Source: a virus. Taken from it: a stretch of DNA of 64,000 nt. How positions within the stretch are numbered: position 1 is the stretch's first letter; the number at the start of each line of letters is the position of its first letter. The stretch spans positions 32,001 to 96,000 of the IMG/VR virus record IMGVR_UViG_3300029922_000014, one strand, 5' to 3'. A program made the translations under genes and the position numbers. The notes below the pieces were generated by a model. That model was not told the origin of the DNA and made no database searches. It was given only the letters and a program-made list of their open reading frames with translations. Below are positions 1 through 64,000 of this stretch, piece after piece.

Positions 1-795
1 GTCAGCTTCACGCAGGGAGGAGTTGAACTTCTTCATCCCCTTGGGGTCGATGTTCGCGGCGTGCATTTCCTTGTGGATCACCGCCGCCTTGATCAGGTTC
101 TCGGCCTTCGCGAGGTTGGCGGTGAAGTCGGTGGGCAGTGCCTGAAAGTCGCCGGTGCGGATGTGCCGCGCCTGTCCGGCGATGTCGAGGATCTTTTGCG
201 AAGCGTCAGCAGGCGTGACCATTTCATGGCGTGCCAGAACCGCGAGGTTGTCGTCAACCATGGGGCCGGCGCCACTGCTGACAGTTGCGGGTCCGCGCCC
301 GCGTGCGTAGCCGGGGATCTTCAAAGCGCCGACCATGTCCGGTGGTTGGGGAACCTTCCGGTACAGTTTGGTCAGCGGCACGCTGGTGTCGAAGAACTTG
401 CTCTTCTCTTTCGGAAGGCTGGCGCTGAAGCGATAGGTGCCTTTGCTCAAGAGCTTGGCCACGCCGCGGGCGATGGCGTCGGCGGCGTTCTTTCCGCGCT
501 GCGTCTTGCCGAACATCAGTTCGACCGGTTGCTTGATCGGCTTCACGTTCTTGCGGAACATCGTCATCGTGTCCGCATAGGCCTTGGAAGCGGTCTTCGG
601 GAGCACGGTAAACGATTCGACCGTCTTGCCCAGGCCAGCGAATCCAGTGTCGACCAGCTTGTTGGCCTTGGCGTTCCACTTCGAGAGGTTCTTCGTGAAC
701 TGTTCGTAGGCGCTGCCGGCGTCGTTGATCGCCGGAGTCAGTTGGTCGTTCAGCCCCAGGAAGAAGGCCATCGTGAAGTCGGACTTGCCAGCCAT
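1..795 (-). CDS. tape-measure-like protein, 5' part (runs off window)
   Basis: Not in the ORF track. Manual translation from ATG at 795 gives MAGKSDFTMAFFLGLNDQLTPAINDAGSAYEQF... and stays open to position 1. GGAG-type RBS upstream; position after the tube and chaperone genes fits a TMP. Confidence 0.65.
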   Translation of the reverse strand, partial: MAGKSDFTMAFFLGLNDQLTPAINDAGSAYEQFTKNLSKWNAKANKLVDTGFAGLGKTVESFTVLPKTASKAYADTMTMFRKNVKPIKQPVELMFGKTQRGKNAADAIARGVAKLLSKGTYRFSASLPKEKSKFFDTSVPLTKLYRKVPQPPDMVGALKIPGYARGRGPATVSSGAGPMVDDNLAVLARHEMVTPADASQKILDIAGQARHIRTGDFQALPTDFTANLAKAENLIKAAVIHKEMHAANIDPKGMKKFNSSLREAD

Positions 796-815
796 ATCTC
801 CATCCTGGGGGTGAT

Positions 816-828
816 TGACACGATGTCA
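816..828. repeat. dispersed palindrome TGACA-N3-TGTCA (intergenic)
   Basis: atTGACACGATGTCAgt. Confidence 0.9.
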
Positions 829-841
829 GTTGATAACGAGG

Positions 842-1051
842 TCAGCCCTTCTTGGCGCGCTTGGCAGAAGCTTTCTCGTGGGCCTTCCGTTCCGCTTCCT
901 TCTGTTCACTGAGCTTCTTGACAAAGCGCTGAAAGCGGTCGAGCGGCATGTCCATGACCCCGACATCCGTGAATCCTCCCCCGCCGTGGTAGAGCAGGAA
1001 GAAGATGTTGGATTCGATGTCTTCAACGCTTGGAAGCTGCCGGACGAAAAA
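842..1051 (-). CDS. gp51-like / tail-chaperone T-like module, probably reached by frameshift from the upstream gene
   Basis: Frame reads FFVRQLPSVEDIESNIFFLLYHGGGGFTDVGVMDMPLDRFQRFVKKLSEQKEAERK...KKG*. It has the FxLxYH..G...V..MP..R pattern and no start codon ahead of the conserved part. Confidence 0.6.
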   Translation of the reverse strand, partial: FFVRQLPSVEDIESNIFFLLYHGGGGFTDVGVMDMPLDRFQRFVKKLSEQKEAERKAHEKASAKRAKKG

Positions 1052-1841
1052 AGTCCGCGGTGATGGGTAACCCCAGTACCCGCGGCATCTGGCACGCCTG
1101 ACAATCGAGGTTGAGCTTCAGGTTGACGCCGGTCTCGACCGCGTCGAGGGCATCGACCATCGCGTAGGTGTCGGGCATGTCGAGGTCGACGATCCAGTGC
1201 TCCGTCTGCACGATGTCGGTCGGCTTGACGTCGTCGATGCTGACGATCTGGCGCGCGAGACGGTGCATCAGGCTGGTGTCTTCGACCTTGCCGGTGACGT
1301 TCTTCATGCGCTTGGCCGCCTGGGCAACCACCTTCTCGTCGGTTCCGCGCAGGAAGCGCAGTTCGACCTTCTTTCCGCATTCGGGCAGCATGCAAACGAC
1401 GGGTTCGACGAACGTCGGCCACGGTTCATTGGTGGCGGGGTTGACGGCATCGCCTTCCATGTGGCAGTCGAGTTTGCCGAGGTCGAAGTTCTTGACCATG
1501 TTGATGTGCGGGCAGTGCTGGCACTTCCAGTTGAAGTTGTAGCCCGCGGTCGGGAAGGTCCAGCGGCGCAGCGCCAACAAGATGGCAAAGCGATCGGACA
1601 TCAGCAGGTCGCGTTGCGGGAACTTGTTCGGCAGGATGGTGCAGTTGTCGATGATGACTGCGGCGCGGTCCTGATCGGCGGAGGCTTCCGATTCGAGGGC
1701 AATCAATTCGCCCGTCTTCATCTTGCGGATGGTGACCTTGCCGTCGGGAATCTTGCCTTCATACAGGCGGCCACGCGACGGCAGCGTGATTTCGAGAGTC
1801 GGAACGGGTTGGGTACCCATGGTCGTTTCCCTTCCCGGCAC
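1023..1841 (-). CDS. baseplate hub / tail assembly chaperone (T4 gp26-like)
   Basis: ITLPSRGRLY, DRFAILLALR, two CxxC pairs, C-terminal PITADFFRP; sits between tube and TMP. Confidence 0.75.
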   Translation of the reverse strand: MPGRETTMGTQPVPTLEITLPSRGRLYEGKIPDGKVTIRKMKTGELIALESEASADQDRAAVIIDNCTILPNKFPQRDLLMSDRFAILLALRRWTFPTAGYNFNWKCQHCPHINMVKNFDLGKLDCHMEGDAVNPATNEPWPTFVEPVVCMLPECGKKVELRFLRGTDEKVVAQAAKRMKNVTGKVEDTSLMHRLARQIVSIDDVKPTDIVQTEHWIVDLDMPDTYAMVDALDAVETGVNLKLNLDCQACQMPRVLGLPITADFFRPAASKR

Positions 1842-1893
1842 TGCCGGGGGATCGGGTGATGATCAAACGCAGCGCCGCATCGGCGCCTAAAAC

Positions 1894-2436
1894 TTAGACG
1901 TAGCCGTCGGCCTCGATCGCCTTGTCGATGGCCAGGGTCAGCGAAACGCTGATCTTGTCCTCGCCGCCCATTTCGATCTCGCCGTGCGAGAAGGCGCTGG
2001 GCCACACACTCTGAAGCGTGTACCGACGCAGGTTGCTGCCGTCGGGGGCGAAGAGGTCGATGTGGCCGGGCTTGGCGTAATTCTGCTTGAGGCCCACGGT
2101 GCCGGTGCGCGGATCGTACACCTGACGCCGCCACGCCAGGAGCAGCGAGACGGTGTTGTAGTTCAGGTATTCGCGGAAGGTTGCGGTGATGTCCTCGTAT
2201 TCGGGCAGGCCGGCAAACTTGCGCTTCTCGTTGAGGTACGCGACCATCGTCGGGCTGTTGGTGACCGACGGCAGCGAAAAGCCGTTGAGCGACAGCGTCA
2301 GGACGTTGTCGTTCGAGGTCAAACCGTCGCCACCGATTCCGGTGACGTACAGCAAACCACCAGCGGCACTCTGCGGCTCCTGAAGGTTCGCAGCGTCCAA
2401 GACGCCCGACAGGAAATTGGTATCGGAAGCAACCAT
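1894..2436 (-). CDS. tail tube protein (T4 gp19-like)
   Basis: KRKFAG..YEDITATFRE, W..QVYDP.TG..G..NYAK, VWPS, LTLAID; follows the sheath gene. Confidence 0.85.
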   Translation of the reverse strand: MVASDTNFLSGVLDAANLQEPQSAAGGLLYVTGIGGDGLTSNDNVLTLSLNGFSLPSVTNSPTMVAYLNEKRKFAGLPEYEDITATFREYLNYNTVSLLLAWRRQVYDPRTGTVGLKQNYAKPGHIDLFAPDGSNLRRYTLQSVWPSAFSHGEIEMGGEDKISVSLTLAIDKAIEADGYV

Positions 2437-2456
2437 GGGAGTTCCTTCGGGTCAGA

Positions 2457-4724
2457 TCAGGCAGTGGGCAGGGTAAGCGAAGCGCCGGTGGGCAGCAGGG
2501 TCACGTCGAGTTCGATCACCTCGGCGGTGTCGAACGGAACGATGAAGAGCTTGGCCTTCATCGTCTTGTTCTGCTGCTGGAGCACCGGGTTGGTGGTCGC
2601 GTCGCAGATGACGTAGAACTGGTCGAGACCGCCGGCCGACTTGAGGCTGGAGAGCCCCGGGTTGACCAAGTCCTGGAGACGCTTCCAGGTGGTCGGGCTG
2701 TTCGGGCGGAAGTCGAGGATCCGCACCGCGGTGGCGCACAGCTTCTCAGCGTACAACAGCATGCGCCGGATCGCCACCTCGTTGAGCGCGCTGGAGACGC
2801 GCGATAGGGTGCGATTGGCGTACACCGTGAGCCCATCGCCGGTGGCGACGAGGTTCAGGATGTAGTTCACGCGGTTGACGATGTTGACGAGATTGCCCTG
2901 ATCACCGGGGTTCGGGCTGTATTCGACCTTGAGTCCGTTGACGTGGCCACGTTCGATGCCGGCCGGGGCCGCCCATGGACCGACTTGACTGTCGTTGAAC
3001 GCGAAGACCGCAGCGGCCGAAGCCGACGGCGGCAGCCAGATGTACGTCTGGTTGTATGCGTCGTAGTACTGGACCCAGGACCAGTACAGGGCGCCATAGC
3101 TCGAATTGAGCGGCGCAGTGGGGGCGTTGGCGATGTAACCGGCGAGACCGTTGTGCCAGTCCACGACCTGCTGGACCGACAGGCCAAAGGGCGGATCGAC
3201 GAGATAGATGAAGTCACCGCGGGTCTGGGCCAGGGTCAGGGCGGCGTTGATCACCGCCTGATTGGTGATGCCTGGAATGGCCAGGACGTTGAACTCGACC
3301 ACGTTGGGGTCTTGGAGAGCCTGAAGCCCGGTGGCCGACTGCCCCGAAACCGTGCCGATGTAGTCGGCGGCGGTCAGGTTGGCGATGCCGTCGGCGCCGG
3401 TGGTGGTGGTGCCGAGAACGTACGTCCCCGGGGTGACCACGCCCGCAACGAGGGTGAGCGAGGACAGGTACGCAGACGGACCGACTTCGTTCGGGATGCC
3501 CTGCACCAGCACGGTGTCGATGAAGCGCGCATTGCCGGCGGTCAGCGACAGGTTGTGGAACTGTTCCACCGGAGCCAGCGCGTTGGTGCCGAGGCTGCCT
3601 TGGGGGTACGACACGAGGATGTCGATGTTGCCCGCAGGAGCGCCGAGGATGACCGTCGGTTGGATCAGGACGCTGATGGCGTTGCCCCAGGTTCCCGGGG
3701 TGAACGCGGACAGCATGACGATGCTGGCGCCGGTTCCGGTCGTTGCAGCGGCGCCACCGGACATGCCGGTGATGATCTGCGTGACGGCCGAACCGTAGAG
3801 GTGCGTGTTTCCGTCCGTACCCACCACGGCTGCCCGCAGGCTCGCCAGCGGCGCATTGGTGCTGATGTTGGTCGCGACATAGCCGAGCAACGTGGCGGCG
3901 TTGATCGCCAGCACGAGGCTCGCCAGGGTGACATAAGCCGTGCTGCCGATCGGAACGGCGATGTGACCGCCACCGGGAGTGGTGTTGGTGAACTCGAAGA
4001 TGGTCTCGGGACTGCCATTGGTCGCGGTGATGATCAACGACGACGCAGCGATGGCAGCGAGCAGGTTCAGGAACGTCGCGTAGGCGTTGGTGCCGATGAG
4101 AACCTGATTGCCCGTGGGGCCAGACGCCACGAAGGTGAAGGTCACCGGGGTCACACCATCGCTGATGACCAGCGTGTCTGCCGCAGTCGGATTCGCACCG
4201 GCGATGAAACGGATCGAACCGGAAGCGGCAACGAGCGAGGTGCCACCGGACATGCCTGCAACGAGCAGAGCAGCCGAGGTGGTGGTGATCGCGACGTTGC
4301 CGGCGGTGCCAGGGGCGTTGCGCGTGAGCAGGACGGTGGGGATCTGCCGGGGGATTGACAGCGTGTCACCGGTGGTCGGATTCGCAGCGAGTCCGACGGT
4401 GCCAGTGGCGTAGGTGGCAGCGGCGGAACCGGTGAAGCCAGGAATGGTGGTCTCAGCGGCAGCGGCGTCGCTATGGGCGACACGCACATACTGGAGGTTG
4501 ATGCCTTCGGCCAGGGGCGGAATGCAGGACTGGATACCGTAGTCGTTCAGGACCGGCGGACCGAACTTGTTGACGAGATCCTGCTGACTGGTGCATTCAG
4601 TCGGCACGCCGATCGGACCCTTCGTGGCACCGCCCATGACGACGATGTTGGTGAGGCCGAGAGCGGGCGCGTACTGCGACCAGTCATATTCCTTGACGTA
4701 GATACCGGCGGGCTGGAATGCCAT
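2457..4724 (-). CDS. contractile tail sheath protein (T4 gp18-like)
   Basis: PAGIYVKEYDWS, GGATKGPIGVP, NVLAIPG, YLVDPP, NSSYGALYWSW, WLPPS, WAAPAG.ERG, IRRMLL. Confidence 0.92.
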   Translation of the reverse strand: MAFQPAGIYVKEYDWSQYAPALGLTNIVVMGGATKGPIGVPTECTSQQDLVNKFGPPVLNDYGIQSCIPPLAEGINLQYVRVAHSDAAAAETTIPGFTGSAAATYATGTVGLAANPTTGDTLSIPRQIPTVLLTRNAPGTAGNVAITTTSAALLVAGMSGGTSLVAASGSIRFIAGANPTAADTLVISDGVTPVTFTFVASGPTGNQVLIGTNAYATFLNLLAAIAASSLIITATNGSPETIFEFTNTTPGGGHIAVPIGSTAYVTLASLVLAINAATLLGYVATNISTNAPLASLRAAVVGTDGNTHLYGSAVTQIITGMSGGAAATTGTGASIVMLSAFTPGTWGNAISVLIQPTVILGAPAGNIDILVSYPQGSLGTNALAPVEQFHNLSLTAGNARFIDTVLVQGIPNEVGPSAYLSSLTLVAGVVTPGTYVLGTTTTGADGIANLTAADYIGTVSGQSATGLQALQDPNVVEFNVLAIPGITNQAVINAALTLAQTRGDFIYLVDPPFGLSVQQVVDWHNGLAGYIANAPTAPLNSSYGALYWSWVQYYDAYNQTYIWLPPSASAAAVFAFNDSQVGPWAAPAGIERGHVNGLKVEYSPNPGDQGNLVNIVNRVNYILNLVATGDGLTVYANRTLSRVSSALNEVAIRRMLLYAEKLCATAVRILDFRPNSPTTWKRLQDLVNPGLSSLKSAGGLDQFYVICDATTNPVLQQQNKTMKAKLFIVPFDTAEVIELDVTLLPTGASLTLPTA
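4356..4368. repeat. dispersed palindrome (inside sheath gene)
   Basis: atTGACAGCGTGTCAcc. Confidence 0.8.
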
Positions 4725-4744
4725 ATGCGTGTTCCTTCGTCAGG

Positions 4745-4936
4745 TCAGGCTGGGATCTTGGTGAGATGACCGCGAGCGATCAGGGTCTCGGTGTACTCGG
4801 TCAGGTCGGAAGCGGAATAGGCGGCCGAGGTCGCGTTGGCACCCAACTTCACCTCGGCCACGGCACTGTCCTTGCGGATGGAGATGGTGATCATCTGCGT
4901 GCGGCGGTTGACGAGACGGAAGGTGGAAGAAGCCAT
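4745..4936 (-). CDS. small hypothetical virion-region protein
   Basis: Fills the gap between the tail-completion and sheath genes; GAAAGG upstream of the start. Confidence 0.55.
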   Translation of the reverse strand: MASSTFRLVNRRTQMITISIRKDSAVAEVKLGANATSAAYSASDLTEYTETLIARGHLTKIPA

Positions 4937-4947
4937 GTGCAAACCTT

Positions 4948-6711
4948 TCAGACTTGGTTGCCGCTGTACCCGCCAAGGTAGACCTGCGCTCCGACGTTCG
5001 CAAGGAGCACAGCGGTCGGGGTTCGGGCAACGATTGTTCCGGCAACAGGTTGGATAAGCGCGGCCATACCGACGTTGACGGCAGGATCCACCGCTTGGCT
5101 GTTGGTGAACGTCGGAGATGTGTCGTCGTCCACGTCAAAATAGCCGGAAGCCGATCCCGATGCGAGCGTAGCCAAGATCAGGAGCGGCGAGTTCGGCAGA
5201 CCTGTCCAGGTATACCACGTCTCGCCGCCGACCGCGGTCACTGTCGTAGGCGGTACCTGCGTTCCGGCATGGATCTGACGAATGACGATGTTCGATACCC
5301 AGAAGTTGGCGGCGACATTCGCACCGGCAATGGTCGCAAAGATCGTCGGCGCATTGCAGACCACGAAGAGGTGGACCTTCTTCGGGATCGGAGCGGCCGG
5401 CAGCGGCTTCGCGTAACTGGAGGTGTTGGCACCCTGAACAGTGACCGCACCGAACACCGGCTTCGTGTCGGCGGCAGAGGTGAAGGTATAGGTGAAGGTA
5501 TTCGCGCCAGTGACGGTGATGACGAATGCGCCATTGTACGCACGTGGCTGCGCACCGCAGACGGTGACCGTCGAACCGTTGGGAAGACCGTGCGGCGCAG
5601 TGGTGGTTGCAGTCACGGTGATTGTTCCGGAAGCGAACGCCTTGGTCAGCGTCACGCCAAGAATCGGCGTCGGCGTCTGCCCCAAGAGCAACGTCACCGG
5701 CTGGTCGGAAACGTAGGTGAAGCTGATTGACACGATGTCATTCGACGTCGCGAAGTCAGGAACGATGATCCGTTGGATGATCGGCACGGTGTCGGTTGGT
5801 GCATCCACCGTCATCAGCAGCGTCCCAACAGGAAAGTTTCCGCGGGTGACCTGAGCGATGGTCGCCTCCCCGGTGACCGGCCATTTGACGCTGATCATGT
5901 CGGTGTTGTACGGGATGCTGAACAGATTGTCGGTCTGGTACGCGTAGCTGCCCACAGCATCTGCCACCGCAGGAACATCCGTGGGCGCGGCATTCGGATC
6001 GGGCAGGATGACATCGAAGCCGATCGCCTGCACCTGCGGTGCTTCAGGCGCAGATTTGAACATCATCCACGTGCGCAGGTTGAAACTGTATTCGGTGCGC
6101 AGATAGCGGTAATCATCTCCTTCGAGATCAGAGAGGTCGGAGGACCCCTCATAGCGCAGGCGCTGATTCATCAGGCCCCAGGGCTGGCGATGCATCACGG
6201 GCAGCAGCCATTCGTTGTGTGCCAGTCCTGGGTATGAGCCAAAGAAGGACAGGAACCATTCCTTGATCACAGCTTCGGTGTTGCGGTTGAGACACCACGC
6301 GGTGACGGTGTACGTGGTGGTGTAGTGTCCTGGCCACTCATGTGGGATGTATTGCCCGGTCACCGGGTTGTAATCTCCGGCCTCGAACATCTTTGCAGGA
6401 CCGGCCAGTTCAGGATCGGGCTGCGGTTCACCGCGCTCAAAGGTCAGCATCGGCAGCGGAAACACAGAGAAGTCCTTGGCATTCGCCGTTGCACCTTTTC
6501 CTGTGGTGGTGATCCAGCCGGTGGTGACCAGCGTATCGACAATGGTGGCGTATTCGCGGGCGGGGCTGCCTTGAATGATCAGGATCGGAACTTGGTTCTT
6601 GGCGACGCCGTGATCGGTCTGGTCGTAATCGACGAGCAGCCCTTGCAGCCACTTCACGATGGCGAAGTCGTGGATCCGGAGCGTATCTTCGTAGGTGGTC
6701 TGTTGGGCCAT
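4948..6711 (-). CDS. tail completion / sheath stabiliser (gp15-like) with beta-rich C-terminal extension
   Basis: PLPMLTFER and YLRTEYSFNLRTWM resemble gp15-type terminators. C-terminus contains the TTAPHGL...VTV.GA...YNG.FVITVTGANTFTY beta module. Confidence 0.6.
   Translation of the reverse strand: MAQQTTYEDTLRIHDFAIVKWLQGLLVDYDQTDHGVAKNQVPILIIQGSPAREYATIVDTLVTTGWITTTGKGATANAKDFSVFPLPMLTFERGEPQPDPELAGPAKMFEAGDYNPVTGQYIPHEWPGHYTTTYTVTAWCLNRNTEAVIKEWFLSFFGSYPGLAHNEWLLPVMHRQPWGLMNQRLRYEGSSDLSDLEGDDYRYLRTEYSFNLRTWMMFKSAPEAPQVQAIGFDVILPDPNAAPTDVPAVADAVGSYAYQTDNLFSIPYNTDMISVKWPVTGEATIAQVTRGNFPVGTLLMTVDAPTDTVPIIQRIIVPDFATSNDIVSISFTYVSDQPVTLLLGQTPTPILGVTLTKAFASGTITVTATTTAPHGLPNGSTVTVCGAQPRAYNGAFVITVTGANTFTYTFTSAADTKPVFGAVTVQGANTSSYAKPLPAAPIPKKVHLFVVCNAPTIFATIAGANVAANFWVSNIVIRQIHAGTQVPPTTVTAVGGETWYTWTGLPNSPLLILATLASGSASGYFDVDDDTSPTFTNSQAVDPAVNVGMAALIQPVAGTIVARTPTAVLLANVGAQVYLGGYSGNQV
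5728..5740. repeat. dispersed palindrome (inside CDS)
   Basis: atTGACACGATGTCAtt. Confidence 0.9.
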
Positions 6712-6731
6712 GGCTTCATCCTCTCACCAAT

Positions 6732-6744
6732 TGACACGATGTCA
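6732..6744. repeat. dispersed palindrome (gene junction)
   Basis: atTGACACGATGTCAgt. Confidence 0.9.
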
Positions 6745-7197
6745 GTGCGCAACCACTGCACGTCCAAGAGCGGGTTCGATCGGGCGTCCGTCGAGAAGCG
6801 ACTTCACCTGCATGACGTCGAGCATGGCGTGTGTGCGAAGCCAGAGCAGGTATTCAGACGCGTTGATGTAGGCGCGGTTCATGCCAAGAGGGGTGCGCAT
6901 CGGAATTGGCGATTGGCCGATAACGTCCACCAGGAAAAGCGTCCCTGATATACCGTAGCTGCGACGGTTCTCGGCGGTCTGAAGCAAGGCGTTCTTGGCA
7001 CCAAGGAGGATGCACATGCAGTGGTGCCACATCGGCTTCTCGCGGTCGGTGAGTTCGAGCGCCTGCAAGCCGTCGAGGTCGATGACCTTTTCGACGCTGA
7101 CCCCAAAACGGAGGTCAACGCGCATGAGCACGGAACCGTGGCCTTCGACGCGCAGGATCTTCCCGGCGTACACCGCAGGTGGGAGTTGGATGGCCAT
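6742..7197 (-). CDS. degenerate thermonuclease (SNase-like) fold protein
   Basis: YAGKILRVEGHGSVLMRVDLRFGVSVEKVIDLDGL mirrors the phage SNase-like pattern Y.A.V.RVVDGDT..VDIDLGFG.....RL.GI, but the catalytic DGDT is absent. TGATG overlap with the upstream gene. Confidence 0.45.
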   Translation of the reverse strand: MAIQLPPAVYAGKILRVEGHGSVLMRVDLRFGVSVEKVIDLDGLQALELTDREKPMWHHCMCILLGAKNALLQTAENRRSYGISGTLFLVDVIGQSPIPMRTPLGMNRAYINASEYLLWLRTHAMLDVMQVKSLLDGRPIEPALGRAVVAH

Positions 7198-7778
7198 CAG
7201 GAACCCGGGCGCTTGTTTTTGACGTTGCAGGTCACGTACAGAAAGATGTTGGAGTTCTTCCACCAGCCGGATGGGCTGAACTGCATGACCGCGTACTGAT
7301 CGTCCTTCCCGTTGAACGCCCAGTTGAAGTAGTCGCCAACCTGAACGGTGACTTGCGAGGCGTCGAGAATCGAGCACGGGATGTGGATGAGCAGGTCCCA
7401 GACGCGGTCGAAACCGTATTTCTGGAGTTCGTCTTTACGTGCGTTGCGTTGCAGGCGGAAGTTCATCCAGACCGGCGGAGCGTACACCTCGACGCCGGCC
7501 GCCTTGAAGTCAGGTGAGCCGTGGGGCTGCGTCCAGACCGACATATTCGGGTCGACGGCTTCGCGCCACATGGGATCAAACGCGGTCGTTCCGGGAGCGC
7601 CAACCGGGTCCAGTTGCGCGTCTTGCGCGGTGGGATTCTTCTTGATCGCGTAGTATGCACGCCGCGGAAAGAAGCGCTTGTACTGACCTTCGATCAAGCC
7701 GATCTGGGTGCGGACGTCCTTCGCCCAGGCTTCGGGGAACTCGGTCTGTTCAGTGGGGATGCTGGGGAGATACGGCAT
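7197..7778 (-). CDS. head closure / neck protein (gp14-like)
   Basis: DPMWRE, ELQKYGFD, QVGDYF; lies in the neck cluster with TGATG coupling. Confidence 0.6.
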   Translation of the reverse strand: MPYLPSIPTEQTEFPEAWAKDVRTQIGLIEGQYKRFFPRRAYYAIKKNPTAQDAQLDPVGAPGTTAFDPMWREAVDPNMSVWTQPHGSPDFKAAGVEVYAPPVWMNFRLQRNARKDELQKYGFDRVWDLLIHIPCSILDASQVTVQVGDYFNWAFNGKDDQYAVMQFSPSGWWKNSNIFLYVTCNVKNKRPGS

Positions 7779-8305
7779 CAGTGATGTCCTGCCATCGACA
7801 GCACGATGCTGCGTGTAATCATCCGGCGCAAGGTGGGCAGCATGCGTTGCATGCGATTGAACTGCGGGCGCCAATGGCGACGTGCAGGAATGCCTGCGGT
7901 GATGTTGCCATATTCCTGGATGTACGCGACCTGCGCCAACGTCAGCTTTGAGGTTGAACCGTCATAATTCACCGCGCGTACGTCCGGGTCGAATCCGATC
8001 TTGAACTCCAGGCCGCCGGCAGTGCGGGAGCGGATGACCTTGATGCCGTTCACGTAGTTGCCCCAGGCGATCATCGTCCGGGGGTCCAGATGATGGGCAT
8101 GCTTGGCTTTGACCGTCCACGGTGAGAGCTTTTTGCGTTTGAAGTCAACGAAGGCTTGCAGCCTGATGCGATCTTTAAAGTCCGTGACCTGGGACTCCGC
8201 GAAGCGCTGAATTGTGGCACCAACAGCCTCTGGAACGCCTTGCAGACGCGCTGCAACGAGCCGCCACTGTGGAATGATGTCCTTGGGGACGCGACGGACG
8301 GCCAT
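7778..8305 (-). CDS. neck / tail-completion morphogenesis protein
   Basis: KLSPWT..AK, LAQVAYIQEYG.....IPARRHWRP, typical of virion morphogenesis proteins. Confidence 0.65.
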   Translation of the reverse strand: MAVRRVPKDIIPQWRLVAARLQGVPEAVGATIQRFAESQVTDFKDRIRLQAFVDFKRKKLSPWTVKAKHAHHLDPRTMIAWGNYVNGIKVIRSRTAGGLEFKIGFDPDVRAVNYDGSTSKLTLAQVAYIQEYGNITAGIPARRHWRPQFNRMQRMLPTLRRMITRSIVLSMAGHH

Positions 8306-8351
8306 GGCCTTATCCGTTTGTCAGGGGAGAAGAGTTGGGTAGAGTTGCGGC

Positions 8352-8870
8352 ATGGAAAAATGGAAACCGTGCCCCAACTTCGCGCGCTACGAAGTGTCGA
8401 ACTTTGGACGCATGAGACGGGCCGTCGATATGGCACGCGGATACAAGGCGGGGGGGCTGATCCAACCAGAAGCGGACAGAGCCGGCTATCTCCGCTTTTC
8501 GCTGATCGCAGTACAGGGGGGAAAAATGGTACATCGACTTGCGCATCGACTTGTCATGGAAGCCTTCACGGGACCGCCCCCATCCCCAAAGCACGTCGTC
8601 AATCACAGGGACGGAAAAAAGCACAACAATTACCATGAGAACTTGGAGTGGACGACACACCGCGGAAATAGACTTCACGCATGCCGCGTATTGGGTTGCC
8701 GCGGTGAACGTAACGGAGGAGGCGGAAAGTTGAAAGACGCGCAGGTGCGAGAAATAAAGGAAGCTCTCCGCCAAGGCGTCATGCAAAAAACGCTCTGTGC
8801 ACAATACGGGGTCAGTAGCGCCCTTATAAGCTTTATCAATACGGGTAAGGTTTGGGCGCACGTCAGCTAA
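8352..8870 (+). CDS. HNH homing endonuclease (NUMOD4 + HNH + HTH)
   Basis: EKWKP...YEVSNFGRMR, HRLVMEAF.G, VNHRDGKKHNN..ENLEWTT..GN. Opposite strand and more AT-rich than its neighbours. Confidence 0.92.
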   Translation: MEKWKPCPNFARYEVSNFGRMRRAVDMARGYKAGGLIQPEADRAGYLRFSLIAVQGGKMVHRLAHRLVMEAFTGPPPSPKHVVNHRDGKKHNNYHENLEWTTHRGNRLHACRVLGCRGERNGGGGKLKDAQVREIKEALRQGVMQKTLCAQYGVSSALISFINTGKVWAHVS

Positions 8871-9637
8871 CCCAAAACCGGCAGGAGAGGACGACGGCGC
8901 TTGCGGATCTCTTCGAGCCATTCCGCCTCTTCTTCCTTCCCCTCCTCCTTGAGGTCTTCGCTGTCGATCGGGTCCATACCGCCGTCAGGCGTAGCGATGC
9001 CGCCGAACTTGCCGCGGATCTTCGCCAGGATCTGTTTGGCGCGGGCGGTGACGAATCCGAGGAGAATGTCCGTATCCCCGTCCGGGATCATGCCGATGCC
9101 GGAGGTTGCGTCGTCATCGCCGGTATAATGGAAGGTGTAGTCGATCGAGCACAAAACAGGAACGCGGGCAATGTCGATGAACAGATACAACTCATCGCCT
9201 TCCCAGTTCTGCTGAAAGGTCGGATCGGTGGATGCCACTTCGCGGGCGAGCTTGATGTATTGCAATTGCTGGTCGATCTCACCGAAGGGTGTTCCCTGTC
9301 CGGAGAGGATTCTGCCGATGCCATTGTTGATGGTGTCGAACGGGTCGGTGACGGGCGCCTGATTGGTCACGAATTGGACCTTGGTCACCCCCTGAATCGA
9401 CGTCGGGATGCTGGGAATGGTCGAACCGTCATTCAGCGGCCCGTATTTCTTCTGGGCGGTGTTGACGAATATCGCAGCCCGCCCACGACCAGGACGGGTG
9501 CGATTGTAGACGCGAATGAAGTCCTTGAAGCACTTGTCGAAGTCGTCTTTGTCGAGTTCGACGGCAACACGCCGCGAGCCCAACGCCGTGAGCACTTCTT
9601 GCATGACCGCTGCGGTGGTCAATTCATTGCGAGGCAC
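8867..9637 (-). CDS. neck / head-tail adaptor protein (gp13-like)
   Basis: ALG...VAVELD, ARAKQILAKIRGKFG, LKEEGKEE. Confidence 0.75.
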   Translation of the reverse strand: MPRNELTTAAVMQEVLTALGSRRVAVELDKDDFDKCFKDFIRVYNRTRPGRGRAAIFVNTAQKKYGPLNDGSTIPSIPTSIQGVTKVQFVTNQAPVTDPFDTINNGIGRILSGQGTPFGEIDQQLQYIKLAREVASTDPTFQQNWEGDELYLFIDIARVPVLCSIDYTFHYTGDDDATSGIGMIPDGDTDILLGFVTARAKQILAKIRGKFGGIATPDGGMDPIDSEDLKEEGKEEEAEWLEEIRKRRRPLLPVLG

Positions 9638-9654
9638 GGCGTTGGGCTCCTAGA

Positions 9655-10167
9655 TCAGGGACGGCGCGGAGCGGGCTTCAGCGGGCCTTTCGGCGCCGTT
9701 CCCGCACTCGCTTTGGAGGCGTCGGAAGAATCTCCCGCACCACTCGCCGCGCTGCCCGCCGCAAGAGCATCAGGATCGACACCGTCATCCGCGTCGCCAG
9801 CGCTGCCGGTATCAGCAGCGGAAGCAGCAGCCGGAGCCGGTTTCGTGCGAGCCACAGGCGCAGGGACAGCTTTGCCCGAGAGGTACGCGCGGAGGTCCAC
9901 GTCCGAAAGCGGAGGAGCGGATTTGACGAGTTCTGCGGGAAACGGGCTCAGGGGACCGCGCACCCCACCGTCTCCACCGAATTGGCCGTAGTGTTCGCCG
10001 CGAACGACATAGATGGCCCGCGGGTTGCGGTCGCCCTTCTTGTCGCGCCAGGGGAGGACTTCGATCCGGCGCCCGGATGGGGTATAGACCCCGACGGCCA
10101 CGGACTGGGGGTTGTAGAAGAGCCGGCCTTCCGGTTCGTTGATCTCGTCGAGCGTTGGCAATGCCAT
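9655..10167 (-). CDS. hypothetical virion-associated protein
   Basis: AAGGA RBS; Ala/Pro-rich tail; located downstream of the capsid gene. Confidence 0.6.
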   Translation of the reverse strand: MALPTLDEINEPEGRLFYNPQSVAVGVYTPSGRRIEVLPWRDKKGDRNPRAIYVVRGEHYGQFGGDGGVRGPLSPFPAELVKSAPPLSDVDLRAYLSGKAVPAPVARTKPAPAAASAADTGSAGDADDGVDPDALAAGSAASGAGDSSDASKASAGTAPKGPLKPAPRRP

Positions 10168-10264
10168 ACGGTGTTTCCTTGGGTTCTGAGTAAGACCGCA
10201 CTGCGGTCAGATACCCAGGTTTAAGGCAAACCGATGGCGAAGGAAGGCAGCGGCGGGTGTTGAT

Positions 10265-10277
10265 TGACGTCGTGTCA
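10265..10277. repeat. dispersed palindrome, 1-mismatch variant
   Basis: gatTGACGTCGTGTCAatc. Confidence 0.8.
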
Positions 10278-10278
10278 A

Positions 10279-11049
10279 TCAGGGAACGTGCGCCCAAACC
10301 TTTCGGCTGACGATCATACTGACCGTCGGTCGGGAAACTCCGTAGTCTTTACCGACCGCCTCCTGAACCTCACCTGCGGCGCAGCGCGTACGGATCGCAC
10401 GAACATCAGCTTCGGTCAGTTTCGCGCCGCCAACACGCTCTCCGCGTGCAACATTGACCAGCCCGGCCGCAATGGCTTCTTTCCGGCCACGGTTTGCGTT
10501 GGGGATCTTGCGCGGAATGACTGGACGAACATTTCCCTCTTCGTCGAGAGCTTGAACGTTCTTCCATGTTTTGTGGTTGACGATTCTGCTGATTTGACCA
10601 GGAACCATAGCGTAGTCGAGACCAATGGCGTACTGCGTCTCTCCTGTGGCGTACCTGCGCCGTATTTCACGAACGTCATTTTCAGTTAGCTTGGCGTTAC
10701 CGTGCGCTTCGCCACGACCACAATCGGTAAGGCCGTTGGCGACCGCATGATCACGGTTCTCCTGATTCGTGGCATATTCTAAGTTCGACGCGGCATTGTT
10801 CGTCTTGTCTGTGTCCTTGTGATTGATCTGTGGGCGATCCACAGGTGGCGGTCCGTGAAAGGTCAGAGCGATGAGCCGATGAACATAGCGTGGGTGCCTG
10901 ATCTTATCCACGTACAGCGAAACGTTGCGGTATTCACCGCCGCGTGCGCTCTTGTAGGGCGTCAGAATCTTTCCGGTGTCACTGTTTCGGATGCTGCCAT
11001 CCTCATGAGCTTCATATGGTGGAAGGTCAGGGATAGGTGTCCAGGGCAT
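10279..11049 (-). CDS. HNH homing endonuclease with duplicated C-terminal HTH modules
   Basis: HRLIALTFHG, INHKDTDKTNN..SNLEY, and two copies of GE..G.AKLTE.DVR.IR. Confidence 0.9.
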   Translation of the reverse strand: MPWTPIPDLPPYEAHEDGSIRNSDTGKILTPYKSARGGEYRNVSLYVDKIRHPRYVHRLIALTFHGPPPVDRPQINHKDTDKTNNAASNLEYATNQENRDHAVANGLTDCGRGEAHGNAKLTENDVREIRRRYATGETQYAIGLDYAMVPGQISRIVNHKTWKNVQALDEEGNVRPVIPRKIPNANRGRKEAIAAGLVNVARGERVGGAKLTEADVRAIRTRCAAGEVQEAVGKDYGVSRPTVSMIVSRKVWAHVP

Positions 11050-11056
11050 GCCGCAC

Positions 11057-11083
11057 ATTATACAACATGCGCGTTGACGTCAA
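11057..11083 (-). promoter_or_regulatory. promoter TTGACG-N15-TATAAT, ATG 7 nt downstream (leaderless)
   Basis: Read directly on the minus strand. Confidence 0.65.
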
Positions 11084-11125
11084 ATCTATACAACGTGACG
11101 CGCTGACGCTACTGTAAATGCAAAC

Positions 11126-11157
11126 GAAGAAGGGCAGGATTGCTCCTGCCCTTCTTC
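11126..11157 (-). terminator. intrinsic terminator after the major capsid gene
   Basis: 14-bp stem GAAGAAGGGCAGGA / TCCTGCCCTTCTTC with a 4-nt loop, then a T-rich tail on the minus strand. Confidence 0.75.
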
Positions 11158-11176
11158 AGCCCCTCTGGACCGCGGT

Positions 11177-12652
11177 TTAGGCGGTGAGGCTGATTCGCAC
11201 GTACATAGCAGCATTCACAACTTTCGTTGCGTAGCGGCTGGCCATCCCCTTCTGGGTGACCATATTCGCAGTGGTCAACGGATCAGTTGTGTACATCATT
11301 TGGTAGGGCGACCACACATATCCCGCCTCATAGAATTGCGACCCCTTGTACCCCATCAGGATGTTGCCCGCCGAGGCGGCGCCGACTTCCTGGTCGAGCA
11401 GCAGGTCCTTGTAGACGCGGTAGCGCCCCAGCAAGGTCCCGATGAAGTGGGGACCGTTGATGTTGGACGGGCGCGGGGCGGCGACGAACATGCCGGCCGG
11501 CAGCGATTCGATGACGTTCGCCGCGCCGTTGTCGACCACGATCCAGTTGCCGTAGGCCTTCATGGTCTTGCGCTGGATGCTGTTGCTGGCCGCGTTCAGG
11601 ACGATGACGAGGTCCTTGAAATGGTCCTGCTGGTTGTAGTAACCGGCCGACGGCGCGCTGATCTGGAAGGTCTGGACGACCGGGGCGAGTTGGAACAACT
11701 CGCTGATGATCTGGCGGCTGATCTCGTAGTTCATCTGCTCGGCGGCGCCGGAGACAAGCGACGGTTCCAGGGCCACGCCCAGTTCGTTCATGACGTCGAA
11801 GACCGATTCCATCGAGTAGTTGAGGATGAGCGCACGGCGCTCGGTCTCGACGGTCGAGGTGACGATCTGCACGTCCACCTGGGGCACGGACAGCGAGCCT
11901 TCCGAGTCCCAGCGATAGGTCGCGGTGACCGGCTGGGCGTCGACGTTGCTGCCGAAGGTGATGGAGAACACGCCGGTGGCGTAGTTGATGCTGCCGGAGA
12001 GGCCGCCGGTCCAGCCACCGTTGCCGTTGTCCGACGCCGAGGTCAGGGTGGACGAGAGCGAGGCGGTGATGACCACGGTGCCGGGGCGCACGCCGCCGCC
12101 GTCGTGGAACTGGAGGGTGCCGGTGATGACCGCCGAGGAGCCGGTGCCGGTCGCGACCACTTCGACGTCGATCACTTCATTCGAGAAGTTGTAACCGATG
12201 TCCTGCTTGCCGCGGTTCGCGTCGAACAGGCGCTGGCCCGGAGCATACGAACCCTTGCCGGAGCCGACGACCCAGTTCCAGTAGATGATGGTCGAGGTGC
12301 GGCGGGTGGTGGGCTGCACCGAGACGAGGTCGTTCGCGATGTTGGTCGGGAAGCCGGCGCGGACGATCGGGTACAGATAGTCCGAGAAGCCGCCCACCAG
12401 CGCGGCGCGGGTCGCCTCGTTGATGTTGACGCGACCCTTCGAGTCGATCTTCGAGCGGGTGATGGCGGCGAGCCAGCGCTTGCTGTTTTCCAGCATGAGC
12501 GCGGTCTGGCTGCGGAGGATGTCATCCTCCATGCGCAGGTCGCCCTGATCGCTTTCCGCGAAGTATTCGCACCAGCCGCCTTCGGCTTCGGGGGTGGCGG
12601 CGAGGCGGAGGCCCGCTTCGTAAATCTTCTCGTAGGTGCCTTGGTCGGACAT
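11177..12652 (-). CDS. major capsid protein (T4 gp23-like)
   Basis: TALMLEN, LVSVQP, YSMES..D, EQMNYEISRQII, IGTL.GRYRVYKD, MGYKG..FYEAGYVWSPY, KGMASRYA. Confidence 0.95.
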   Translation of the reverse strand: MSDQGTYEKIYEAGLRLAATPEAEGGWCEYFAESDQGDLRMEDDILRSQTALMLENSKRWLAAITRSKIDSKGRVNINEATRAALVGGFSDYLYPIVRAGFPTNIANDLVSVQPTTRRTSTIIYWNWVVGSGKGSYAPGQRLFDANRGKQDIGYNFSNEVIDVEVVATGTGSSAVITGTLQFHDGGGVRPGTVVITASLSSTLTSASDNGNGGWTGGLSGSINYATGVFSITFGSNVDAQPVTATYRWDSEGSLSVPQVDVQIVTSTVETERRALILNYSMESVFDVMNELGVALEPSLVSGAAEQMNYEISRQIISELFQLAPVVQTFQISAPSAGYYNQQDHFKDLVIVLNAASNSIQRKTMKAYGNWIVVDNGAANVIESLPAGMFVAAPRPSNINGPHFIGTLLGRYRVYKDLLLDQEVGAASAGNILMGYKGSQFYEAGYVWSPYQMMYTTDPLTTANMVTQKGMASRYATKVVNAAMYVRISLTA

Positions 12653-12742
12653 GGGATGAACTCCTGAATCTGGGGGGTTGGGTATAGACGTACAGAACGC
12701 TTGCGGCCTGCCAAGACGCTTTACCCGCAGGCTTGATGACGA

Positions 12743-14242
12743 CTACTTGAGCGTGGAGCGCTTGATGATCTTGGCGGCGAGGGCGACCCCGCCTTCCGCA
12801 ACGATCTTGTCCTGGTTTTCGGAGATGGACTCCGAGACCACAGAAAGACCGGTGGGGAGTGACCGACGCTTCTTGGGCGGGGCGATGGCGTTGGTCTGCG
12901 CTTCGGCCACGGGGACCTGGGCATGCACGACCTTGGTGAGATCACGAATGGTGGCGTTGAGTTCCACGAGGCTGGTGGCCTCCTCCAACTTGAGCCGGTG
13001 AGGGGCCAAGTCGGGCATTTCTTTCACCGCTTCTTCCACCGCCGCCTTCAGAGGCGATTCGGTTTTCCGCTTCGACTGCTTCGCGATCACGTCAGTAGCT
13101 GCCTCCAAACGGGCGGCCATCTTGGCGTTTTCTTCGACTTCGGCTGCGAGCTTGTCTTGAAGCATTGACACCGTGTCAGTTGCTTCAACCAGCTTGGCAT
13201 CCGCGTCGCTGAGCCGTTCACGCAGCCCGACGTTCTCCTGAACGGAGATGTCGACCTGCCGCTGCAACGTCTCGATGACCGGGGTGAACGTCTTGGCGGG
13301 TGCTTTCGGCTTGAGCAATTCGATGGATTCGGACAGCTTGCGCTGCAACCACCCACGAACGTTCTTTGCCTCCTGCGCGTCGATCAGCGCCTCCGCCTCG
13401 AAGTCGTTCACCTGCTTGAATCGGGTGACCAGCGACGACGCAAAGGCGTGCTGTTCCGTTTCAGTCAGGGTTGCGACTACGGTGGCGTTGGCGTCGGTCG
13501 CGCTTTCGACCAGGGCCTTCACTTCCTCGCTCATCTCTCCAGAGACCTTCACAGCCTCCGGCATCTTGTTCCCGATCAGCGTCGGGTACGCCCCGGGAGT
13601 GCTGGGGCGCATGACGGCGTCCCAGGTCTCAACCAGAAAGTCGGATTCACTGACGGTACCCTCGGCATTGACCGAACCGATACCGCGACTGGAAACACCC
13701 CAGCGAATGTTCTTGAGGGTGTATTCCTGAAGGATCAGGCCATGGGGGGTGTCGAGAAGTTCAGCCTTCCCCCACACGACACCGTCTTCGTTCAGCTTGA
13801 GGTCGGTGACCAGGAGAGCGCCGAGGGGTCCGTAGGTGCGACCGTTCTCAGGATGCTCGAAAAGTCCGAGCATGGCACGCTTGCGCATCGCCTCCATGAC
13901 CGCCGACTTGTTGGCAATCAGACGTTCCCAGACCTTGCGCGGGTAGGTGCGGCCATTGGCATTCTTGACATCGGAACGCTGGAACGGTCCTTCAACCATC
14001 CACTTGCCGTCCTTGACGTACTTCTTGCCATTCTCGCGTTCGAGGAGGTCGAGCTTGTCGATGCTCTCGACGAGAACGCGCCCATCGCCCTGACAGGATT
14101 CGGTCAGCAGTTTTCCGGCCGGGGTGGCTTGGCCTTCGACCACGAAGACCTTCTGCCCCTGCTGCACATAGCGCAGATCGGGGAAGAAGGCGCCTTCGTA
14201 GCCTTCACAGATCCGAACGCGCTTCGCTTGGGAGTTGGACAT
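12743..14242 (-). CDS. prohead protease (T4 gp21-like) fused to a coiled-coil scaffold
   Basis: GPFQRSDVKNANGRTYP, LG.FEHP, GKAELLDTPHG, GVSSRGIGS, WDAV.RPSTPGAYP, followed by about 250 aa of acidic coiled coil. Confidence 0.9.
   Translation of the reverse strand: MSNSQAKRVRICEGYEGAFFPDLRYVQQGQKVFVVEGQATPAGKLLTESCQGDGRVLVESIDKLDLLERENGKKYVKDGKWMVEGPFQRSDVKNANGRTYPRKVWERLIANKSAVMEAMRKRAMLGLFEHPENGRTYGPLGALLVTDLKLNEDGVVWGKAELLDTPHGLILQEYTLKNIRWGVSSRGIGSVNAEGTVSESDFLVETWDAVMRPSTPGAYPTLIGNKMPEAVKVSGEMSEEVKALVESATDANATVVATLTETEQHAFASSLVTRFKQVNDFEAEALIDAQEAKNVRGWLQRKLSESIELLKPKAPAKTFTPVIETLQRQVDISVQENVGLRERLSDADAKLVEATDTVSMLQDKLAAEVEENAKMAARLEAATDVIAKQSKRKTESPLKAAVEEAVKEMPDLAPHRLKLEEATSLVELNATIRDLTKVVHAQVPVAEAQTNAIAPPKKRRSLPTGLSVVSESISENQDKIVAEGGVALAAKIIKRSTLK
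13166..13178. repeat. dispersed palindrome (inside protease-scaffold gene)
   Basis: atTGACACCGTGTCAgt. Confidence 0.9.
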
Positions 14243-14570
14243 AGGTGCCTTCGGGTTCGATCGTGAAAGGGCTCTGAGTTGAACCGCGGATGGTGCGGTC
14301 GAAGAGCGAGATGATGCGACCATCACGCAGGATGGCTTGGGCGCTCCCGAACTCCTTCGCCCTATCTATAGCTTCGTTGCCGATTTGCCGCAATCCCCAA
14401 ACCGCAAACCTCATCTGTACGGTGGGCAGATCAGCACCAAGCCGATAGCTCGTGTGATCGCGGTCGTCGAGAAATATGCTGAACTGACCGGTCGAGCGAT
14501 AATAGGTCAGAACGAAGAAACGCCCGGGAAGTTTGTCTGGGAGTTTCGCCCGCACGCCCTGACGGGGCAT
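14205..14570 (-). CDS. hypothetical protein
   Basis: AAGGG RBS; in the head gene cluster. Confidence 0.55.
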   Translation of the reverse strand: MPRQGVRAKLPDKLPGRFFVLTYYRSTGQFSIFLDDRDHTSYRLGADLPTVQMRFAVWGLRQIGNEAIDRAKEFGSAQAILRDGRIISLFDRTIRGSTQSPFTIEPEGTYVQLPSEARSDL

Positions 14571-14632
14571 GATGATGCCCTTGCGGTCTGTTTGCGCGTT
14601 GGCGTCGCGTAGCGGAGGGATGATGGAGCGGA

Positions 14633-14860
14633 TCACGCTGCGCCTCCGCCCCCGCCTCCGCTGGCTCCTGCACCTCCGGAACCGCCCACTGCACCCGCCC
14701 CAGAGGCTCCTGGAGCGCTTCCGCCGCCGTTCGAGATACCGCCAGCCGGGGCGGTCGTCAGACCCTTCCCAGGAGGCAGGCCGGTCTTGCGCTTCTTCGT
14801 CTTCTTGTTGCGGATTTTGAGGGCCGCTTCCATGAGTGAACGCGTATCCACAGGCGTCAC
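14633..14860 (-). CDS. small basic Gly-rich protein
   Basis: GTGA overlap with the upstream gene; LMEAA then a Lys-rich and Gly-rich tail. Confidence 0.5.
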   Translation of the reverse strand: MTPVDTRSLMEAALKIRNKKTKKRKTGLPPGKGLTTAPAGGISNGGGSAPGASGAGAVGGSGGAGASGGGGGGAA

Positions 14861-15417
14861 TCGAACGGAATCAGGAGATCCTGCACCTTGACAAAACGAC
14901 CGTTGTAGTGGGTGACCACAGCGCGTCCGTACGGCGCAGCCTGCCCAGCAGTGGTGACCACGGCAAAGCCAGCGAAGAACGGCTTGGTGATGGTTTCGAT
15001 GGACAGGACCACTTTGGCGCCCGGCTGGACGGTAAGCGGAGTGCCGCCTGCGATATTCGCACCGTTGTAACGCAGGGCGATCCCCGCGTACGCGTCGGTG
15101 TTGCCATTGTCGTTCGACTGCCGCACGGTGAAGTCATACGCCGCCAAGCCGAAGTTCTCCAGGCTCACCAACAGCGGCAGGCGAATGTCGAGCGGCGTCT
15201 GGTATAACGTGTTGTTCGCCGGGAAGGCGACCGGCGACTGCGGCGCTGGCAGCGTCTTGATGATCTTGTCCGAAAGCAGAGTCGGAACCTGGAAGGCGAA
15301 CACCTTGCTGGGACCAGGAGACGGCACGGGACCGGGCGTCCCCCCCGCGTTGTAGTACGTCGCGGGGTTGACGCCGATCAGGAACTCGTCGTGGCGCGGA
15401 TAGTGCTCAAAGCCCAT
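14857..15417 (-). CDS. hypothetical (beta-rich, possibly virion) protein
   Basis: Clean ORF in the head cluster. Confidence 0.6.
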   Translation of the reverse strand: MGFEHYPRHDEFLIGVNPATYYNAGGTPGPVPSPGPSKVFAFQVPTLLSDKIIKTLPAPQSPVAFPANNTLYQTPLDIRLPLLVSLENFGLAAYDFTVRQSNDNGNTDAYAGIALRYNGANIAGGTPLTVQPGAKVVLSIETITKPFFAGFAVVTTAGQAAPYGRAVVTHYNGRFVKVQDLLIPFE

Positions 15418-15434
15418 GGGGAGTTGCCTTCGAT

Positions 15435-15485
15435 TGACACGGTGTCAGTTGAACGATGCACAGATGGCGGACTGACACGATGTCA
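15435..15485. repeat. two adjacent palindrome copies (15435-15447 and 15473-15485)
   Basis: atTGACACGGTGTCAgt and ggcggacTGACACGATGTCAgtccgcc. Confidence 0.9.
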
Positions 15486-15497
15486 GTCCGCCGCCGA

Positions 15498-15908
15498 TCA
15501 CATCAGGATCAACTGCTGGCCGACCGACTGCATGCGACGGATCTGCATCTGCCCACGGCCATTGCCGGAAGCGAGCAGGCGCAGGTAGTTGTCGATGCCG
15601 TTGCGCATCAGGAAGGTGTAATCGAGCATGCCGAGCGCCACCAAGGTGACGTTGGTCACGACCACGAGGTTGCTGTTGACGGTCAGCGCGTTCCACGAGG
15701 AACCGTCAGCCGACACCTGCAACGAGAAGGTCAGGGGGCCGTTGGTGACCGCGAAGGCCGCGGTGCCGCCGGAAAGCGACGGGCACAGGAAGGTGGTCTT
15801 GACCAAACCGCCGGAGTGCGGGTTGTTTTTGAACCGCAGGACTTCGGTGAGGGTCGAAGGGGCACCGAAATCATATTCGTCGACGGCTGCGACTTGGAGA
15901 CCGGGCAT
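15498..15908 (-). CDS. hypothetical (beta-sandwich-like) protein
   Basis: GAGGAG RBS; LQVS.DGSSW and YLRL motifs. Confidence 0.6.
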   Translation of the reverse strand: MPGLQVAAVDEYDFGAPSTLTEVLRFKNNPHSGGLVKTTFLCPSLSGGTAAFAVTNGPLTFSLQVSADGSSWNALTVNSNLVVVTNVTLVALGMLDYTFLMRNGIDNYLRLLASGNGRGQMQIRRMQSVGQQLILM

Positions 15909-15946
15909 GTGAAACTCCTCTGCAAGGGGATGCCTGTGACCGTAGG

Positions 15947-16669
15947 TTAGAGATGCGACCGCGCAAGCGCATCCAGCGGCAGGTTGGAGACCGCGACAAA
16001 CGTCTCTCCGAAGTAAACTCTGGACGGAGACATCTCTGCGAAGCTCGCGCGCAACAGGTCGAGGTCTCCGGGGGGACAGTCCTTATCCCACCACGCAGGA
16101 ACGAACCCGGCTGCCCAACTCGTTTCATTCGCGGTGTTGGCGTCGTGAAACTCGTCGAAGGCCATGACGTCGATGATGCGATCGGTTTCCGGGTCCTTCA
16201 CTTGAATACACAGCGTCTTGCGCGGAGCAATCGCAGTGACTGCGGCAAGCTGCACGGGGCGAGCATTGATGTAGTCGCGCCATTCTTTGAACGCTGGGCG
16301 CAACTCTTCATCCAGATACGCACCGAAGGAGTCCAGTTTTGCATTGTACGCCGCCCGGTTGAGGTCCTGGTCGGCGTGCCCGTTGTTGATCCAGGCCCAA
16401 TCCTCTTCCGAATCCGGCGACGAAAAATACAGATGCGCCGGATTCGCTCCGGCAATCGTCCAACAGTCCGCGCCGTTAGGAATCACAGCGCCGTTGAAAA
16501 CGAACATCCCTTCGTTGAGCGCCCACTGCTCCAACCGCCACCAGTTCGTAGACATGGCGATCGTTTTCGTCGGCCCGCTGATCACGAAGTCGAGCGGGTG
16601 TTCTTCTCCGCCTTTGATGTAAAGGACCAGACCGCGCGCACAGTCTTTAAGGAACGGGTGCATGGTCAC
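15947..16669 (-). CDS. hypothetical protein
   Basis: Overlap-coupled to the giant gene. Confidence 0.6.
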   Translation of the reverse strand: MTMHPFLKDCARGLVLYIKGGEEHPLDFVISGPTKTIAMSTNWWRLEQWALNEGMFVFNGAVIPNGADCWTIAGANPAHLYFSSPDSEEDWAWINNGHADQDLNRAAYNAKLDSFGAYLDEELRPAFKEWRDYINARPVQLAAVTAIAPRKTLCIQVKDPETDRIIDVMAFDEFHDANTANETSWAAGFVPAWWDKDCPPGDLDLLRASFAEMSPSRVYFGETFVAVSNLPLDALARSHL

Positions 16670-19600
16670 TCCCAGGTCGCATTTTCACGGACAACGAAAA
16701 CCTTCTCGGGCGTGCGTCCGCGTGCGAACGACGTCCATCCAGCGGCTGCACAAATTGCCAAGGCCTTCTTCACTTTGTCTCCGTCGGAAAGTACCACTGT
16801 ATGCAAATACTTCCGCACGTCGAGCGCATTGCGAACATGAAACTGCCACTGCGATCCAGGACTGACCGAATCGCCCAAGTCGCCAACGAGGCTGCCGGAA
16901 TTCGACTTGGCGTTCTTCCATGACTCCGGGGTCAGGTACCGTTTCGCCGTCACGCTTCCGTAGGCGTCAATGGATTCGGTATCGTTGGCACCACCGACCA
17001 CGACGACGTCAGTGCGCAGGAATGCCGACGGGTCGAAGTACAGAATGAGATCCGGCTGATTGACGATCTTGCGCATGCAGGCAAAGAAGCCCTGACCGCC
17101 GCCGACACGCAGGTCCTTTTCTGCGGAGGAGTTGCCCGCTGCATTCGAGCCTACGCCCATCGGAAGACCGTACAGACGTTTGATGTAGGCAGCAAAAATG
17201 GCACCGTTGTTTGCCGTCAGCTTCTGCATCATCGTAAGCACGTTATCGACGCGGTGGGCCAGGAACACCTTTCCGAACTTGGCGACGATGTCTTCGCGCG
17301 TCACCCCCACACGATAGGACTCACCGAAGCCAACATCGTTGGGATGGTGAAACTCTGGGTTCCATCCAGGGAGATCCTTCAACTTGGCCGGGGTGGTGTT
17401 GAGCTTGGCAGCCAGGATCGCAGACAGCTTCGTGCGGGCCGCTTCCGCGTTTCCGCCCTGGTAGTCGGCCATTGCCTGCTTGTATGCGCCGTCGGTGACG
17501 TCACTGCCCTCTTCGCCGGGTTTGAATCCGGTGCCCGTGTCCTGTGCCAGATACACCTGCTTCGCGAGGTACAGCACCTCCTTGTCTTTATCCGTCGGCG
17601 GCTTCATGCCGATACCGGCCGCACGTTCAAACAGGTTCAGGAGTGCGGCGACATGGGCCACGGTCGGCTCGCCCGGAATGATTCCCCAAACCTGCCCACG
17701 GAAGGATTTTACCTCGCCGTGCGGGCTGTTGAAGTACACCGTCGCACCAGGGACCTGCGTAGACGTGATGACGAACTGCGTCTGCCCGTGCCCATTCGGC
17801 TTGACCAATGCCATCGGGGTAATGTCCATCTTGACGTTCTTGCCGGTAGGCGCGCTGTCCGGCATGAACCCGGAATCGACCCGCTTCTTGATGGTGATGT
17901 CGGATGGTTCAGAGGTGTCGGATGCCGATGCTTCTGGCGCCCACACGAACGGTTCGATGGGGGGCAGCTTCTTTCCAATCTGCGCCTGCGGATTCTTGCC
18001 TGCCTCTTCGATGGCGAGACAGAAGGGCAGATACTTCGCGATCATGGCGCGCACAACTGCCTTCGGGATGGTCTGATAGTTGCCCTCGCCGTGCACATCA
18101 AGCAGCAGCGCCTGAAGTTGTTTCCGCACCGCAATCACTGCTTCGACCTTGGCCACCTTGATGTTGCCGTCGTTGTGCTCGAAGCAGTGGCTGTCGACGG
18201 AGCGCTGTGCGTCATAAATGACACCGTAGAAGGGCGAACCGCGAACAGCGCTGTCGAAAGGAAGCACCGCAGGTCCGGTTGACTCAACCACGCCACAGAC
18301 AGCGCCGAGCTTTGCGATTGCAGCAACTGCCGCATGGCGGGCCACACGAAAATAAATCACGGTGCCGGCGGTTTCGGTGGTCCCCGAGAGGATGACGCGC
18401 TTGACCATCACCTCCTGGTTGTCGATGGCATCGCGGTCGATCTGCATGCTGCGCCCGGCCCATTGCGCCTGCGCAGCGATCGACACCGACTTGTGCTCCT
18501 CATCAGAGAACCCCTGCTTGTCGGGGTAGTCGTGCAGATGCGCAGGAACGCTCGACGGCAGGGTGTACGACTTGGTGTATGCCGCCCACTCCCACTTCTC
18601 GCCGCGCTGCTTGGCCAGCTTCGCCATCTCGGCAGTCCAGGCTTCGACATACCCATCACGCCGGGTTTTCATCCGCGCCAGAAGCCCGGCGAGCTTGGAG
18701 TCGGAATAGCCGCCCTCCTGTGCGATAGGCGCGATGGTGCTTTCGAGGTCGTCATCCGTGATCGCAGCCACCCGCAGCATGGTCTTGCGCATCGCAGCGA
18801 AGACGGCGGGTGCAATGACGGTCTTTGATTTTGACCAGTCGATGAGCAATTGCTTCGCGACCGGCTGCCCGACATTGCCCGGCGCATTCCAGGCCGGGTC
18901 CAACGACTCTTCGATGCCTTTGGTGACGAACTTGAAGGCCTGCCCGATGTCGATCGGCACCAGCTTTCCGGTGGTAGTGCGCAGCCAGTTGTTTCCGTGC
19001 CCGTCGTGGTTGCCAACGAACATGTCGAACACGTGCTGCTGCATGATCGCGATCATGTCGGATTCGGAGAGGTCTTTGGACGTGTCGACCGCGAATCCGA
19101 GTTCTTTCGCGTCTGCGATGAACGGTTGTGCGGAATACGTCTTTCCGCCGAGTTTGACCACGGTCGCTGGGACGTTGTTGTCCTTGACCATGTTCGCGAG
19201 CTTGAACGCCGCGGCATCGGTGAATGGGCGGATGGCATTGGAGTCCCCGTGCGCGGGCGCCTTGAGGATCCACTTCGCGCCGTCGGCAGTCGTAGCGAAG
19301 AAGATCGGCTTCGATCCGCCGCCAGGACCAGCACCGGCAAGGGTCAGCTTGTCGCCGGAGAGCGCGAGCGTCTTCGTGATCAGGGGATCAGAGGTGATGC
19401 TGGGAGGCGGCAGCATCTGCGTGGCATTTGCCGGCGGTGCCTTCGCGCTGCCCTTCTTCTGCTTGAGCGCAGCGCGGGCCTTCAGGCAGTTGAGCATGAT
19501 CGCTTTGAGCTTCCACGGCATTCCAGGCAGGAAGAGCGTGGCGGCGGGCTTGATCAGTTCCTTTGAGACCTGCGCGTAATGTGGGAACTCCGCCTCCTTC

Positions 19601-22600
19601 AGCAGTTTGCGGAACTCGGTCAGCGTCCCATGCCAGTTGCCCTGGGCGGCGGTAGTCTGAATGAGGTGATTTTTGTTTGCGTCGGGGTGAACATAGTATG
19701 CCGGCTCATCCAGCGGGGTTTTGGGAGGTCCCCAGCCACTGGACGGAAGCTCACTGAGCGGCGCGCAGATGAACGTGGCGGCCTGCGTCATCATCACCAC
19801 ATAGGTCTTGAGCGCGCCGTCGGCAGTTTCGACGCCGACGCTCCCAAGCACGAAACAGCCCCAGAACGACGAACCGGTGTCGTCGTTGACCATTCCATAT
19901 TCGGCGCCGGCAGTGGTGGAGAGCTTGATGATCGCCTGCCCCTGCAACTTCTTCTTCACCGCCTGAATCATGTCGGTGGTAAACGGAACGGAGCCTTCGA
20001 GCAGCGCTTCCCAAACATCCTCGTACGGCGCTGGCGGGATGTTCTGACCTGCGTTGTCGGTGGCCGCGGTGGGCTGTGAGGTGTAGTCGGCTTGTTTGGG
20101 CTTTGCAGCGAGGATGTTGCCGTTCGTCGTCAGCCACTTTTCGGTATCCTTCACCACCTGCTTGTCGCGCACAGAGAGTTCTGCGTACCAGTTGGAGTCT
20201 TCGTAATTGTCCATCGGGACCAGGAAGGTCTCTTCTGTCTCTTGGGGATCCTGGTCTTTAAAGCCGGTCAGAGAGCCACCCGTGGGCTTGGCAATGAACA
20301 GGCGGGTGATCGACGTGGACCCCATGTAATCGCCCAGGTGAGCCAGCGGGACGCAAGAGATGCCAACCTCCTCGAACACTTCGCGCACGGCTGCCTTCTC
20401 GGTCGATTCGCCCGGGTCAACGCCGCCCTTCGGGAAGGTCTTGGAATAGCCACCGAACTCGTTCAGCGGATGCACCAGCAGAAGGTAATGGCAGCCGGTA
20501 GTGGCCCCACCAATCGCTGCGCCGGGGGGAAAGACCACCACGCATCCGGCGGCTGGCTTCTTGCCTGCGATCGTGGCGAACGTCGGTTGCTCAACCGCAG
20601 TGGGGTTGTTCCAGCCCTGGGGCTTCTCACACGGGATTGACACGGTGTCAATCGTCACCGCGCAGTTGTTTTCACCGGGTTTGAAGGTGGCAACGCCGAC
20701 ATGACCAAAGCCATCGGGAAGCGCCGGTTCCTGCTGTGACCACTGGAACTTAAAGCTGACGGGATCAACCTCACCCGCAACATCCTGAACCAGCGGCGTG
20801 CCTTGCCCCGGGGCGGTCGAGTCCTTGAACCAGAACCAGCCAGCGACTACGCCTTCGGCACCGCTGGTATGTTTGACCTGGGTGCCAATAGGAAAGAAAA
20901 CACCTTCAGGCGCCGGGACAAGGTGGTACCCCTGATGATTCGCGATCCAGGCGGTGACTTCTTCCGACGGCGCATATCCCAGCGGCGAACTGGGCTGGCC
21001 CTCTTCCTTCTTCTCCCAGTTCGATGGCTTGGAAACGGTGAAATACGCCTTGCCGTCCCCGTTCTTGACAACTGCCATGGGCTTCTGTCCTGAGACGAGA
21101 GGGTGGGATCTGACCCACCCCACTACCGTCACGACAACGCCCGCTCCGATCTTGTCCGTAAGCTCCGTTCCGACCGGAAAGAACTCGCCGGCTGGCGCAT
21201 GGACCAGGGTGTAATGAAGATCATTCGCCCAATCCTGAAGTTGCTGTGAAACGACATATCCGGATGCAGGCGGAATGAACTGGTCTGGCTCTTTCTTCGT
21301 CCAGGCTTCAGGGTTGAACGCGATCGACGGCGGACCGCCTCCGGGGCTCTGGGAAAGCATGAACGTCTTCGCGAGGATGGATGCCGATCCCGACGTTTTC
21401 TTCACGTACCCAGAAACGACTTCAGTCGTCCCGTAACCGACCACTTCGGTGCCGATCGGAAACTCTCCGGGCGGAACAGGAACAAAAACGTAGCCTGCCT
21501 GTTCGGCGTATTCCTGATGGTGCTGCGAAACCTCGTACCCCAACGCAAGCGATGACGTCGGCGCTTCGACCGGCTCGTCGATGATGCTGGCAACCGGAAC
21601 ACCGCCAATCACCTGTCCAACAATCCACTGCGGCGGGCCGCCCGACTGCGTGACGCTGTCGATGTAGTAGTACGTCACGTTGCCAACAGTGACGCCCCCC
21701 AGCATCTGCATGGCCTTTGGCCCATACGTCAGATAGGGCGGTTTCGTAAGCCACTTGAACGCATCGGCTGGATGGCAGTTGTGCACGACCACGCCATAAG
21801 CGTCATCAACCGCCTTGAAGTCGATATCGGGAGTCACCGGACTGCCGTGCATCGGAAGGAGCAACGCGAGCTTGTACTTTCCAGCGGTCTCGTCGACAGC
21901 GAGCACGTACATGTGCGTCTCGACCTGCTTCCCTTTCGGGATCAGGATGTCGCCTGCCTTGAAGGCCGGAACGGGCTTGGACACCACGGGCGGAAAAACC
22001 GCGATAAGCGGGAATGTCACCGTGTCCTCGATGTCCGCGTCGATCGTTTCTGCGGTGCAACGCCACATGACCCACTTGCCGTCCTTCGCAGTGTATGCGT
22101 ACGCCCAGGAATAGCCGTCGAGGTCGATCGTGTACGTTTTCGTCGCGTAGGCGAGTTCAGCCTTCCCATCCCCGGTCGGATCGGAAATGAACGCACAGGC
22201 TTTTGCAGCGGTGGAAGCAGTGCCGATGAACTCGTTTTCGCCACTCTCGTCGAAGGTCTCGGCAATGACCTTTACCGACGTTGCGCCGAACAGCGCCAGC
22301 GGAGCCAACCAATAGGTCGTGACTCCGGCTTTGGTGCCGATGTGCCCAATCCAATACCGCATCTTCTCTTCGTTGTTTCGCACGATGTCGTTGACGCTGA
22401 ACTTCGGAACGTACGCCTTGGGCATCTCCGGTGCCTTCTTCCACACCGGCGTGATCTCGCCGCTTTCGATCTTTGCTGCGAGCGCGTCGTCTTCGTAGTC
22501 GTCGATGTCACCATCGTCATCCTGGCAGATGACCAGAACATCATCGACAACGACCGCTTCGCCGTTTTCATCTGTCGCGGGCAGGTCTTTGACTTCGATC

Positions 22601-24018
22601 ACCGCCTTGACGGTGAAGATGACTCCTGATTTTACGTGCAGCAGTTGCGTGATCGACTCGTACTGCTTCTGCGTTCCTGCCGTCGCAGCAATGAATGCCG
22701 ACGCAGTCTTGGTTTCGAGGTAGTCGAGGGGATGCCAATTTTCAGGATGGTCGGTGTACCCGGCGGCGTACTTGTCTTCGAGATGCGCAGCGAGCCAGCC
22801 GGATTGCAGCGTCGGCTTCGGCGCGGCGACAGGTTCCGGTTCCGGCGTGGGTTCTGGCGCGGGGACAGAAGTCGGAGCAGCAATAGGTGCCGGCGCTGGC
22901 GTCGGTGCGGCAGCGGGCGCGGGAATGAACTTTGTGACGTGCTCTTCAGTGAAGACACCGAATGGAACGCCGACATCCGACTCGGCAGGGATGCCGCCGT
23001 TGATGACCGTCCAGTCTTTGGCGATCCACGCCGCCAAGTAGATGTGGAAGATGCCGCCATTGAGCTTGCGGTGCACGATCCATTTATGGAAAAGTTCGAG
23101 CGTCTGGTGCGCGGTGATCTTGTTGATCGCCCAACCGTGATAAGCCTTTTCGATCAGGTCCCAGAACTTCTCCATCAGATTCTCGAAACCGTGGACCTTC
23201 GACGGATCTTCCCACTTTGCCCCGTGCGGGTGCATGTAGGTGATCGCGGCGTTGATGGCGTCGGAATACTTCGCGAAGCCAGAAACCGCGTCCTCAAGGC
23301 CCGGGGGCTTCTTGGTGCTCTTGTTCAGTTCCTTGATCTTCGCCTTGTCCTCGGTCGCCAGCACGAGGTAACCGATGAAGGTCGGCCAGATCATCTTGGT
23401 GGCAACGACCGCGGGCTGATGGATCAGTTGCTGCCACTTCAGCGATTCGTCGAGCATGCGCAGGGGACGAACGACGGCGAGTTCATTCAGGTCGCAGCGG
23501 GCGGCGTCGGCGTACTTGCCCTGAATATGTTCTGCGATGACACCAAACACTTCGGGCATCTTGTAGCAGGCTTCGATGGCCTCACCGACCGCGTCTGCGT
23601 GAGAACCGAACGTGGCGACCATGTCGGGGATGTCGTGTTCTTGGCGCAGGCGCTCCCAGAGGAATCGGCCGACGCTGGCTTCGGTCAGGTTCCATTCCGT
23701 GCGCCAGCCATCATCGCCAAGGGCTTCCGCGATCTCGGTTACGCTGGCGTGAAGCAAGGTGCCAAGCGAAAGCGAAACAGGGGTCTTGCCTAAGAGCGTG
23801 GCGGTGGCAAAGGCGTATCCAGCTTCGCGCCCGTAGTGGTCCCAAGCAGCGGAAGCAGATTCGGAGACGTGGACGCGTTCACAGTTCAGGCGATTGAAGC
23901 GAACGATCCGCTTCAACACACCGATGCTGACCTGTCCACTTGCCAGAGCTTCGCTGATCTTGCGCTTCTCCGGGATGGCGGCGGCGATGGCGCGGACGGC
24001 GGCGGGTACATGGATCAC
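16666..24018 (-). CDS. 2450-aa polyvalent protein: Nudix hydrolase + PI3/4-kinase/HipA-like kinase + possible ART-like C-terminus
   Basis: Nudix box FPKGGVDPGESTEKAAVREVFEEVG. Kinase motifs GGSKP, WILK, FDMFVGNHDGHGNNWL and PIDIGQAF. Confidence 0.85.
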   Translation of the reverse strand: MIHVPAAVRAIAAAIPEKRKISEALASGQVSIGVLKRIVRFNRLNCERVHVSESASAAWDHYGREAGYAFATATLLGKTPVSLSLGTLLHASVTEIAEALGDDGWRTEWNLTEASVGRFLWERLRQEHDIPDMVATFGSHADAVGEAIEACYKMPEVFGVIAEHIQGKYADAARCDLNELAVVRPLRMLDESLKWQQLIHQPAVVATKMIWPTFIGYLVLATEDKAKIKELNKSTKKPPGLEDAVSGFAKYSDAINAAITYMHPHGAKWEDPSKVHGFENLMEKFWDLIEKAYHGWAINKITAHQTLELFHKWIVHRKLNGGIFHIYLAAWIAKDWTVINGGIPAESDVGVPFGVFTEEHVTKFIPAPAAAPTPAPAPIAAPTSVPAPEPTPEPEPVAAPKPTLQSGWLAAHLEDKYAAGYTDHPENWHPLDYLETKTASAFIAATAGTQKQYESITQLLHVKSGVIFTVKAVIEVKDLPATDENGEAVVVDDVLVICQDDDGDIDDYEDDALAAKIESGEITPVWKKAPEMPKAYVPKFSVNDIVRNNEEKMRYWIGHIGTKAGVTTYWLAPLALFGATSVKVIAETFDESGENEFIGTASTAAKACAFISDPTGDGKAELAYATKTYTIDLDGYSWAYAYTAKDGKWVMWRCTAETIDADIEDTVTFPLIAVFPPVVSKPVPAFKAGDILIPKGKQVETHMYVLAVDETAGKYKLALLLPMHGSPVTPDIDFKAVDDAYGVVVHNCHPADAFKWLTKPPYLTYGPKAMQMLGGVTVGNVTYYYIDSVTQSGGPPQWIVGQVIGGVPVASIIDEPVEAPTSSLALGYEVSQHHQEYAEQAGYVFVPVPPGEFPIGTEVVGYGTTEVVSGYVKKTSGSASILAKTFMLSQSPGGGPPSIAFNPEAWTKKEPDQFIPPASGYVVSQQLQDWANDLHYTLVHAPAGEFFPVGTELTDKIGAGVVVTVVGWVRSHPLVSGQKPMAVVKNGDGKAYFTVSKPSNWEKKEEGQPSSPLGYAPSEEVTAWIANHQGYHLVPAPEGVFFPIGTQVKHTSGAEGVVAGWFWFKDSTAPGQGTPLVQDVAGEVDPVSFKFQWSQQEPALPDGFGHVGVATFKPGENNCAVTIDTVSIPCEKPQGWNNPTAVEQPTFATIAGKKPAAGCVVVFPPGAAIGGATTGCHYLLLVHPLNEFGGYSKTFPKGGVDPGESTEKAAVREVFEEVGISCVPLAHLGDYMGSTSITRLFIAKPTGGSLTGFKDQDPQETEETFLVPMDNYEDSNWYAELSVRDKQVVKDTEKWLTTNGNILAAKPKQADYTSQPTAATDNAGQNIPPAPYEDVWEALLEGSVPFTTDMIQAVKKKLQGQAIIKLSTTAGAEYGMVNDDTGSSFWGCFVLGSVGVETADGALKTYVVMMTQAATFICAPLSELPSSGWGPPKTPLDEPAYYVHPDANKNHLIQTTAAQGNWHGTLTEFRKLLKEAEFPHYAQVSKELIKPAATLFLPGMPWKLKAIMLNCLKARAALKQKKGSAKAPPANATQMLPPPSITSDPLITKTLALSGDKLTLAGAGPGGGSKPIFFATTADGAKWILKAPAHGDSNAIRPFTDAAAFKLANMVKDNNVPATVVKLGGKTYSAQPFIADAKELGFAVDTSKDLSESDMIAIMQQHVFDMFVGNHDGHGNNWLRTTTGKLVPIDIGQAFKFVTKGIEESLDPAWNAPGNVGQPVAKQLLIDWSKSKTVIAPAVFAAMRKTMLRVAAITDDDLESTIAPIAQEGGYSDSKLAGLLARMKTRRDGYVEAWTAEMAKLAKQRGEKWEWAAYTKSYTLPSSVPAHLHDYPDKQGFSDEEHKSVSIAAQAQWAGRSMQIDRDAIDNQEVMVKRVILSGTTETAGTVIYFRVARHAAVAAIAKLGAVCGVVESTGPAVLPFDSAVRGSPFYGVIYDAQRSVDSHCFEHNDGNIKVAKVEAVIAVRKQLQALLLDVHGEGNYQTIPKAVVRAMIAKYLPFCLAIEEAGKNPQAQIGKKLPPIEPFVWAPEASASDTSEPSDITIKKRVDSGFMPDSAPTGKNVKMDITPMALVKPNGHGQTQFVITSTQVPGATVYFNSPHGEVKSFRGQVWGIIPGEPTVAHVAALLNLFERAAGIGMKPPTDKDKEVLYLAKQVYLAQDTGTGFKPGEEGSDVTDGAYKQAMADYQGGNAEAARTKLSAILAAKLNTTPAKLKDLPGWNPEFHHPNDVGFGESYRVGVTREDIVAKFGKVFLAHRVDNVLTMMQKLTANNGAIFAAYIKRLYGLPMGVGSNAAGNSSAEKDLRVGGGQGFFACMRKIVNQPDLILYFDPSAFLRTDVVVVGGANDTESIDAYGSVTAKRYLTPESWKNAKSNSGSLVGDLGDSVSPGSQWQFHVRNALDVRKYLHTVVLSDGDKVKKALAICAAAGWTSFARGRTPEKVFVVRENATWE
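20638..20650. repeat. dispersed palindrome (inside giant gene)
   Basis: gatTGACACGGTGTCAatc. Confidence 0.9.
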
Positions 24019-24470
24019 GGTGTTCTCCGATGCTTGCTCTTGGCGTCACGCTCTTCGCGACGTTTGAGCACCTGGGATGGAAGCTTGATTGACACGATGT
24101 CAGTCTTCGGCGGCTTGAGCTTCGTCAGCAAAGCGCTCAGCGCATCTGCATTCGCTGGCGCCTCATGGAACTTGTCTTTGTACCGAACGGAGAGCGCGCC
24201 CATGAGACCGATGACGTGGACGGTGTAGTCGTGCTGGGTGAGCTTTTTGACGGCCTTGTCCACCTCGGTCACGGACCAGCCACGCGCCAACAAAGCCGCC
24301 TGTGAGGCTTCTGGAACGATCAGCGACTTCGAGGTCTGTCCGTACACCCGACGCGAAACTGCGGCGAGCGGAGAGAGCGTGCGGGGATTGATGAGGGCGT
24401 ACCCGGCTTCCTTCACCAGCGCTTCAGCGCGCGGGTGTAGTGGGCTGGTCAGGACGACGGCGACTTTCAC
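24015..24470 (-). CDS. hypothetical protein
   Basis: Coupled to the giant gene by a GTGA overlap. Confidence 0.55.
   Translation of the reverse strand: MKVAVVLTSPLHPRAEALVKEAGYALINPRTLSPLAAVSRRVYGQTSKSLIVPEASQAALLARGWSVTEVDKAVKKLTQHDYTVHVIGLMGALSVRYKDKFHEAPANADALSALLTKLKPPKTDIVSIKLPSQVLKRREERDAKSKHRRTP
24090..24102. repeat. dispersed palindrome (inside CDS)
   Basis: atTGACACGATGTCAgt. Confidence 0.9.
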
Positions 24471-24485
24471 AGGATCGACACGGCA

Positions 24486-24908
24486 TCACTCGGCACGGCG
24501 CTTGGGCATGTTCTTGAGCATGCTGGCCGCAAACCCTGCCGTGACCACTCGCGGGGCAGGAGGCGGGGCATTCTCGACAAGGGGGTGTTCACTTGCGTTC
24601 CACTCGTCGTTGGTAACGACGCCCGTCTTTTTTGCCCTGGCTTCGAGGAGAGCACCCAGCGAGGTCACAACCTTGCCTTCTGGGGTCTTGGAACCGCCCG
24701 ATGAACCCGTCTGCGGGGCTCCAGGTGCCCTTTTTCCTTCGTCAACGGCCTTCGGGACGGGTTTGCCACCAGCACGCGCCAAAATACCGGCCACGCCCGA
24801 TGCAGGGGCCTTGGCGGATTGCATGCCAGCACGGGCTGGCGGCAGGGAATGCCCTGCCGGCGCAGCGGATGCGGACTCATCGAACTCAGGGCGTTGCGGC
24901 GCTGCCAC
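24486..24908 (-). CDS. hypothetical low-complexity head-cluster protein
   Basis: GAAAGGG RBS; FDES, LLEA and LVEN motifs. Confidence 0.55.
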   Translation of the reverse strand: MAAPQRPEFDESASAAPAGHSLPPARAGMQSAKAPASGVAGILARAGGKPVPKAVDEGKRAPGAPQTGSSGGSKTPEGKVVTSLGALLEARAKKTGVVTNDEWNASEHPLVENAPPPAPRVVTAGFAASMLKNMPKRRAE

Positions 24909-24937
24909 AGGATAGCCCTTTCACGTAGTCGAGGTGA

Positions 24938-26146
24938 TCAGGCTTTCTTGACGGATTCCGGCTTCGGTTCCGCGCGCCGGCCATTGGGCATGCGGCTCAG
25001 GATGCGGCTGGTGAGCCCGGCACCTTCCATGACGTTCGAGATGGCGTCGGTCTGGTGCGCGAGCAAGGACTTCTTGGCCTTGCCGGGCGCCTGCTTGCTG
25101 ACCGGGACTTTGGCCTTGACCTTGGACAGGAAGCTGGCCTTGGCCTTCTTCGCCGGTTCACCCTTCTTGGGGGCAGCCTGGGGCTTGGTGGTCGCGCCGG
25201 CCTTGATCTGGGCTGCGGTCTTCTTGGTCTTGTCGCCCGACTTGGCGGCGCCGGCAGCGGACTGGGCAGCGTGGCCGCCGATGAACTTCTTGTACTTCGC
25301 GACGCCGGCCTTCGAGCCGGTGCTGTAGTCCACCTTGCCGTTGGTGTTGTATTTGTCGCCGCGGCCGGCGGTGCCGGCCTTGGTGTAGGTGCCGCCGGAC
25401 TTGGCGCCGGGGGCGACGTATTTCTTCTGGCCGGGTTTGGCGCGGGCGATGACCTGCTTCGCGAGCATGGCCAGGGACATGCGCACGACCTTGTTCTTGC
25501 CCTGCTCGCCGCTCTTGCGGATCTTCACGAAGTCGCCCTTCGCCATCTCGGTCAGTTCGGCTTCGGTCATGTCGAGGTGGCCGACGATCGCAGCACGGCG
25601 GGTCTTCTCGGCCAGGGTGCTGACGGGCAGGTTCGAGATGTGGTGCAGGACCAGCATTTCCAGGTCGTCTTCGTCGACCATGTAGGCGGCGAGTTCGCCG
25701 GGGACCTGTTGGATGATGGCCGGGACGGATTCGTCCTTCTTGTCATCTTCCTTCTTTTTGCCCTTGGTGTCCTTGTCGTCTTCTTCGTCGTCCGCATCAT
25801 CCTCGTCTTCGTCGTCGGCATCTTCCTCTTCTTCCTCATCATCGGCGTCGTCGCCCTCTTCGTCATCCTCATCATCGGCCATGGCTTCACCGATGGCGCC
25901 GACGAAGGTCTCGTCGGTCGAGGCCTTGAGGTCGATGGTGCCGTGGAAGCGCTCGACGTGCGCGCGCAGTTCCTTGTCGGCCAGGATGGATTCGATCAGC
26001 ACGTCCCAGTCGACCGATTCCAGGAAGTCCTGGATGGTCTGGCCTTCGATGGTGAGCTTGTCGCCGTTGTAGAGGAGCGCGGCGACCGATTCGTCCGCAG
26101 CGGGGGCGATGGGTTCGTCGGCGCGCTGGGTGATGATGAGCGGCAT
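24938..26146 (-). CDS. prohead-core / internal-protein-like protein with acidic and Lys/Ala-rich halves
   Basis: CAGGAG RBS; D/E tract of about 35 aa followed by a histone-like K/A-rich C-terminus; strong GC3 codon bias. Confidence 0.75.
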   Translation of the reverse strand: MPLIITQRADEPIAPAADESVAALLYNGDKLTIEGQTIQDFLESVDWDVLIESILADKELRAHVERFHGTIDLKASTDETFVGAIGEAMADDEDDEEGDDADDEEEEEDADDEDEDDADDEEDDKDTKGKKKEDDKKDESVPAIIQQVPGELAAYMVDEDDLEMLVLHHISNLPVSTLAEKTRRAAIVGHLDMTEAELTEMAKGDFVKIRKSGEQGKNKVVRMSLAMLAKQVIARAKPGQKKYVAPGAKSGGTYTKAGTAGRGDKYNTNGKVDYSTGSKAGVAKYKKFIGGHAAQSAAGAAKSGDKTKKTAAQIKAGATTKPQAAPKKGEPAKKAKASFLSKVKAKVPVSKQAPGKAKKSLLAHQTDAISNVMEGAGLTSRILSRMPNGRRAEPKPESVKKA

Positions 26147-26200
26147 GAGGTTGACTCCTGATCTGCTGGCGAGGGTAGGTTAAGAAGCGCGCACGTCCAC

Positions 26201-26213
26201 TGACACGGTGTCA
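26201..26213. repeat. dispersed palindrome (intergenic)
   Basis: acTGACACGGTGTCAgt. Confidence 0.9.
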
Positions 26214-26223
26214 GTCCTTGGGA

Positions 26224-29200
26224 TCAGACGGCGGGAACGAAGCTGATGCCGGTGCCGGTGAAGACTGCCTGTACCTTTTCGGCCGCGATGCGACCGGTGG
26301 TGACGGTGACGGTGTTCTCTTCGATCTTCACTTCGGTGTCGCGCGGGGCACCGGCGTCCTCAGCGAATTGCAGGAACTCGTCGAGGCGATTGCGCGGGAA
26401 GGTGATCACCACCGTGGTGTAGTCAAGACCTTCGAGCGACAGTCCCTTTCCGAGGGTGCGCTTGATGATCGGGTTGGCATGGGTGATCTTGCGCGCCATC
26501 GCACGCCGGCCGGGGCCAGCCTTGTACGCTTCGACCAGCGCTTGGGTCTTCGCGCGGAAGTCCTCGGGCAGGTCGTTCTTGGCGCACTGCTCCATCTCCG
26601 CAAAGAACTCGTCGTCGTCCATGCGGCGGATGGATTCGACCCATTCCTTCACGGTGTCACCCACGGTGGACGGCATCTTGAAGTCGGCGGCGCTGCCCGT
26701 GGTCCCGCAGTTGTCGCAGGAGCACTTGCCGTCTTTCACGGTGATGCCCTGCGTGGCTTCGCACTTCGGACAGGCCATCTGCAAGTTCATGCTGGCGTTG
26801 CTGGTAGTGCCTTCAGGCACGGAAGCCGGAACGTCATCATCCCCCGCGCCGCCGGCATCGTTCTGCGGCCCCTTGGTCTTGGCATCGCGCACGCCGGTGT
26901 TGGTCTTCTTGACCTTCTTCTGATTGACCGCAACACCATCCGGATCGAGGTCTTCTTCAGACTCATCCAGCTTCTGGGCGTTGGCAGCCGCGACGCCGGC
27001 CTTGAAGCGCGGGTGACGTTCGACCGGATTTGCGTTCGGATCGAAGGTAGCTTGGTGCTTCTTGAAGTAGGTGTGGTCCTCGTCGGAGTGCTTCTTGAAC
27101 GTGGCCGCCAGCTTGTGGTTGCCTGCTTTCTCATGGCGGTCGGCCATGGTCCGCAGATACCCGGTACGCTGGGCGGCGTTCAGGTAGTTGGAATGGGTGA
27201 CGCCCTTCTTGTCGCCTTCGTCCATGCCCGAATCCGGCTTGGTCTTCGAGAAGCCGCCCTTGCTGCCGGGACCGGTCTGGACCAGCTTGTTGCTGGCCAC
27301 CTTGCCCTTCTTGCCCGGGATGCCGGTCTCCTTTTCGCCTTCGCCGTCCTCGCCGGTTTCCTCTTCCTCTTTGACCAGCTTGCCCGACCAGTTCTTGGGC
27401 TTGATCGCACCCATGCGGAAGTGCTTGGCGGTGAGGGTGTGGCGGCGACCTTTGCGATGAGCGCGGGCGGTCAGGCCTTCGACGACAGACGCGAGCAATT
27501 CCTTGCCTGCCGCTTCCGCGATGGCCTGAGCGGCTTCGAGCGCAAAGGCCGGTTCGTCTTCGGAGACGGCTTGGTCGTAGGCGTCGATCAGGTTGCTGTC
27601 GATGGTGGGGTCAGCACGGAACATCTCCGCCAGGACGTTGCCCATGGCGTCGTACCATTCGTTCTTGGACTGCGGCACGTAGACATAGCCCTGCTCCTGG
27701 GCCTTCTGGCTCAGATAGGCTTCGCCGTTCGAGAGGTCGTCCTGATCGGACAGGTCGCACTCGACGGAGTCGATGATCGCGCCGTCGCCGTCATAGCCCT
27801 TGCGGAGTTCGAGTTTGCCTTCGCCGGGAACGATGACCGCGCAGCCTTCATCCGGATCCTCGCCGGTGCTGTCGTCGTCGCCGTCGTCATCCTTGCCCGC
27901 ATACGGGCTGACGGTGCCGTTGCCTTCGCCGGGGAAGAGACCGGCCTTCTTGGCCTTGATCACTTCTTCGACGTCTTCCTTGGTGGCGTTTTTGGAATGG
28001 AGCGCGCGGGCGGCGGTCGCGAACGCCTTGTTGTCGGACGCTTTCTTGAAGTCGACCTTGAACTTGGCGTCGTCGGAAGCCGGCGCGGTGCCGCCATGCT
28101 CCGTAGCGAGCTTGCGCAGTTCCGCATGCGGGAGGTGCTTCTTGATCATCTCCATGTCGAAGGTGGTCGAGGTGTCCGACTCTTCGAGAGCTTCGTCGAT
28201 CGCCGGACCGCCGCCGGTCTGATGCCCCGGATTGGTCACCCAATGCCCGCGCGCGTTGTCTTCATTTCGCACCAGCATCTGGCCGAGTTGGAAGCGCAGG
28301 TCTTCATATTCGCGACGCTGGCTCTTGCCGCCGAGGTACAAGGTGGCGTCGTCATCGGGGCCGAGCTTGTCGGACAGGGAGTCGTTCACGCTGGCGTGGA
28401 GTTCCGCGATGCGCTTGCGGGCTTCCGCGGGATCGTAGGTGTTGGCGTCGTCTTCGTTGAGCGATTCTTTGACCTTTTCGGTGGGATGAATCCCCTCCAA
28501 ACGCTTGTGCTCTTCCTTTGCAGCCTTGATGAAGGCGGGGTGCTTCATGACATCTTCGGCGTCGCCTTCTTTTCTGACCTTGGCGTATTCCGCAGAGGCG
28601 CCAGTGAATGCGCTGTGCGCGTCATTCGCAGAGTGCATGAACGGGCCATTCTCGAACTTGGCACGTTTCGCGTGTTCGCGTTTCGCGTAGCTGTGCCCAG
28701 CATCTTCGGCATGATACTCGGCGGTCCTGGGAGTCTTCGGCACCGGCTTACGCTCGACATACGCTTCAGCCAAAGCAGCGTTGATTGACACGGTGTCAGT
28801 GTCATCGGTCACCGATTCATTCACGACCTTCTCACGCAGCTTGATGTCGAGGGCCTTGACCTTAGGGTCGGCCTTGAGCGCGACCATGATGGCATTCGCG
28901 AGCTTGTCGCCCTGGTCCTCGCACACCGTCTTGATGGCGCGCTGCATGACGAACTCGGCCAGTGCGTACGACGGAGTCTCGTCGATGAAGTTGTCGCTGC
29001 GGAAGCTGATGCCGCAGTAGTTGGCGTATGCTGCTGGCTGCCCCGCCGCCATGAGTCCCTTGTTTTCGCCATCGACGCCGACGATCTTCATCCAGGCTTC
29101 GGTGAGCGCGACGCTGGCGGCCTGCTCGTCGATCTCTTCGGATTCGGTGAGCTTGAGGAGGGACTTGTGGATGCCGTCCACGTCCTCTTTGGTCAGCTTC

Positions 29201-29679
29201 TTGGCCTGTTTGAGCTTGGTCGGGCCGGGGCCGGTCTTCTTGCCGGCGGGCTTCAGGTAATGCTGCTTGCCGCCCTTGGTGACGGTCATGGCGCAGGCCT
29301 TGCCTTCCTTCATGAAGGTGGCGATGGGCAGGCCGTCGACGATCGAGGTGACGATGGTAGTGCCGGCGGAAAGCGCGCGGAACTCCTCTTCGCTGATCGC
29401 GGTGGCATCGAGCCCTTTGATGAACTGCTTCTCTTCGGCGGTCGGCTTAAGGGTGGCGCCCACCAGTCGCCCATCATTGCCCATCAGCAGGCTGTGGGTG
29501 CCGCCGGCCATCACGAAGCCGTCGCAGGTCTCGTGCAGTTCGGTGACCTTGTCGCCCTTGGCCAGGAAGATGCCCTCGGCAGCTTCGAGCGCGAGCTTGG
29601 CGGCTTCGGAAAGCTTCGTCAGGTCGTGGGTCTTGGTGACCTTGGTGGCGAAACGGGCGGCGAGGGCTTCTGCGGACAT
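26224..29679 (-). CDS. large prohead-core / internal head protein
   Basis: CAGGAG RBS before MSAEALAAR; many hydrophobic-X-E motifs; a CPKC..CDNC Zn ribbon. Confidence 0.75.
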   Translation of the reverse strand: MSAEALAARFATKVTKTHDLTKLSEAAKLALEAAEGIFLAKGDKVTELHETCDGFVMAGGTHSLLMGNDGRLVGATLKPTAEEKQFIKGLDATAISEEEFRALSAGTTIVTSIVDGLPIATFMKEGKACAMTVTKGGKQHYLKPAGKKTGPGPTKLKQAKKLTKEDVDGIHKSLLKLTESEEIDEQAASVALTEAWMKIVGVDGENKGLMAAGQPAAYANYCGISFRSDNFIDETPSYALAEFVMQRAIKTVCEDQGDKLANAIMVALKADPKVKALDIKLREKVVNESVTDDTDTVSINAALAEAYVERKPVPKTPRTAEYHAEDAGHSYAKREHAKRAKFENGPFMHSANDAHSAFTGASAEYAKVRKEGDAEDVMKHPAFIKAAKEEHKRLEGIHPTEKVKESLNEDDANTYDPAEARKRIAELHASVNDSLSDKLGPDDDATLYLGGKSQRREYEDLRFQLGQMLVRNEDNARGHWVTNPGHQTGGGPAIDEALEESDTSTTFDMEMIKKHLPHAELRKLATEHGGTAPASDDAKFKVDFKKASDNKAFATAARALHSKNATKEDVEEVIKAKKAGLFPGEGNGTVSPYAGKDDDGDDDSTGEDPDEGCAVIVPGEGKLELRKGYDGDGAIIDSVECDLSDQDDLSNGEAYLSQKAQEQGYVYVPQSKNEWYDAMGNVLAEMFRADPTIDSNLIDAYDQAVSEDEPAFALEAAQAIAEAAGKELLASVVEGLTARAHRKGRRHTLTAKHFRMGAIKPKNWSGKLVKEEEETGEDGEGEKETGIPGKKGKVASNKLVQTGPGSKGGFSKTKPDSGMDEGDKKGVTHSNYLNAAQRTGYLRTMADRHEKAGNHKLAATFKKHSDEDHTYFKKHQATFDPNANPVERHPRFKAGVAAANAQKLDESEEDLDPDGVAVNQKKVKKTNTGVRDAKTKGPQNDAGGAGDDDVPASVPEGTTSNASMNLQMACPKCEATQGITVKDGKCSCDNCGTTGSAADFKMPSTVGDTVKEWVESIRRMDDDEFFAEMEQCAKNDLPEDFRAKTQALVEAYKAGPGRRAMARKITHANPIIKRTLGKGLSLEGLDYTTVVITFPRNRLDEFLQFAEDAGAPRDTEVKIEENTVTVTTGRIAAEKVQAVFTGTGISFVPAV
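28786..28798. repeat. dispersed palindrome (inside CDS)
   Basis: atTGACACGGTGTCAgt. Confidence 0.9.
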
Positions 29680-29738
29680 GGATGGCTCCTGAACGATTGG
29701 GAGCCTCCGGGGGTGTGTGCGGCGCAACGGCCCCGCGG

Positions 29739-29996
29739 TCAGCACTCCAGTCGTTCCACCTGTCGTAGTGGACTGTCCACCTTTCGCAAGACAACGATGC
29801 CCAAACGCTTCCGGCGCTGTTTGGCTTCAGCAATACGACGCTTCAGGCTCGCGAGGTCTTTCCTGGATTGCTTGATGCGCCGTTTTGCAGTCGCGATCTT
29901 TTCCGCTTCGTTGCCCGGTCCCAGATAATATTCAGGATCGAGGCGTGTTCCGGCGCTCTGCGCGATGGTTTGTGCTGGAACGATTGCGATTCTCAC
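29739..29996 (-). CDS. small protein with RLDPEYY motif and coiled coil
   Basis: GTGA coupling with the upstream gene; motif seen directly. Confidence 0.55.
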   Translation of the reverse strand: MRIAIVPAQTIAQSAGTRLDPEYYLGPGNEAEKIATAKRRIKQSRKDLASLKRRIAEAKQRRKRLGIVVLRKVDSPLRQVERLEC

Positions 29997-30313
29997 AGCA
30001 GCCCCAGCGCCTTGGCCGCGATCACGTTCGCGTCTTCGGCAATGGTGGTCGCCAGTGCCATGCGCACGGCCTTCACCGGGTCAGGATCGAAGGCGGTCTT
30101 GCCGTTCGACAGGCAGCACTCGTAGTCCTGCCCGCTTCCGCCCCAGAGCAACACGCCCAGGCGCACCTGCCAGATCGCGTCGGGGATCTTGATGGTGATG
30201 TTCCAAGTCGATTCATAATTGGGCGACAGCGCGACGGTCCAGCCTTCGGGCCACTTCGCATCGGTGACCACCTTGATGGCAGCCTGCAATTCGCGTTCGT
30301 TGGCATCTTCCAT
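29993..30313 (-). CDS. hypothetical protein
   Basis: GGAG RBS; coupled. Confidence 0.55.
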   Translation of the reverse strand: MEDANERELQAAIKVVTDAKWPEGWTVALSPNYESTWNITIKIPDAIWQVRLGVLLWGGSGQDYECCLSNGKTAFDPDPVKAVRMALATTIAEDANVIAAKALGLL

Positions 30314-30316
30314 GAC

Positions 30317-30547
30317 TCACTCCGACTCGCCAACGCGACGCATCCGGTGCGGTGCGAGGCTGGTGACGATGTTGTACCCGCATCCGTTGGTCGGACACGG
30401 CACGGTGTAGTCATCTTCAACTGCACCGGAAGGAACCACTTGGCAATCACCTTGCATACAGGTGATTTCACATTTGCAGTTATTACACTTCCCCTGGCGC
30501 GCGATCGTCTCCGGTAATTTTCCGGGTGTGGTTATCTTGACGGTCAT
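30317..30547 (-). CDS. Zn-ribbon protein
   Basis: CNNC...CPTNGC. Confidence 0.6.
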   Translation of the reverse strand: MTVKITTPGKLPETIARQGKCNNCKCEITCMQGDCQVVPSGAVEDDYTVPCPTNGCGYNIVTSLAPHRMRRVGESE

Positions 30548-30566
30548 GGCGCATCCCCTGAGACGC

Positions 30567-30593
30567 ACCATACGCCAACTGACACGATGTCAA
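30567..30593 (-). promoter_or_regulatory. promoter TTGACA-N15-TATGGT whose -35 is one arm of a TGACA-N3-TGTCA palindrome
   Basis: Read directly on the minus strand. Confidence 0.6.
30580..30592. repeat. dispersed palindrome (overlaps promoter -35)
   Basis: acTGACACGATGTCAat. Confidence 0.9.
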
Positions 30594-30600
30594 TCCATGT

Positions 30601-30619
30601 TTTCCGCATGACGCGGAAA
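30601..30619. promoter_or_regulatory. CGCRTSAYGCG operator-like box
   Basis: TTTCCGC-ATGAC-GCGGAAA. Confidence 0.55.
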
Positions 30620-30620
30620 G

Positions 30621-31103
30621 TCAGCTTGCAGCGGTTCCCGTGGCCTTTTTTTCCTCTTCCGCGGCGTGGCAGTGCCGAGACAGCGCAGCATTGGTGAACG
30701 CCAGGAGCTTGTTGTATTCGACGTGCTTGGACGCCGCAGCGATTGCCTTGTCGAGGTCGGTCAGCGGATCAGCGGGAACATCGGCCGGAGCCACCGCCAC
30801 GGCTTCGTAGTGCTCACCGTCGAGCTTGACGGCACCGCAGCCCAGCAGATTCACCAGTGCGGACTCGATGGTGTCGCGGTCGCGGTCATAGCTCCGCTTC
30901 ATCGCTTCCATGTACTCCCGCTGGAACTTCTGCTGTTCCACCAATGTCTCCGCCCGGCGCTTCGGTTTGAACTGTTCCGTGTACGCCGGCAGGTATCTCC
31001 CCAGATCCTGACGGATGGCGGTCACCAGTTCGATCAGTGTCCCGCGCCCGTTTCTGCGAATCGTGTTGAGGATCAGAGAAGTTGAAATTGCGAGAGCGCT
31101 CAC
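30621..31103 (-). CDS. hypothetical (winged-helix-like) protein
   Basis: GGAG RBS before the GTG start. Confidence 0.55.
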   Translation of the reverse strand: MSALAISTSLILNTIRRNGRGTLIELVTAIRQDLGRYLPAYTEQFKPKRRAETLVEQQKFQREYMEAMKRSYDRDRDTIESALVNLLGCGAVKLDGEHYEAVAVAPADVPADPLTDLDKAIAAASKHVEYNKLLAFTNAALSRHCHAAEEEKKATGTAAS

Positions 31104-31380
31104 GCTTTACTCCGTCGTTGATGGACCAGAACGCAAAGCCCACATCCATGCTCTTGATGAGCCGTTTGGACTTCTGCAAGGAACGTAGCGTAGCGTTGAT
31201 CACGAACCATTCAAAGGTCAGGTGATCTTCGAGAAATCCAGCGGTGACGCCCGCGTGATTCTTTGGGCTCTTCCGGCGCTCGAACAGCAGGGCCTGAATT
31301 GCGACACCGCACGCTTCGATCTTGGCCGGATCAACTGATCGCCCTGATGGGGCAATGCGATCGTCTTCGTCGTCAGTCAC
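30886..31380 (-). CDS. hypothetical protein (3' end overlaps the next gene)
   Basis: The N-terminal ~90 aa fill 31104-31380 and look wHTH-like. Confidence 0.45.
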   Translation of the reverse strand: MTDDEDDRIAPSGRSVDPAKIEACGVAIQALLFERRKSPKNHAGVTAGFLEDHLTFEWFVINATLRSLQKSKRLIKSMDVGFAFWSINDGVKRERSRNFNFSDPQHDSQKRARDTDRTGDRHPSGSGEIPAGVHGTVQTEAPGGDIGGTAEVPAGVHGSDEAEL

Positions 31381-31383
31381 GTA

Positions 31384-31956
31384 TCACGCCAGCCGGATCT
31401 TGATGTTGGCGACGGTGTTTTGTACGGCCATCAGCGCGGAACCTGCGGCAGCGGCGAGGCGGTTGGCGATGAAGGTGCGATGTTCAGGACGGAGTTCGGT
31501 GGCAACCAGCCAGCATTGGATCGGAAGGTAGACGGCGGCGGCGCGCTCTTCCGGGCGGATCTGCACGCTGGCGTCGATGAACTCTGCGATACGTCCGATT
31601 TGCGCGGTCTCCAGGCATTCGACGACCTGTTCACGGATTCGGATGCCCACTACGGATGCCGGTTTTGGGGTTCGGGAAAGAAGGCGACCGAAGCTGACGG
31701 TTCGAGTGTCGTTCGCGTAGGGCAGCCCGGTCGAGGCGTCGATCAGATCGGAGATGGGGTGGCCTTCCTTGAGCTTCTTGCCGATGGCGACTACTTCGCG
31801 GAGGTCGCCGGCTGAATAGACCCGATAACCGTTGTCGTCGCGGCGGGGGCGGGGCCAGTGCAAGCGCTGTTCCCAGGCGCGCAGCTTTTCCTGGGGGATG
31901 CCGGATAGATCGGCCACGTCGGAAATGGAATATTCTTGCTTGGTCAACGTGGCCAT
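31384..31956 (-). CDS. MerR-family HTH transcriptional regulator
   Basis: YSISDVADLSGIPQEKLRAWEQR...PRPRRDDNGYRVYS..DL. Confidence 0.85.
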   Translation of the reverse strand: MATLTKQEYSISDVADLSGIPQEKLRAWEQRLHWPRPRRDDNGYRVYSAGDLREVVAIGKKLKEGHPISDLIDASTGLPYANDTRTVSFGRLLSRTPKPASVVGIRIREQVVECLETAQIGRIAEFIDASVQIRPEERAAAVYLPIQCWLVATELRPEHRTFIANRLAAAAGSALMAVQNTVANIKIRLA

Positions 31957-31970
31957 GGGGTTCTCCGGGG

Positions 31971-32468
31971 TCAGTGGGTGGACTCCAGAGCGTTCCAATC
32001 TGCCAGATCACCCATGGTAAAATTACCCTGAGTTATTTTTGCCTTTGGTACGAACTGCGTGAGCCAGCGCACATCGGACACCGTGAAGGTGACCAGATTG
32101 CGCGCGCCCCACATTCGCTTCCATCGGTTCATGGTAGAGATGCCCTGAAGTGGGCTCAACCTATGCGCCGCACACAGGTGGTCCAGTGCCGCCCTGCTCT
32201 GGCCGGGTGTAGCTGTCAAGTGGGGGTGACACAGTATATGACACAGTTGACAAAGCGGATTGACGGCGCGCAGCATCTGCACGTGTCCCTCGTAGTCCCA
32301 GGATGCATGCAGATGAAGCGGCCCATTGATCTTCTGCTGGCACCCATGACAGGTTCTGTTTGCCTTCGATGTGATGCGATCCGTCAGTCGCCGGTGTTGT
32401 TGCTGGTCAACCAGCGATTCGATGTCACCTGAATGTGCAGTCAGCGGCAGATACCTGACAATCAGCAC
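31971..32468 (-). CDS. HNH-like Zn-binding endonuclease (divergent)
   Basis: CHGC...LHLHASWDY...LCQLCHILCH. Confidence 0.55.
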   Translation of the reverse strand: MLIVRYLPLTAHSGDIESLVDQQQHRRLTDRITSKANRTCHGCQQKINGPLHLHASWDYEGHVQMLRAVNPLCQLCHILCHPHLTATPGQSRAALDHLCAAHRLSPLQGISTMNRWKRMWGARNLVTFTVSDVRWLTQFVPKAKITQGNFTMGDLADWNALESTH

Positions 32469-32830
32469 AGACGCCTCTCAGAGGCGCGTACAGCGGCTTT
32501 CGTTACCGTAAAGACCCAGGGCCTGCTGTCGGATCCCAAGCGATATCCGTAGGCCTTCATGAAGGCTGATCCGGTATCGGTACCGGTTCGGGAAATGATC
32601 GAACGGACGTCGCCAGACGTCACCAGCGTATCATTGATCACGGTGCGCAGTCCACACCGACGGCGGGCTTCCATGGTATGACTGGACAGAATCTCGATCA
32701 CCCCCGGAATAGATGACCAGCGCGCGTACACCACGCAGGCAGGACACGGCAGATCCTCGACACTGGCTTCGTAGACGAAAACGCCAGGGACGGTGCTGAA
32801 GCGTCGGGCGACGGTGGGCTTGATTGACAT
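32462..32830 (-). CDS. GNAT-like protein
   Basis: EILSSHT.EARRRCGL, GSAFMKAYGY; its start codon lies inside a palindrome copy. Confidence 0.45.
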   Translation of the reverse strand: MSIKPTVARRFSTVPGVFVYEASVEDLPCPACVVYARWSSIPGVIEILSSHTMEARRRCGLRTVINDTLVTSGDVRSIISRTGTDTGSAFMKAYGYRLGSDSRPWVFTVTKAAVRASERRLC

Positions 32831-32837
32831 CGTGTCA
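32825..32837. repeat. dispersed palindrome (supplies a stop and a start codon)
   Basis: atTGACATCGTGTCAgt. Confidence 0.9.
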
Positions 32838-33305
32838 GTTCAGAGACGGTTCAAGCTGAATGGATCCACCAGTGAACTCGCACGCCTTTTCGGATGGTGC
32901 AAAACCCGGTTGCGCGATGAACCCATGCGCCCAATGGCTGCGCTGAATGTGATTCAGCACTTGTTGCACGATCACCGGAACCACTTCCGGGTCGACGCCC
33001 ATGGTGCGCAAGCGCTCTGCGAGAAATTGCAAATGGGTACCGAACATACCCCATGAGGTCATCACAGACGCCGCAGGGGTGTCGATAATCCCCACGCTGC
33101 ACACGCCGGAAACTGGCGACAGTCGCGTCAGGATAAAATATCCACGACAGCCATCAGCGCGGGCGTGCGCATCCGCGGCGCGTGCGCGTTGGTAGTGGGC
33201 AAGAATGCTCACAATCAGTACTTCCTCTGACTCTTCCGCAATGCGCGAAGAACGAAGTTCTTTCTCTTTCTCCACGGGATGAAGACGTCGTTCCGTGGCC
33301 TCCAA
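32835..33305 (-). CDS. hypothetical protein (start uncertain)
   Basis: Its stop codon is the TGA of a palindrome copy. Confidence 0.45.
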   Translation of the reverse strand: MEATERRLHPVEKEKELRSSRIAEESEEVLIVSILAHYQRARAADAHARADGCRGYFILTRLSPVSGVCSVGIIDTPAASVMTSWGMFGTHLQFLAERLRTMGVDPEVVPVIVQQVLNHIQRSHWAHGFIAQPGFAPSEKACEFTGGSIQLEPSLN

Positions 33306-33374
33306 CCCTCAAGCGGCAAACGCGCCGGTTTATCAATACCAAAGAGGCGAAAGAATGCGTCGCGCCAGTTCATA

Positions 33375-33668
33375 TCAGCGCTTGTCTTCGCGCAGTTCGC
33401 GATTCCAGGAAAACTCCGAACGCGGAATGAACGGTTCGGCCAAGTCACGCTCCCACACCGTGATCACATCACCGTCTTCGTTCACCACACGGTATCCCGG
33501 GCATACACCCGTGCTCGTCGTGACCACGCACGGGCGAATGATACCGACCTGCTTCCCCTTGTAGTGGGCGATGGTGCCTTCGCCGGTGACGGAGTTCTTC
33601 GCCGCATCGGTGATCATAGCCGGGTTGAACCGGAACTTCATGGGGGCGGGTGCGGTGGCGGTCGGCAT
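33375..33668 (-). CDS. hypothetical protein
   Basis: RBS-like GAGAG upstream. Confidence 0.55.
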   Translation of the reverse strand: MPTATAPAPMKFRFNPAMITDAAKNSVTGEGTIAHYKGKQVGIIRPCVVTTSTGVCPGYRVVNEDGDVITVWERDLAEPFIPRSEFSWNRELREDKR

Positions 33669-33676
33669 GGCGTCTC

Positions 33677-34096
33677 TCAGAAAGAGGAGTTGGACGGGGT
33701 CGAGAACCCCGAGGTGTAGTAGAATCCCTGGTGTTTCGGGCGAGGCGGAGGTTGTGGCGTACGCTGGCGCTTCAGGCGATCCTGTCGCGCCTGCTCGTAC
33801 AGGTCCAGCTTCTTTCCGAATGCGCGTTTGGTCGCCAGTTCAGCTTCGGAGGGAAGCGGCCACAGATATTCAATGTCGGGTTTCGCTTGCATCGACCGCA
33901 GCGGAAAGTGAGTGCCGCAACCGGCGCAGTGGAACATAGCAGGAATCAGTGTGGTTGCGTTGACGCGCAGGTTGAACTTGACGCAACCACACGTGCAGAT
34001 CACTGGAACCTGTGACACCTGCCGGACGCCAGCGGCGCTGATGAAAAAGTCGAGTTCAGCGCCGTTGACACTCGCGCGGTAGTGGGATTCAGCCAT
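33677..34096 (-). CDS. Zn-ribbon hypothetical protein
   Basis: CTCGC...CAGC. Confidence 0.55.
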   Translation of the reverse strand: MAESHYRASVNGAELDFFISAAGVRQVSQVPVICTCGCVKFNLRVNATTLIPAMFHCAGCGTHFPLRSMQAKPDIEYLWPLPSEAELATKRAFGKKLDLYEQARQDRLKRQRTPQPPPRPKHQGFYYTSGFSTPSNSSF

Positions 34097-34147
34097 GGAC
34101 GACTCACAGACAAAAGCCGCGCGTTGGGCGTCGCGCTCAAACGCATA

Positions 34148-34465
34148 TCACCAAGCGTTCGATCCGCGCGAGAAAGCGCGGATGCGATCGAGCCGGCCGG
34201 GTCTGACGTAGGGCTGTTCTTTGTCGACGGCAACGGTCGCGGTCGATTCGATCACCTGCGGGAACAGCTTGATCGCCTTGGGCGCTTCGATCCGGTTCTG
34301 CGCGTAGACCGTCGCGAAAAAGGGAACGGTCGGCTTTTCCTTGTGCCCCTTCCGCACTTTCGGACCGGGCAGGTGACCGCTGACTATGCAGCGCACGCGG
34401 TTCTGGGTGGTGGGGTGCATGGTCACGACGTGTGACGGACGCTTGGGCTGGGTTTCAGGGGGCAT
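34148..34465 (-). CDS. hypothetical protein
   Basis: ATG 7 nt after a TATGCT -10 element. Confidence 0.5.
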   Translation of the reverse strand: MPPETQPKRPSHVVTMHPTTQNRVRCIVSGHLPGPKVRKGHKEKPTVPFFATVYAQNRIEAPKAIKLFPQVIESTATVAVDKEQPYVRPGRLDRIRAFSRGSNAW

Positions 34466-34472
34466 GTTGGCG

Positions 34473-34499
34473 AGCATAAGGTCAAGTCCGTACTGTCAA
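34473..34499 (-). promoter_or_regulatory. promoter TTGACA-N15-TATGCT (leaderless)
   Basis: Read directly; CCGCGTGACGCGG box just upstream at 34508-34520. Confidence 0.65.
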
Positions 34500-34531
34500 C
34501 AAGATTGCCGCGTGACGCGGAAAACACCGAA

Positions 34532-34544
34532 TAACACGACGTCA
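34532..34544. repeat. dispersed palindrome, 2-mismatch variant
   Basis: aaTAACACGACGTCAat. Confidence 0.5.
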
Positions 34545-34545
34545 A

Positions 34546-35199
34546 TCAGGGGCGACGTGGAATGTCAGAAAACGCGCGGCCTTCGATGTCTTCGGACAGG
34601 TAGCCGGGTGGTGTTCCATTCACTCCGACCCATCCGTGGTATTCGTTTCGTCCGTTCTCCCAGCCCATCGCAATCGACGGCGTGACGGTGAGAGCTTCAA
34701 TGGGGCCACTACGGGTCCAGCCTCCGCCGTTTGAAGACCCACCGTCGATATGCCAGTCGTGATGGCGCTTTCCAGGCGGGCAGCGAAGGATCAGCGGCCA
34801 CATCGGCTGGCCGCGGTTGTGGGGACAGTTGGTTTCATCCAGCCACCACGCCTGCCAGCAGGCACCGACCGGCGCGTCATAATCGCTGAACACACTGCCG
34901 TCGGCGGCTTCCATCAGATGCTCTTCGTGAATGTCCCACTGGTCGCTGTCCGTGAACTCATACCCGCACTGGCAGGTCTTTGGCCAGCGGACATCTTCGT
35001 TCGGGTAGTCGTTCTTGTCGATACCAACGCAATACCCATGCTCATTGAAGTTGCCGTGAGCGCGCGGTTCAACCACGAACGCCACGTCATGGTATCCCGT
35101 CGGGCTGGTCGGACAGGTGGACGTGGCTCTGAACGCATACCGGCGCAGCGAGATGCGGACGGATTCAGTGCGCTTGAGCGGGAGGAGTTTCCAAGGCAT
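34546..35199 (-). CDS. Cys/His-rich protein with DUF6527-like C-terminus
   Basis: CPPG...W....GWTRSG....LTVTPSI......YHGWV; GGAG RBS before MPWKLL. Confidence 0.55.
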   Translation of the reverse strand: MPWKLLPLKRTESVRISLRRYAFRATSTCPTSPTGYHDVAFVVEPRAHGNFNEHGYCVGIDKNDYPNEDVRWPKTCQCGYEFTDSDQWDIHEEHLMEAADGSVFSDYDAPVGACWQAWWLDETNCPHNRGQPMWPLILRCPPGKRHHDWHIDGGSSNGGGWTRSGPIEALTVTPSIAMGWENGRNEYHGWVGVNGTPPGYLSEDIEGRAFSDIPRRP

Positions 35200-35830
35200 G
35201 GGGGTCTCCAGCCTGTATTGCAGCAACTGGTGACTGACCGGCAATGGTGATCGCACGATCCTTGCAGAACTCATCGAAGCGCTTACGCGCATTCTCTGCA
35301 TTGCCACAAGCATACGACGACACGCTGCCGGCTGCCCAAAGGTCACAGCGGATGGTGCTGCCTTCGACTTCCACATGAAAGTGGTGACACCGATCATCGA
35401 CATCGTGCACCGCAAAGGTCATGCGCACGATGGCTGGATGAATGAACTTCGCGGTGTAGTCGACCTTGCACGCGATGCCCGAGAAAAGCTGTATCGTTTT
35501 GGTGAGATACACGGTCATCATCTGCGACTCGAACAGGTCCTTCCGCAACTTCTCGGTCTCTGCGCCGTACCGTGCGGAAAGCGCTTGCAGCGTTTCGCCT
35601 GCGGTGACCGGATTGCGTAGGGGCAGAAGCGAAGCGAGTTCATCGAAAGATTCCGCCGCGATGTGCGCTTCGCCACATTTCGTGCAGATCATCACATCGT
35701 CGGTCGTCGCCTGCACGACCAGACTTGCGACGGCGTCCACTGGGATCACCACCGGAAGCGGCTTCGGATACTTTCGCGCCTGCCCTGCAATAAATGCGCC
35801 AGTAGCAGTGAATCGGATGAACTCGGTCAT
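35165..35830 (-). CDS. hypothetical protein
   Basis: GAGG RBS. Confidence 0.55.
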   Translation of the reverse strand: MTEFIRFTATGAFIAGQARKYPKPLPVVIPVDAVASLVVQATTDDVMICTKCGEAHIAAESFDELASLLPLRNPVTAGETLQALSARYGAETEKLRKDLFESQMMTVYLTKTIQLFSGIACKVDYTAKFIHPAIVRMTFAVHDVDDRCHHFHVEVEGSTIRCDLWAAGSVSSYACGNAENARKRFDEFCKDRAITIAGQSPVAAIQAGDPHALETPPAQAH

Positions 35831-35837
35831 GGCTGCC

Positions 35838-36317
35838 TCAGATGGGATAAAGCGGGCGTGGAAGGAACTTCGCAACAGCGTTCCATTCGGGATCGTTCAA
35901 CGTGTTGATGATCCCGTGAATAAGCGTCAGCTTGCTGGGACTGGCTTTGAAGTCACGCAAACGTCCATCATCCAGCGCCTTTGCAGTGAGAATCGCCTTC
36001 GGGTCGCCCAGGCTCAAGATGAGCATGCGCTTGAGATTCTGCACCGTGGTCAATCCAGGCGCCTTCTGCTCGACGGCTCCGGTGGCAGGATCACGCCAAT
36101 CCGCCGGAACCGTAGCGGTGTCTTTGAACCGGTCATTGAAGGCTGCGATCTTCGGATCGACTTCCTCCCAGATGACCCTGCCGTCAACGGTCTTGGCACG
36201 CTGCACCAGCCGCTTCGATTCGGTACCGTCAGGCATCTTGATCGTGGCCCAGCCATACACCTCATCGACCACCTGCCCAACGATGGTCTCGGCTGCGGGA
36301 TTGCGCGTCATGTTCAA
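35838..36317 (-). CDS. hypothetical protein
   Basis: Coupled ORF. Confidence 0.55.
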   Translation of the reverse strand: MNMTRNPAAETIVGQVVDEVYGWATIKMPDGTESKRLVQRAKTVDGRVIWEEVDPKIAAFNDRFKDTATVPADWRDPATGAVEQKAPGLTTVQNLKRMLILSLGDPKAILTAKALDDGRLRDFKASPSKLTLIHGIINTLNDPEWNAVAKFLPRPLYPI

Positions 36318-36583
36318 ACCGGCTGGAGATGGCGATTGGTCGGGCTGTGGGATTTGCGCTGGTCGTGCTGCGCCCGGTAGTGGGCACGATACACGTCGCT
36401 TTCTTTGTCGCTCTGACGGGTGATGTCGCCGCCGCGGGACAGGAACAGCAGCGCATCGCCATTGGCGCCACGATTCTCCGCGCGTTTGGCTTCACCGGGC
36501 GGAAGCGGCGAACCGTCAGGCGCAGTGACGGAGGCGGCGAGGGTGGCCAGGAAGGCGGCCATGTGGCGAGGGTTGAGAGCCAT
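36314..36583 (-). CDS. hypothetical protein
   Basis: Coupled ORF. Confidence 0.5.
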   Translation of the reverse strand: MALNPRHMAAFLATLAASVTAPDGSPLPPGEAKRAENRGANGDALLFLSRGGDITRQSDKESDVYRAHYRAQHDQRKSHSPTNRHLQPV

Positions 36584-36598
36584 GTAGTAGTCTTTCGG

Positions 36599-37060
36599 TC
36601 AGGGCTTCTGGATGCGGCGGGGGCCGGGTTTGACGATGGTGTTGGATGCCAGGGCAGAGAGGCGTTTCCCGACCGCGCCGAGTCCGTTGGCGATCTCGGT
36701 CAGGGCGTTGCCGTAAACGATCGGCAAGAGGCTTGCAGCAGCCTCCCTGGCGGCCCAGGGGGCATAGAGGATGACGTCGAGGTCGAACTGACGGATCCAC
36801 CCCTTGCAATGGTTGAACAGTAGTCCTTCGACGGGATGCGGGGTGCCGTCTTCACGCCGCACATCGAACTGCATCGCACGACGGGCGACGACCACGAGCT
36901 TCACAGGCGGAACCAGGACGATCTCTTCTTCACCCGGGTCGCGCGTGGGACCGTTGATGACGAGCTTGCATTCCGCGATCTCGTACCCGTTCAGCGCCCC
37001 CGTCGGAATCTCGAAGTTGGGGGAGCGGGGGCCGATCTCGTATGGGAGTGTCCAGGGCAT
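36599..37060 (-). CDS. hypothetical protein
   Basis: ATG 7 nt after a TATTCT -10 element. Confidence 0.6.
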   Translation of the reverse strand: MPWTLPYEIGPRSPNFEIPTGALNGYEIAECKLVINGPTRDPGEEEIVLVPPVKLVVVARRAMQFDVRREDGTPHPVEGLLFNHCKGWIRQFDLDVILYAPWAAREAAASLLPIVYGNALTEIANGLGAVGKRLSALASNTIVKPGPRRIQKP

Positions 37061-37067
37061 GGCGGGG

Positions 37068-37094
37068 AGAATATGGGCCGAACCGAAGTGTCAA
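37068..37094 (-). promoter_or_regulatory. promoter TTGACA-N15-TATTCT (leaderless)
   Basis: Read directly; TTTACGCGTTATGCGCAAA box at 37103-37121. Confidence 0.65.
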
Positions 37095-37103
37095 GAATCG
37101 ACT

Positions 37104-37751
37104 TTACGCGTTATGCGCAAATTGGCGCATCCGCTGAGGAAGTGGCAAAATGCTGTACACGGGAGCGGATAGCGCGCGTGCCCGTTCCGTATTTCCAGCC
37201 AGTTCCTTCAGTAGGCGATACGAAAGCCGGCGACCGGGCATAGGCTGTGCCGCACGTCCATCCGACCGGGCGGCACGGTAATTCATGATCTGCGCAGGGA
37301 TGGACTGGCACGCTTGTTCCAACTGATCAAAAGGAACCACCAAAATCTCTTCGACGTTTCGCGCCAGTTCATCGCGGAGAACATGCAGGCTGTGACACTT
37401 CGCCGCTTCGACATTGTGGATCCAGAAGACGTAGTGCAGCGTGCCTTTGGTATAATTCACGAGGTCGCGGTCGTGGGCGAGACGATTGGAATAGATCAAA
37501 CTTTGCCGACTTAGTCCAACCGATTTCACTTCGAGATACTGGCCTTTTCCGAGGCTCAAGTCAGGGCAGATGTCCGCAGTGCTGTCAATGACGTGGCGGT
37601 CGGCTTGAAAGAGGTTGCAGGTCGCCTCCTCGTAAAACGCACCGCAATGCACGCGCGTCTGCGCCATACAGCGGAATGTGCGATCGTAGTATTCGCGCGG
37701 GAGAAATGATTGCTGGACATCTTTCGGTGGGAGGATCGCAGATATTTTCAC
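37104..37751 (-). CDS. PD-(D/E)XK nuclease-like protein
   Basis: GAFYEE...CPDL......LEVKS. Confidence 0.6.
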   Translation of the reverse strand: MKISAILPPKDVQQSFLPREYYDRTFRCMAQTRVHCGAFYEEATCNLFQADRHVIDSTADICPDLSLGKGQYLEVKSVGLSRQSLIYSNRLAHDRDLVNYTKGTLHYVFWIHNVEAAKCHSLHVLRDELARNVEEILVVPFDQLEQACQSIPAQIMNYRAARSDGRAAQPMPGRRLSYRLLKELAGNTERARALSAPVYSILPLPQRMRQFAHNA

Positions 37752-38143
37752 GCGTGCACCGTTGCCAAGGAGTCTGCGGTCTCATCTTCTTTCCAAAGCA
37801 TACGCGCCTCTTCGAGCAGTTCAGCGGCAAATGTCGAAGCAGAAGAATCGCCGCGGCTGAGTTTATCCAAACACTCCTGAATCCGCTTCCGGCTGACCTT
37901 GGTGTCAAAACTCTGCTTGTGTGGGCTCTGTTTGGCAGTGGAGCGATAGCGAGAACAGAGCTTCTGGTACCAATCAGGATTTTGCGAATTGACCACGCGG
38001 ATGCCGCAAGGTCCGCGTTCACGCGGAGCGGTGGCAACCACAACTTCCAACCGATTCCTCCGCAAATCATCTGCGAGGAGTTTGACGTACCGGCGCAGGG
38101 CAGGCGGACAGGTAGTCGTCGGTGTCACAGGCCGCGGATCCAC
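37748..38143 (-). CDS. hypothetical protein
   Basis: Coupled ORF. Confidence 0.5.
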   Translation of the reverse strand: MDPRPVTPTTTCPPALRRYVKLLADDLRRNRLEVVVATAPRERGPCGIRVVNSQNPDWYQKLCSRYRSTAKQSPHKQSFDTKVSRKRIQECLDKLSRGDSSASTFAAELLEEARMLWKEDETADSLATVHA

Positions 38144-38295
38144 AACCCGATGGCGTCAAGTTCATCAACGAGGTCAGATGCCCAGCGAGTGAACTTCGGT
38201 TCGTCGAGCATCCCTGTCACGGCGCCGAGAATGACGAAGAACGGGATGATCGGGATGAGGAAGATCCAGTAAGCGACGCGGCGAAGAATGCGCAT
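38125..38295 (-). CDS. small membrane protein
   Basis: GGAGG RBS; one hydrophobic segment. Confidence 0.5.
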   Translation of the reverse strand: MRILRRVAYWIFLIPIIPFFVILGAVTGMLDEPKFTRWASDLVDELDAIGLWIRGL

Positions 38296-38350
38296 ATGGT
38301 CCTCCGCGAAAAACATCGCGTCATGCAAGATTATGTCAAGCGCATTGAAT

Positions 38351-38363
38351 TGACACGATGTCA
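38351..38363. repeat. dispersed palindrome (intergenic)
   Basis: atTGACACGATGTCAat. Confidence 0.9.
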
Positions 38364-38364
38364 A

Positions 38365-38673
38365 TCAGGCAAAGTCACACGGGTCTTTGATCCGTAGGTG
38401 GTCGCAGGCGCGCTTGGCCACCTCGTATTCCGGCGTCTCTTGAATCTCTTCCCGCGCCAGATCCTTCGGGAAATGTTTGATGATCATCAAAATCGCGGCG
38501 TACAGCATCTCTTCGGCGGATTCACATCGCTTCGCCGCGTCGATGATACGTTGCTGTTTGTCGGAAACGTGCGACTCCAACGCGGACGTGTCCGAGTCGT
38601 GCGGCGGGGTGGGGGGTGACATTGGTGGCTTCCCCTTCTTGATGTGCTTGACGTTTTTCGTGCGTGGACGCAT
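38365..38673 (-). CDS. hypothetical protein
   Basis: GGAGG RBS before MRPRTK. Confidence 0.5.
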   Translation of the reverse strand: MRPRTKNVKHIKKGKPPMSPPTPPHDSDTSALESHVSDKQQRIIDAAKRCESAEEMLYAAILMIIKHFPKDLAREEIQETPEYEVAKRACDHLRIKDPCDFA

Positions 38674-38830
38674 GGCTGCCTCCGACATCCAAAACGTAGT
38701 TGATGAATCGGGAGTGTGAAGCGACGCAGACGAAAGGTTCAAGCACCAATCACCAAAACACCCTGGTCGTTTGTCAATAGCGTACGTAGCATGCAGGAAC
38801 TCGAACAAACCGCACACGCAGGAGATTCCC

Positions 38831-40144
38831 ATGGCCGACCGCGCTAACGATCAGACCTTGAAGGATACGATTCGAGTGTACGAAAAATGTGGCTGCAATG
38901 CCAGCGCGGCTTCGCAAAAACTGAACCTTGCGGTATCCGCCGTGCAGAAGCGAATCAACACCGCCATACGTCGCGGGCTGTACGTCAAAGAGATAAGGCC
39001 CAAATGGTCGGCCGAAGATATTGCCGATGCCAAGGAACTGATCGAAGTTTGGAAAGCGCACCACCACCGTGACACCGCAACCGCGCAAGCGATGCACATG
39101 GATCGTAGCACCTTCCGCGGACGTCGCGACAAGGCGCTCAGGATCCTCGGATTGGAAAAGGCGGCGCTGGTTCCTTCCGTAGTGCCTGAAGGCATGCGCA
39201 TGGGCAAGACGACCGTGCAGCTTGGACCTGACGGTACGGTGCTCCAGGAATGGCGCCGGTTGCATCCGGAGATTGAAACCCTTCAAGCGGTGGCTGATGC
39301 CCTCGTGAAGATCGTAGATGGCAAGAGTCCAAAACTTCCCAGGCCCATCAATGAACCGACAACCGATCTTCTTCTTGAGATTCCGTTCTTCGATTCGCAC
39401 GCTGGCAAATACGCCTGGGCTTCCGAGACCGGAGGAGACGACTTCGATCTCAAAATATTCGAGAAGCTGATGACGGGTACGGTTGCCAACATGATCGCGG
39501 AAGCGGGTGAGTTCGGAAAAGCCCTGTTGGTGATCGGTGGAGACTTTTTCCACGCTGATTCGCGCGTTGCACAAACGCCTCAAAGCCACCATGCGCTTGA
39601 TGTCGATTCCAGGTTTTTCAAGGTTTGGGAGGTTGCCACAAGATCCCTCCACACGTGCATCGCCATGCTCTCTGCAAAGTGCGCCAAAGTGCAGGTAGTA
39701 ACGTTGCCGGGAAACCACGACCACGAAAGCGCATTTGCGCTCATGCGGGTCCTTTCGGCGTACTATCACAATGAACCGCAAGTCGAGGTCGTGCACAATC
39801 CGAGAACCAGACAATACATCCGCCACGGAACCTGCCTCCTCGGATTTATCCACGGTGAAATTATCAAGATGAAGGACTTGCCGTCGCTCATGGCATTCGA
39901 GAACAAAAAGGATTGGGCAGAAACCACGGAGCGCGCTTGGCACATGGGGCATGTGCACAAGATGGTTATCGGTGACACGCTCCACGGGGTGACCATGGAG
40001 CACTTGGAATCGTTCACGTCAACGGATGCGTGGCATGCAGAGCACGGCTATGTCGGCAGCCCCAGGCGCACCACCGGGTTCCTCTGGAGCGCCAAGTGGG
40101 GTCTCAAGAAGCGGATCTATGTGCGCGTTGAAGAGTTCGTCTGA
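38831..40144 (+). CDS. calcineurin-like metallophosphoesterase with N-terminal HTH regions
   Basis: DSHAGKYAW, GGDFFH, PGNHD, HGE, GHVH; AGGAG RBS. Confidence 0.85.
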   Translation: MADRANDQTLKDTIRVYEKCGCNASAASQKLNLAVSAVQKRINTAIRRGLYVKEIRPKWSAEDIADAKELIEVWKAHHHRDTATAQAMHMDRSTFRGRRDKALRILGLEKAALVPSVVPEGMRMGKTTVQLGPDGTVLQEWRRLHPEIETLQAVADALVKIVDGKSPKLPRPINEPTTDLLLEIPFFDSHAGKYAWASETGGDDFDLKIFEKLMTGTVANMIAEAGEFGKALLVIGGDFFHADSRVAQTPQSHHALDVDSRFFKVWEVATRSLHTCIAMLSAKCAKVQVVTLPGNHDHESAFALMRVLSAYYHNEPQVEVVHNPRTRQYIRHGTCLLGFIHGEIIKMKDLPSLMAFENKKDWAETTERAWHMGHVHKMVIGDTLHGVTMEHLESFTSTDAWHAEHGYVGSPRRTTGFLWSAKWGLKKRIYVRVEEFV

Positions 40145-40149
40145 GGTAG

Positions 40150-40548
40150 TCAGGCCGCGTTCACGTGCGCGCGGGTGTCGGTCAGCTTGTACAGCGCTTT
40201 GCAGCCGGTACAGGTGGCCAGTCCTTCGGCGCCGACGGTGAAGGTAGTGCTGTCACAACTTGGAGCAGGACAGGAGAGCGGATTGCGGGAACGGATCGCC
40301 GTTCCTTTGACGCAGACGGGATACGCCCGGCCGCCGACGGTGAGGAGATGGGTCGTTTGCATGGTAACGTCCTTGCGGGTCGCATTGGTTATTTCAGCCA
40401 GTTCATAGGCGAGTTTGGCGTCGCTGAGTTTGATCATGGCGGGGTGGTGACGGTCAACGGTGCCGGCGTGGCTGGCAATGGCACCAACGGCGCGGGCAGC
40501 CTCGAAGAGGTCGCTGGCGAGCTTGCGGATGGTGGCTTCGTCGATCAT
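40150..40548 (-). CDS. hypothetical Zn-ribbon protein
   Basis: CPAPSC...CTGC; ATGA coupling. Confidence 0.5.
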   Translation of the reverse strand: MIDEATIRKLASDLFEAARAVGAIASHAGTVDRHHPAMIKLSDAKLAYELAEITNATRKDVTMQTTHLLTVGGRAYPVCVKGTAIRSRNPLSCPAPSCDSTTFTVGAEGLATCTGCKALYKLTDTRAHVNAA

Positions 40549-41003
40549 TTCAATCTCTTACGCAGGCTGATGGACGCGGATTGGACGATCTCGGATTCAA
40601 CATCGCCTGCCATAGACCCGCCGGGATCGCGGTTGTAGTTGATCGTGAATCCGAGCGCTTGAACACGCTTCCAGGCATCTGCCAAAATGGCACGGGCGGT
40701 GATCTCCGGAGACGTGAAGTCGTAAATAAGCGCAACGCTCGCGTCGGCATTCATGAGGTGCCAGCGGTTTCCGTTATTGTCAGATTCCACGACATACCCC
40801 TTGAACGTCGCGTAACTTGGTTCTTTGCCGCCTTCCCGAAGGAGTGAGTACCCGTTGGACGTAACGCAGTCAACGGAGGCAGGAGCACGGAGACGTGGGA
40901 ACTTATCACTCAGCGCGTCGACGCGAATCAGACGCTCATTCTTCGCCTTGGCTTCTTCCAGGCGACGGCGGAAGGCTGCGATGGTGGAACGGATCATGGT
41001 CAT
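40545..41003 (-). CDS. hypothetical protein carrying the INYNRDPGGSM module
   Basis: ATGA coupling on both sides. Confidence 0.55.
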   Translation of the reverse strand: MTMIRSTIAAFRRRLEEAKAKNERLIRVDALSDKFPRLRAPASVDCVTSNGYSLLREGGKEPSYATFKGYVVESDNNGNRWHLMNADASVALIYDFTSPEITARAILADAWKRVQALGFTINYNRDPGGSMAGDVESEIVQSASISLRKRLK

Positions 41004-41209
41004 AAGATGAGCCCGGCGCTGGCCGCGTAGCGGGTGAGCCCGGCGGTGTTGTGCAGGTCGAGCTTCTGCATCAGGTGTTCGCGGTGCTTTTCCACCGTCT
41101 TGACGCTCATGCCAAACATCTCTGCGATCTCTTGCTTGGTCGCACCGTCGGCGGTCATGATCAAGACTTGGCGCTCGCGTTTGGTCAGGTAAGGGCGGGT
41201 CGTGGGCAT
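41000..41209 (-). CDS. stand-alone LuxR/NarL-type HTH protein
   Basis: LTKRERQVL...ADG.T..EIAE.FGMSVKTVEKHREHLMQKLDLHNTAGLTRYA. Confidence 0.9.
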   Translation of the reverse strand: MPTTRPYLTKRERQVLIMTADGATKQEIAEMFGMSVKTVEKHREHLMQKLDLHNTAGLTRYAASAGLIL

Positions 41210-41216
41210 GGCCTTC

Positions 41217-41268
41217 GTTATGCACCCCGGAAGAGGCATGCAAGCGGTTTTTCGCATGACGCGGTAAA
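41217..41268 (-). promoter_or_regulatory. degenerate promoter TTGCAT-N15-CATAAC (ATG 7 nt downstream) plus CGCATGACGCG box
   Basis: Same geometry as the other N15 promoters, with weaker hexamers. Confidence 0.45.
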
Positions 41269-41294
41269 CAGCGCAACACCCACAACATGCCAAC

Positions 41295-41307
41295 TGACAC
41301 GATGTCA
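41295..41307. repeat. dispersed palindrome (intergenic)
   Basis: acTGACACGATGTCAat. Confidence 0.9.
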
Positions 41308-41312
41308 ATCGA

Positions 41313-41564
41313 CTACGTGATCCTGAACTCGGGCGGGATCTCCCGCATTGATGAGCAAATGGACTGGTTGCAGTGGTGAACGAGGCAGCGCCGACAGAAC
41401 GCCGCGCCGCAGTCAAAGCAGCGGTACATCATCGTCAGCGGGATCGTCTGTCGGCATCCAACGGCCGGACCGCCCCATGACGCTGGAAGAGGCGTGCCGC
41501 ATTCAAACGACTGCCCCTCGGGTCCGGGGATGACATGAACAGAACAATCGCGGATGTCGGGCAT
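41313..41564 (-). CDS. Zn-finger protein
   Basis: YRCFDCGAAFCRRCLVHHC. Confidence 0.55.
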   Translation of the reverse strand: MPDIRDCSVHVIPGPEGQSFECGTPLPASWGGPAVGCRQTIPLTMMYRCFDCGAAFCRRCLVHHCNQSICSSMREIPPEFRIT

Positions 41565-41568
41565 GTAG

Positions 41569-41898
41569 TTACAGCAGGTGAATGATCATGTCGGACCCTG
41601 CCCGCTGATGAGCGACGCTGCGACCGGTAATCGACAAGTCGCGCAGCTTGCCATCGGGACCGATCTCGAAAACGACCAGACCGCGGTCGTTCGTGCGCTG
41701 AATGTCAATGCCGCCGTCTTCTTCGACATCGAAGTCGACAAAGCCTTCAGGGAGCATGCGCAGAAGAGCGTCGGCAGCAGCACGCGCAGGGCTGTGTTCA
41801 CGAATACGATCACAGCACGCACATTGGATGCGCCCATCCGCGAGGATCCTGTGTTCCGTCGTACGGTCGCACGTCTTGCATGTTCCTGTAGTAGTCAC
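41569..41898 (-). CDS. hypothetical Zn-ribbon protein
   Basis: CKTC...CACC; GTGA coupling. Confidence 0.5.
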   Translation of the reverse strand: MTTTGTCKTCDRTTEHRILADGRIQCACCDRIREHSPARAAADALLRMLPEGFVDFDVEEDGGIDIQRTNDRGLVVFEIGPDGKLRDLSITGRSVAHQRAGSDMIIHLL

Positions 41899-42542
41899 GC
41901 GGTTTCCTTCTTGACGTCCAGATAGGCATGCGCTTCGACCCATGGTTTGCCGGGCGGATGGAACCCCCACGGCCGGCGAAACGCGCCCATCTGCACGATC
42001 GACACCGTACCCGGCTCGACGTTTTTGACAGCGTGCAGGTCTTCCGCCTTGTGGATGATCCTGTCTCCCGCGCAGTGGTCCTTGAAGATCGTCGTCAGCG
42101 GGCCGCGAATGATGATCGGTTCAATGACACGCTGTTCTCCGGTATGGTGGTTTACGCTTATCCGCTGCGAATTGTAGTCGCGTCCCCGCTGCGGCCAGTC
42201 GAGCGCAGGAAGCTCCTCGCTGTACATGCCTTCGAGGAGATAGCTGACAAAGTCGCACGGATGATCGTGCAAGGCATCATCGTCATCACCCCTGGCGAAG
42301 AAATGCAGCACCGTCGCGAGATGAACGCTGTGAAGATCAGAGTCACCTGGGGCTTTCGGAGTGAGCCAGCAGCGCAGCAGGTACGGCGTGTCGGAGGTGC
42401 GCCCGGTGAAGATGCGCCAACGCCCACCGTAAACGGCAGCAAACGCGGCTTGTTCCCACCACAGCCCATGTGGCGACTGCTGTTTCTTCCTCGCGAGGTG
42501 CGCCGCGTTATGGATCAGTTCGCAGGCTTGTTCAGTGCTCAT
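41895..42542 (-). CDS. cupin-like protein
   Basis: PYLLR.W, LHFFARGDDD.ALHDHP, S.LLEG.YSE, HAV, RRPWGFH. Confidence 0.65.
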   Translation of the reverse strand: MSTEQACELIHNAAHLARKKQQSPHGLWWEQAAFAAVYGGRWRIFTGRTSDTPYLLRCWLTPKAPGDSDLHSVHLATVLHFFARGDDDDALHDHPCDFVSYLLEGMYSEELPALDWPQRGRDYNSQRISVNHHTGEQRVIEPIIIRGPLTTIFKDHCAGDRIIHKAEDLHAVKNVEPGTVSIVQMGAFRRPWGFHPPGKPWVEAHAYLDVKKETA

Positions 42543-42823
42543 GACCGTTCACCGCGATCAAAGAAGTGCCACACAAATTGCCCGTGGTCGGTTTGGATGG
42601 TAGTAAGATAGAGGCGGATATTTGCATCGGGATCCGGAACCTGCATGCCCGTACCAAAGCATTCGATGATACGACGAACTGGCTTGGCGTGCGGATCAAT
42701 CAGCGCCCACAAAAACAGCCGATTGTGTTGATGCTGGATGCTCAATATTTTCGCCCCTGGCGACAACGGAATCTCTTGAACATCCGCTATCTCAACGGAA
42801 AACTTGTGAATGGTCAAGGACAT
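42539..42823 (-). CDS. small conserved phage protein (IHKF...GAKILS.Q.Q...LWALID...GTG type)
   Basis: Recognisable motif pattern. Confidence 0.6.
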   Translation of the reverse strand: MSLTIHKFSVEIADVQEIPLSPGAKILSIQHQHNRLFLWALIDPHAKPVRRIIECFGTGMQVPDPDANIRLYLTTIQTDHGQFVWHFFDRGERS

Positions 42824-43008
42824 GGTTCCGACTCCGTAGTAGGGTTCTTGCGCTCTTTGTCGAGGGCATCGAGACATTTGCGCAGGCGCTTGATGGCCTT
42901 CAGCGGGGTTTCATCCACGGCGCGCAGGATAACCATCCCGGTCCTGGTTTTCACTTCGACAGCGTTGCCGGCGACGCCGACCTTGAGGAATGGATCGTTG
43001 ATGATCAT
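42814..43008 (-). CDS. hypothetical protein
   Basis: ATGA coupling. Confidence 0.45.
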   Translation of the reverse strand: MIINDPFLKVGVAGNAVEVKTRTGMVILRAVDETPLKAIKRLRKCLDALDKERKNPTTESEPCP

Positions 43009-43565
43009 TGCGCACGCGGCGATTTCATGGAGGAAACGGACCGCGCGGCGATACTCTGACGATAGCGCGCTTCGATGATGACAGCCTCTTCCTGACCGAA
43101 CTCGTTGGCAAGGTCGTGGTATGCCGCACGCCCTGGACACTCCCATACGAGATCATTGTCGCTTTGTAGTGCGCTCGCCCTTTTTGGCGTCTGGTGCAAG
43201 AACTCCCGGGCCATTTCCCAAATGGTGTTGTATACCGCCTCTGCCATTTCCGCAGGGAGCGGGTCTGCCCGCAGATACGCGGTACAAATCTGCCAGAGTT
43301 CATCCGACGTGATGCCCCGGCGCCCCTCTTCGATCTCAACCAGAATCGGGAAGGACCAGCCAAGCTGATGCGCTGCCTGCGTAGTGGTCAATCCGCACTT
43401 CTCGCGAAGGTCGCGCAGCTTCATTCCGATCGCCTGCCAGTCGATTGTCTTCGACGGCGCGTCGCGCTTTACCCTGCGGTTCACGAGGTATGCGACGGTA
43501 GCACCACACGAATAGAGCACTGCCAAAACAGCAGCCAAAAACACGATGGCGGCAATGATTGACAT
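43005..43565 (-). CDS. XRE-family HTH protein with N-terminal transmembrane segment
   Basis: IGMKLRDLREKCGLT..QAA..LG......EIEEGRR; start codon inside a palindrome copy. Confidence 0.7.
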   Translation of the reverse strand: MSIIAAIVFLAAVLAVLYSCGATVAYLVNRRVKRDAPSKTIDWQAIGMKLRDLREKCGLTTTQAAHQLGWSFPILVEIEEGRRGITSDELWQICTAYLRADPLPAEMAEAVYNTIWEMAREFLHQTPKRASALQSDNDLVWECPGRAAYHDLANEFGQEEAVIIEARYRQSIAARSVSSMKSPRAQ

Positions 43566-43572
43566 CGTGTCA
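43560..43572. repeat. dispersed palindrome (supplies a stop and a start codon)
   Basis: atTGACATCGTGTCAgt. Confidence 0.9.
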
Positions 43573-43911
43573 GTCCTGACGGGGGTCGCGGATGGCGCGG
43601 TTCGGCAGCTTGCGGATACGCTCACGCTCGACGTAGTCGTCGATCAGGCCCCAGGCAGCATCTTCGGTTTCGGCCGCAGGGAAGCCGGTGGCAAAACCTT
43701 CAAGGCAGGTCTCTTCCAGGTGAACCCAGACCGGCCACCACCAGTTCCACTTCTCAGGAACGAAGAGCTTTTCGCTTTGGACGTGGACGACGCGGTATTT
43801 CGTGCGCCTGGACGAACCGCCGCAGGTTTCCGATCCGATCAGGATCCACAGGAGCCAGATCGGGCCGAGGATGATGAGAGCCAGCAGCACGATGTCGGTA
43901 GCCGGATTCAT
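43570..43911 (-). CDS. membrane-anchored hypothetical protein
   Basis: N-terminal TM; its stop codon is the palindrome TGA. Confidence 0.55.
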   Translation of the reverse strand: MNPATDIVLLALIILGPIWLLWILIGSETCGGSSRRTKYRVVHVQSEKLFVPEKWNWWWPVWVHLEETCLEGFATGFPAAETEDAAWGLIDDYVERERIRKLPNRAIRDPRQD

Positions 43912-44156
43912 GTGGGTTCCGCAGTCATAAAAGCGGGCAAGTTGGCGCTGATGTGCGCCAGATAGCGCGGGTGGATGAGCAGATGCGCGGTTCCGCCAGA
44001 CGGTTCGACGCTGGTAATGCGGCCAACGACAAACCCATCGCGCGTGAGCACGTCGCCTGCCATCGCCGCGTATCCGCCAGCATCAGGGTCCCACGGTGTG
44101 ACGTTCATCCGCGCCTTCACCCAGGACTTTTCTTCGTAGGCGACACCGGAGTTCAT
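43908..44156 (-). CDS. hypothetical protein
   Basis: ATGA coupling. Confidence 0.5.
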   Translation of the reverse strand: MNSGVAYEEKSWVKARMNVTPWDPDAGGYAAMAGDVLTRDGFVVGRITSVEPSGGTAHLLIHPRYLAHISANLPAFMTAEPT

Positions 44157-45124
44157 TGCGGCAGTTCCCAGCCCAGACCGAGGCATTGCGCGCAGGACGG
44201 ATGCCCAGGCGGTCCGAATATCGCGTTGTGGTGCCCGGTGCCCTTACAGTGGCGGCAATCGACCGGCGGCGCCTGGGGCAGTTCCATCCACACGGCGTCC
44301 TTGTCCACCTCGACACCGATGACGGCCCCGCTGCACCAGACGCCGCGATTGTTTCCGCCGGTAAGGTAACGCATCACCTGCCATGAACTGTCCCGCCACA
44401 TAAACACGTTGCGTCCAGTGTCAGGAACGGTGAGCGAAACGGGATAGAGCGAAGCGCGCATGGTCGCACGTAGCGCCTTGCGCGTTCCCTCAAAGGTCGC
44501 CATGGTCCCGCCCGCTGCGATCTCCACGGGCTTGAGCGCAGGAACTGTCGGGAGAGCATCCGAGGCTTCTTCCGACGAGGTGCGGTGATTGAAGCGCGCC
44601 ACCGCCCCCGGCGCAGGCGGCAGGCACGGACCGTCGTGATGAAGATCACGGACGCAATGTGGACAACGTGCAGGCGTAGTGGGTTCGGCGGCCGGGTCCT
44701 GATCACTGCCCTTGACGACGGAGTAACCGTCACCGACATCACGCCATTCCGGCGCCGGGGAGGCCGCTGGGAGGCTCTTGGCAGGGCTTTCGGGCGTGGG
44801 CGGTACCGGCGGTGAGGGTTTGTCCTCGCGCATGACCTGAACCGCCAATTCGGGGCTCTCCCAGTCCAACCCCAGCTTGATGCAGCGGGCCTTGGTCACG
44901 TAGTAGCCGTCGTTCGGTTCGACCGGCATGATGGAGACGCGGCCGACTTCCTTCTGCACGCGCTCTGTCCACTTACGCTTGGCCTTTTCCGCCTCTTCGC
45001 GCGTGGGAAAGGTCGCAGCGCCGGTGCGGTTTGCAAAGTTGTTCCGGGAGAAGACGGGCTCATTGGACATGGTGCCCAGGAAGATGCCCATGTCGTCGGT
45101 GGTGATCAGAAAGCGTGCGGTCAT
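44153..45124 (-). CDS. mosaic hypothetical protein with C-terminal CxxCxGxG Zn finger
   Basis: CRHCKGTG...CAQCLGLG. Confidence 0.6.
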   Translation of the reverse strand: MTARFLITTDDMGIFLGTMSNEPVFSRNNFANRTGAATFPTREEAEKAKRKWTERVQKEVGRVSIMPVEPNDGYYVTKARCIKLGLDWESPELAVQVMREDKPSPPVPPTPESPAKSLPAASPAPEWRDVGDGYSVVKGSDQDPAAEPTTPARCPHCVRDLHHDGPCLPPAPGAVARFNHRTSSEEASDALPTVPALKPVEIAAGGTMATFEGTRKALRATMRASLYPVSLTVPDTGRNVFMWRDSSWQVMRYLTGGNNRGVWCSGAVIGVEVDKDAVWMELPQAPPVDCRHCKGTGHHNAIFGPPGHPSCAQCLGLGWELPQ

Positions 45125-45798
45125 GGCAGCCCTTCAGGGTACAGCGTGCGTTCGAGGTCGGCGTCTTCGTCTTCTTCCTTGACCGACGGACTGACGTCGA
45201 TGGCAGCTTCGCGCTTTTCGTCGGCGGTCTTGTGCCGCTTCACGAAGTAGAGGTTATCGACTGCCAGCACATCAGGGTGGTCGGTGTTCGACGTGCTCTC
45301 GACATCAAAGCCCAGCGCTTTGATCTCGGCCAGGGCGCGGAGCATGACGTCGCGGGCTTCGGCGTCGTAGTCGCGGATGTGGGGACAGACGATGTCCCAC
45401 TTCAACACACAGCAATCGTACCAGGGACCAAACGTATTGTATTCCATGTCGGTGCCACCGGCACGGTGCAGGCGGTCGATCAAGACGGCGCGATGGGGCG
45501 GACGGACTTCGCGCCAACCCGGCGTGACGATCATTTCAATGTAGTCACTGATCAACGAGTCGCCATTCGACCACGCACACTTGAAGTACAACCGCGCGGA
45601 CTTGTACGAGTAACAGGCATCGCGGCTGTACGCCTCTTTGGTCGCACGCCAATGCACGCCACCGCGAACGATCGCACCCCAGCGCTGTTGCTGGTCACGG
45701 GTAACGCGATTGAGGTCGACGGTGGGCTGTCCTGGAACGGTCGGTAGTTCGGCCATCAGGGCGTTGAGTTGCTGTTTTTTCTCTTCTTCAATGGTCAT
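45121..45798 (-). CDS. hypothetical protein
   Basis: ATGA coupling. Confidence 0.55.
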   Translation of the reverse strand: MTIEEEKKQQLNALMAELPTVPGQPTVDLNRVTRDQQQRWGAIVRGGVHWRATKEAYSRDACYSYKSARLYFKCAWSNGDSLISDYIEMIVTPGWREVRPPHRAVLIDRLHRAGGTDMEYNTFGPWYDCCVLKWDIVCPHIRDYDAEARDVMLRALAEIKALGFDVESTSNTDHPDVLAVDNLYFVKRHKTADEKREAAIDVSPSVKEEDEDADLERTLYPEGLP

Positions 45799-46430
45799 GA
45801 CTTGGTCTTTTCCAGAGCGGTGTTGATGCGTTCTTCGAGCTTGGCTTCGCGGGCGCATTCAAGCGACGCCAGCAACGCCTCACGCAGCAGAGCGATCTTT
45901 TCGGCGTCGGTCACGGCTTCGCCGGAATGGATGTAGTCCATGACGTTGTCGGAAAGTCCGCAGAAGGCGAGCAGCGCCTGACAAGCTGCGACTCCCTCTG
46001 CGGTCATCTTCCGCCGCACCTCCAGCACATTCTCACGCCGCTGCATAAGCATGTGTGAGTTGAAAACGTGTTCCGCTGCACGTGCGTCGAGCACGCAGTG
46101 GATGTACACTTTGCTGTGCGTCCACTTGTACAAGTTGTGCGCGGAAAAGGCGTACCAGATCAGGTCCACGCGCACCATATGTTCAGCAAGGTTCAAAAAC
46201 CATTGTGCTTCACCCGGCACGGTACCGTTGCCGTGAAAGCCCAGGAGCATAGCCACGTGTCCGTATTCAACCTCGACGCTTTCATCGTCGCGTAGTGCGT
46301 TGTCGATCGCATTGACGATCCGGAACCGGCGCTTCTCGGGCAGGTCTGCGCCGCTGGCTGCCATCAGCGCCGCCAGGGGACCGGTGCGAAACTTGACGAT
46401 CTCGTCGTCTGCGATGAAAGGATCAGACAT
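45795..46430 (-). CDS. hypothetical protein
   Basis: Coupled ORF. Confidence 0.55.
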   Translation of the reverse strand: MSDPFIADDEIVKFRTGPLAALMAASGADLPEKRRFRIVNAIDNALRDDESVEVEYGHVAMLLGFHGNGTVPGEAQWFLNLAEHMVRVDLIWYAFSAHNLYKWTHSKVYIHCVLDARAAEHVFNSHMLMQRRENVLEVRRKMTAEGVAACQALLAFCGLSDNVMDYIHSGEAVTDAEKIALLREALLASLECAREAKLEERINTALEKTKS

Positions 46431-46432
46431 GG

Positions 46433-46903
46433 TCAAGCATCCCGAGGCAGGGAAATGGTATGTCCGTTGACAAACAACGTCGTCGAACGGTGTGGTTGAA
46501 GTTTCGCACGACACAGCGCCTGCATCAGCAGGGATTCCGTGACCGTGATCTTGGTACCTGGAAACGTAGTGATTCGGTGAAGGTCGGCGCGGACGACTTT
46601 CAACAAACACTCCAAAAATTCTTCAGTGACGGTCTGCCGACTCTGCGATGCAGGTTCCTCGGCCCACCATGCCTGATCGAAGTCCGCCATGGCCAACCCA
46701 GGGGACGCGCCGGTACCGACAACGCCTTCTTGCAGATTGGCGCCGAAGCAGGCAATCCAGGTATCGCCGTCTTGGGTCAGGCGCGGCGGAAAGATCACGC
46801 ACGGGCGCGTGCGCTCTTCCATCTCAACCTGCGCGTGAACGCGCTGCATGTGGCGCACACCGGCCAGATTCTCAGCGTCGCGTTGTTCAGCTTCCGTGCT
46901 CAT
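46433..46903 (-). CDS. hypothetical protein with HicB-like segment
   Basis: DGDTWIA.FG.NLQEGVVG.G.SP..AM.DFD; GGAG RBS. Confidence 0.55.
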   Translation of the reverse strand: MSTEAEQRDAENLAGVRHMQRVHAQVEMEERTRPCVIFPPRLTQDGDTWIACFGANLQEGVVGTGASPGLAMADFDQAWWAEEPASQSRQTVTEEFLECLLKVVRADLHRITTFPGTKITVTESLLMQALCRAKLQPHRSTTLFVNGHTISLPRDA

Positions 46904-47108
46904 TTATGTCTCCAAAAGGCGTGAATGAAAATGATCGAACCCGATGCAGATGAACCACTGGATCCCGCTCATGCGTCACACCGGACCAGGGGATCGTAGT
47001 CACACATCAGCGCTGCAAAGCACGCCATCACATCACAGGTGTTGACGAAACGATTCGTCGACCACCAGCAGAGCAGGCGCGCAAGGAAGGTGATGTGGTA
47101 ACGCACGA

Positions 47109-47405
47109 TCAGTTGGCAAGCCGGATATGGGTGAACTCGCCGTTGGGTGCCAGCACCACCGGGTGGCAATACCGGCTGGAAGCGCCACTGAGCACCACGT
47201 ACAGGGTGCCATTGGCCAGCGCGGTGCAGAAGTTAACATCCTCGCGGATGAACGACCGTGCGCCGCGAACATCGTAGACGCCAGTGACTTTGTCTCCGAG
47301 CAGGCGAACGGCAGCGCGCAGCAGTCCAGGAATGGGGCGACCGGCAAAGACGAAGCTGTCGGTTTGCATGGCGGGCGGCGTCGGCTGTTTCTTGCTGCGG
47401 GGCAT
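47109..47405 (-). CDS. hypothetical protein
   Basis: CAGGAG RBS; downstream of an N15 promoter. Confidence 0.6.
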   Translation of the reverse strand: MPRSKKQPTPPAMQTDSFVFAGRPIPGLLRAAVRLLGDKVTGVYDVRGARSFIREDVNFCTALANGTLYVVLSGASSRYCHPVVLAPNGEFTHIRLAN

Positions 47406-47445
47406 GGCTGGCTCCTGATCCGTGGGATCGTCGGTTGTGCCGCTG

Positions 47446-47499
47446 ATGGTACCGACCTTGAATCCCTGTCAATGCGCAGTTTTCCGCGTCATGCACAAA
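47446..47499 (-). promoter_or_regulatory. promoter TTGACA-N15-TACCAT plus CGCGTCATGC box (47480-47499)
   Basis: Read directly. Confidence 0.65.
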
Positions 47500-47507
47500 T
47501 GGTCAAT

Positions 47508-47520
47508 TGACATCGTGTCA
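47508..47520. repeat. dispersed palindrome (between terminator and promoter)
   Basis: atTGACATCGTGTCAgt. Confidence 0.9.
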
Positions 47521-47523
47521 GTC

Positions 47524-47555
47524 AACAAAAGCCCCTGGGAGGTCATCCCAGGGGC
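47524..47555 (-). terminator. intrinsic terminator
   Basis: GCCCCTGGGA-N5-TCCCAGGGGC hairpin followed by TTTTGTT on the minus strand. Confidence 0.75.
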
Positions 47556-47592
47556 AGTGGTCATCGGTAGTCGATGCCGAGGCCGAGGCCGA

Positions 47593-47847
47593 TCAGGCGG
47601 TGTGGTTGGTCACGGTGATGGTCAGGTCGACGACTTCGACCTGGGTGCCGGCGTCGATGGAAACGACCGCGTCGGTGTCGATGTTCAGCGCGCTGCCGGC
47701 AGCCGGGTTGGCGGTGGCGCTGGCGGCCACGGGAACGGTGAGCAGCATGAAGGTGCCGCCGGAAAGGGCGTAGCCGGTGCCGATGGTGAGCGAGGCGACG
47801 TCGACGAGGGTCGGGACGGTCTCATTGTGGACGACTTTGGTGGTCAT
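47593..47847 (-). CDS. small Thr/Ala/Val-rich protein, probably highly expressed
   Basis: CAGGA RBS, extreme GC3 bias, own terminator. Confidence 0.6.
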   Translation of the reverse strand: MTTKVVHNETVPTLVDVASLTIGTGYALSGGTFMLLTVPVAASATANPAAGSALNIDTDAVVSIDAGTQVEVVDLTITVTNHTA

Positions 47848-47956
47848 GGGATGGTTTCCTGAAGAGGGATGATGTGGATGAAGCAGGGGCGTGAACGATA
47901 AACGGCGTCGATGTCGATTCAAGCCAAGATCCCTTGAAGAATTGACGTAGTCGAAC

Positions 47957-48565
47957 TTACGCCGTGATCTTCAGCGCTTCGAGCAGCTTTTGCTTTTGTT
48001 CATCCCAGGACGGGAGCACGTTGCGCGCCTCCCACGTTCCGATGGACATGACGCTGCAACCGACGCGCTTGGCCAATTCCTCTTGCGTCAGTTTCAGGGC
48101 GTTGCGCGCTTCGAGCAGATTGAACGACGCAGGTTTATTGCCTGACGCCGCAACGGGCTTGACCGGATTCGGAGACGAAACCGTAGTGGTCACCGCCGCT
48201 TTCGGTGAGGCTGCTTTCGGGGGCGGCGTCGGGGGCCAGACTTTCGGATCCGTGCCCTTGGCAAGATTCTGCTGCGCCATCGCCTTGAACTTGGCAAGGG
48301 CCGCTTCATCGCGAAACAGGACCGTGCTACGATACGCCGTCGGCGCCAGGGCATTCAGTTCCTCGATGGTCAAGCCGGTCAGCTTGGACAACTCCGCTTG
48401 TACCACCTCGCGGATGCCGGGGTTGATTGGCCATTTGTCGCTGCGGAACATGTTGCTCAGCGTCGATGGCTTCAACCCTGCATCGGATGTGATTTTGTGC
48501 AGGGGAACACCGGTGGCGCGGCATAGCTCACGCAAGATGGCGGTCTGTGCTCGACGGTTGCTCAT
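47957..48565 (-). CDS. protein with two XRE/Cro-like HTH domains
   Basis: N-terminal AGLKPSTLSNMF and C-terminal ARNALKLTQEELAKRVGCSVMSIGTWE. Confidence 0.75.
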   Translation of the reverse strand: MSNRRAQTAILRELCRATGVPLHKITSDAGLKPSTLSNMFRSDKWPINPGIREVVQAELSKLTGLTIEELNALAPTAYRSTVLFRDEAALAKFKAMAQQNLAKGTDPKVWPPTPPPKAASPKAAVTTTVSSPNPVKPVAASGNKPASFNLLEARNALKLTQEELAKRVGCSVMSIGTWEARNVLPSWDEQKQKLLEALKITA

Positions 48566-48567
48566 GC

Positions 48568-48903
48568 TCAGGTTCCTTTCAGGAATTGCAGCGCCGCTTT
48601 GGCTTCGACTACCGTCGCTTTGTCCGCTTCGGAGGTTGGGAAGCCTTCGCCTTCGATCGCCACGAAGGAACTCTCAGCAATTGCGATCACGCGTTCAAGC
48701 AGATCCAGCACACTGCCTGGGGCGAAACACCCGGTGAGCGTGCGAATGGCTTTGAGGGCATCTGCTTCACTGATCTCAAACGGAATCGACAGCGGCTTGT
48801 CGTTCAGGACGTACCACGCTTCCGCCGGAGCGCCCAGGGAAGCGCGGTCGGCGCTGTAGTCCGCGTCCCCTGGATCGGGAAGAGCTTTTCGGTCATACGC
48901 CAC
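48568..48903 (-). CDS. hypothetical protein
   Basis: Coupled ORF. Confidence 0.5.
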   Translation of the reverse strand: MAYDRKALPDPGDADYSADRASLGAPAEAWYVLNDKPLSIPFEISEADALKAIRTLTGCFAPGSVLDLLERVIAIAESSFVAIEGEGFPTSEADKATVVEAKAALQFLKGT

Positions 48904-49273
48904 ACGCAGACTTGCAGGCGTCTTTCATCTCCGGGAACATCTCTCCGCGTTCGCACCACGCATGCTGCCACGTCTGCCAGTGCGCCTGAATGTGTGGGAG
49001 GAGATATTCCGAATGGATGGACGTTGTTCCGCCAAGTGCAAAACCGCGACGTTGACGCCACCGAAAAGCGGCATCGGGATACAGCGCTTTATCGGCGGCC
49101 CACAGCCGGAGACCTTCGACCAGCCTTTCAAATGCCGGGCGCATGTAGCGTTCTTGCTCCACCTCTGTGGGGCTATGCGCATGAAGACCAGCACGGTGAC
49201 AGATGTCGCAGCGGTCATCGGCAATAGCCATCACCCATCTCCTTTCGGTATCGCTCATCTGCCCGTAATCCAT
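48893..49273 (-). CDS. hypothetical protein
   Basis: Coupled ORF. Confidence 0.45.
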   Translation of the reverse strand: MDYGQMSDTERRWVMAIADDRCDICHRAGLHAHSPTEVEQERYMRPAFERLVEGLRLWAADKALYPDAAFRWRQRRGFALGGTTSIHSEYLLPHIQAHWQTWQHAWCERGEMFPEMKDACKSACGV

Positions 49274-49569
49274 ACGCTGAACATGACGGTAAGCAAAACC
49301 AGCGTGACCGCAGCAAGCACGATGATGACTCCCTCGCGATAGCGTTCATAGGCATACCCGCGCAGGATGGCCTGAACGTAGTCACCATTCAAATAGGCGT
49401 GATATTCCTGTTCGCCCATATTGCCGGGCACCTCGGGGTGCTCGCGCAGGAATCGGACAAGGTCATGGCCTTGGCCAAGAGAACAGTTCTTCAAGCTGAC
49501 AGTGTAAAGCACGGCTTCTCCGCAGGTAGACACAGTGGCACGGTCAGCTTTCCGTAGTCGATCGAGCAT
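49255..49569 (-). CDS. hypothetical protein with C-terminal TM
   Basis: Hydrophobic C-terminus. Confidence 0.45.
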   Translation of the reverse strand: MLDRLRKADRATVSTCGEAVLYTVSLKNCSLGQGHDLVRFLREHPEVPGNMGEQEYHAYLNGDYVQAILRGYAYERYREGVIIVLAAVTLVLLTVMFSVWITGR

Positions 49570-51661
49570 CACCGTCGCGATCAAGGTGGCGCTCGATCTC
49601 GCCGCACTTGGTGCAAAAGATGGTTCGTGATCCCATCTTGAAGTCATGCTCGCAGTGTTTGTCGTCGGACTTCGACGCCGCTTCCTCCTGTTCTGCGCGT
49701 GGTCTGATGATCAACGATTCCGGTTTGTCGATGTGCGATTCGACGTCACCGAACATGGAACCGCCGGGATCACGATTGTAGTTGATCGTCAATCCACGCT
49801 TGTGCACTTCGCCCCACGCCTCCTTCAGAATCGCCTGCGCTTCTTGCATCCGACATTCCAGCGTGGGCGGCAGCGACGCTTCCTGTTCTGCCTTGCGCTT
49901 CGCCGCGTCGATCGCTTTCTGTTCTTCCGCTTTGCGCGCAGCATGGATCACGCGCGCCTTGGCCGCTTCGGGTTCATTGGCCGGGATCACGCGGTACTTG
50001 TCGACGACGAAGGCATTGCCGGCGACCTTGACCGTCACGCTGTCAGCATCGCGGTCGATAATCTTGCCGGTCTCCCCGATCCACTTGCCGCTGATGATGG
50101 TGACGACGTCAGCGGCGAACTCCTTCGGAGCGCCGGGGGTGATCTCGTGGTAGTGGCCGTCGATGTCCAACCAGTCCACAGCGCGCTCTTTGTCGGTGCA
50201 GGTGCGACAGAGGCCATTGGCAGTTGTCGGCTCATCGCAGTCGGCATTGGCGCACTTGGACGTCACCGAAACCGACTGGTCCGTAGTGCCGAGAGCGACC
50301 CCGTCGACGCCCATGATCTTGAAGGGCGCTTGCAGTTCCACCTCACCATTGCGGACGGCGATCTTCAGCCCGTCGAACAGCTTCCCCCACGCAGGAACAC
50401 GGAACCCCCTCCAGGCGTAAAGGTGCTGATCGAAGCTCTCGATCGCATTCGGACCGTTGACGGGATAGGGTCCGCGGCTTCCACGCTCGGCACGGATGAC
50501 GTGCACATACCCGTCAAGCGCACGCCCATCTTCATTCCACCCTGGCCACGTCTTCAGATAGATCAGCAGAGCCTCGCGCAGTTCAGTCATCAGCGCCGTC
50601 TGTTCCTCCTCGACCGTAGTAGGCGCATCGGCAGCCGGCCAGTGGGCGTCCGGTGAAGCGGTCACCCGGAACGAAGCGGGATTGACCATCCCAGGAAGCT
50701 CAGGAAGCCTCTTTAACGCAGCCGCAGCCGCGGATGGTCCTTCGGTGACCGGCAGGAGCGCGGGGTCCACCAGCGGCCCCGGAAGAGGCTGCATTCTGGC
50801 AGCGGCGGCAGCGGCGACTGCCTTCTCGCGCCCCTGGCAGGTGTGGCCAGTTCCGGCACCTTCGACACGGGCAGCTTTCAGCTGCTTGAGAATGTAATAC
50901 AGCGACTGGATGGGTTCGCCGGATTCAGGCATCTCGGGCGGGGGATCCTGTTTAACCAGCGGCTGGTTGGCAGCGATCTCATCCGTCAGCGCATCGACAT
51001 CGGCACCTCGGTAGTCGTTCGGTTGGGCGGCAGGCGTCGTCAGGCTCTTCACCGCCAACCGGTGCGCGGACCGCGCTTTGAGCAACCGCGCCAGATCAGT
51101 AGTCGTGAACGCCACATTGTTGGCGACATAGCCGTCACCGGCCTGCGTGAGCTTGACGTTGAACACACTTTCGACGGCTTCGGTGAGCGTCACGGGAGGA
51201 AGGAAGCCTTCACGATACGTAGTGCAGGAGAGCGACGCACAGTGCCACTTCCCATCCACCGGTTGCAACTTCCACAGCAGGATGCGCGATGCATCGAAGT
51301 TAGCGCCAACCTGCACAGCGTCGTCCCATTCGATACGTCCGTTACGCGAGGTCTCCGTGGGCCGGGTCGCACCCCAGCGCACCGCTTCCGCCAGCGCTTC
51401 CCACACGGCCATGTCGGCGCGACTGATCCTGGTGACGTCGAGGAAGTCGCGGCTGTGCCATTCGAGCCCATCGACGAAGCGCTCGAAGGTCACGCTGAGG
51501 TCGAGCATGTAGTCTTTACGGGCGTCCATGGCGCTCTCGAACGCGTTCAAGCAGTCCACCATGAAGCGGGCGGCAATGTCGGGCGGCAGGAAGCTCGCAC
51601 GCGCGCTGAAGGATTCCAGGGCGGACTGGACGGCAGCGATGACGGAGGTGGGCTTGGGCAT
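49544..51661 (-). CDS. large mosaic hypothetical protein (KOW-like segment, Zn ribbons, INYNRDPGGSM module)
   Basis: VTIISGKWIGETGKI KOW-like motif; GAG RBS before MPKPTS. Confidence 0.65.
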   Translation of the reverse strand: MPKPTSVIAAVQSALESFSARASFLPPDIAARFMVDCLNAFESAMDARKDYMLDLSVTFERFVDGLEWHSRDFLDVTRISRADMAVWEALAEAVRWGATRPTETSRNGRIEWDDAVQVGANFDASRILLWKLQPVDGKWHCASLSCTTYREGFLPPVTLTEAVESVFNVKLTQAGDGYVANNVAFTTTDLARLLKARSAHRLAVKSLTTPAAQPNDYRGADVDALTDEIAANQPLVKQDPPPEMPESGEPIQSLYYILKQLKAARVEGAGTGHTCQGREKAVAAAAAARMQPLPGPLVDPALLPVTEGPSAAAAALKRLPELPGMVNPASFRVTASPDAHWPAADAPTTVEEEQTALMTELREALLIYLKTWPGWNEDGRALDGYVHVIRAERGSRGPYPVNGPNAIESFDQHLYAWRGFRVPAWGKLFDGLKIAVRNGEVELQAPFKIMGVDGVALGTTDQSVSVTSKCANADCDEPTTANGLCRTCTDKERAVDWLDIDGHYHEITPGAPKEFAADVVTIISGKWIGETGKIIDRDADSVTVKVAGNAFVVDKYRVIPANEPEAAKARVIHAARKAEEQKAIDAAKRKAEQEASLPPTLECRMQEAQAILKEAWGEVHKRGLTINYNRDPGGSMFGDVESHIDKPESLIIRPRAEQEEAASKSDDKHCEHDFKMGSRTIFCTKCGEIERHLDRDGDARSTTES

Positions 51662-51688
51662 GGTGTTCTCGGCGTGGCAGAAGTGGAT

Positions 51689-51701
51689 TGACGACGTGTC
51701 A
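51689..51701. repeat. dispersed palindrome, 1-mismatch variant
   Basis: atTGACGACGTGTCAgt. Confidence 0.8.
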
Positions 51702-51702
51702 G

Positions 51703-51867
51703 TTAGCAACGCGCCGCGATGGCAGATCCCAGCCACACGACGCAGAGCCCAGCGACGCCCAGATAGGTGCCGAATTGGTAGTCGTGATGCAGGGCTCCAG
51801 CGATGAAGCCGACAACCATCAGCACGATGGCGATGAAGGCGGCGATGAGGATGATTGCTTTGTTCAT
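51703..51867 (-). CDS. small 2-TM membrane protein
   Basis: Two hydrophobic segments. Confidence 0.5.
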   Translation of the reverse strand: MNKAIILIAAFIAIVLMVVGFIAGALHHDYQFGTYLGVAGLCVVWLGSAIAARC

Positions 51868-51874
51868 GGTGTTC

Positions 51875-52444
51875 TCAGGGTGCGGGAGGAGCGGGTGGCA
51901 GGTTGTTATACAGCGCATTCCACAAACCAGAAATGATGGCAGCTCCTGACGATCCGGCCACGTGCTGCGCGTCCGAAACGTCAGGCGACAAAGCCCATTC
52001 GGATAAACCAAGTTGACGGATGAGGGCGATGTCCTCTTCGGACACGATGACATGCAAGACAATGCTGCGGTCCATTTTCCCTGACGTCGGTTCCGCGTCA
52101 TAGGTCGCAGCAAAAATGTCAGGCTTGCAGGGATAGCGCTCACCCTTGACGCCGGTGATGATCCAGTCCCCAGGGCAGACGATGTGGCCGCCTTCGAGGG
52201 TGTCGATCCAGCCGTGGTCGTGCAGGGTATGCGTGCAATAATGGCAACCCTCATGACCTTTCACATCAGGCCGGCGGAAGTAGCGGACGACCGCGCCTTC
52301 GCGAATCACGCGTGGGCGCTGAAATACCTGACCGTCGGCGTCAGGGTAGTCGAACATCTCGGTCGCCTTGTCGTCAGGATGGTCGCCATTCTTGAACCAT
52401 TGCACGGCTTCGATGACGACAGGCTTTTTTCTGAAGGCAGGCAT
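51875..52444 (-). CDS. PGDYG/PGDW-type conserved phage protein
   Basis: FRKKPVVIEAVQW...IDTLEGGHIVCPGDWIITGVKGERYPCKPDIFAATY. Confidence 0.75.
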   Translation of the reverse strand: MPAFRKKPVVIEAVQWFKNGDHPDDKATEMFDYPDADGQVFQRPRVIREGAVVRYFRRPDVKGHEGCHYCTHTLHDHGWIDTLEGGHIVCPGDWIITGVKGERYPCKPDIFAATYDAEPTSGKMDRSIVLHVIVSEEDIALIRQLGLSEWALSPDVSDAQHVAGSSGAAIISGLWNALYNNLPPAPPAP

Positions 52445-52451
52445 GGTGTTC

Positions 52452-52952
52452 TCAGTTCTTGGGAGCGGGGAAGAGTTGAACGATCCACTGGCACGCGCCG
52501 ACCTGCTTCAGCGTCCAGTAGTCGGGATTGTCTTGGGCGGGGTCATTGACGGTGCAGCCAGTCCCGTCGCCATGCAAGCAGACGCAGTGCCCGTCACCAC
52601 CAGGGATGATGTAACCGACCACGCAAACGGCGCCGGTCGCGGTGGCGGCTTCGGGCTGGACCGGGACGCAGGACATGCCCTTGACCTGAAGCGCACGCAG
52701 CACGTTGTCGCGATATGAGCCGATGCTGGCGATCGTGCCGCACAGCGGAATCATTTCATATTGGGTTGTGATGACACCAAAATAACTCAAGGCGGAGACA
52801 CACGCGCACGGGGCACAGTCAGAAGGGTGTGTCCCACGGCATTGATGGTTGGAGTCAGCGCCGGGTAGTGGGCGGAGGATCAGAACGACGGTAAACGCCG
52901 CCGCCAACAAGGTGACCAGGGCGGCAATGATGATCAGCGGGGTTTTTTTCAT
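52452..52952 (-). CDS. membrane-anchored/exported C39-like cysteine peptidase
   Basis: N-terminal TM, then SDCAPCAC..ALSYFG, GHCV and VNDPA (Cys-His-Asp order). Confidence 0.55.
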   Translation of the reverse strand: MKKTPLIIIAALVTLLAAAFTVVLILRPLPGADSNHQCRGTHPSDCAPCACVSALSYFGVITTQYEMIPLCGTIASIGSYRDNVLRALQVKGMSCVPVQPEAATATGAVCVVGYIIPGGDGHCVCLHGDGTGCTVNDPAQDNPDYWTLKQVGACQWIVQLFPAPKN

Positions 52953-52972
52953 GCTCTGCACCTTTCGTGAAT

Positions 52973-52985
52973 TGACACGATGTCA
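52973..52985. repeat. dispersed palindrome (intergenic)
   Basis: atTGACACGATGTCAat. Confidence 0.9.
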
Positions 52986-52989
52986 ATCA

Positions 52990-53211
52990 TCAGCCGGGGT
53001 GGTTATCAGTGGGGGCACGTGCAAACGCCGCGGACATGGCGGCCTCCGCACGTGCGCGTTGCACCGGGGTCGCGATGCCCCATTCGATGCGGACACTGAA
53101 TGCGGTCTTGGTCAGGACCGGTTCCTGTCCTTCGAGGTCAATGCCCAGGCGATCGGCAATGGCTTGGATCACCATGGCGTCACTGAGTTCGACGTAGTAG
53201 GGAAAGGTCAC
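52990..53211 (-). CDS. hypothetical protein
   Basis: CAGGAG RBS. Confidence 0.5.
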   Translation of the reverse strand: MTFPYYVELSDAMVIQAIADRLGIDLEGQEPVLTKTAFSVRIEWGIATPVQRARAEAAMSAAFARAPTDNHPG

Positions 53212-53312
53212 GGTTTGACTCCTGCGTGTTTGAGGCCGAGTTCATACCAGCGCCATTCATTCGCTTCGATGCCGCTGAGTTTCGAGAGTGCAGTTATGGC
53301 GTCGTCGGTCAT
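53208..53312 (-). CDS. 34-aa small ORF (MTDDAITALSKLSGIEANEWRWYELGLKHAGVKP)
   Basis: Below the track cut-off; ATGA and GTGA overlaps with both neighbours. Confidence 0.45.
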   Translation of the reverse strand: MTDDAITALSKLSGIEANEWRWYELGLKHAGVKP

Positions 53313-53968
53313 ACCGGTTTCTTTTTCTTTTTCGGCTTCTTCGGAGCATCGAGAAAATCGTCGCCGGAACCAAAGCGGTAACAATCCGTAGTGATGTGCG
53401 CCGGTTCGATGCGCAGCTTGTGGTCATTGTTTGAGAGCGCCAGGAACGCCACGTCCCAGCGCTGTTCGTCGGTCAGGTTGTTCCACTCCTCGGATTCTTC
53501 GTCATCAAAGGAGCCATGTTCATATTCAGCGGAAATACCATCGACGGTATTTGACGGAAAGCGTTCCGTGACGCTGTAGGACATGACCACAGGACCGGAA
53601 TAACAGCGCAATGACGTGATCAGCGTCGTATAGCCCATGTCGGCCTTTTCCAACTTGTGGCGGAAAAGACCTTCACGGCATCCGCGTTCGAGCAGGTCCG
53701 CAAAGAACTCACGGTCGTCTCCGTGGATCCACGCGAAAATCTCACACTGACCATGCACACGCGCCATCCACCGGACGAACTCATTGCCCAGGCGCAGCGC
53801 GGTGTTGAGCTTCATGGCGAACTGCTTCGGATCGTAGTCGATGCCGCGAGCATGATTCGGAATGAAGCTGTACGCGATGCTTTCCAGAACATGCCCGTAC
53901 CAAAAGCGTTCCGCCCCGCGCAGGCGCACGTCCGGGGCATCGCGTTGATGGAAAAGAATCGCGCTCAT
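53309..53968 (-). CDS. hypothetical protein
   Basis: ATGA coupling. Confidence 0.6.
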   Translation of the reverse strand: MSAILFHQRDAPDVRLRGAERFWYGHVLESIAYSFIPNHARGIDYDPKQFAMKLNTALRLGNEFVRWMARVHGQCEIFAWIHGDDREFFADLLERGCREGLFRHKLEKADMGYTTLITSLRCYSGPVVMSYSVTERFPSNTVDGISAEYEHGSFDDEESEEWNNLTDEQRWDVAFLALSNNDHKLRIEPAHITTDCYRFGSGDDFLDAPKKPKKKKKPV

Positions 53969-54582
53969 GTCGTGAGGGCTTTGGCTTCATTGTTGACGTC
54001 GCGGTCGATCGCTTTGACCGCATCGAAGCGGTCAGGATAGCGCAGGCGCAGCTTGGCGATGTTGCGATCGAGGATGCCAGGAAAGGCGGTGGGATCGAAG
54101 GCGACCAGGGTGTGATAGATGCCGATCACAAGTTGCCCGGCGTTCACTTCGTTCAGCGGCTTTCCGTAGTAGATCGCGCGCTTGAGCAGGTCGCCCAGGT
54201 CACCGGTCTGCTTCAACAGAGCACCTTCGAGGTCATGGACAGAAGCGATCATGCCGCGCAGACGCACTTCCAGCGTATCGCGATTGGCAAGAAATTGCGA
54301 TTCGGCAAGGACGGCCGATGGACTGATGTAGTCGTCTTCCGTCACCTCCAGGTGCAGTGCGTCGCAGGCGATGGCGGTATACCACGCCAAGTCCCCGATC
54401 TCCTCCGCCCGGTGTTCGGTGATGGAGAGCTTGGGCGTACGCGTCGCGGTGGTCAGTTCCGCGAACTCGGTCACCAGCCCGGTGAAGGCGTGGTTGAGGC
54501 GCGCGAGCAGGGGATCGACGATCCTGCCGCTGTGGGGCGCTTCGGTGCGGATGGCGAGCGGGACGTATGACTTCCAGTCCAT
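53965..54582 (-). CDS. MazG-like nucleotide pyrophosphohydrolase
   Basis: HAFTGLVTEFAEL, EEIGDLAWY, NIAKLRLRYPDRF. Confidence 0.8.
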   Translation of the reverse strand: MDWKSYVPLAIRTEAPHSGRIVDPLLARLNHAFTGLVTEFAELTTATRTPKLSITEHRAEEIGDLAWYTAIACDALHLEVTEDDYISPSAVLAESQFLANRDTLEVRLRGMIASVHDLEGALLKQTGDLGDLLKRAIYYGKPLNEVNAGQLVIGIYHTLVAFDPTAFPGILDRNIAKLRLRYPDRFDAVKAIDRDVNNEAKALTT

Positions 54583-54589
54583 GTGATTC

Positions 54590-54982
54590 CTAACGGGAGC
54601 GGGTTGGTCTGAGGGCAGAGAGGAGGATGCGCGTCGCTTCATCGCGGTTGCGGTCACGGCTGCGGTGCTTCTCACAGGCGCCAGTGCGCCCGGTCACGGG
54701 ATCTTTCACCTTACAGGCGGTCGCGTTCACGTTCACGCCTTCACCGAGGCGTCGGTAGTAGGTCACTTCAAACGGCGGAGGCTGGCCACCGTACTTGTCG
54801 ATGTGCACACGCTGGTTGCCCCAACGCTTGATGGCACCCGCTTCCGTAGTGGCAATTGGGCCTGATGCACCACAGCGCCGGGAGGTGCAATCCACCCACC
54901 ACACGTTGTCCCGACTGGACTGTATCTCAGTCTTTTTGCTGCTGCAAAACGGGCAGCGGGCGAGCTTCTTCGTTTTCTTCAC
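54590..54982 (-). CDS. Lar-family restriction-alleviation domain fused to a degenerate release-factor (RF-1 domain) module
   Basis: CPFC...VDC...CGASGP...EAGAIKRW, then EVTYYR..GEG.NVNATACKVKDPVTG....CEKHRSRDRNRDEATRIL. Confidence 0.65.
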   Translation of the reverse strand: MKKTKKLARCPFCSSKKTEIQSSRDNVWWVDCTSRRCGASGPIATTEAGAIKRWGNQRVHIDKYGGQPPPFEVTYYRRLGEGVNVNATACKVKDPVTGRTGACEKHRSRDRNRDEATRILLSALRPTRSR

Positions 54983-55431
54983 GGGCTGACACCAACGGAA
55001 ACCTGCGCTTCGTACTGCTGCGCTGCCCACGTCTGCACGTAGTCCGCTTCTTCGTCCACGCCATCACAGACACGACGAAACTTCAGCAGGTGCAGGTGAT
55101 GATTGCGCAGGTGAAATGCAACGATTTCAACAACCTGCCGATCCGTCAACGGAGGATTCCAGCTTCGCGGATAGATCGGAAAGAAGTCCAGGAGTGCAAG
55201 CTTCGCGGTCACAAAAATCACCGGGTCGACACCAAGCAATACACCCACGACGCTGTGGACCATCTTACCGTAGTTCCGGTCAGGTGCATCGCAGGCGCGA
55301 CGATATTCCATTACGGCGGCGTCGATGTTCAGACTGTTTGCTGCTGCGACACGGCACGCTTCCAGGTGTGCGCGCAATTCGTCAGCATGGCGCTGCTGCA
55401 AAGCAATGAGCGCTTCAAGAGCATTCTTCAT
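54979..55431 (-). CDS. hypothetical protein
   Basis: AAGGA RBS; coupled. Confidence 0.5.
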   Translation of the reverse strand: MKNALEALIALQQRHADELRAHLEACRVAAANSLNIDAAVMEYRRACDAPDRNYGKMVHSVVGVLLGVDPVIFVTAKLALLDFFPIYPRSWNPPLTDRQVVEIVAFHLRNHHLHLLKFRRVCDGVDEEADYVQTWAAQQYEAQVSVGVSP

Positions 55432-55433
55432 GG

Positions 55434-56093
55434 TCAGGGTCCTTCGTAGGGGTGGCCAAGGTCTTCGCAACATTCACGCGCCGACTTGGCTTCGTCATCG
55501 CGTTCTTTCTCCACGCGCTCATCGCGGATCCGTTCCGCTTCCTTATCGCCTTCAGCCGCGAGGCATCGGAGTTCAGCAATCTCGGCCGGCGTGAACGACA
55601 CCGCGGTATTGTCCAAGTCGTGATCGGTGAAGTTCGATCCTTCACTCTCAAAGACGTGGCGTATGTACCGGCGCAGAAGACCGCGATAATCGTCGATCGC
55701 TTCCGTAGTCGTTCCGCGGATGGCCAAACCGGGTTGATCTGCGCTCTGACTGACGACGTCGACAGATTCCAAGTTTACCCGTTCGATCAGCGTGCCGGGA
55801 AGATTGCCCGCCGAAAACAGGTTCCATCCTTTCATGCCGTAAACGTAGATGTCTCCGCCTTCGCGCCGGCTGTCGCCCAGCTTCGGGCCGCTGACGTACA
55901 CAGGATCGTCGAGGGTCCATCCTTCGCTCCAATCGCGGTGACCGCGACAGGACGGACTCTTTTGCGCATGCTCGGAACGGCATTCACCCAGAAGCATGGC
56001 GCCGGTCTGTCCATCCATCTCCGGATGCGGATGGGTGATGGTGTCGAACACGGTGCAACAAACGGGACAGCGGGCGGTGGTCTGATAGGTCAT
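55434..56093 (-). CDS. hypothetical protein
   Basis: Coupled ORF. Confidence 0.55.
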   Translation of the reverse strand: MTYQTTARCPVCCTVFDTITHPHPEMDGQTGAMLLGECRSEHAQKSPSCRGHRDWSEGWTLDDPVYVSGPKLGDSRREGGDIYVYGMKGWNLFSAGNLPGTLIERVNLESVDVVSQSADQPGLAIRGTTTEAIDDYRGLLRRYIRHVFESEGSNFTDHDLDNTAVSFTPAEIAELRCLAAEGDKEAERIRDERVEKERDDEAKSARECCEDLGHPYEGP

Positions 56094-56094
56094 T

Positions 56095-56382
56095 TTATTT
56101 TTTCGTCTTTGATGTCCTGCTGAACTTCGCCATCATCGCTTCGCGCTCTTCGCGTCGCGCTTTCACGTTTGGGTGCTCACCAGCGGGAATCGTCGCGACT
56201 GGAACCGGAACCCAAAGCGGCTCTGATCCGTCGGAGGTCGCCTCGGCCATTTGTAGTTCGTCCGTGCTCTTGACGGAATAAAAACCGTGATCGCCGCCAG
56301 GACCGATGACGGTGTGGTCGTTGAACCGCGCGCTGACGCGTTCCCAGGTCTGTTTGCGCAGAATGCGGAGCATGAGGGTCAT
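56095..56382 (-). CDS. hypothetical protein
   Basis: ATGA coupling. Confidence 0.5.
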   Translation of the reverse strand: MTLMLRILRKQTWERVSARFNDHTVIGPGGDHGFYSVKSTDELQMAEATSDGSEPLWVPVPVATIPAGEHPNVKARREEREAMMAKFSRTSKTKK

Positions 56383-56747
56383 GGCATACCGTGATCAGTT
56401 TGCGTGTGCTTTTTGAGTTCTTCCACGGTGGCGCAACCCCAACCGCACCCTGAACAAATATAGGGATACGGCAGAGTGAAGGAACATTTGATGAACTCGA
56501 AGAAATGCCTGCCGTCAGCATCGAACTTGAGCACAGCACAATCGGGAATGTCGGCCGGTAGTACGGCGCCACATTCCGTGCGCAGTTGTCCTGCCGTCAT
56601 GCCTCCCATTGTGCTTGGGAGTGTGTGCAGCGTAATCGTCGCGGTCATGGACTTCGCGGTCATGGACTTCGCGGTCATGGACTTCGCGTCTGCTTTGTTT
56701 CCAGCAGATTCATTTACCGTCACGTGAAAGTCTTCAAGTCTGTTCAT
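56379..56747 (-). CDS. C2H2-like Zn-finger protein with AKSMT repeats
   Basis: YICSGCG......ELKKH...DH. Confidence 0.55.
   Translation of the reverse strand: MNRLEDFHVTVNESAGNKADAKSMTAKSMTAKSMTATITLHTLPSTMGGMTAGQLRTECGAVLPADIPDCAVLKFDADGRHFFEFIKCSFTLPYPYICSGCGWGCATVEELKKHTQTDHGMP
56640..56688. repeat. 15-bp tandem repeat x3 (CGCGGTCATGGACTT)
   Basis: Exact copies, encoding AKSMT x3. Confidence 0.9.
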
Positions 56748-56799
56748 GGCGTTATGCGCTTATTCTCGCGCTATGCCATAAAGTCAATCCCCCAACAAT

Positions 56800-56812
56800 T
56801 GACACGATGTCA
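56800..56812. repeat. dispersed palindrome (supplies a stop codon)
   Basis: atTGACACGATGTCAat. Confidence 0.9.
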
Positions 56813-57010
56813 ATCGGCGTCGGTGCCCAGGAGAGAACGAACTTGGGCGTACCCTTCCGCATGCTGTTGCTGACCCTTGATCACCGCAGAACGAAACAGC
56901 GGATCATATTCGATGTCGAACCAGTAGTGCTGCGACTCGCGAACTATTGAAGAAAGGACCGCAGCGTCTTTCTGAAGTTCGATGACGGCCTGAAGGCGAC
57001 GCGTAGTCAT
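56810..57010 (-). CDS. hypothetical protein
   Basis: Its stop codon is the palindrome TGA. Confidence 0.5.
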   Translation of the reverse strand: MTTRRLQAVIELQKDAAVLSSIVRESQHYWFDIEYDPLFRSAVIKGQQQHAEGYAQVRSLLGTDAD

Positions 57011-57198
57011 GATTGTACGGCGATTCGCAACGACAGGCAGACCCAAAGAAGCGGTTGATGGCGCAGTACTAACTCACAGAGCCTGCTGCATTTGCCCAGC
57101 GCCCGCAAGAGTGCCGTCGACAGCCGGTGCGTTGCCGCATTCAGCCCCGGCACCAGCGCCCTCAACCGAAATATTTGTGCGTCGTAGAAGCTCATCGG

Positions 57199-57507
57199 TC
57201 AGACGTCGCGACGGACGTAAACGGCGGACGGTTCGGTCAACCCGTCAGCAACCACACCGACGAATTGTAGTGGTCGCCCAGGCTCATCTTCCGGAACAAC
57301 GCCACCGTCGATGCAGCGATAGATCCCAAACGTCAAACTGGAAACGCTGGCATTCCGCGAATGCGCAGTCATCAGCACAACACTGCGGCGGTCGCAGTGC
57401 ACAACGCCGAGAAACGTTATGTCACTCGGAAAGGTGTGCTCGACGTAATCGCCATAACCGACGTTGACGTTGATGGTGTCGATGCGCCGCAGCAGGTTTG
57501 TAGTCAT
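57199..57507 (-). CDS. hypothetical protein
   Basis: ATGA coupling. Confidence 0.5.
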   Translation of the reverse strand: MTTNLLRRIDTINVNVGYGDYVEHTFPSDITFLGVVHCDRRSVVLMTAHSRNASVSSLTFGIYRCIDGGVVPEDEPGRPLQFVGVVADGLTEPSAVYVRRDV

Positions 57508-57887
57508 GGCGCATCGTCCAACGGCAAACCCAACGCATGCCGCTCAGCCCGGTTGAGTTTGGCCAGCCCGGACTTCTTGAGTTCAGCGGTGCGCTGCTTG
57601 TTGTCGACATCGACCGAAACCGGCTCCTGCTGCGCCACGATGTACCATTCGGTGCGGGAATCTCCGCCCTCACGCGAAAGCGGATATTCGACCGGCACAG
57701 CATACACATTTTCGATGATGCCGTTCTGGTCCTGCTGCCCTGCAAAACCAGATTCGGCTTGTCCGGACGCTTCAATCTGCGCGCGGTGAATCGTCGAGTA
57801 GTAGCCGATCAACTTGCCGCAAACGCTGTTGCCGTCGGTGTCATGGCTGCGGTAGGAAACGCGATGGATCAAACGAACATAGCTCAT
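57504..57887 (-). CDS. hypothetical protein
   Basis: Ends with the common phage pattern GLAKL..AER.ALGL. Confidence 0.6.
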   Translation of the reverse strand: MSYVRLIHRVSYRSHDTDGNSVCGKLIGYYSTIHRAQIEASGQAESGFAGQQDQNGIIENVYAVPVEYPLSREGGDSRTEWYIVAQQEPVSVDVDNKQRTAELKKSGLAKLNRAERHALGLPLDDAP

Positions 57888-57890
57888 GGG

Positions 57891-58634
57891 TCAGCCTTTC
57901 AGCAGGTCTTTGACGGTGGGGTCTTTCAGCTTTGCCAGAATGCGCGCAGCTTTCTTGTCGATCGTCGCTTTGGTCTTCTTGAGGTGTGCACTACATCCAC
58001 CGGCGTCGCACGGATCGTGCTTGGTCAGATAGGCAGTGGCGGCGGCGTCCTGTGCGGCGAAGTGGGCGCGGTGTTCACGCATGTCCGGCATCGCCAATCG
58101 CTCCGCCACTTCGGCAGCAGACACTTCGATGAACATGTCGGTGTAGTCGCGTGTCAGTCCGCGGATGGCCGGCGTGTCGTGGCCCAGCACCTTGTCCCAG
58201 ACCTTGCCGCGGTTGTTCCATTCTCGCAGCGTCATGCCTTGCGGCAGGTCGGTGTTGTCCCAGTACGACCACTCCCTGACCAGCGGTGAACTGGTGAAGC
58301 TCGCGGACAGGTCCTTGTGCTCGCAGAAGACGAGCGCCGGTGTGTAGTCGTACGGCCCGGGAAAGATGGTGATGGCCAGTTCAAAGTCGAACGCGGGATT
58401 CCTGAGCCCGGTCCGCTTGATGTCGCGCGCCTGATCCTCAAGGAGGTTGCGCGCGCTTTGCAGAACGTTGGGCTTCTTCTCATGCAGAAGCGGAACGATG
58501 CACGCGGCCAGGGTGTCGATGCGCCGTTTCTTGGCAGCAATCGCATAGGCTTTCTGGACGTTGTCGAGCAGGTCGACGATGGCGCGGATGTTGCCGGTGT
58601 CGATCCGGTAACCGTTGTAAATCTTGGCGCTCAT
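57891..58634 (-). CDS. conserved-looking hypothetical phage protein
   Basis: MSAKIYNGYR...YWDNTD.P....EW..R..VWD. Confidence 0.65.
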   Translation of the reverse strand: MSAKIYNGYRIDTGNIRAIVDLLDNVQKAYAIAAKKRRIDTLAACIVPLLHEKKPNVLQSARNLLEDQARDIKRTGLRNPAFDFELAITIFPGPYDYTPALVFCEHKDLSASFTSSPLVREWSYWDNTDLPQGMTLREWNNRGKVWDKVLGHDTPAIRGLTRDYTDMFIEVSAAEVAERLAMPDMREHRAHFAAQDAAATAYLTKHDPCDAGGCSAHLKKTKATIDKKAARILAKLKDPTVKDLLKG

Positions 58635-58783
58635 AGGTCCTTCTTCAGTTTCTCCGCTTCAGCGCGGGCAGCTTTCCACACCATTCGCAGCATGAGGCTG
58701 GCGGCAGTGAGCGATGAAAGCGTAGTGATGATGTCAGCGATGAGCGTCGCCCAGAGAACGAGGTTTGGGTCGAGGTGTGGCAT
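58631..58783 (-). CDS. small membrane protein
   Basis: Hydrophobic segment; ATGA coupling. Confidence 0.4.
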   Translation of the reverse strand: MPHLDPNLVLWATLIADIITTLSSLTAASLMLRMVWKAARAEAEKLKKDL

Positions 58784-59044
58784 GTTATTTCTTTTCAGCG
58801 CACAGCTTCTTGGCAATCCAAGGAGCGCACATGCGCAGAGCGCCGATTTCCCAGGACAATCAATAGCGCCGGCCATTCAACAGCGAGGAAGTGCATTACC
58901 GGAGTCCGCTCAGGATGCGCACGCGCCATTGGCGTTGGTGCTGGGTGACGATGGTACAGGCGATCCAATGCTTCCGTAGTACGGTTGCGGATGTTTGGTG
59001 TTCACCCGGGTGAAGCAACCACGCCGGAGGCAGAGGAAAGCGGA

Positions 59045-59293
59045 TCATGCGACGGCAGGAGGTGCAGGGTGAGGGATCCAAACAGAACCAGGACCGGGCT
59101 GCTTGGTCTCCCATATAGGTGGACCGTTAGGAATGCCCCACCCAGGGGAAAGCCCTAACGTCCCGTGGAAATAATACCGGAACTGCCACCAGCCGACAGC
59201 CGGATCCCACACCATGGCCATGTCTTCTGCCCGTGGTGTTTCTTCGGCGCAGGAACGCAGTTGCGCACGGAGTTTGTAGTCGGGCAGGCTCAT
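59045..59293 (-). CDS. hypothetical protein
   Basis: ATGA coupling to GroES. Confidence 0.45.
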   Translation of the reverse strand: MSLPDYKLRAQLRSCAEETPRAEDMAMVWDPAVGWWQFRYYFHGTLGLSPGWGIPNGPPIWETKQPGPGSVWIPHPAPPAVA

Positions 59294-59664
59294 GACCGCG
59301 TGACCTTATACGGACGATTGACGGTGGATTTGGAGGTGCGTTGAAACAGGCGTTCAAACAAACCATCGCCTCCTTCAGGGATGGCCACCCCCAGGACATA
59401 CACCTCGCGAATGATCAGCAGGTCCTGACCTTCCGCTTTGACGTCGTTGCCCTCGTATTGCTTGAAGTAGACGTAGTCGCCCACCTGCACTTCGACGGGG
59501 ATGCGGACGCCGCGCTTGTTGCGCAGGCCGGGACCGACGGCGATCACGGTGCCTTCGAGGGTGAGCGCATGGAGGTTATCCGGCGCCAGGATGCGGCCGA
59601 TGGTGATGACGTCGCGGGGCTTGGCGCGGCGGATGGCGAGGTTGTCGTCGATGAGAGTCAGCAT
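59290..59664 (-). CDS. groES: co-chaperonin GroES (Cpn10)
   Basis: EGTVIAVGPG....G.RIPVEVQVGD.VYF..YEG.DVK.EGQDLLIIRE..VLGV; AAGGA RBS. Confidence 0.9.
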   Translation of the reverse strand: MLTLIDDNLAIRRAKPRDVITIGRILAPDNLHALTLEGTVIAVGPGLRNKRGVRIPVEVQVGDYVYFKQYEGNDVKAEGQDLLIIREVYVLGVAIPEGGDGLFERLFQRTSKSTVNRPYKVTRS

Positions 59665-59781
59665 GGGAGTCCTTCGTTGAGGCTGAGGCAGGTTGAACGA
59701 TGGGATCACCCGCGGGATGGGCGGCAGCGGATCACCAGATCGGTGAAATAAAACGTCACGGCTCAGAAGAGTAGCCATGAA

Positions 59782-60302
59782 TTACTTTCTGCGCTTCGTG
59801 AAGGCAGAGGTCAGCATGGAAGTCCTTCACAGGGAATGTTGTGTTCTTTCATCAGTGCGCAGATCAATTCAAAGGCAGCACGGTCGCAGCAACCTGGACG
59901 GATGATGTCCCGATAGCGACTGGAACGCTCGAAGTGTCCGATCTCGGTAGTGGTATAGAACGAACCGCCACACGGCCACCAGCGCACAGGAGATGTCGAT
60001 GGCAGCATGGATGAGTTGTACGCATCCCACGGAACTTCGTTCTCGTCTTGGAATGACAAGTCATCATCGTTTGCGCTGCGTGCCCAGGTGAACAATTGAT
60101 CCGGAAAGGTGCTGGCGTGGTGCGGTAGTGCGGCAATGCACTCGTCGAAGTCCGGGCGATCATTCAGAATCGCAGCGGTGCAGGCGTCCATGAATGAATC
60201 ACGGAAGTGCTCACCGCGATGTTTGCCGCAGTCGAAGTATTGTTTCCGCTTCGCGTCGATGATGTAGTAGAAGACGCCCATGGGTTACTTTCTGCGCTTC
60301 GT
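59782..60302. repeat. 18-bp direct repeat TTACTTTCTGCGCTTCGT (59782-59799 and 60285-60302) flanking one gene
   Basis: Exact copies. Confidence 0.8.
59811..60281 (-). CDS. hypothetical protein
   Basis: MG..YYIID..RKQYF..GK N-terminus. Confidence 0.6.
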   Translation of the reverse strand: MGVFYYIIDAKRKQYFDCGKHRGEHFRDSFMDACTAAILNDRPDFDECIAALPHHASTFPDQLFTWARSANDDDLSFQDENEVPWDAYNSSMLPSTSPVRWWPCGGSFYTTTEIGHFERSSRYRDIIRPGCCDRAAFELICALMKEHNIPCEGLPC

Positions 60303-60770
60303 AAAAGTGGAATTGTTCCAATTGTCGGTGTACAGGAGCAGGCCGCCATTGCGACCGCAGCGACTCCGCATGCGGTCTTCTGCGCTGCACAGGTCATGCA
60401 AAAAGGTCCTGCGCTGTGGGCTTTCGCTGTCTAACCACAGCGCAATCACATTCCGGCCGAGCAACACGCGTTCGTCGATGTCAGTCAGAAAGGTGACTTC
60501 CAGACCATAGCAGGACGCTTCAAACCGATGCGTTACGCCGCGATGCGCATGGATTCCGTAGGCGGTCAGCGCTGTGATCATCGCCTCCACATATCGGGCA
60601 GGGACGACCACGCATGCATGCTGTCCGGATATCATGGTGGCGGCGGTGTGCTTGATGGACTTCATCAAGAGCGGAATCGCCACCGCGATTTTATCTGCGG
60701 GCAGGTTGACGAAGGGAAGATCGAAGTTGTAGCCGTCGACGATCCGCTGATCTTCGGATGAAAGCGTCAT
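60285..60770 (-). CDS. hypothetical protein
   Basis: GGGAG RBS. Confidence 0.5.
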   Translation of the reverse strand: MTLSSEDQRIVDGYNFDLPFVNLPADKIAVAIPLLMKSIKHTAATMISGQHACVVVPARYVEAMITALTAYGIHAHRGVTHRFEASCYGLEVTFLTDIDERVLLGRNVIALWLDSESPQRRTFLHDLCSAEDRMRSRCGRNGGLLLYTDNWNNSTFTKRRK

Positions 60771-60772
60771 GG

Positions 60773-61351
60773 CTAAAGCTCCCACGCGTCATACATGCGC
60801 TCTGCCTCGAACCAGTCCGCCTCAGCAAACCCGTCGACGCGTCCACGCTTCTCGTACAGGCCATAGGCGATCACTGCGATTTGTGCGTGTCGGTAGCGCG
60901 CGTACTGGTGATGAGCACCGCGCCGCGTCGCCTCTTCGGCTACGTAGTCGACGGCGCGCTTCTCCATCGCTGCAAGAATGCCCTGACGCTCTTCGGCGCT
61001 CAGGGCAGGTGCCGGGGCTTCCATTTCATCCAGCCCCGTAGTGGCCTCTTCCTCGTCTTCGTCGCGCGCAAGGATCTCCGGCACCTTGGCGAACTCCGCC
61101 AGCAGGATGGCCATCACTTCGTCGACGCTCATCCACCCATGCGACGGGTCGTGCCCATCAGCGTGATGGACCATCTGCTTCTTCGGCCAGACAGGGTCGT
61201 CTCCCGGACGCACGACCTGCAACGACCAGTCCCCATGCCGCGCACGGAAATAGAACGGGAAGCCGTGCATGGTGCCACTGGCTTGCGCGGGACAGGCGCC
61301 GCCAATGTCGGTGATGACAAGGCCGGCGGGGAGAGTTTCGAGACTGATCAT
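60773..61351 (-). CDS. hypothetical protein with C-terminal DUF2934-like motif
   Basis: IAVIAYGLYEKRGRVDG.AEADWFEAER; N-terminal GACPAQA.G...G.PFYFRARHG.W. Confidence 0.65.
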   Translation of the reverse strand: MISLETLPAGLVITDIGGACPAQASGTMHGFPFYFRARHGDWSLQVVRPGDDPVWPKKQMVHHADGHDPSHGWMSVDEVMAILLAEFAKVPEILARDEDEEEATTGLDEMEAPAPALSAEERQGILAAMEKRAVDYVAEEATRRGAHHQYARYRHAQIAVIAYGLYEKRGRVDGFAEADWFEAERMYDAWEL

Positions 61352-61650
61352 CGTAGTGCCTTCTTGAGTTTGTTGCGGGTCTTGCGGTACGCCTTCTTGT
61401 CGATCGGCTGCTTGCCGGTGCCCTTTCGGTAAAAGCCGGATCGGCGCAGGTCATCTTCCTTCGCCGCCTGCACGTTCATGTCCACACCGTTCATCCAGGT
61501 GATGAAGTGGGCGTTGGTGGTTTGGCGAAAGTGGCCGCCCTTGGCATGCAAAGCCTCCGCCTCATCCGCGAATGCCATCGGCACGGGGTAACCGTAGTAG
61601 GACGGAACGGGATCGACGGTCTCTTGCATGACACTTCCTCGGATTGACAC
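61348..61650 (-). CDS. hypothetical protein
   Basis: Coupled; alternative ATG at 61629 with a GAGGA RBS. Confidence 0.5.
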   Translation of the reverse strand: MSIRGSVMQETVDPVPSYYGYPVPMAFADEAEALHAKGGHFRQTTNAHFITWMNGVDMNVQAAKEDDLRRSGFYRKGTGKQPIDKKAYRKTRNKLKKALR

Positions 61651-61657
61651 GATGTCA
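61645..61657. repeat. dispersed palindrome (gene junction)
   Basis: atTGACACGATGTCAgt. Confidence 0.9.
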
Positions 61658-61658
61658 G

Positions 61659-61967
61659 TTAGCGATTCTCGACTTGCTCAGGCAGCGCTTCGATCTCGGC
61701 GGGAAAGAAGCGGATCTCCTGGAACCGCGGCGTGGCTTGCGGTCCGTTGTCGATGCGACAGATAAACACGTAACCGGAATCGGCCAGTTCCGACTTCATG
61801 ATCGTCGCTTGCGCGTGGCTGGACTTGATGACTACGACCTGCCCGACGGTAAATACGTGGCGGTTCCGTATCAGCACGATGGCCGGAATAATCATTCCGG
61901 CGATGATTGCGAGGATGCTGATGACGATCAGCAGTTCGATGATGGTGAAACCTTTGATCGTTTTCAC
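61659..61967 (-). CDS. prepilin-type N-terminal cleavage/methylation domain protein
   Basis: MKTIKG^FTIIELLIVISILAIIAGMIIPAI class III signal. Confidence 0.8.
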   Translation of the reverse strand: MKTIKGFTIIELLIVISILAIIAGMIIPAIVLIRNRHVFTVGQVVVIKSSHAQATIMKSELADSGYVFICRIDNGPQATPRFQEIRFFPAEIEALPEQVENR

Positions 61968-62500
61968 GGGTGCAGCCCTTGGGTGTTGAGCGCTTTGATG
62001 CGCGCTTCTTTTTCAAAGCGCTGCTTCGTTTCGATGTCGCGATAGTTCCAGCGCGGCGCGATGGTGCCATCCGGCCGCAGCCGAAACTCATCCACTGACC
62101 ACCACGTCAGCGAACCGACGACGGCCCAGCGTTCGTGTGCCCAGCGCATGCTGTCACCGACGAGGTCAACATAGGTGATGATGAAGCCGCGGTGGCGCGG
62201 GAGCGGAACGTAGTTGGGCGAGAGGAAGATGGATGCTGGCGGATCGGGACGGCGGTCTTTGATCAGCAGACCTTCAGCGATCCAGCGCCAGCCCAGTTCG
62301 GTCAGGTGCTTCGGCGCTTGGCCCTCCCAGCGTAGTCCTTCCGGGCTGTTCCACAGCCAGTCCCAGGCTTCGCGGTCATCCGTGGCAACCGCGTCGATGA
62401 GCATGGCGCCCATGTCCTGCGCGCTGTGCCGGTAACGGTCGCAACTGAACTCGAACACTTCGCCTCGGTCGAGGTCTGCGAGACTGCGAGCGTCGGTCAT
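61964..62500 (-). CDS. hypothetical protein
   Basis: Coupled ORF. Confidence 0.55.
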   Translation of the reverse strand: MTDARSLADLDRGEVFEFSCDRYRHSAQDMGAMLIDAVATDDREAWDWLWNSPEGLRWEGQAPKHLTELGWRWIAEGLLIKDRRPDPPASIFLSPNYVPLPRHRGFIITYVDLVGDSMRWAHERWAVVGSLTWWSVDEFRLRPDGTIAPRWNYRDIETKQRFEKEARIKALNTQGLHP

Positions 62501-62862
62501 TGGAGCTTCCCGTCGACGACATGCGCGCAGACGTGCGTCTCGTACGAGGGGATGTATGCCGGGCAGGTTGGGCAACGAACCACCGGGGTGATGCGGATGG
62601 CGCCGGTGAACCCAAGAGGAGGGTTGTCGATGAGGGCATGAGCCTCCTTATGGCTTACCGCCATGTCCCACAACCCTTGGCCTTTAATCCAAGCCACTTC
62701 GGTGGTGTTGCGAACAAGCCCCTCAACGCGGTACATCTCTTCGCGCTTGGGCTCCGTAGTGGCTTCCATACGTGCCACCGCAGCCAGCCCTGCGTCCAGT
62801 TCTGGCTGGGTCGGGCGGCCGAGCGTGTGCAGGACCTTGCGGATGATGTCGGCGTCGGTCAT
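62497..62862 (-). CDS. hypothetical protein
   Basis: ATGA coupling. Confidence 0.5.
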   Translation of the reverse strand: MTDADIIRKVLHTLGRPTQPELDAGLAAVARMEATTEPKREEMYRVEGLVRNTTEVAWIKGQGLWDMAVSHKEAHALIDNPPLGFTGAIRITPVVRCPTCPAYIPSYETHVCAHVVDGKLQ

Positions 62863-63080
62863 GACGCAAACTCCCCGCGCCACGCTTCGTCGCGGTCAGT
62901 GTATGGATCCGGTTCAACGCTGATGATGCGGCAGCCACAGAAGCGCATGGGCTTTCCATCCACAATCGCTTCGTAGTCGAACTTGTCAGCGTCAGGAGCA
63001 GCTGCCAGTACGGCAGCAAGCTGTCGGCGCCATTGTTCTAACAACGCAGACACGCTGGTATCAATGTGCTGTTCAATCAT
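62859..63080 (-). CDS. hypothetical protein
   Basis: First gene behind the N15 promoter at 63100. Confidence 0.5.
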   Translation of the reverse strand: MIEQHIDTSVSALLEQWRRQLAAVLAAAPDADKFDYEAIVDGKPMRFCGCRIISVEPDPYTDRDEAWRGEFAS

Positions 63081-63099
63081 ATCATTTCTCGCGTAGTGC

Positions 63100-63126
63100 A
63101 CGATATGGACCGGAACGAACTGTCAA
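63100..63126 (-). promoter_or_regulatory. promoter TTGACA-N15-TATCGT
   Basis: Read directly. Confidence 0.6.
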
Positions 63127-63158
63127 CGACCAGTGAAAGAACTTCGCCCGCTGCATGT

Positions 63159-63360
63159 TGTTTCCCGCGTCATGCGACGACATGGACAGGATTCCTGCGC
63201 GTGGATGTACATAGCGCACTATGCGTTATTTCTCCCCTGGACAATATTCCTGTTTCCCGCGTCATGCGACGACATGGACAGGATTCCTGCGCGCGTGTTT
63301 TCATAGCGCATGACGCGACATTCTGCACCTGGATATAATTCCTATTTACCGCGCTATGCG
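63159..63360. repeat. 92-bp-period tandem repeat (about 2.2 units) with an exact 43-bp core
   Basis: 63159-63201 equals 63251-63293; ATAGCGCA and CTGGA...ATTCCT recur at +92. Confidence 0.85.
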
Positions 63361-63426
63361 GTAATGGCGAGCACGAAGAGGGAAGGCTTAACCGATATCC
63401 AGGTGCGTCCGTAGTCGTCACCTGAT

Positions 63427-63439
63427 TGACATCGTGTCA
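63427..63439. repeat. dispersed palindrome (supplies a stop codon)
   Basis: atTGACATCGTGTCAgt. Confidence 0.9.
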
Positions 63440-63772
63440 GTTGCCTGCATGCCCGAGAGTGCCGTCAGCCGCAGGCGGAGCCCAGTGACAGAACCCACAA
63501 ATCTTGTTTCCGTCATCCAGCTTCGCGGCGACTGGCCAACCCCCCATCGCTTTGATGGCACTGTTCAGTAGTCCGAGAGCAGACAGGGAGTCGTTGCCGG
63601 TTCCGCTGATCAGTTCGGGATCGGAGCCCAGCACGGTGCCGATGGTAACGCGGTTGCGGACCACGGCACCAAAGCCGTCAGGATCGAGGGGGAGGAGGCG
63701 ATTGAAGAGGTCGATCACCGGCTGCGAGATGCCCTTGGCGGTGCGATCGGTGAGGTCTTTGTCTTCGTGCAT
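63437..63772 (-). CDS. hypothetical protein
   Basis: AAGGA RBS; its stop codon is the palindrome TGA. Confidence 0.55.
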   Translation of the reverse strand: MHEDKDLTDRTAKGISQPVIDLFNRLLPLDPDGFGAVVRNRVTIGTVLGSDPELISGTGNDSLSALGLLNSAIKAMGGWPVAAKLDDGNKICGFCHWAPPAADGTLGHAGN

Positions 63773-63999
63773 GGGATGTCCTTCAGGATTGATTCGGCAA
63801 TAGATTGAGCGACGTGGGCAACGTAGTGTGCGTCCTGATGCTGGAAGATGTAGTCCGCGAAGTCTTTGAGTTCATCGGATGGGGTCGAAGCCGGAAGCCA
63901 GTTCATCACCTGTTCGACGCGGTAGCCTTCGACCGTGTTCCAGGCGTCGAGGAGCGCTTGGGCCTCTTTGCGGCTGTGGACGTTGTAGGGCTGGTGGGT
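63715..63999 (-). CDS. hypothetical protein, 3' part
   Basis: Frame is open to the window edge. Confidence 0.4.
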   Translation of the reverse strand, partial: THQPYNVHSRKEAQALLDAWNTVEGYRVEQVMNWLPASTPSDELKDFADYIFQHQDAHYVAHVAQSIAESILKDIPCTKTKTSPIAPPRASRSR

Positions 64000-64000
64000 T

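Follow-up and report, generated by a model that had tools for sequence, protein, structure and literature searches.

The stretch of DNA analysed here, a window of 64,000 nucleotides, repeats one short palindrome, TGACA-N3-TGTCA, along its length, and the question it raises is which molecule reads that palindrome and to what end. The window comprises bases 32001-96000 of IMGVR_UViG_3300029922_000014, a complete virus record with direct terminal repeats. The phage is uncultured, and its genome (G000) is 150,309 bp long and was assembled as a circle. Megablast of window positions 1-25000 against catalogued phages gave no match, and its capsid protein shares no more than 32% identity with those of cultured phages.

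An evenly spaced palindrome covers the phage genome

All 21 exact copies listed in a preliminary description of the window were found where it had placed them, against 0.09 expected and a maximum of 1 in dinucleotide shuffles. The three variants it had added are also real, scoring 14-24 bits with a PWM built from the exact sites for which the control maximum was 5 (Table 1). With a threshold of at least 14 bits for near-sites, the whole 150-kb genome holds 50 exact palindromes and 7 strong near-copies, 57 in all. The consensus, A-Y-TGACA-[C/T]-S-[G/A]-TGTCA-R-T, is 17 bp long and consists of two 8-bp half-sites and one central base. As had been claimed, every centre contains CG (as CGA, TCG, CCG, CGG, GCG, CGC or CGT), and the A-Y...R-T flank is borne out: position -2 is A in 97% of sites and position -1 is Y in 95%.

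Random placement does not reproduce the spacing of these sites. Over the whole circle the gaps between exact sites have a CV of 0.55 compared with 0.98 in simulations, the largest gap is 6,434 instead of about 13,500, and none of 100,000 simulations was as regular (P<1e-5). When sites were drawn solely from gene junctions the null CV was 1.05, and the even spacing still holds. Five of the 7 near-sites fall in the gaps ranked 1, 2, 3, 4 and 6 (P=0.009), and the one at 10265 divides the largest gap of the genome into 2901 and 3533. Exact and near-sites together make 55 loci with a CV of 0.485 and a largest gap of 5,509. There is a site every 2.7-3 kb, with a mean half-gap of about 1.4 kb; the window gaps of 1.0-5.2 kb (mean 2.7 kb, one close pair) given earlier are correct once the three variants are included. 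Evenness beyond chance holds for G000 and three relatives, and within long genes.

Table 1. Exact sites and near-sites of the palindrome in the window, with their gene context
Position	Class	Setting	Detail
816..828	exact	gene junction	13 nt past a stop, 20 nt ahead of ATG of 1039-aa gene
4356..4368	exact	within tail sheath gene 2457-4724 (-)	frame nnT GAC Ann nTG TCA
5728..5740	exact	within 587-aa virion protein gene 4948-6711 (-)	
6732..6744	exact	gene junction	20 nt ahead of ATG of the 587-aa gene
10265..10277	near-site, 1 mismatch, PWM 24.1	directly past stop of ORF 10279-11058	
13166..13178	exact	within prohead protease gene 12743-14242 (-)	segment missing or unalignable in orthologues
15435..15447	exact	intergenic, first of a pair 38 bp apart	17 nt ahead of ATG, 186-aa gene 14857-15417
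15473..15485	exact	second of the pair	12 nt past stop of 136-aa gene 15498-15908
20638..20650	exact	middle of 2450-aa NUDIX-containing giant gene 16666-24018 (-)	start 3368 nt away, stop 3972
24090..24102	exact	near 3' end of 151-aa ORF 24015-24470	71 nt upstream of start of the giant gene
26201..26213	exact	intergenic	10 nt past stop of 1151-aa gene, 54 nt ahead of ATG of 402-aa gene
28786..28798	exact	within 1151-aa gene 26224-29679 (-)	
30580..30592	exact	gives -35 of sigma70-like promoter (-), TTGACA-N15-TATGGT	Box B palindrome 24 bp upstream
32825..32837	exact	gene junction	motif TGA is stop codon of upstream ORF
34532..34544	degenerate near-site, 2 mismatches, PWM 14.4		in fourth-largest gap
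38351..38363	exact	intergenic	accessory-gene region
41295..41307	exact	at or upstream of 5' end of GerE/LuxR-type gene, ORF 41000-41416 (-)	
43560..43572	exact	5' edge of XRE-type gene, ORF 43005-43625 (-)	TGA ends upstream ORF
47508..47520	exact	intergenic, 72 nt past a stop	separate TTGACA-N15-TACCAT promoter next
51689..51701	near-site, 1 mismatch, PWM 18.1	5' end of 721-aa gene	in sixth-largest gap
52973..52985	exact	intergenic	upstream stop 4 nt before
56800..56812	exact	intergenic	
61645..61657	exact	gene junction	1 nt past a stop, 15 nt ahead of next ATG
63427..63439	exact		TGA is stop codon of 111-aa gene 63437-63772 (-)

Most sites lie at gene junctions and a minority at promoters

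All genes of G000 are on one strand, so every copy of the palindrome is transcribed. About 70% of the sites are at gene junctions, about 34-38 of the 50 exact ones falling in the non-coding DNA that makes up 6-10% of the genome, and at 12 of 50 the TGA of the motif doubles as a stop codon. The 11-12 sites that are truly intragenic are mostly in long genes and in variable peptide segments, and all 8 long-ORF sites share one tolerated reading frame. Checking these long-ORF copies in orthologues revealed that the encoded peptides are not conserved and that the orthologues have palindromes of their own elsewhere in the same genes. These sequence comparisons demonstrate that the palindromes are under selection at the DNA level.

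The preliminary statement that most copies are not at recognisable promoters agrees with the window, where TTGACA-N15-TAnnnT was found only at 30580. Across the genome, 11 of 50 sites supply the -35 element of a sigma70-like promoter (TTGACA-N15-YAnnnT), compared with 1 of 21 in the window, and in 7 promoter cassettes a second palindrome, Box B (CCGCR-N3-YGCGG), stands 23-24 bp upstream of the site. The further claim that the sites are not gene-specific operators stands only in part. Most sites are indeed not promoters, but about a fifth of those in the genome overlap the stretch from the -35 to the spacer of sigma70-like promoters, including that of parB (below), which suggests that an operator role coexists with an architectural one.

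Relatives carry palindromes of their own

The array was expected to recur in relatives, and it does, each relative (capsids 47-64% identical to that of G000) having its own variant of the palindrome. Spacing is even in G003, which has 17 copies of CCAGTGACA-CGC-TGTCACTGG (gap CV 0.42, P=1.5e-4) in a repeat that extends to 21-25 bp, in G006, with 29 copies of TRACAC-W-GTGTYA (gap CV 0.52, P=5e-5), and in G007, with 17 copies of ATTTACGC-N-GCGTAAAT (gap CV 0.47, P=0.004). In the fragments G001, G004 and G005 spacing was not significantly regular. Further relatives have TTGAC-N5-GTCAA, GTGAC-N5-GTCAC, CTGGAC-N5-GTCCAG, TAGACA-N3-TGTCTA or TTAACGA-N-TCGTTAA. The central CG is not kept, the corresponding bases being CAA/TTG in G004, CTG in G006 and W in G007. 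Orthology of site positions is partial; one 123-aa gene is preceded by a site in G000, G003 and G005 alike, but many positions have turned over. No integrase was found in G000, and a search of about 185,000 species genomes gave no prophage relative. As ParA is missing as well (below), there appears to be no lysogenic state to silence.

The palindrome behaves as a double-stranded protein site

In G006 only 10 of 29 sites allow Watson-Crick pairing at the variable arm position, only 17 of the 50 G000 sites have complementary flanks, and each of the 7 near-sites is changed in one arm without compensation in the other; the changes seen in G000 and G006 are not of the compensatory, pairing-preserving kind. 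The count of A.C mismatches in G006 is also given as 10 of 29 sites. The centre is found in both orientations relative to transcription (TCG 23, CGA 15). Since the arms do not vary, the two half-sites change independently of each other and pairing is not preserved, the palindrome appears to be the target of a dimeric protein that binds double-stranded DNA and not a hairpin, which upholds the dimeric binder that had been proposed. An N4-type hairpin promoter was rejected because the loop lies both ways, pairing does not covary and the large proteins of G000 yielded no phage RNA polymerase, the 2450-aa protein showing a NUDIX domain only. An intrinsic terminator was rejected because no T-run follows the sites.

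An orphan ParB-type protein is the candidate binder

Four HTH proteins encoded in the window had been nominated as binders (MerR at 31384, GerE/LuxR at 41000, XRE at 43005 and 47957). This nomination fails, as none of them is conserved in the relatives that keep arrays: the GerE and MerR proteins occur in G000 only, and the XRE types are missing from the complete G003. Among the 43 core genes the sole sequence-specific HTH protein is a ParB of 396 aa, encoded about 32 kb beyond the window end (genome 128145-129335, minus strand). The position of its gene, between a UvsX/RecA-like gene and FEN, is conserved in G000, G003, G006 and G007.

From the N- to the C-terminus this ParB is predicted to comprise a CTPase fold, an HTH of the ParB type and a dimerisation domain. 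The ParB_N domain (PF02195, E=1.3e-14) aligns with Caulobacter ParB across the nucleotide-binding boxes (xPR, GxRR, ENxxR), the HTH_ParB domain (PF17762, E=5.7e-7; model helices 167-245) was found by genome search in G000, G006 and G007, and of the proteins with solved structures Caulobacter ParB and Noc match best in sequence. In 19 ParB orthologues the CTP-pocket residues R75, G116, R118, R119, E156, N157 and R162 and the helix residue R201 are invariant. The G000 protein reads GHRR where other ParBs read GERR, and its CTP hydrolysis may be altered. Foldseek with the AF2 model (pLDDT 82.6) returned Noc, ParB and KorB at the top, including ParB-parS (6t1f, TM 0.81) and KorB-KorA-DNA (8qa9, TM 0.76). 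The C-terminal domain is modelled as a confident three-helix fold at 298-373 that matches no solved structure. A C-terminal homodimer was predicted, and only predicted, with a mark of 0.68 (best control 0.00), a mark reached by 20 of 30 proteins solved as one-chain pairs and by 1 of 23 whose structures are single chains. Agreement between runs was 100% of contacts, and the partner pLDDT is at least 85.

No PF01656 (ParA) match was found in the complete G000 genome, with the control detected in 14 of 14 genomes, and the N-terminus of ParB is an Ala/Pro/Lys-rich tail without the ParA-activating motif LG[KR]GL. The protein is thus an orphan ParB and not part of a partition system. ParBs that have a TET/JBP dioxygenase partner are without the HTH (PMC13229309).

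In five lineages using different palindromes, a site lies about 40-100 nt (42-98 nt) upstream of parB; G003 and G007 have no site directly upstream. The two most divergent palindromes pair with the two most divergent recognition helices. No simple residue-to-base code between ParB helix and half-site emerged, and G000, G009, L099 and G003 have the common half-site TGACAC yet differing helices. At 21-25 bp the G003 repeat is also long for a pair of ParB half-sites. The ParBs of relatives were found only via alignments, a single-sequence ParB scan of viral contigs giving no match, and the fragments G001, G002, G004 and G005 do not span the parB region, so the co-occurrence of ParB and array comes from the other genomes. 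Together, co-occurrence, conservation and the precedent of the family point to ParB as the protein that would read the sites.

Discussion

With moderate confidence, the palindrome array is proposed to be a set of docking or loading sites for the phage's own orphan clamp of the ParB/Noc/KorB family, resembling KorB and its OB sites. A ParB dimer would bind each palindrome and, as ParB and KorB do, close into a CTP-dependent clamp that slides for about one or two kilobases. The promoters that KorB reaches by sliding are up to 1.5 kb distant (PMC11790492). With sites every 2.7-3 kb and gaps never larger than 5.5-6.4 kb, the whole chromosome would be within reach of a clamp. At 11-14 TTGACA-N15-TAnnnT promoters, including that of parB, the site spans about -34 to -18, and ParB bound there would keep host RNA polymerase off the promoter, making the protein a global, self-regulating repressor. 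The remaining roughly 40 sites would give genome-wide coverage for silencing or timing, for organisation of replicating DNA, or for marking self DNA. It is also possible, though somewhat short of probable, that evenly spaced loading sites for an orphan ParB-CTP clamp tile the chromosomes of an entire clade of large phages, probably lytic and with T4-like capsids. No base would then be more than about 3 kb from a site, the clamp-covered, virus-encoded and sequence-addressed 'chromatin' would shut promoters and organise or mark DNA, and protein and site would co-evolve between one phage and the next.

An unlikely alternative is that another dimeric DNA-binder of the phage, either an HU/IHF-family protein or an unannotated core protein, coats the array in the same architectural role and that ParB is unrelated to it. 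The core set does include an HU-family protein (133 aa, genome 120124-120525, PF00216 E=5e-10) adjoining the packaging genes, as well as several small proteins without annotation, and the correspondence of ParB helix to site is not clean. However, most HU-family proteins bind without sequence specificity, and the sites of IHF are asymmetric and rich in A/T. Invariant G+C-rich arms of 5-7 bp, with half-sites read independently, are a better fit for HTH dimers, and ParB has both the precedent of the parS, NBS and OB palindromes in its family and the site in its own promoter in five lineages.

It is improbable that the palindromes are targets of an enzyme (a homodimeric PD-(D/E)XK endonuclease, a nickase or a methyltransferase) or Chi-like signals. 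Uses that such targets could have are regular nicks, entry points for recombination or repair, and protection from exonuclease in recombination-dependent replication. Being never too far from a site is a constraint that suits exonuclease or recombination signals, one core gene encodes a PDDEXK_15 endonuclease of 166 aa, the phage also has a full set of recombination genes (UvsX/RecA-like, SbcCD-like, FEN), and the central CpG of G000 could be a target of modification. However, that CG varies among relatives (G004, G006, G007), the methyltransferase (MTS domain) is outside the gene set common to G000, G003 and G006, and cutting the genome that encodes it at 50 sites would be harmful. Chi-type signals, moreover, are short, asymmetric and oriented.

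Slightly more doubtful still is an operator or 'stoperator' network of one of the HTH regulators of G000 (GerE/LuxR 41000-41416, MerR 31384-31998, XRE 43005-43625 or 47957-48565), with the regulator controlling transcription initiation and blocking elongation at gene junctions. The half-site has the sequence of the -35 consensus, TTGACA, and HTHs of the GerE type are similar to sigma region 4; the 11 promoter sites, at about -34 to -18, are at the position of MerR-type operators, many sites are at gene junctions as L5 stoperators are, and the GerE and XRE genes carry sites at their 5' edges. However, relatives with arrays of the same half-site lack GerE and MerR, and complete G003 lacks the XRE types. 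Even spacing is not expected of gene-specific operators, nothing points to a lysogeny that would need silencing (integrase, ParA and prophage relatives are all missing), and a lytic cycle would suffer from roadblocks placed within the genes for sheath, protease and polymerase. Finally, a nucleic-acid structure is very improbable, whether an RNA hairpin (for processing, stabilisation, antitermination or termination), a DNA cruciform, a hairpin promoter of the N4 type or a signal for single-strand priming. The palindrome could fold into the 5-7-bp stem and 3-nt loop that N4 virion-RNAP promoters have, the G003 version could form an 11-bp stem, and all copies are transcribed, many directly ahead of ribosome-binding sites. 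However, pairing is not kept by covariation, loop orientation is mixed, neither a T-run nor a phage RNA polymerase was found, and copies that lie in essential genes would bring cleavage or transcription termination there.

Several known systems come close to the proposed loading of ParB clamps at the palindromes. Plasmid RK2 has 12 OB sites on 60 kb, for which even spacing has to our knowledge not been reported, whereas G000 has 50-57 evenly spaced sites on 150 kb, some of them written into genes. Canonical parS is of even length, 16 bp, whereas the KorB OB is odd, as is the G000 site. KorB of the IncP plasmid RK2, a CTPase clamp that acts as a global repressor (PMC11790492), is, like the phage protein, a ParB fold with an HTH, which agrees with the Foldseek match above. 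Its OB is a 13-bp palindrome whose central base is S; the replicon carries many copies, some over a promoter -35 and others far off, with a site in the gene's own promoter. KorB also has a clamp-locking co-repressor, KorA, whose own operator stands at target promoters; in G000 the second palindrome at promoters is Box B, in the 7 cassettes mentioned above. The G000 layout is of the same type, with many palindromic operator copies, 11 of 50 at promoters and others at junctions or in genes, and the KorB sliding range of about 1.5 kb matches the half-spacing of G000. Unlike the KorB system, G000 has no IncC/ParA and is probably a lytic phage and not a plasmid, and its ParB is closer in sequence to chromosomal ParB/Noc than to KorB, with its unmatched C-terminal domain.

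The nearest published parallel is the array of the Cluster O mycobacteriophage Corndog, which has 34 copies of a 17-bp dyad, TGTTCGG-N3-CCGAACA, in about 70 kb (PMC4351075, PMC6439249). As in G000, invariant inverted arms surround 3 variable bases, more than 30 copies occur genome-wide without an orientation rule for the centre, many are at gene junctions, some in genes and most off promoters, and the phage is not temperate and encodes a protein with a ParB-like domain. The Cluster O authors predicted a dimeric binder with a role other than transcription initiation (PMC4351075, PMC6439249). Their paper assigned no function or binder, did not tie the repeat to the ParB-like protein and gave no spacing statistics. 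Cluster O is an unrelated prolate siphovirus of Mycobacterium, and its repeat has a different sequence. The stoperators of Cluster A phages, bound by the L5 repressor gp71, are also dozens of 13-bp sites dispersed genome-wide, often in short intergenic gaps or over stop and start codons, one of which is a true operator at a promoter, and they resemble the -35 element (PMC12266134). However, stoperators are asymmetric, oriented with transcription and read by the immunity repressor of temperate phages (PMC4351075), unlike the palindromic, evenly spaced sites of a phage without lysogeny genes, so the G000 array does not belong with them.

The ParB-parS, Noc-NBS, MatP-matS and N15 SopB systems also combine a dimeric protein with a 13-16-bp palindrome scattered over a replicon. 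Noc is likewise an orphan ParB that marks most of a chromosome, but it needs an N-terminal membrane helix, and none was seen in the G000 ParB. The parS sites, unlike those of G000, cluster near the origin and work with ParA. Dispersed ParB-family sites are known in the phage genome of N15, though it has only four and is a plasmid prophage with SopA. The matS form, GTGAC-RNY-GTCAC, is the pattern of the relative G001, a likeness of form only; MatP (ribbon-helix-helix) differs in fold from ParB. A fold survey found the canonical HTH form of ParB mostly on chromosomes and plasmids and not on phages (PMC12704722).

CTP clamps of the ParB family are known in segregation (ParB), nucleoid occlusion (Noc) and plasmid-wide silencing (KorB). 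If the proposed loading of ParB is correct, a lytic-type phage would be using the clamp in a new way, one that has not been published for lytic phages, through an evenly spaced, genome-wide array that selection maintains even within essential genes. The mechanism would also account for the Cluster O mycobacteriophage repeat, which has been a puzzle for a decade (PMC4351075). Site spacing would then be predicted to reflect the sliding range of the clamp. The natural series of proteins with their cognate half-sites among these phages (TGACAC, TAACAC, TAGACA, TTTACGC, TTAACGA, TGGAC) would in turn be a system in which to follow the evolution of ParB specificity and a source of orthogonal DNA-labelling tools.

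Copies and spacing of the palindrome

All 21 exact copies of TGACA-N3-TGTCA that a preliminary description had located in the window were recovered by a pattern scan, compared with 0.09 copies expected from dinucleotide-preserving shuffles. The three variants it had listed differ from this pattern by one mismatch each (10265 and 51689) or by two (34532). There are 50 exact copies genome-wide. By position matrix the full palindrome is 17 bp long, with A at -2 (97%), Y at -1, an invariant TGACA, C/T, a central G or C, G/A, an invariant TGTCA, R and T. A CpG is found in the center of every site because at least one half is TGACAC.

The virus record, of which the window covers bases 32001-96000, is 150,436 bp long (G+C 59.6%) and its ends repeat 127 bp, so it was assembled as a circle. 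The 50 gaps on this circle had a CV of 0.55 (null 0.98). The longest measured 6,434 bp, compared with a null mean of 13,517, and 5 gaps were shorter than 1 kb vs. 13.9 under the null; this regularity was not reached in any of 100,000 simulations. When sites were drawn only from the 197 gene junctions the null CV was 1.05, and gene structure therefore does not explain the even spacing. A PWM scan detected 7 additional near-sites, i.e. imperfect copies, at 14-26 bits (maximum 5 in the reversed-sequence control), five of which fell in the gaps ranked 1, 2, 3, 4 and 6 (P=0.009). The three variants mentioned before are among these gap-filling near-sites. Exact and near-sites combined gave 55 loci with a CV of 0.485 and no gap longer than 5,509 bp; the gamma shape was 3.5.

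Palindromes of related phages

The palindrome array is confirmed and extends to a clade of phages. Relatives found in IMG/VR and among metagenome contigs (capsid identity 47-64%) have the same gene order and one-strand coding, and each carries its own dispersed palindrome. All of these palindromes share one geometry, a single central base flanked by two 8-bp half-sites. All three large relatives, G003 (CV 0.42, P=1.5e-4), G006 (CV 0.52, P=5e-5) and G007 (CV 0.47, P=0.004), had under-dispersed gaps; spacing regularity was not significant in the smaller fragments. Some site positions are orthologous despite the different word, such as those upstream of the same 123-aa gene in the phage studied here, G003 and G005.

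Dispersed palindromes of the related phage genomes (G) and loci or contigs (L)
Relative	Size	Palindrome	Copies	Remark
G003	156 kb, complete	CCAGTGACA-CGC-TGTCACTGG	17	
G006	143 kb	TRACAC-W-GTGTYA	29	
G007	74 kb	ATTTACGC-N-GCGTAAAT	17	
G004		TTGAC-N5-GTCAA	20	is the -35 of TTGACA-N17-TATACT promoters
G001		GTGAC-N5-GTCAC	10	
G005, G002		CTGGAC-N5-GTCCAG		
G009, G008, L099, L100		TGACAC-type		
L087		TAGACA-N3-TGTCTA		
L095		TTAACGA-N-TCGTTAA		

In G003 and G005 the element TGTAGAC(AGG) often occurs 10-35 nt after the palindrome (e.g. L007 32-70; G005 66299-66345), which is perhaps a different promoter type.

Position of the sites relative to genes

Read on the sense (-) strand, 22 of the 50 sites are intergenic, and in 12 more the upstream gene uses the site's own TGA as its stop codon. 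With the few further sites inside doubtful filler ORFs, approximately 34-38 of 50 lie in non-coding DNA, which makes up 6-10% of the genome. The truly intragenic sites (11-12) are mainly in long genes, among them those for DNA polymerase, proteins of 2450, 1250 and 1151 aa, the sheath, the protease and a 587-aa virion protein. All 8 sites inside ORFs of 500 aa or longer are in one frame, nnT GAC Ann nTG TCA, which has no in-frame stop and no cysteine codon. The encoded peptide, x-Asp-Thr/Ile-Met/Val/Leu-Ser, is not conserved among orthologues, the protease site is within a lineage-specific protein segment, and the orthologues of relatives have their own palindromes elsewhere in the same genes. 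As judged from these sequences, this indicates that the DNA word is kept, not the encoded protein.

Mode of recognition

One possibility is that the palindrome acts as a hairpin, which would depend on pairing between its arms. The lack of covariation between the variable positions of the arms speaks against this. In G006, which mixes TAACA and TGACA half-sites, the variable position is Watson-Crick compatible in 10 of 29 sites and an A.C mismatch in 10, while the Y/R flanks of the phage studied here are complementary in 17 of 50. All seven near-sites have an uncompensated change in one arm, relative to transcription the central triplet points either way (TCG 23, CGA 15), and no T-run follows the sites. 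These features are the expected signature of two half-sites, each read independently by a dimeric dsDNA-binding protein. The earlier interpretation is thus partly supported, as it proposed such a protein, but the four HTH candidates it named were not borne out. These proteins (MerR at 31384, GerE/LuxR at 41000, XRE at 43005 and 47957) had no BLAST orthologue in relatives; the GerE and MerR domain models matched only in this phage, and XRE-type matches were sporadic and absent from the complete G003. They were rejected as array binders because none is conserved.

Two palindromes, at 41295-41307 and 43560-43572, directly border the 5' ends of the GerE/LuxR-type and XRE-type regulator genes, which probably places these two regulators, specific to this phage, under the control of the palindrome binder.

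ParB as the candidate binder

The likely binder of the array is instead an orphan ParB homologue of 396 aa, the only sequence-specific HTH protein among the 43 genes common to this phage, G003 and G006. The remaining nucleic-acid proteins of the core set are an HU-family protein, also conserved, and a PDDEXK endonuclease. The parB gene lies between the recombinase and FEN genes, and full-length orthologues were found in G003, G006, G007, G009 and a dozen metagenome contigs. Five lineages with different palindromes have a site upstream of parB, at a distance of 42-98 nt. The two recognition helices that deviate most occur together with the two most deviant palindromes (ATTTACGC and TTAACGA), and one helix is common to three GTGAC-N5-GTCAC loci. 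A clean helix-to-site code was not found, as several different helices accompany TGACAC.

The protein has ParB_N and HTH_ParB domains, and its best solved-structure matches are Caulobacter ParB and Noc. Nucleotide-pocket residues are invariant in 19 orthologues. This ParB has GHRR vs. GERR in 17 of the 18 other aligned orthologues and in canonical ParBs; the orthologue L093 has GGRR. This ParB also begins with a tail rich in Ala, Pro and Lys; the G003 tail is much longer and more basic. The confident structural model (pLDDT 82.6) comprises an N-domain, the HTH, a disordered linker and a three-helix C-domain, and Foldseek matched it to ParB-parS (6t1f, TM 0.81) and KorB-KorA-DNA (8qa9, TM 0.76). 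The C-domain had no solved-structure match. Its homodimer prediction scored 0.68 (best control 0.00), with 100% contact agreement between runs and partner pLDDT of at least 85. Among solved proteins, 20 of 30 one-chain pairs attained this mark, as did 1 of 23 single chains. These values support predicted dimerization through this domain.

Promoters and companion palindromes

The whole genome has 13 copies of TTGACA-N15-TAnnnT, all on the sense strand and none on the antisense strand, and no equivalents with spacers of 14, 16, 17 or 18; the spacer is 17 bp in relatives G004 and G009. The left arm of the palindrome supplies the -35 in 11 of 17 TTGACR-N15-YAnnnT promoters, and at these the palindrome covers approximately -34 to -18. 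The window has one such site (30580), in agreement with the preliminary description that most copies are not at promoters. However, its inference against a gene-specific operator did not hold throughout, as about a fifth of the sites (the 11 at a promoter -35) have a putative operator role. Many promoter-embedded sites are part of cassettes with two further palindromes. In seven cassettes Box B precedes the main palindrome by 23-24 bp; it may be the operator of a second, possibly KorA-like, regulator. The third, GGTCC-N3-GGACC, is 35-59 nt after the main site and immediately before GGAG-ATG, and may represent either a hairpin in the leader or a further binding site.

Features of the phage genome (window positions unless marked genome)
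Feature	Position	Strand	Remark
2450-aa protein	16666-24018	-	head-gene region; sole recognisable part a central NUDIX domain, residues ~1179-1272
sigma70-like promoter, strict 15-bp spacer	30560-30592	-	
sigma70-like promoter, strict 15-bp spacer	~47440-47480		
Box B, CCGCR-N3-YGCGG, often TTTCCGCGTCATGCGGAAA	30596-30620	-	upstream of site 30580; 12 copies genome-wide
GGTCC-N3-GGACC	e.g. genome 101600-113700		10 copies, outside window; 5' leader of cassette-driven genes
ADP-ribosylglycohydrolase	genome 106985-107950		outside window; PF03747, E=1.9e-62; adjoins composite promoter
HU/IHF-family protein (133 aa) and PDDEXK_15 endonuclease (166 aa)	genome 120124-121033		outside window; conserved
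ParB (396 aa)	genome 128145-129335	-	outside window

Proposed mechanism and known systems

In the proposed model, ParB dimers would load at every palindrome, shut into CTP clamps and slide. KorB acts on promoters up to 1.5 kb distant (PMC11790492), and half-gaps in this phage have a mean of ~1.4 kb and a largest value of ~2.8 kb, which would place the entire chromosome within reach of clamps. At the 11-14 promoter-embedded sites, including parB's own promoter, ParB would exclude RNA polymerase; the remaining sites might serve global timing or silencing, organization of replicating DNA, or self-marking. In proposed function the array works most like KorB-OB, although the phage has no ParA and no identified KorA, and its sites are far more numerous and evenly spaced. 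Because the site is symmetric and lysogeny genes are absent from the phage, stoperators were ruled out. Among published observations, the 17-bp 7-3-7 repeat of Cluster O mycobacteriophages comes closest (PMC4351075, PMC6439249). Corndog, a non-temperate phage encoding a ParB-like domain protein, has 34 copies, most away from promoters (PMC4351075); the authors assigned no function and drew no ParB link (PMC4351075; also PMC6439249). In a ParB-fold survey the canonical HTH architecture was mainly chromosomal and plasmid-borne (PMC12704722), and phage ParBs that activate thymine dioxygenase have no HTH (PMC13229309).

The phage and other genes

The phage is a myovirus with genes for tail sheath, T4-type major head protein, prohead protease, baseplate proteins, portal and terminase, and for DNA polymerase, DnaB-like helicase, primase, a UvsX/RecA-like protein, an SbcCD-like pair, FEN and ThyX. 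Its capsid protein has at most 32% identity to any catalogued phage. Neither a tyrosine integrase, a ParA nor a phage RNA polymerase was found in the genome, and a search of ~185,000 species genomes of bacteria and archaea gave no capsid relative. These absences suggest a lytic phage transcribed by the host polymerase. A self-trained gene model placed all confident genes on the - strand, and in G001-G009 nearly all genes likewise share one strand. Such strict one-directional coding is unusual among 140-156-kb myoviruses with T4-type capsid genes.

In every large relative the HU/IHF-family and PDDEXK_15 genes lie together, two genes upstream of that for the large terminase. The ADP-ribosylglycohydrolase may reverse host or defence ADP-ribosylation. 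The 2450-aa protein, whose homologues in relatives are within ORFs of ~2,600-3,300 aa, is too large for a myovirus tape measure.

Follow-up and report, generated by a model that had tools for sequence, protein, structure and literature searches.

In this study, we found that a 19-bp near-palindrome recurs along the 150,436-bp genome of an uncultured phage at about one copy per 3 kb of chromosome, and that the copies lying within genes close precisely the six gaps that, without these copies, would be longer than 7.7 kb. An initial annotation of a 64-kb window (the whole stretch of 64,000 nucleotides then analysed) had reported six copies inside genes that it assumed to be essential, all in one frame and encoding peptides of the form xD(T/I)(V/L)S(I/M), and had proposed that selection on site density shapes protein sequence, which would speak against a function confined to the vicinity of promoters. 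All six copies lie where they had been placed, on the minus strand (Table 1), and the main inference holds: even spacing, gap filling and an excess of the peptide D[TI][VLM]S indicate that site density is under selection and has left a trace in proteins, and the role of the sites does extend beyond promoters. We suggest that one double-stranded DNA site forms a lattice across the genome, with about 50–56 copies and no gap above about 6 kb, in which internal copies cover the stretches that long genes would otherwise leave bare, and that the six peptides are the footprint of this lattice in coding sequence.

The genome holds 50 distinct exact copies of RAY-TGACA-N-CG-TGTCA-RTY, 38 of them non-coding and 12 within genes, where only about 0.03 would be expected from codon usage. 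Six near-copies with one or two mismatches, two of which are inside genes, bring the total to 56; in the window, TGACA-YNN-TGTCA occurs 21 times against 0.07 expected. Most copies either form the −35 region of a promoter or occupy a tiny junction between genes, where the motif's TGA is often a stop codon. The motif is a double-stranded DNA site and not a hairpin: its arm sequence is invariant, the outer positions are Watson-Crick in 17 of the 50 copies, that is, without co-variation, and copies are present in both orientations, with the centre reading TCG relative to transcription in 23 cases and CGA in 15. This centre lacks symmetry and contains a CG step that never varies; hairpin energies range from −4 to −10.6 kcal/mol. 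Flank positions outside the search pattern are retained as well: 11 of the 12 internal copies have A at −2 and T at +2. The phage itself is a lytic-type myovirus with a T4 gp21-type protease and a sheath, and its genes lie nearly all on one strand; gene calls came from our own ORF scorer rather than a curated annotation.

Table 1. Copies of the motif and the gene of the candidate reader. Positions are window coordinates except where the genome is named.
Feature	Position	Strand	Detail
Internal coding copy, tail sheath gene (2457-4724)	4356-4368	minus	GDTLSI, residues 119-124
Internal coding copy, 587-aa virion protein gene (4948-6711)	5728-5740	minus	NDIVSI
Internal coding copy, prohead protease gene (12743-14242)	13166-13178	minus	TDTVSM; in C-terminal extension past S77 domain
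Internal coding copy, 2450-aa NUDIX-domain protein gene (16666-24018)	20638-20650	minus	IDTVSI, residues 1123-1128; around middle of gene, nearest intergenic region >4 kb away
Internal coding copy, 151-aa gene (24015-24470)	24090-24102	minus	TDIVSI; 25 codons before stop, 72 bp upstream of 2450-aa gene start
Internal coding copy, 1151-aa gene (26224-29679)	28786-28798	minus	TDTVSI
Junction copy, TGA is stop of gene 6742-7197	6732-6744	minus	21 bp before start of 587-aa gene
Junction copy, TGA is stop of gene 32835-33275	32825-32837	minus	
Junction copy, TGA is stop of gene 43570-43911 and motif's ATG is start of gene 43005-43565	43560-43572	both minus	
Junction copy, TGA is stop of gene 56810-57010	56800-56812	minus	
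Junction copy, TGA is stop of gene 63437-63772	63427-63439	minus	
Intergenic copy	816-828		21 bp before start codon
Intergenic doublet, copies 38 bp apart	15435-15485 (15435-15447 + 15473-15485)		
Intergenic copy	26201-26213		55 bp upstream of start of gene 24938-26146
Copy forming −35 region of conserved promoter cassette	30580-30592		
Intergenic copy	38351-38363		
Intergenic copy	41295-41307		
Intergenic copy	47508-47520		
Intergenic copy	52973-52985		21 bp before start codon
Intergenic copy	61645-61657		16 bp before start codon
Intergenic near-copy, one arm mismatch (ATTGACGTCGTGTCAAT)	10263-10279		divides largest gap (6434 bp)
Intergenic near-copy, one arm mismatch	51687-51703		27 bp before start codon
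ParB-type protein gene	genome 128145-129335	minus	ParB_N 54.5 bits, HTH_ParB 30.1 bits

The spacing CV is 0.54, compared with 0.97 for random placement, and none of 20,000 simulations was as even as the observed arrangement, an outcome unchanged with 56 sites. The largest gap between exact copies is 6434 bp, or 5526 bp with the near-copies included, against a mean of 13.5 kb for the largest gap under random placement; the spacing of at most about 5 kb given earlier was thus close. Removal of the coding copies opens six gaps of 7.7–10.7 kb, and when 12 copies were placed randomly in coding DNA, the observed largest gap was matched in only 5 of 100,000 trials (P = 5e-5). Each of the four genes above 3.3 kb has a copy, compared with 2 of the 142 genes shorter than 1 kb. 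The internal copies had been attributed to a lack of intergenic space, which describes about four of the 12. Of the 78 intergenic regions of at least 25 bp, 47 have no site, and for seven internal copies such a free region is less than 1 kb away. Because these 47 regions stay unused, placement follows more than a plain preference for intergenic DNA.

All 12 coding copies are read in the frame xxT GAC AYN NTG TCA, and the internal copies in four genomes share one frame throughout (22 of 22). The shared frame had been noted correctly, but it is worthless as evidence because the genetic code forces it: one alternative frame reads as a stop (TGA) on either strand, and the other requires the rare ACA together with Cys TGT. 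A codon-usage model expects 91–94% of copies in the observed frame, and 12 of 12 has P = 0.33–0.45. Similarly, TCA is indeed used at every site and is rare (8.0% of the Ser codons in the genome and 6.5% of those in the six genes, with the motif's TCA the sole one in the sheath gene and in the 1151-aa gene), but the argument drawn from it is circular, since the motif itself contains TGTCA. D[TI][VLM]S occurs in about fourfold excess (14 seen, 3.4 expected), and 12 of the 14 are encoded by the motif, sharing one motif-compatible codon set with the rare TCA and ACT.

Orthologues do not carry the motif at the same codons in any case found, and the motif-coded residues are 25% identical to orthologues compared with 37% across the aligned proteins overall. 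The sheath is the exception, as a compatible peptide existed beforehand: its orthologues, among them a relative without any array, read G[DE]T[VIL][TSA][IV], with at least four core DNA mismatches at the site. This is, at one site, the very pattern that the initial annotation had named as a refutation of its inference. The peptide was also partly compatible beforehand in the 587-aa protein, for which the label "tail completion" is unsupported and whose orthologues read HAVVSI, YQILSI, RAVLSL and LAILTM. It is not conserved in the product of the gene at 12743, a T4 gp21-type prohead protease (Peptidase_S77) and not the plain scaffold it had been called, where orthologues read SEEVES, DSDKAA and AESARE. 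The closest homologue of the 2450-aa protein has AGAVNL and an adjacent 3-residue gap; no homologue of the 151-aa protein was found in the relatives examined, and the site segment of the 1151-aa protein could not be aligned in relatives. The internal copies arose in the lineage of this phage through point substitutions, where the residues either suited the motif beforehand or were little conserved. The peptide excess, the retained flank bases, the orthologues without the motif and the low identity together point to selection on DNA and not on the peptide.

Other origins and modes of action fit these data less well. If the coding copies were in-frame insertions of a small mobile palindromic element and not built by substitution, near-identity of the 19-bp units across unrelated genes would follow, and the N-terminal tail of a RecA-like protein does have a 5-residue gap at the site in one orthologue alignment. 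However, most alignments are insertion-free, with those of the sheath, 587-aa, 348-aa and 1337-aa proteins gap-free at the site, and the 2450-aa protein is shorter there, not longer. Insertion also leaves unexplained both the gap-filling statistic and the fact that genes end or begin at the TGA or ATG of the motif itself, and we consider it very unlikely. Selection for the peptide itself as a protein motif, with DNA identity a by-product, is hardly credible: the conserved sequence among sheath relatives would agree with it, but 38 further copies are non-coding, the motif-encoded peptides keep to one codon set, and orthologues of the proteins other than the sheath do not conserve the peptides, so the peptide as selected unit is already contradicted by the data. 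Slightly less improbable than insertion is action through RNA or DNA structure, with the palindromes serving as hairpins for transcript pausing, termination or processing, or as cruciforms or nuclease targets for recombination-dependent replication or packaging. With nearly all genes on one strand, every copy is transcribed, and perfect copies fold at −8 to −10.6 kcal/mol. Nonetheless, the commonest variant has an internal mismatch and folds at −4.8 kcal/mol, no better than shuffled sequence, the outer arm positions show no co-variation, and the arms keep one sequence and do not change in a compensatory way. No T-run was seen after the sites, a signal for cleavage or termination halfway along a 7.3-kb gene would do harm, and 8-3-8 arms are probably short for cruciform extrusion.

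We lean towards a lattice of one site bound by a dimeric protein of the phage, most likely its ParB/Noc/KorB-type protein, which has ParB_N and HTH_ParB domains and whose best solved relatives are Caulobacter ParB and Noc. No ParA-type ATPase, the partner expected in ParABS partition, was found in the complete genome, which gave no AAA_31 or CbiA match. The arginine-patch motif of the protein is GHRR, compared with GERR in six of six orthologues, and the arginines are kept; in Caulobacter ParB, the Glu of GERR (E102) is required for CTP hydrolysis, which stops when this residue is changed, and is not required for binding (PMC8367383). The ParB-type protein could act as a clamp that is loaded at each site and slides for a few kb. 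Even spacing would then leave no part of the chromosome out of its range, and where copies occupy the −35 of early promoters, the protein could also switch these promoters off. Such a reading fits the spacing and the −35 copies because ParB spreads about 5–10 kb per parS (PMC8367383) and KorB acts from both proximal and distal operators (PMC11790492). A plausible but more tentative proposal is that the loading sites of this candidate partner-less clamp obey a maximum gap of about 6 kb, kept even at a cost in protein sequence. Records with an orthologue of the ParB-type protein contain 90 core motifs in 645 kb, compared with 4 in about 1950 kb of sheath relatives without one, although this link is confounded by phylogeny, since all carriers belong to one clade. 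Among the relatives, G002 has 17 evenly spaced copies, G004 encodes five ParB_N proteins and has no array, and G014 has 10 sites, with no ParB gene found on its 58%-complete contig. The presence pattern of the ParB-type gene is common to at least five other genes, including one for an HU/IHF-type DNA-binding protein.

The same lattice might instead be read by that 133-aa HU/IHF-type protein (genome 120124-120525), which would bend DNA at even intervals and so compact or organise the chromosome, or by an unannotated dimeric regulator. We regard another reader as unlikely, though a far stronger contender than action through structure. Like the ParB-type protein, the HU-like one (Bac_DNA_binding, E = 5e-10) occurs in G001, G002 and G020, which bear arrays, and is missing from G004 and G005. 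The asymmetric centre with its invariant CG step could mean indirect readout, and the SPO1 HU-type protein TF1, which binds preferred sites at early promoters, offers a precedent for an HU-like reader. However, the HU family is mostly non-specific, and an invariant core of 12 positions is more typical of helix-turn-helix readout. The HU-like gene was not seen in G014 or G023, both partial records, and even spacing is readily explained for a clamp that slides, less obviously so for a static bender.

A literature search found no description of an evenly spaced palindrome array, nor of a chromosome-coating or -marking clamp system of lytic phages, but several known systems share individual features with this one. 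Plasmid RK2 carries 12 KorB sites on 60 kb, and its ParA-type partner is IncC. The KorB/OB operators of this IncP plasmid (PMC11790492, PMC13768133), like ParB-parS and Noc-NBS, present a short palindrome repeated around the replicon. Some OB copies are next to promoters or overlap them, others are distant from every promoter, and they are read by a ParB-family CTP clamp sliding from its loading site; the ParB_N and HTH_ParB protein encoded here is a candidate for such a reader. No spacing rule is described for the RK2 sites, however, and RK2 has both a ParA-type partner and the clamp-locker KorA, whereas the replicon here is a 150-kb lytic-type phage with 50–56 sites, GHRR for GERR in the protein, and no ParA found. 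Cluster O mycobacteriophages such as Corndog carry a phage-wide 17-bp dyad, TGTTCGG-N3-CCGAACA, likewise with invariant arms and a variable 3-bp centre, in more than 30 copies, in both orientations and with about a third in coding regions (PMC4351075). The motif sequence differs, no relatedness to Corndog was found, and the 34 Corndog copies have a CV of 1.06, indistinguishable from random, whereas here spacing is even and coding copies fill gaps; effects on frame and proteome were not analysed in that paper (PMC4351075). DNA uptake sequences are also DNA motifs that accumulate in coding regions with particular frames favoured, making the encoded peptides more frequent and preferring poorly conserved positions (Findlay and Redfield 2009, PMC2817400), both of which we found here (14 vs 3.4; 25% vs 37%). 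They are asymmetric, though, number hundreds to thousands and serve bacterial DNA uptake, compared with 12–14 coding copies in a phage under a spacing rule. Finally, the stoperators of Cluster A mycobacteriophages are dozens of copies of one repressor site genome-wide, some at gene junctions (PMC6550527), but they are asymmetric and oriented with transcription (PMC4351075), in contrast to the near-palindromic sites here, which occur in both orientations.

If a partner-less ParB-type clamp does read these sites, the array would represent a chromosome-coating or chromosome-marking system of lytic phages in which every part of the chromosome lies within sliding range. Its conceivable purposes would include early-promoter shut-off, self-marking, compaction and protection.

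Selection in this phage acts on the DNA site itself, and the effect is real: 12 exact copies of the near-palindrome lie inside genes, whereas codon usage predicts 0.03. The window contains 21 copies of the core, TGACA-YNN-TGTCA, where 0.07 would be expected, and there are 50 in the whole record (150,436 bp, of which the window covers bases 32001-96000; 127-bp terminal overlap, 59.6% G+C, rated complete) once the terminal duplicate is removed. Oriented one way, all 50 copies read RAY-TGACA-N-CG-TGTCA-RTY, with an asymmetric centre in which CG is invariant and N is T in 38 of 50 (for example, window 20638-20650); six additional imperfect copies carry one or two mismatches. Inside genes, 11 of the 12 copies also have A at -2 and T at +2, flanks that the search pattern did not demand. 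The footprint extends to the proteome, where the peptide D[TI][VLM]S appears 14 times (3.4 expected), and 11 times with its fifth residue (0.5 expected). Because 12 of the 14 peptides are motif-encoded, this excess is due entirely to the DNA motif.

The initial annotation had described six internal copies in one shared frame encoding xD(T/I)(V/L)S(I/M) peptides, and these are exactly as claimed, with the frame xxT GAC AYN NTG TCA on the gene strand. Its reading of the shared frame as a sign of selection does not hold, since that frame is an artefact of the genetic code. TGA opens the motif on both strands and closes one reading frame, and a second frame requires ACA, used for 5% of Thr, and TGT, a codon for Cys, which makes up 1.2% of residues. 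Under a model of codon usage, 91–94% of chance coding copies are expected in the observed frame, and finding 12 of 12 there has P = 0.33–0.45; internal copies in three related phages show the same frame (4/4, 4/4 and 2/2). TCA is indeed a minor codon, used for 8% of serines across the genome and 6.5% of those in the six genes, and the sheath and 1151-aa genes use it only within the motif. As independent evidence it is circular, because TGTCA dictates TCA.

In contrast to these arguments, the proposal that site density is under selection is supported by the spacing of the array. The 50 exact sites leave a maximum gap of 6434 bp with a gap coefficient of variation (CV) of 0.54, whereas with randomly placed sites the largest gap averages 13.5 kb and the CV is 0.97, and not one of 20,000 simulations was as even; adding the six near-copies lowers the maximum gap to 5526 bp. 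Removing the 12 internal copies would open six gaps of 7.7–10.7 kb, each of which is split by at least one of them. When 12 copies were placed randomly in coding DNA, the largest gap fell to 6434 bp with P = 5e-5, equivalent to 5 in 100,000, on a gene map from our own ORF scorer (176 genes, almost all of them minus-strand). A copy is present in all four genes longer than 3.3 kb but in only 2 of 142 genes shorter than 1 kb. Both intragenic near-copies share the frame of the internal copies, and two of the largest gaps still left are divided by them. The statement that no intergenic space exists at these places was too strong: of 78 intergenic regions of at least 25 bp, 47 are site-free, and for 7 of the 12 internal copies one of these free regions is less than 1 kb away. 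It does apply to four internal copies, for which the nearest intergenic region is over 2 kb distant.

Orthologues indicate how the coding copies arose. The phage has no close relative in a collection of 5.8 billion proteins, in which sheath identity reaches at most 48%; a single-protein sheath scan of viral contigs gave no matches, and an alignment-based scan found relatives. The 12 site-bearing proteins were aligned with relatives from whole or partial genomes at 35–49% identity, although three of the genes have no homologue there. The peptides had been expected to sit in variable sequence, and for most proteins the residues are not conserved, but the sheath is an exception: its relatives carry G[DE]T[VIL][TSA][IV] at the site position, even in G004, a related virus that lacks an array. 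There, the site evidently used a peptide already present. The V/L-S-I/L portion likewise pre-exists in orthologues of the 587-aa protein. The residues are unconserved in the protease extension and in the 348-aa phosphoesterase-like, 1337-aa and giant proteins, and the site in the RecA-like protein falls in an unaligned N-terminal tail. Identity at motif-coded residues is 25%, compared with 37% over whole alignments (50% in the sheath alone and near 18% in the rest). No orthologue has the motif at the same codons, all having at least four mismatches in the ten core positions. Insertions are not consistently seen at the sites in the alignments; the copies therefore originated by substitution, and an origin by mobile-element insertion was rejected.

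The flagged region is a structural module (see table). A 3695-aa homologue of its 2450-aa protein combines the NUDIX domain with NAPRTase and isochorismatase-family domains, a domain set hinting at NAD-related chemistry in such giant phage proteins. Of the 50 exact copies, 29 are intergenic. In approximately 14 of these, the site supplies the -35 region of a long, conserved promoter cassette; some others lie 6–21 bp upstream of a start codon. In the cassettes, a YANNNT -10 hexamer follows just 15 bp past the palindrome's TTGACA, and a GGTCC-N3-GGACC hairpin immediately precedes the Shine-Dalgarno sequence. At 9 of the 50 copies, the first bases of the motif, TGA, are the stop codon of the upstream gene, and two of these nine also contain the start codon of the next gene. 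Thus, the frame that TGA closes inside genes is used at gene ends. Spacings below 400 bp occur only in two intergenic doublets, 37–38 bp apart.

Locations of the sites and genes discussed, with arrays in related viruses
Feature	Location	Strand	Remarks
Tail sheath	window 2457-4724		structural module
587-aa virion protein			structural module
Major head protein			structural module
Prohead protease, T4 gp21-type			Peptidase_S77; structural module
2450-aa protein	window 16666-24018	minus	NUDIX domain, residues 1179-1272
151-aa protein			function unassigned; structural module
1151-aa protein			function unassigned; structural module
Copies with TGA as stop codon	window 6732, 32825, 43560, 56800, 63427; genome 28675, 100038, 101684, 143217		next start codon also within motif at window 43560 and genome 100038
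Promoter cassettes	window 30580 region; genome 3077, 5340, 8114, 101684-113633
Site doublets	window 15435-15485; genome 24977-25026		intergenic
ParB-like protein	genome 128145-129335 (outside window)	minus	ParB_N + HTH_ParB; only one in genome
HU/IHF-family protein, 133 aa	genome 120124-120525	minus	second candidate reader
Array in G002	156-kb record		17 copies of GTCCAGTGACA-CGC-TGTCACTGGAC, mostly intergenic
Array in G014 with G023			14 copies of TTTGACAC-S-GTGTCAAA
Array in G020			12 copies, TTG/CAA centre
Array in G001			5 copies
Palindromes in G005 (IMGVR_UViG_3300033568_000010), a distant relative	82763-97693		13 copies of GCTTGAC-N3-GTCAAGC within 15 kb

The sequence of the site bears on what may read it. 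Its arms are invariant and it occurs in both orientations; there is no co-variation at the outer positions, with Watson-Crick pairing in 17 of 50, and the copies fold as hairpins with energies anywhere between -4 and -10.6 kcal/mol. The variable energies and lack of co-variation led us to reject an RNA hairpin, and together these features point to a dimeric protein acting on double-stranded DNA. We also rejected a host-wide regulator site, as a search of 185,579 species genomes for the exact 19-mer returned one match, the sole copy in a 1.6-Mb Sulfuriferula sp. MAG (contig DAICZK010000056.1; L141:4436-4454). This copy supplies the -35 element of a TTGACA-N17-TATCAT promoter before a NUDIX-like gene, and may be due to chance, since about four matches are expected.

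We tentatively propose, at somewhat short of even confidence, that the reader is the phage's ParB-like protein, which among proteins of solved structure is most closely related to Caulobacter ParB and Noc; no ParA was found in this complete genome. Records with a ParB orthologue contain 90 core motifs in 645 kb, compared with 4 in approximately 1950 kb of sheath relatives without one, an association that is confounded by phylogeny. ParB spreads approximately 5–10 kb per parS (PMC8367383), and KorB acts from both proximal and distal operators (PMC11790492), and these findings fit both the site spacing and the -35 copies. A further caveat is that the protein has GHRR in the arginine patch where six of six orthologues have GERR, and the same phage has the densest array; the equivalent Glu of Caulobacter ParB, E102, is required for CTP hydrolysis and dispensable for clamp closure (PMC8367383). 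It also counts against this reading that G004 has ParB_N proteins and no array. Another phage protein is a less likely reader of the site, a second candidate being the HU/IHF-family protein, which has the same presence pattern among relatives as the ParB-like protein; at least four further genes share this pattern.

Arrays are also found in relatives, with TTG or CSG centres in place of N-CG, and the sites of G002 are evenly spaced, with a CV of 0.40 and a largest gap that has P = 0.002. Among the relatives compared, no array comes close to that of the present phage in density, and none has as large a share of internal copies. G004 has none, and de novo palindrome counts there show no array. 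The G005 palindromes were rejected as a lattice: they form a 15-kb cluster, each followed by a conserved AAAGG..TA stretch, and look like a promoter family. The G005 genome lacks a ParB_N protein.

In Cluster O mycobacteriophages, a 7-3-7 palindrome of unknown function is present in 34 copies, 11 of which fall in coding regions, alongside a ParB-like gene (PMC4351075). The 34 published 17-bp palindromes of Corndog (AY129335) are unevenly spaced, with a gap CV of 1.06 and a largest gap of 9.2 kb, where random placement averages 8.3 kb, so the spacing rule sets the present phage apart from Cluster O. DNA uptake sequences have a parallel effect on the proteome (PMC2817400). Our literature search found no description of a phage ParB lattice or of an evenly spaced phage palindrome, the nearest reports being those on Cluster O repeats, KorB/ParB and uptake sequences.

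DNA signals in phages are mostly treated as local elements such as promoters, terminators and packaging sites. Our statistics show a spacing constraint along the entire chromosome, strong enough to alter the codons, and in places the amino acids, of structural and replication genes. They also call for caution: when one frame of a motif holds a stop and another demands rare codons, a shared frame and a rare codon among coding copies may mean nothing. The constraint predicts a protein acting across a few kilobases from each site, and the internal copies, which can be removed synonymously, provide an experimental handle.
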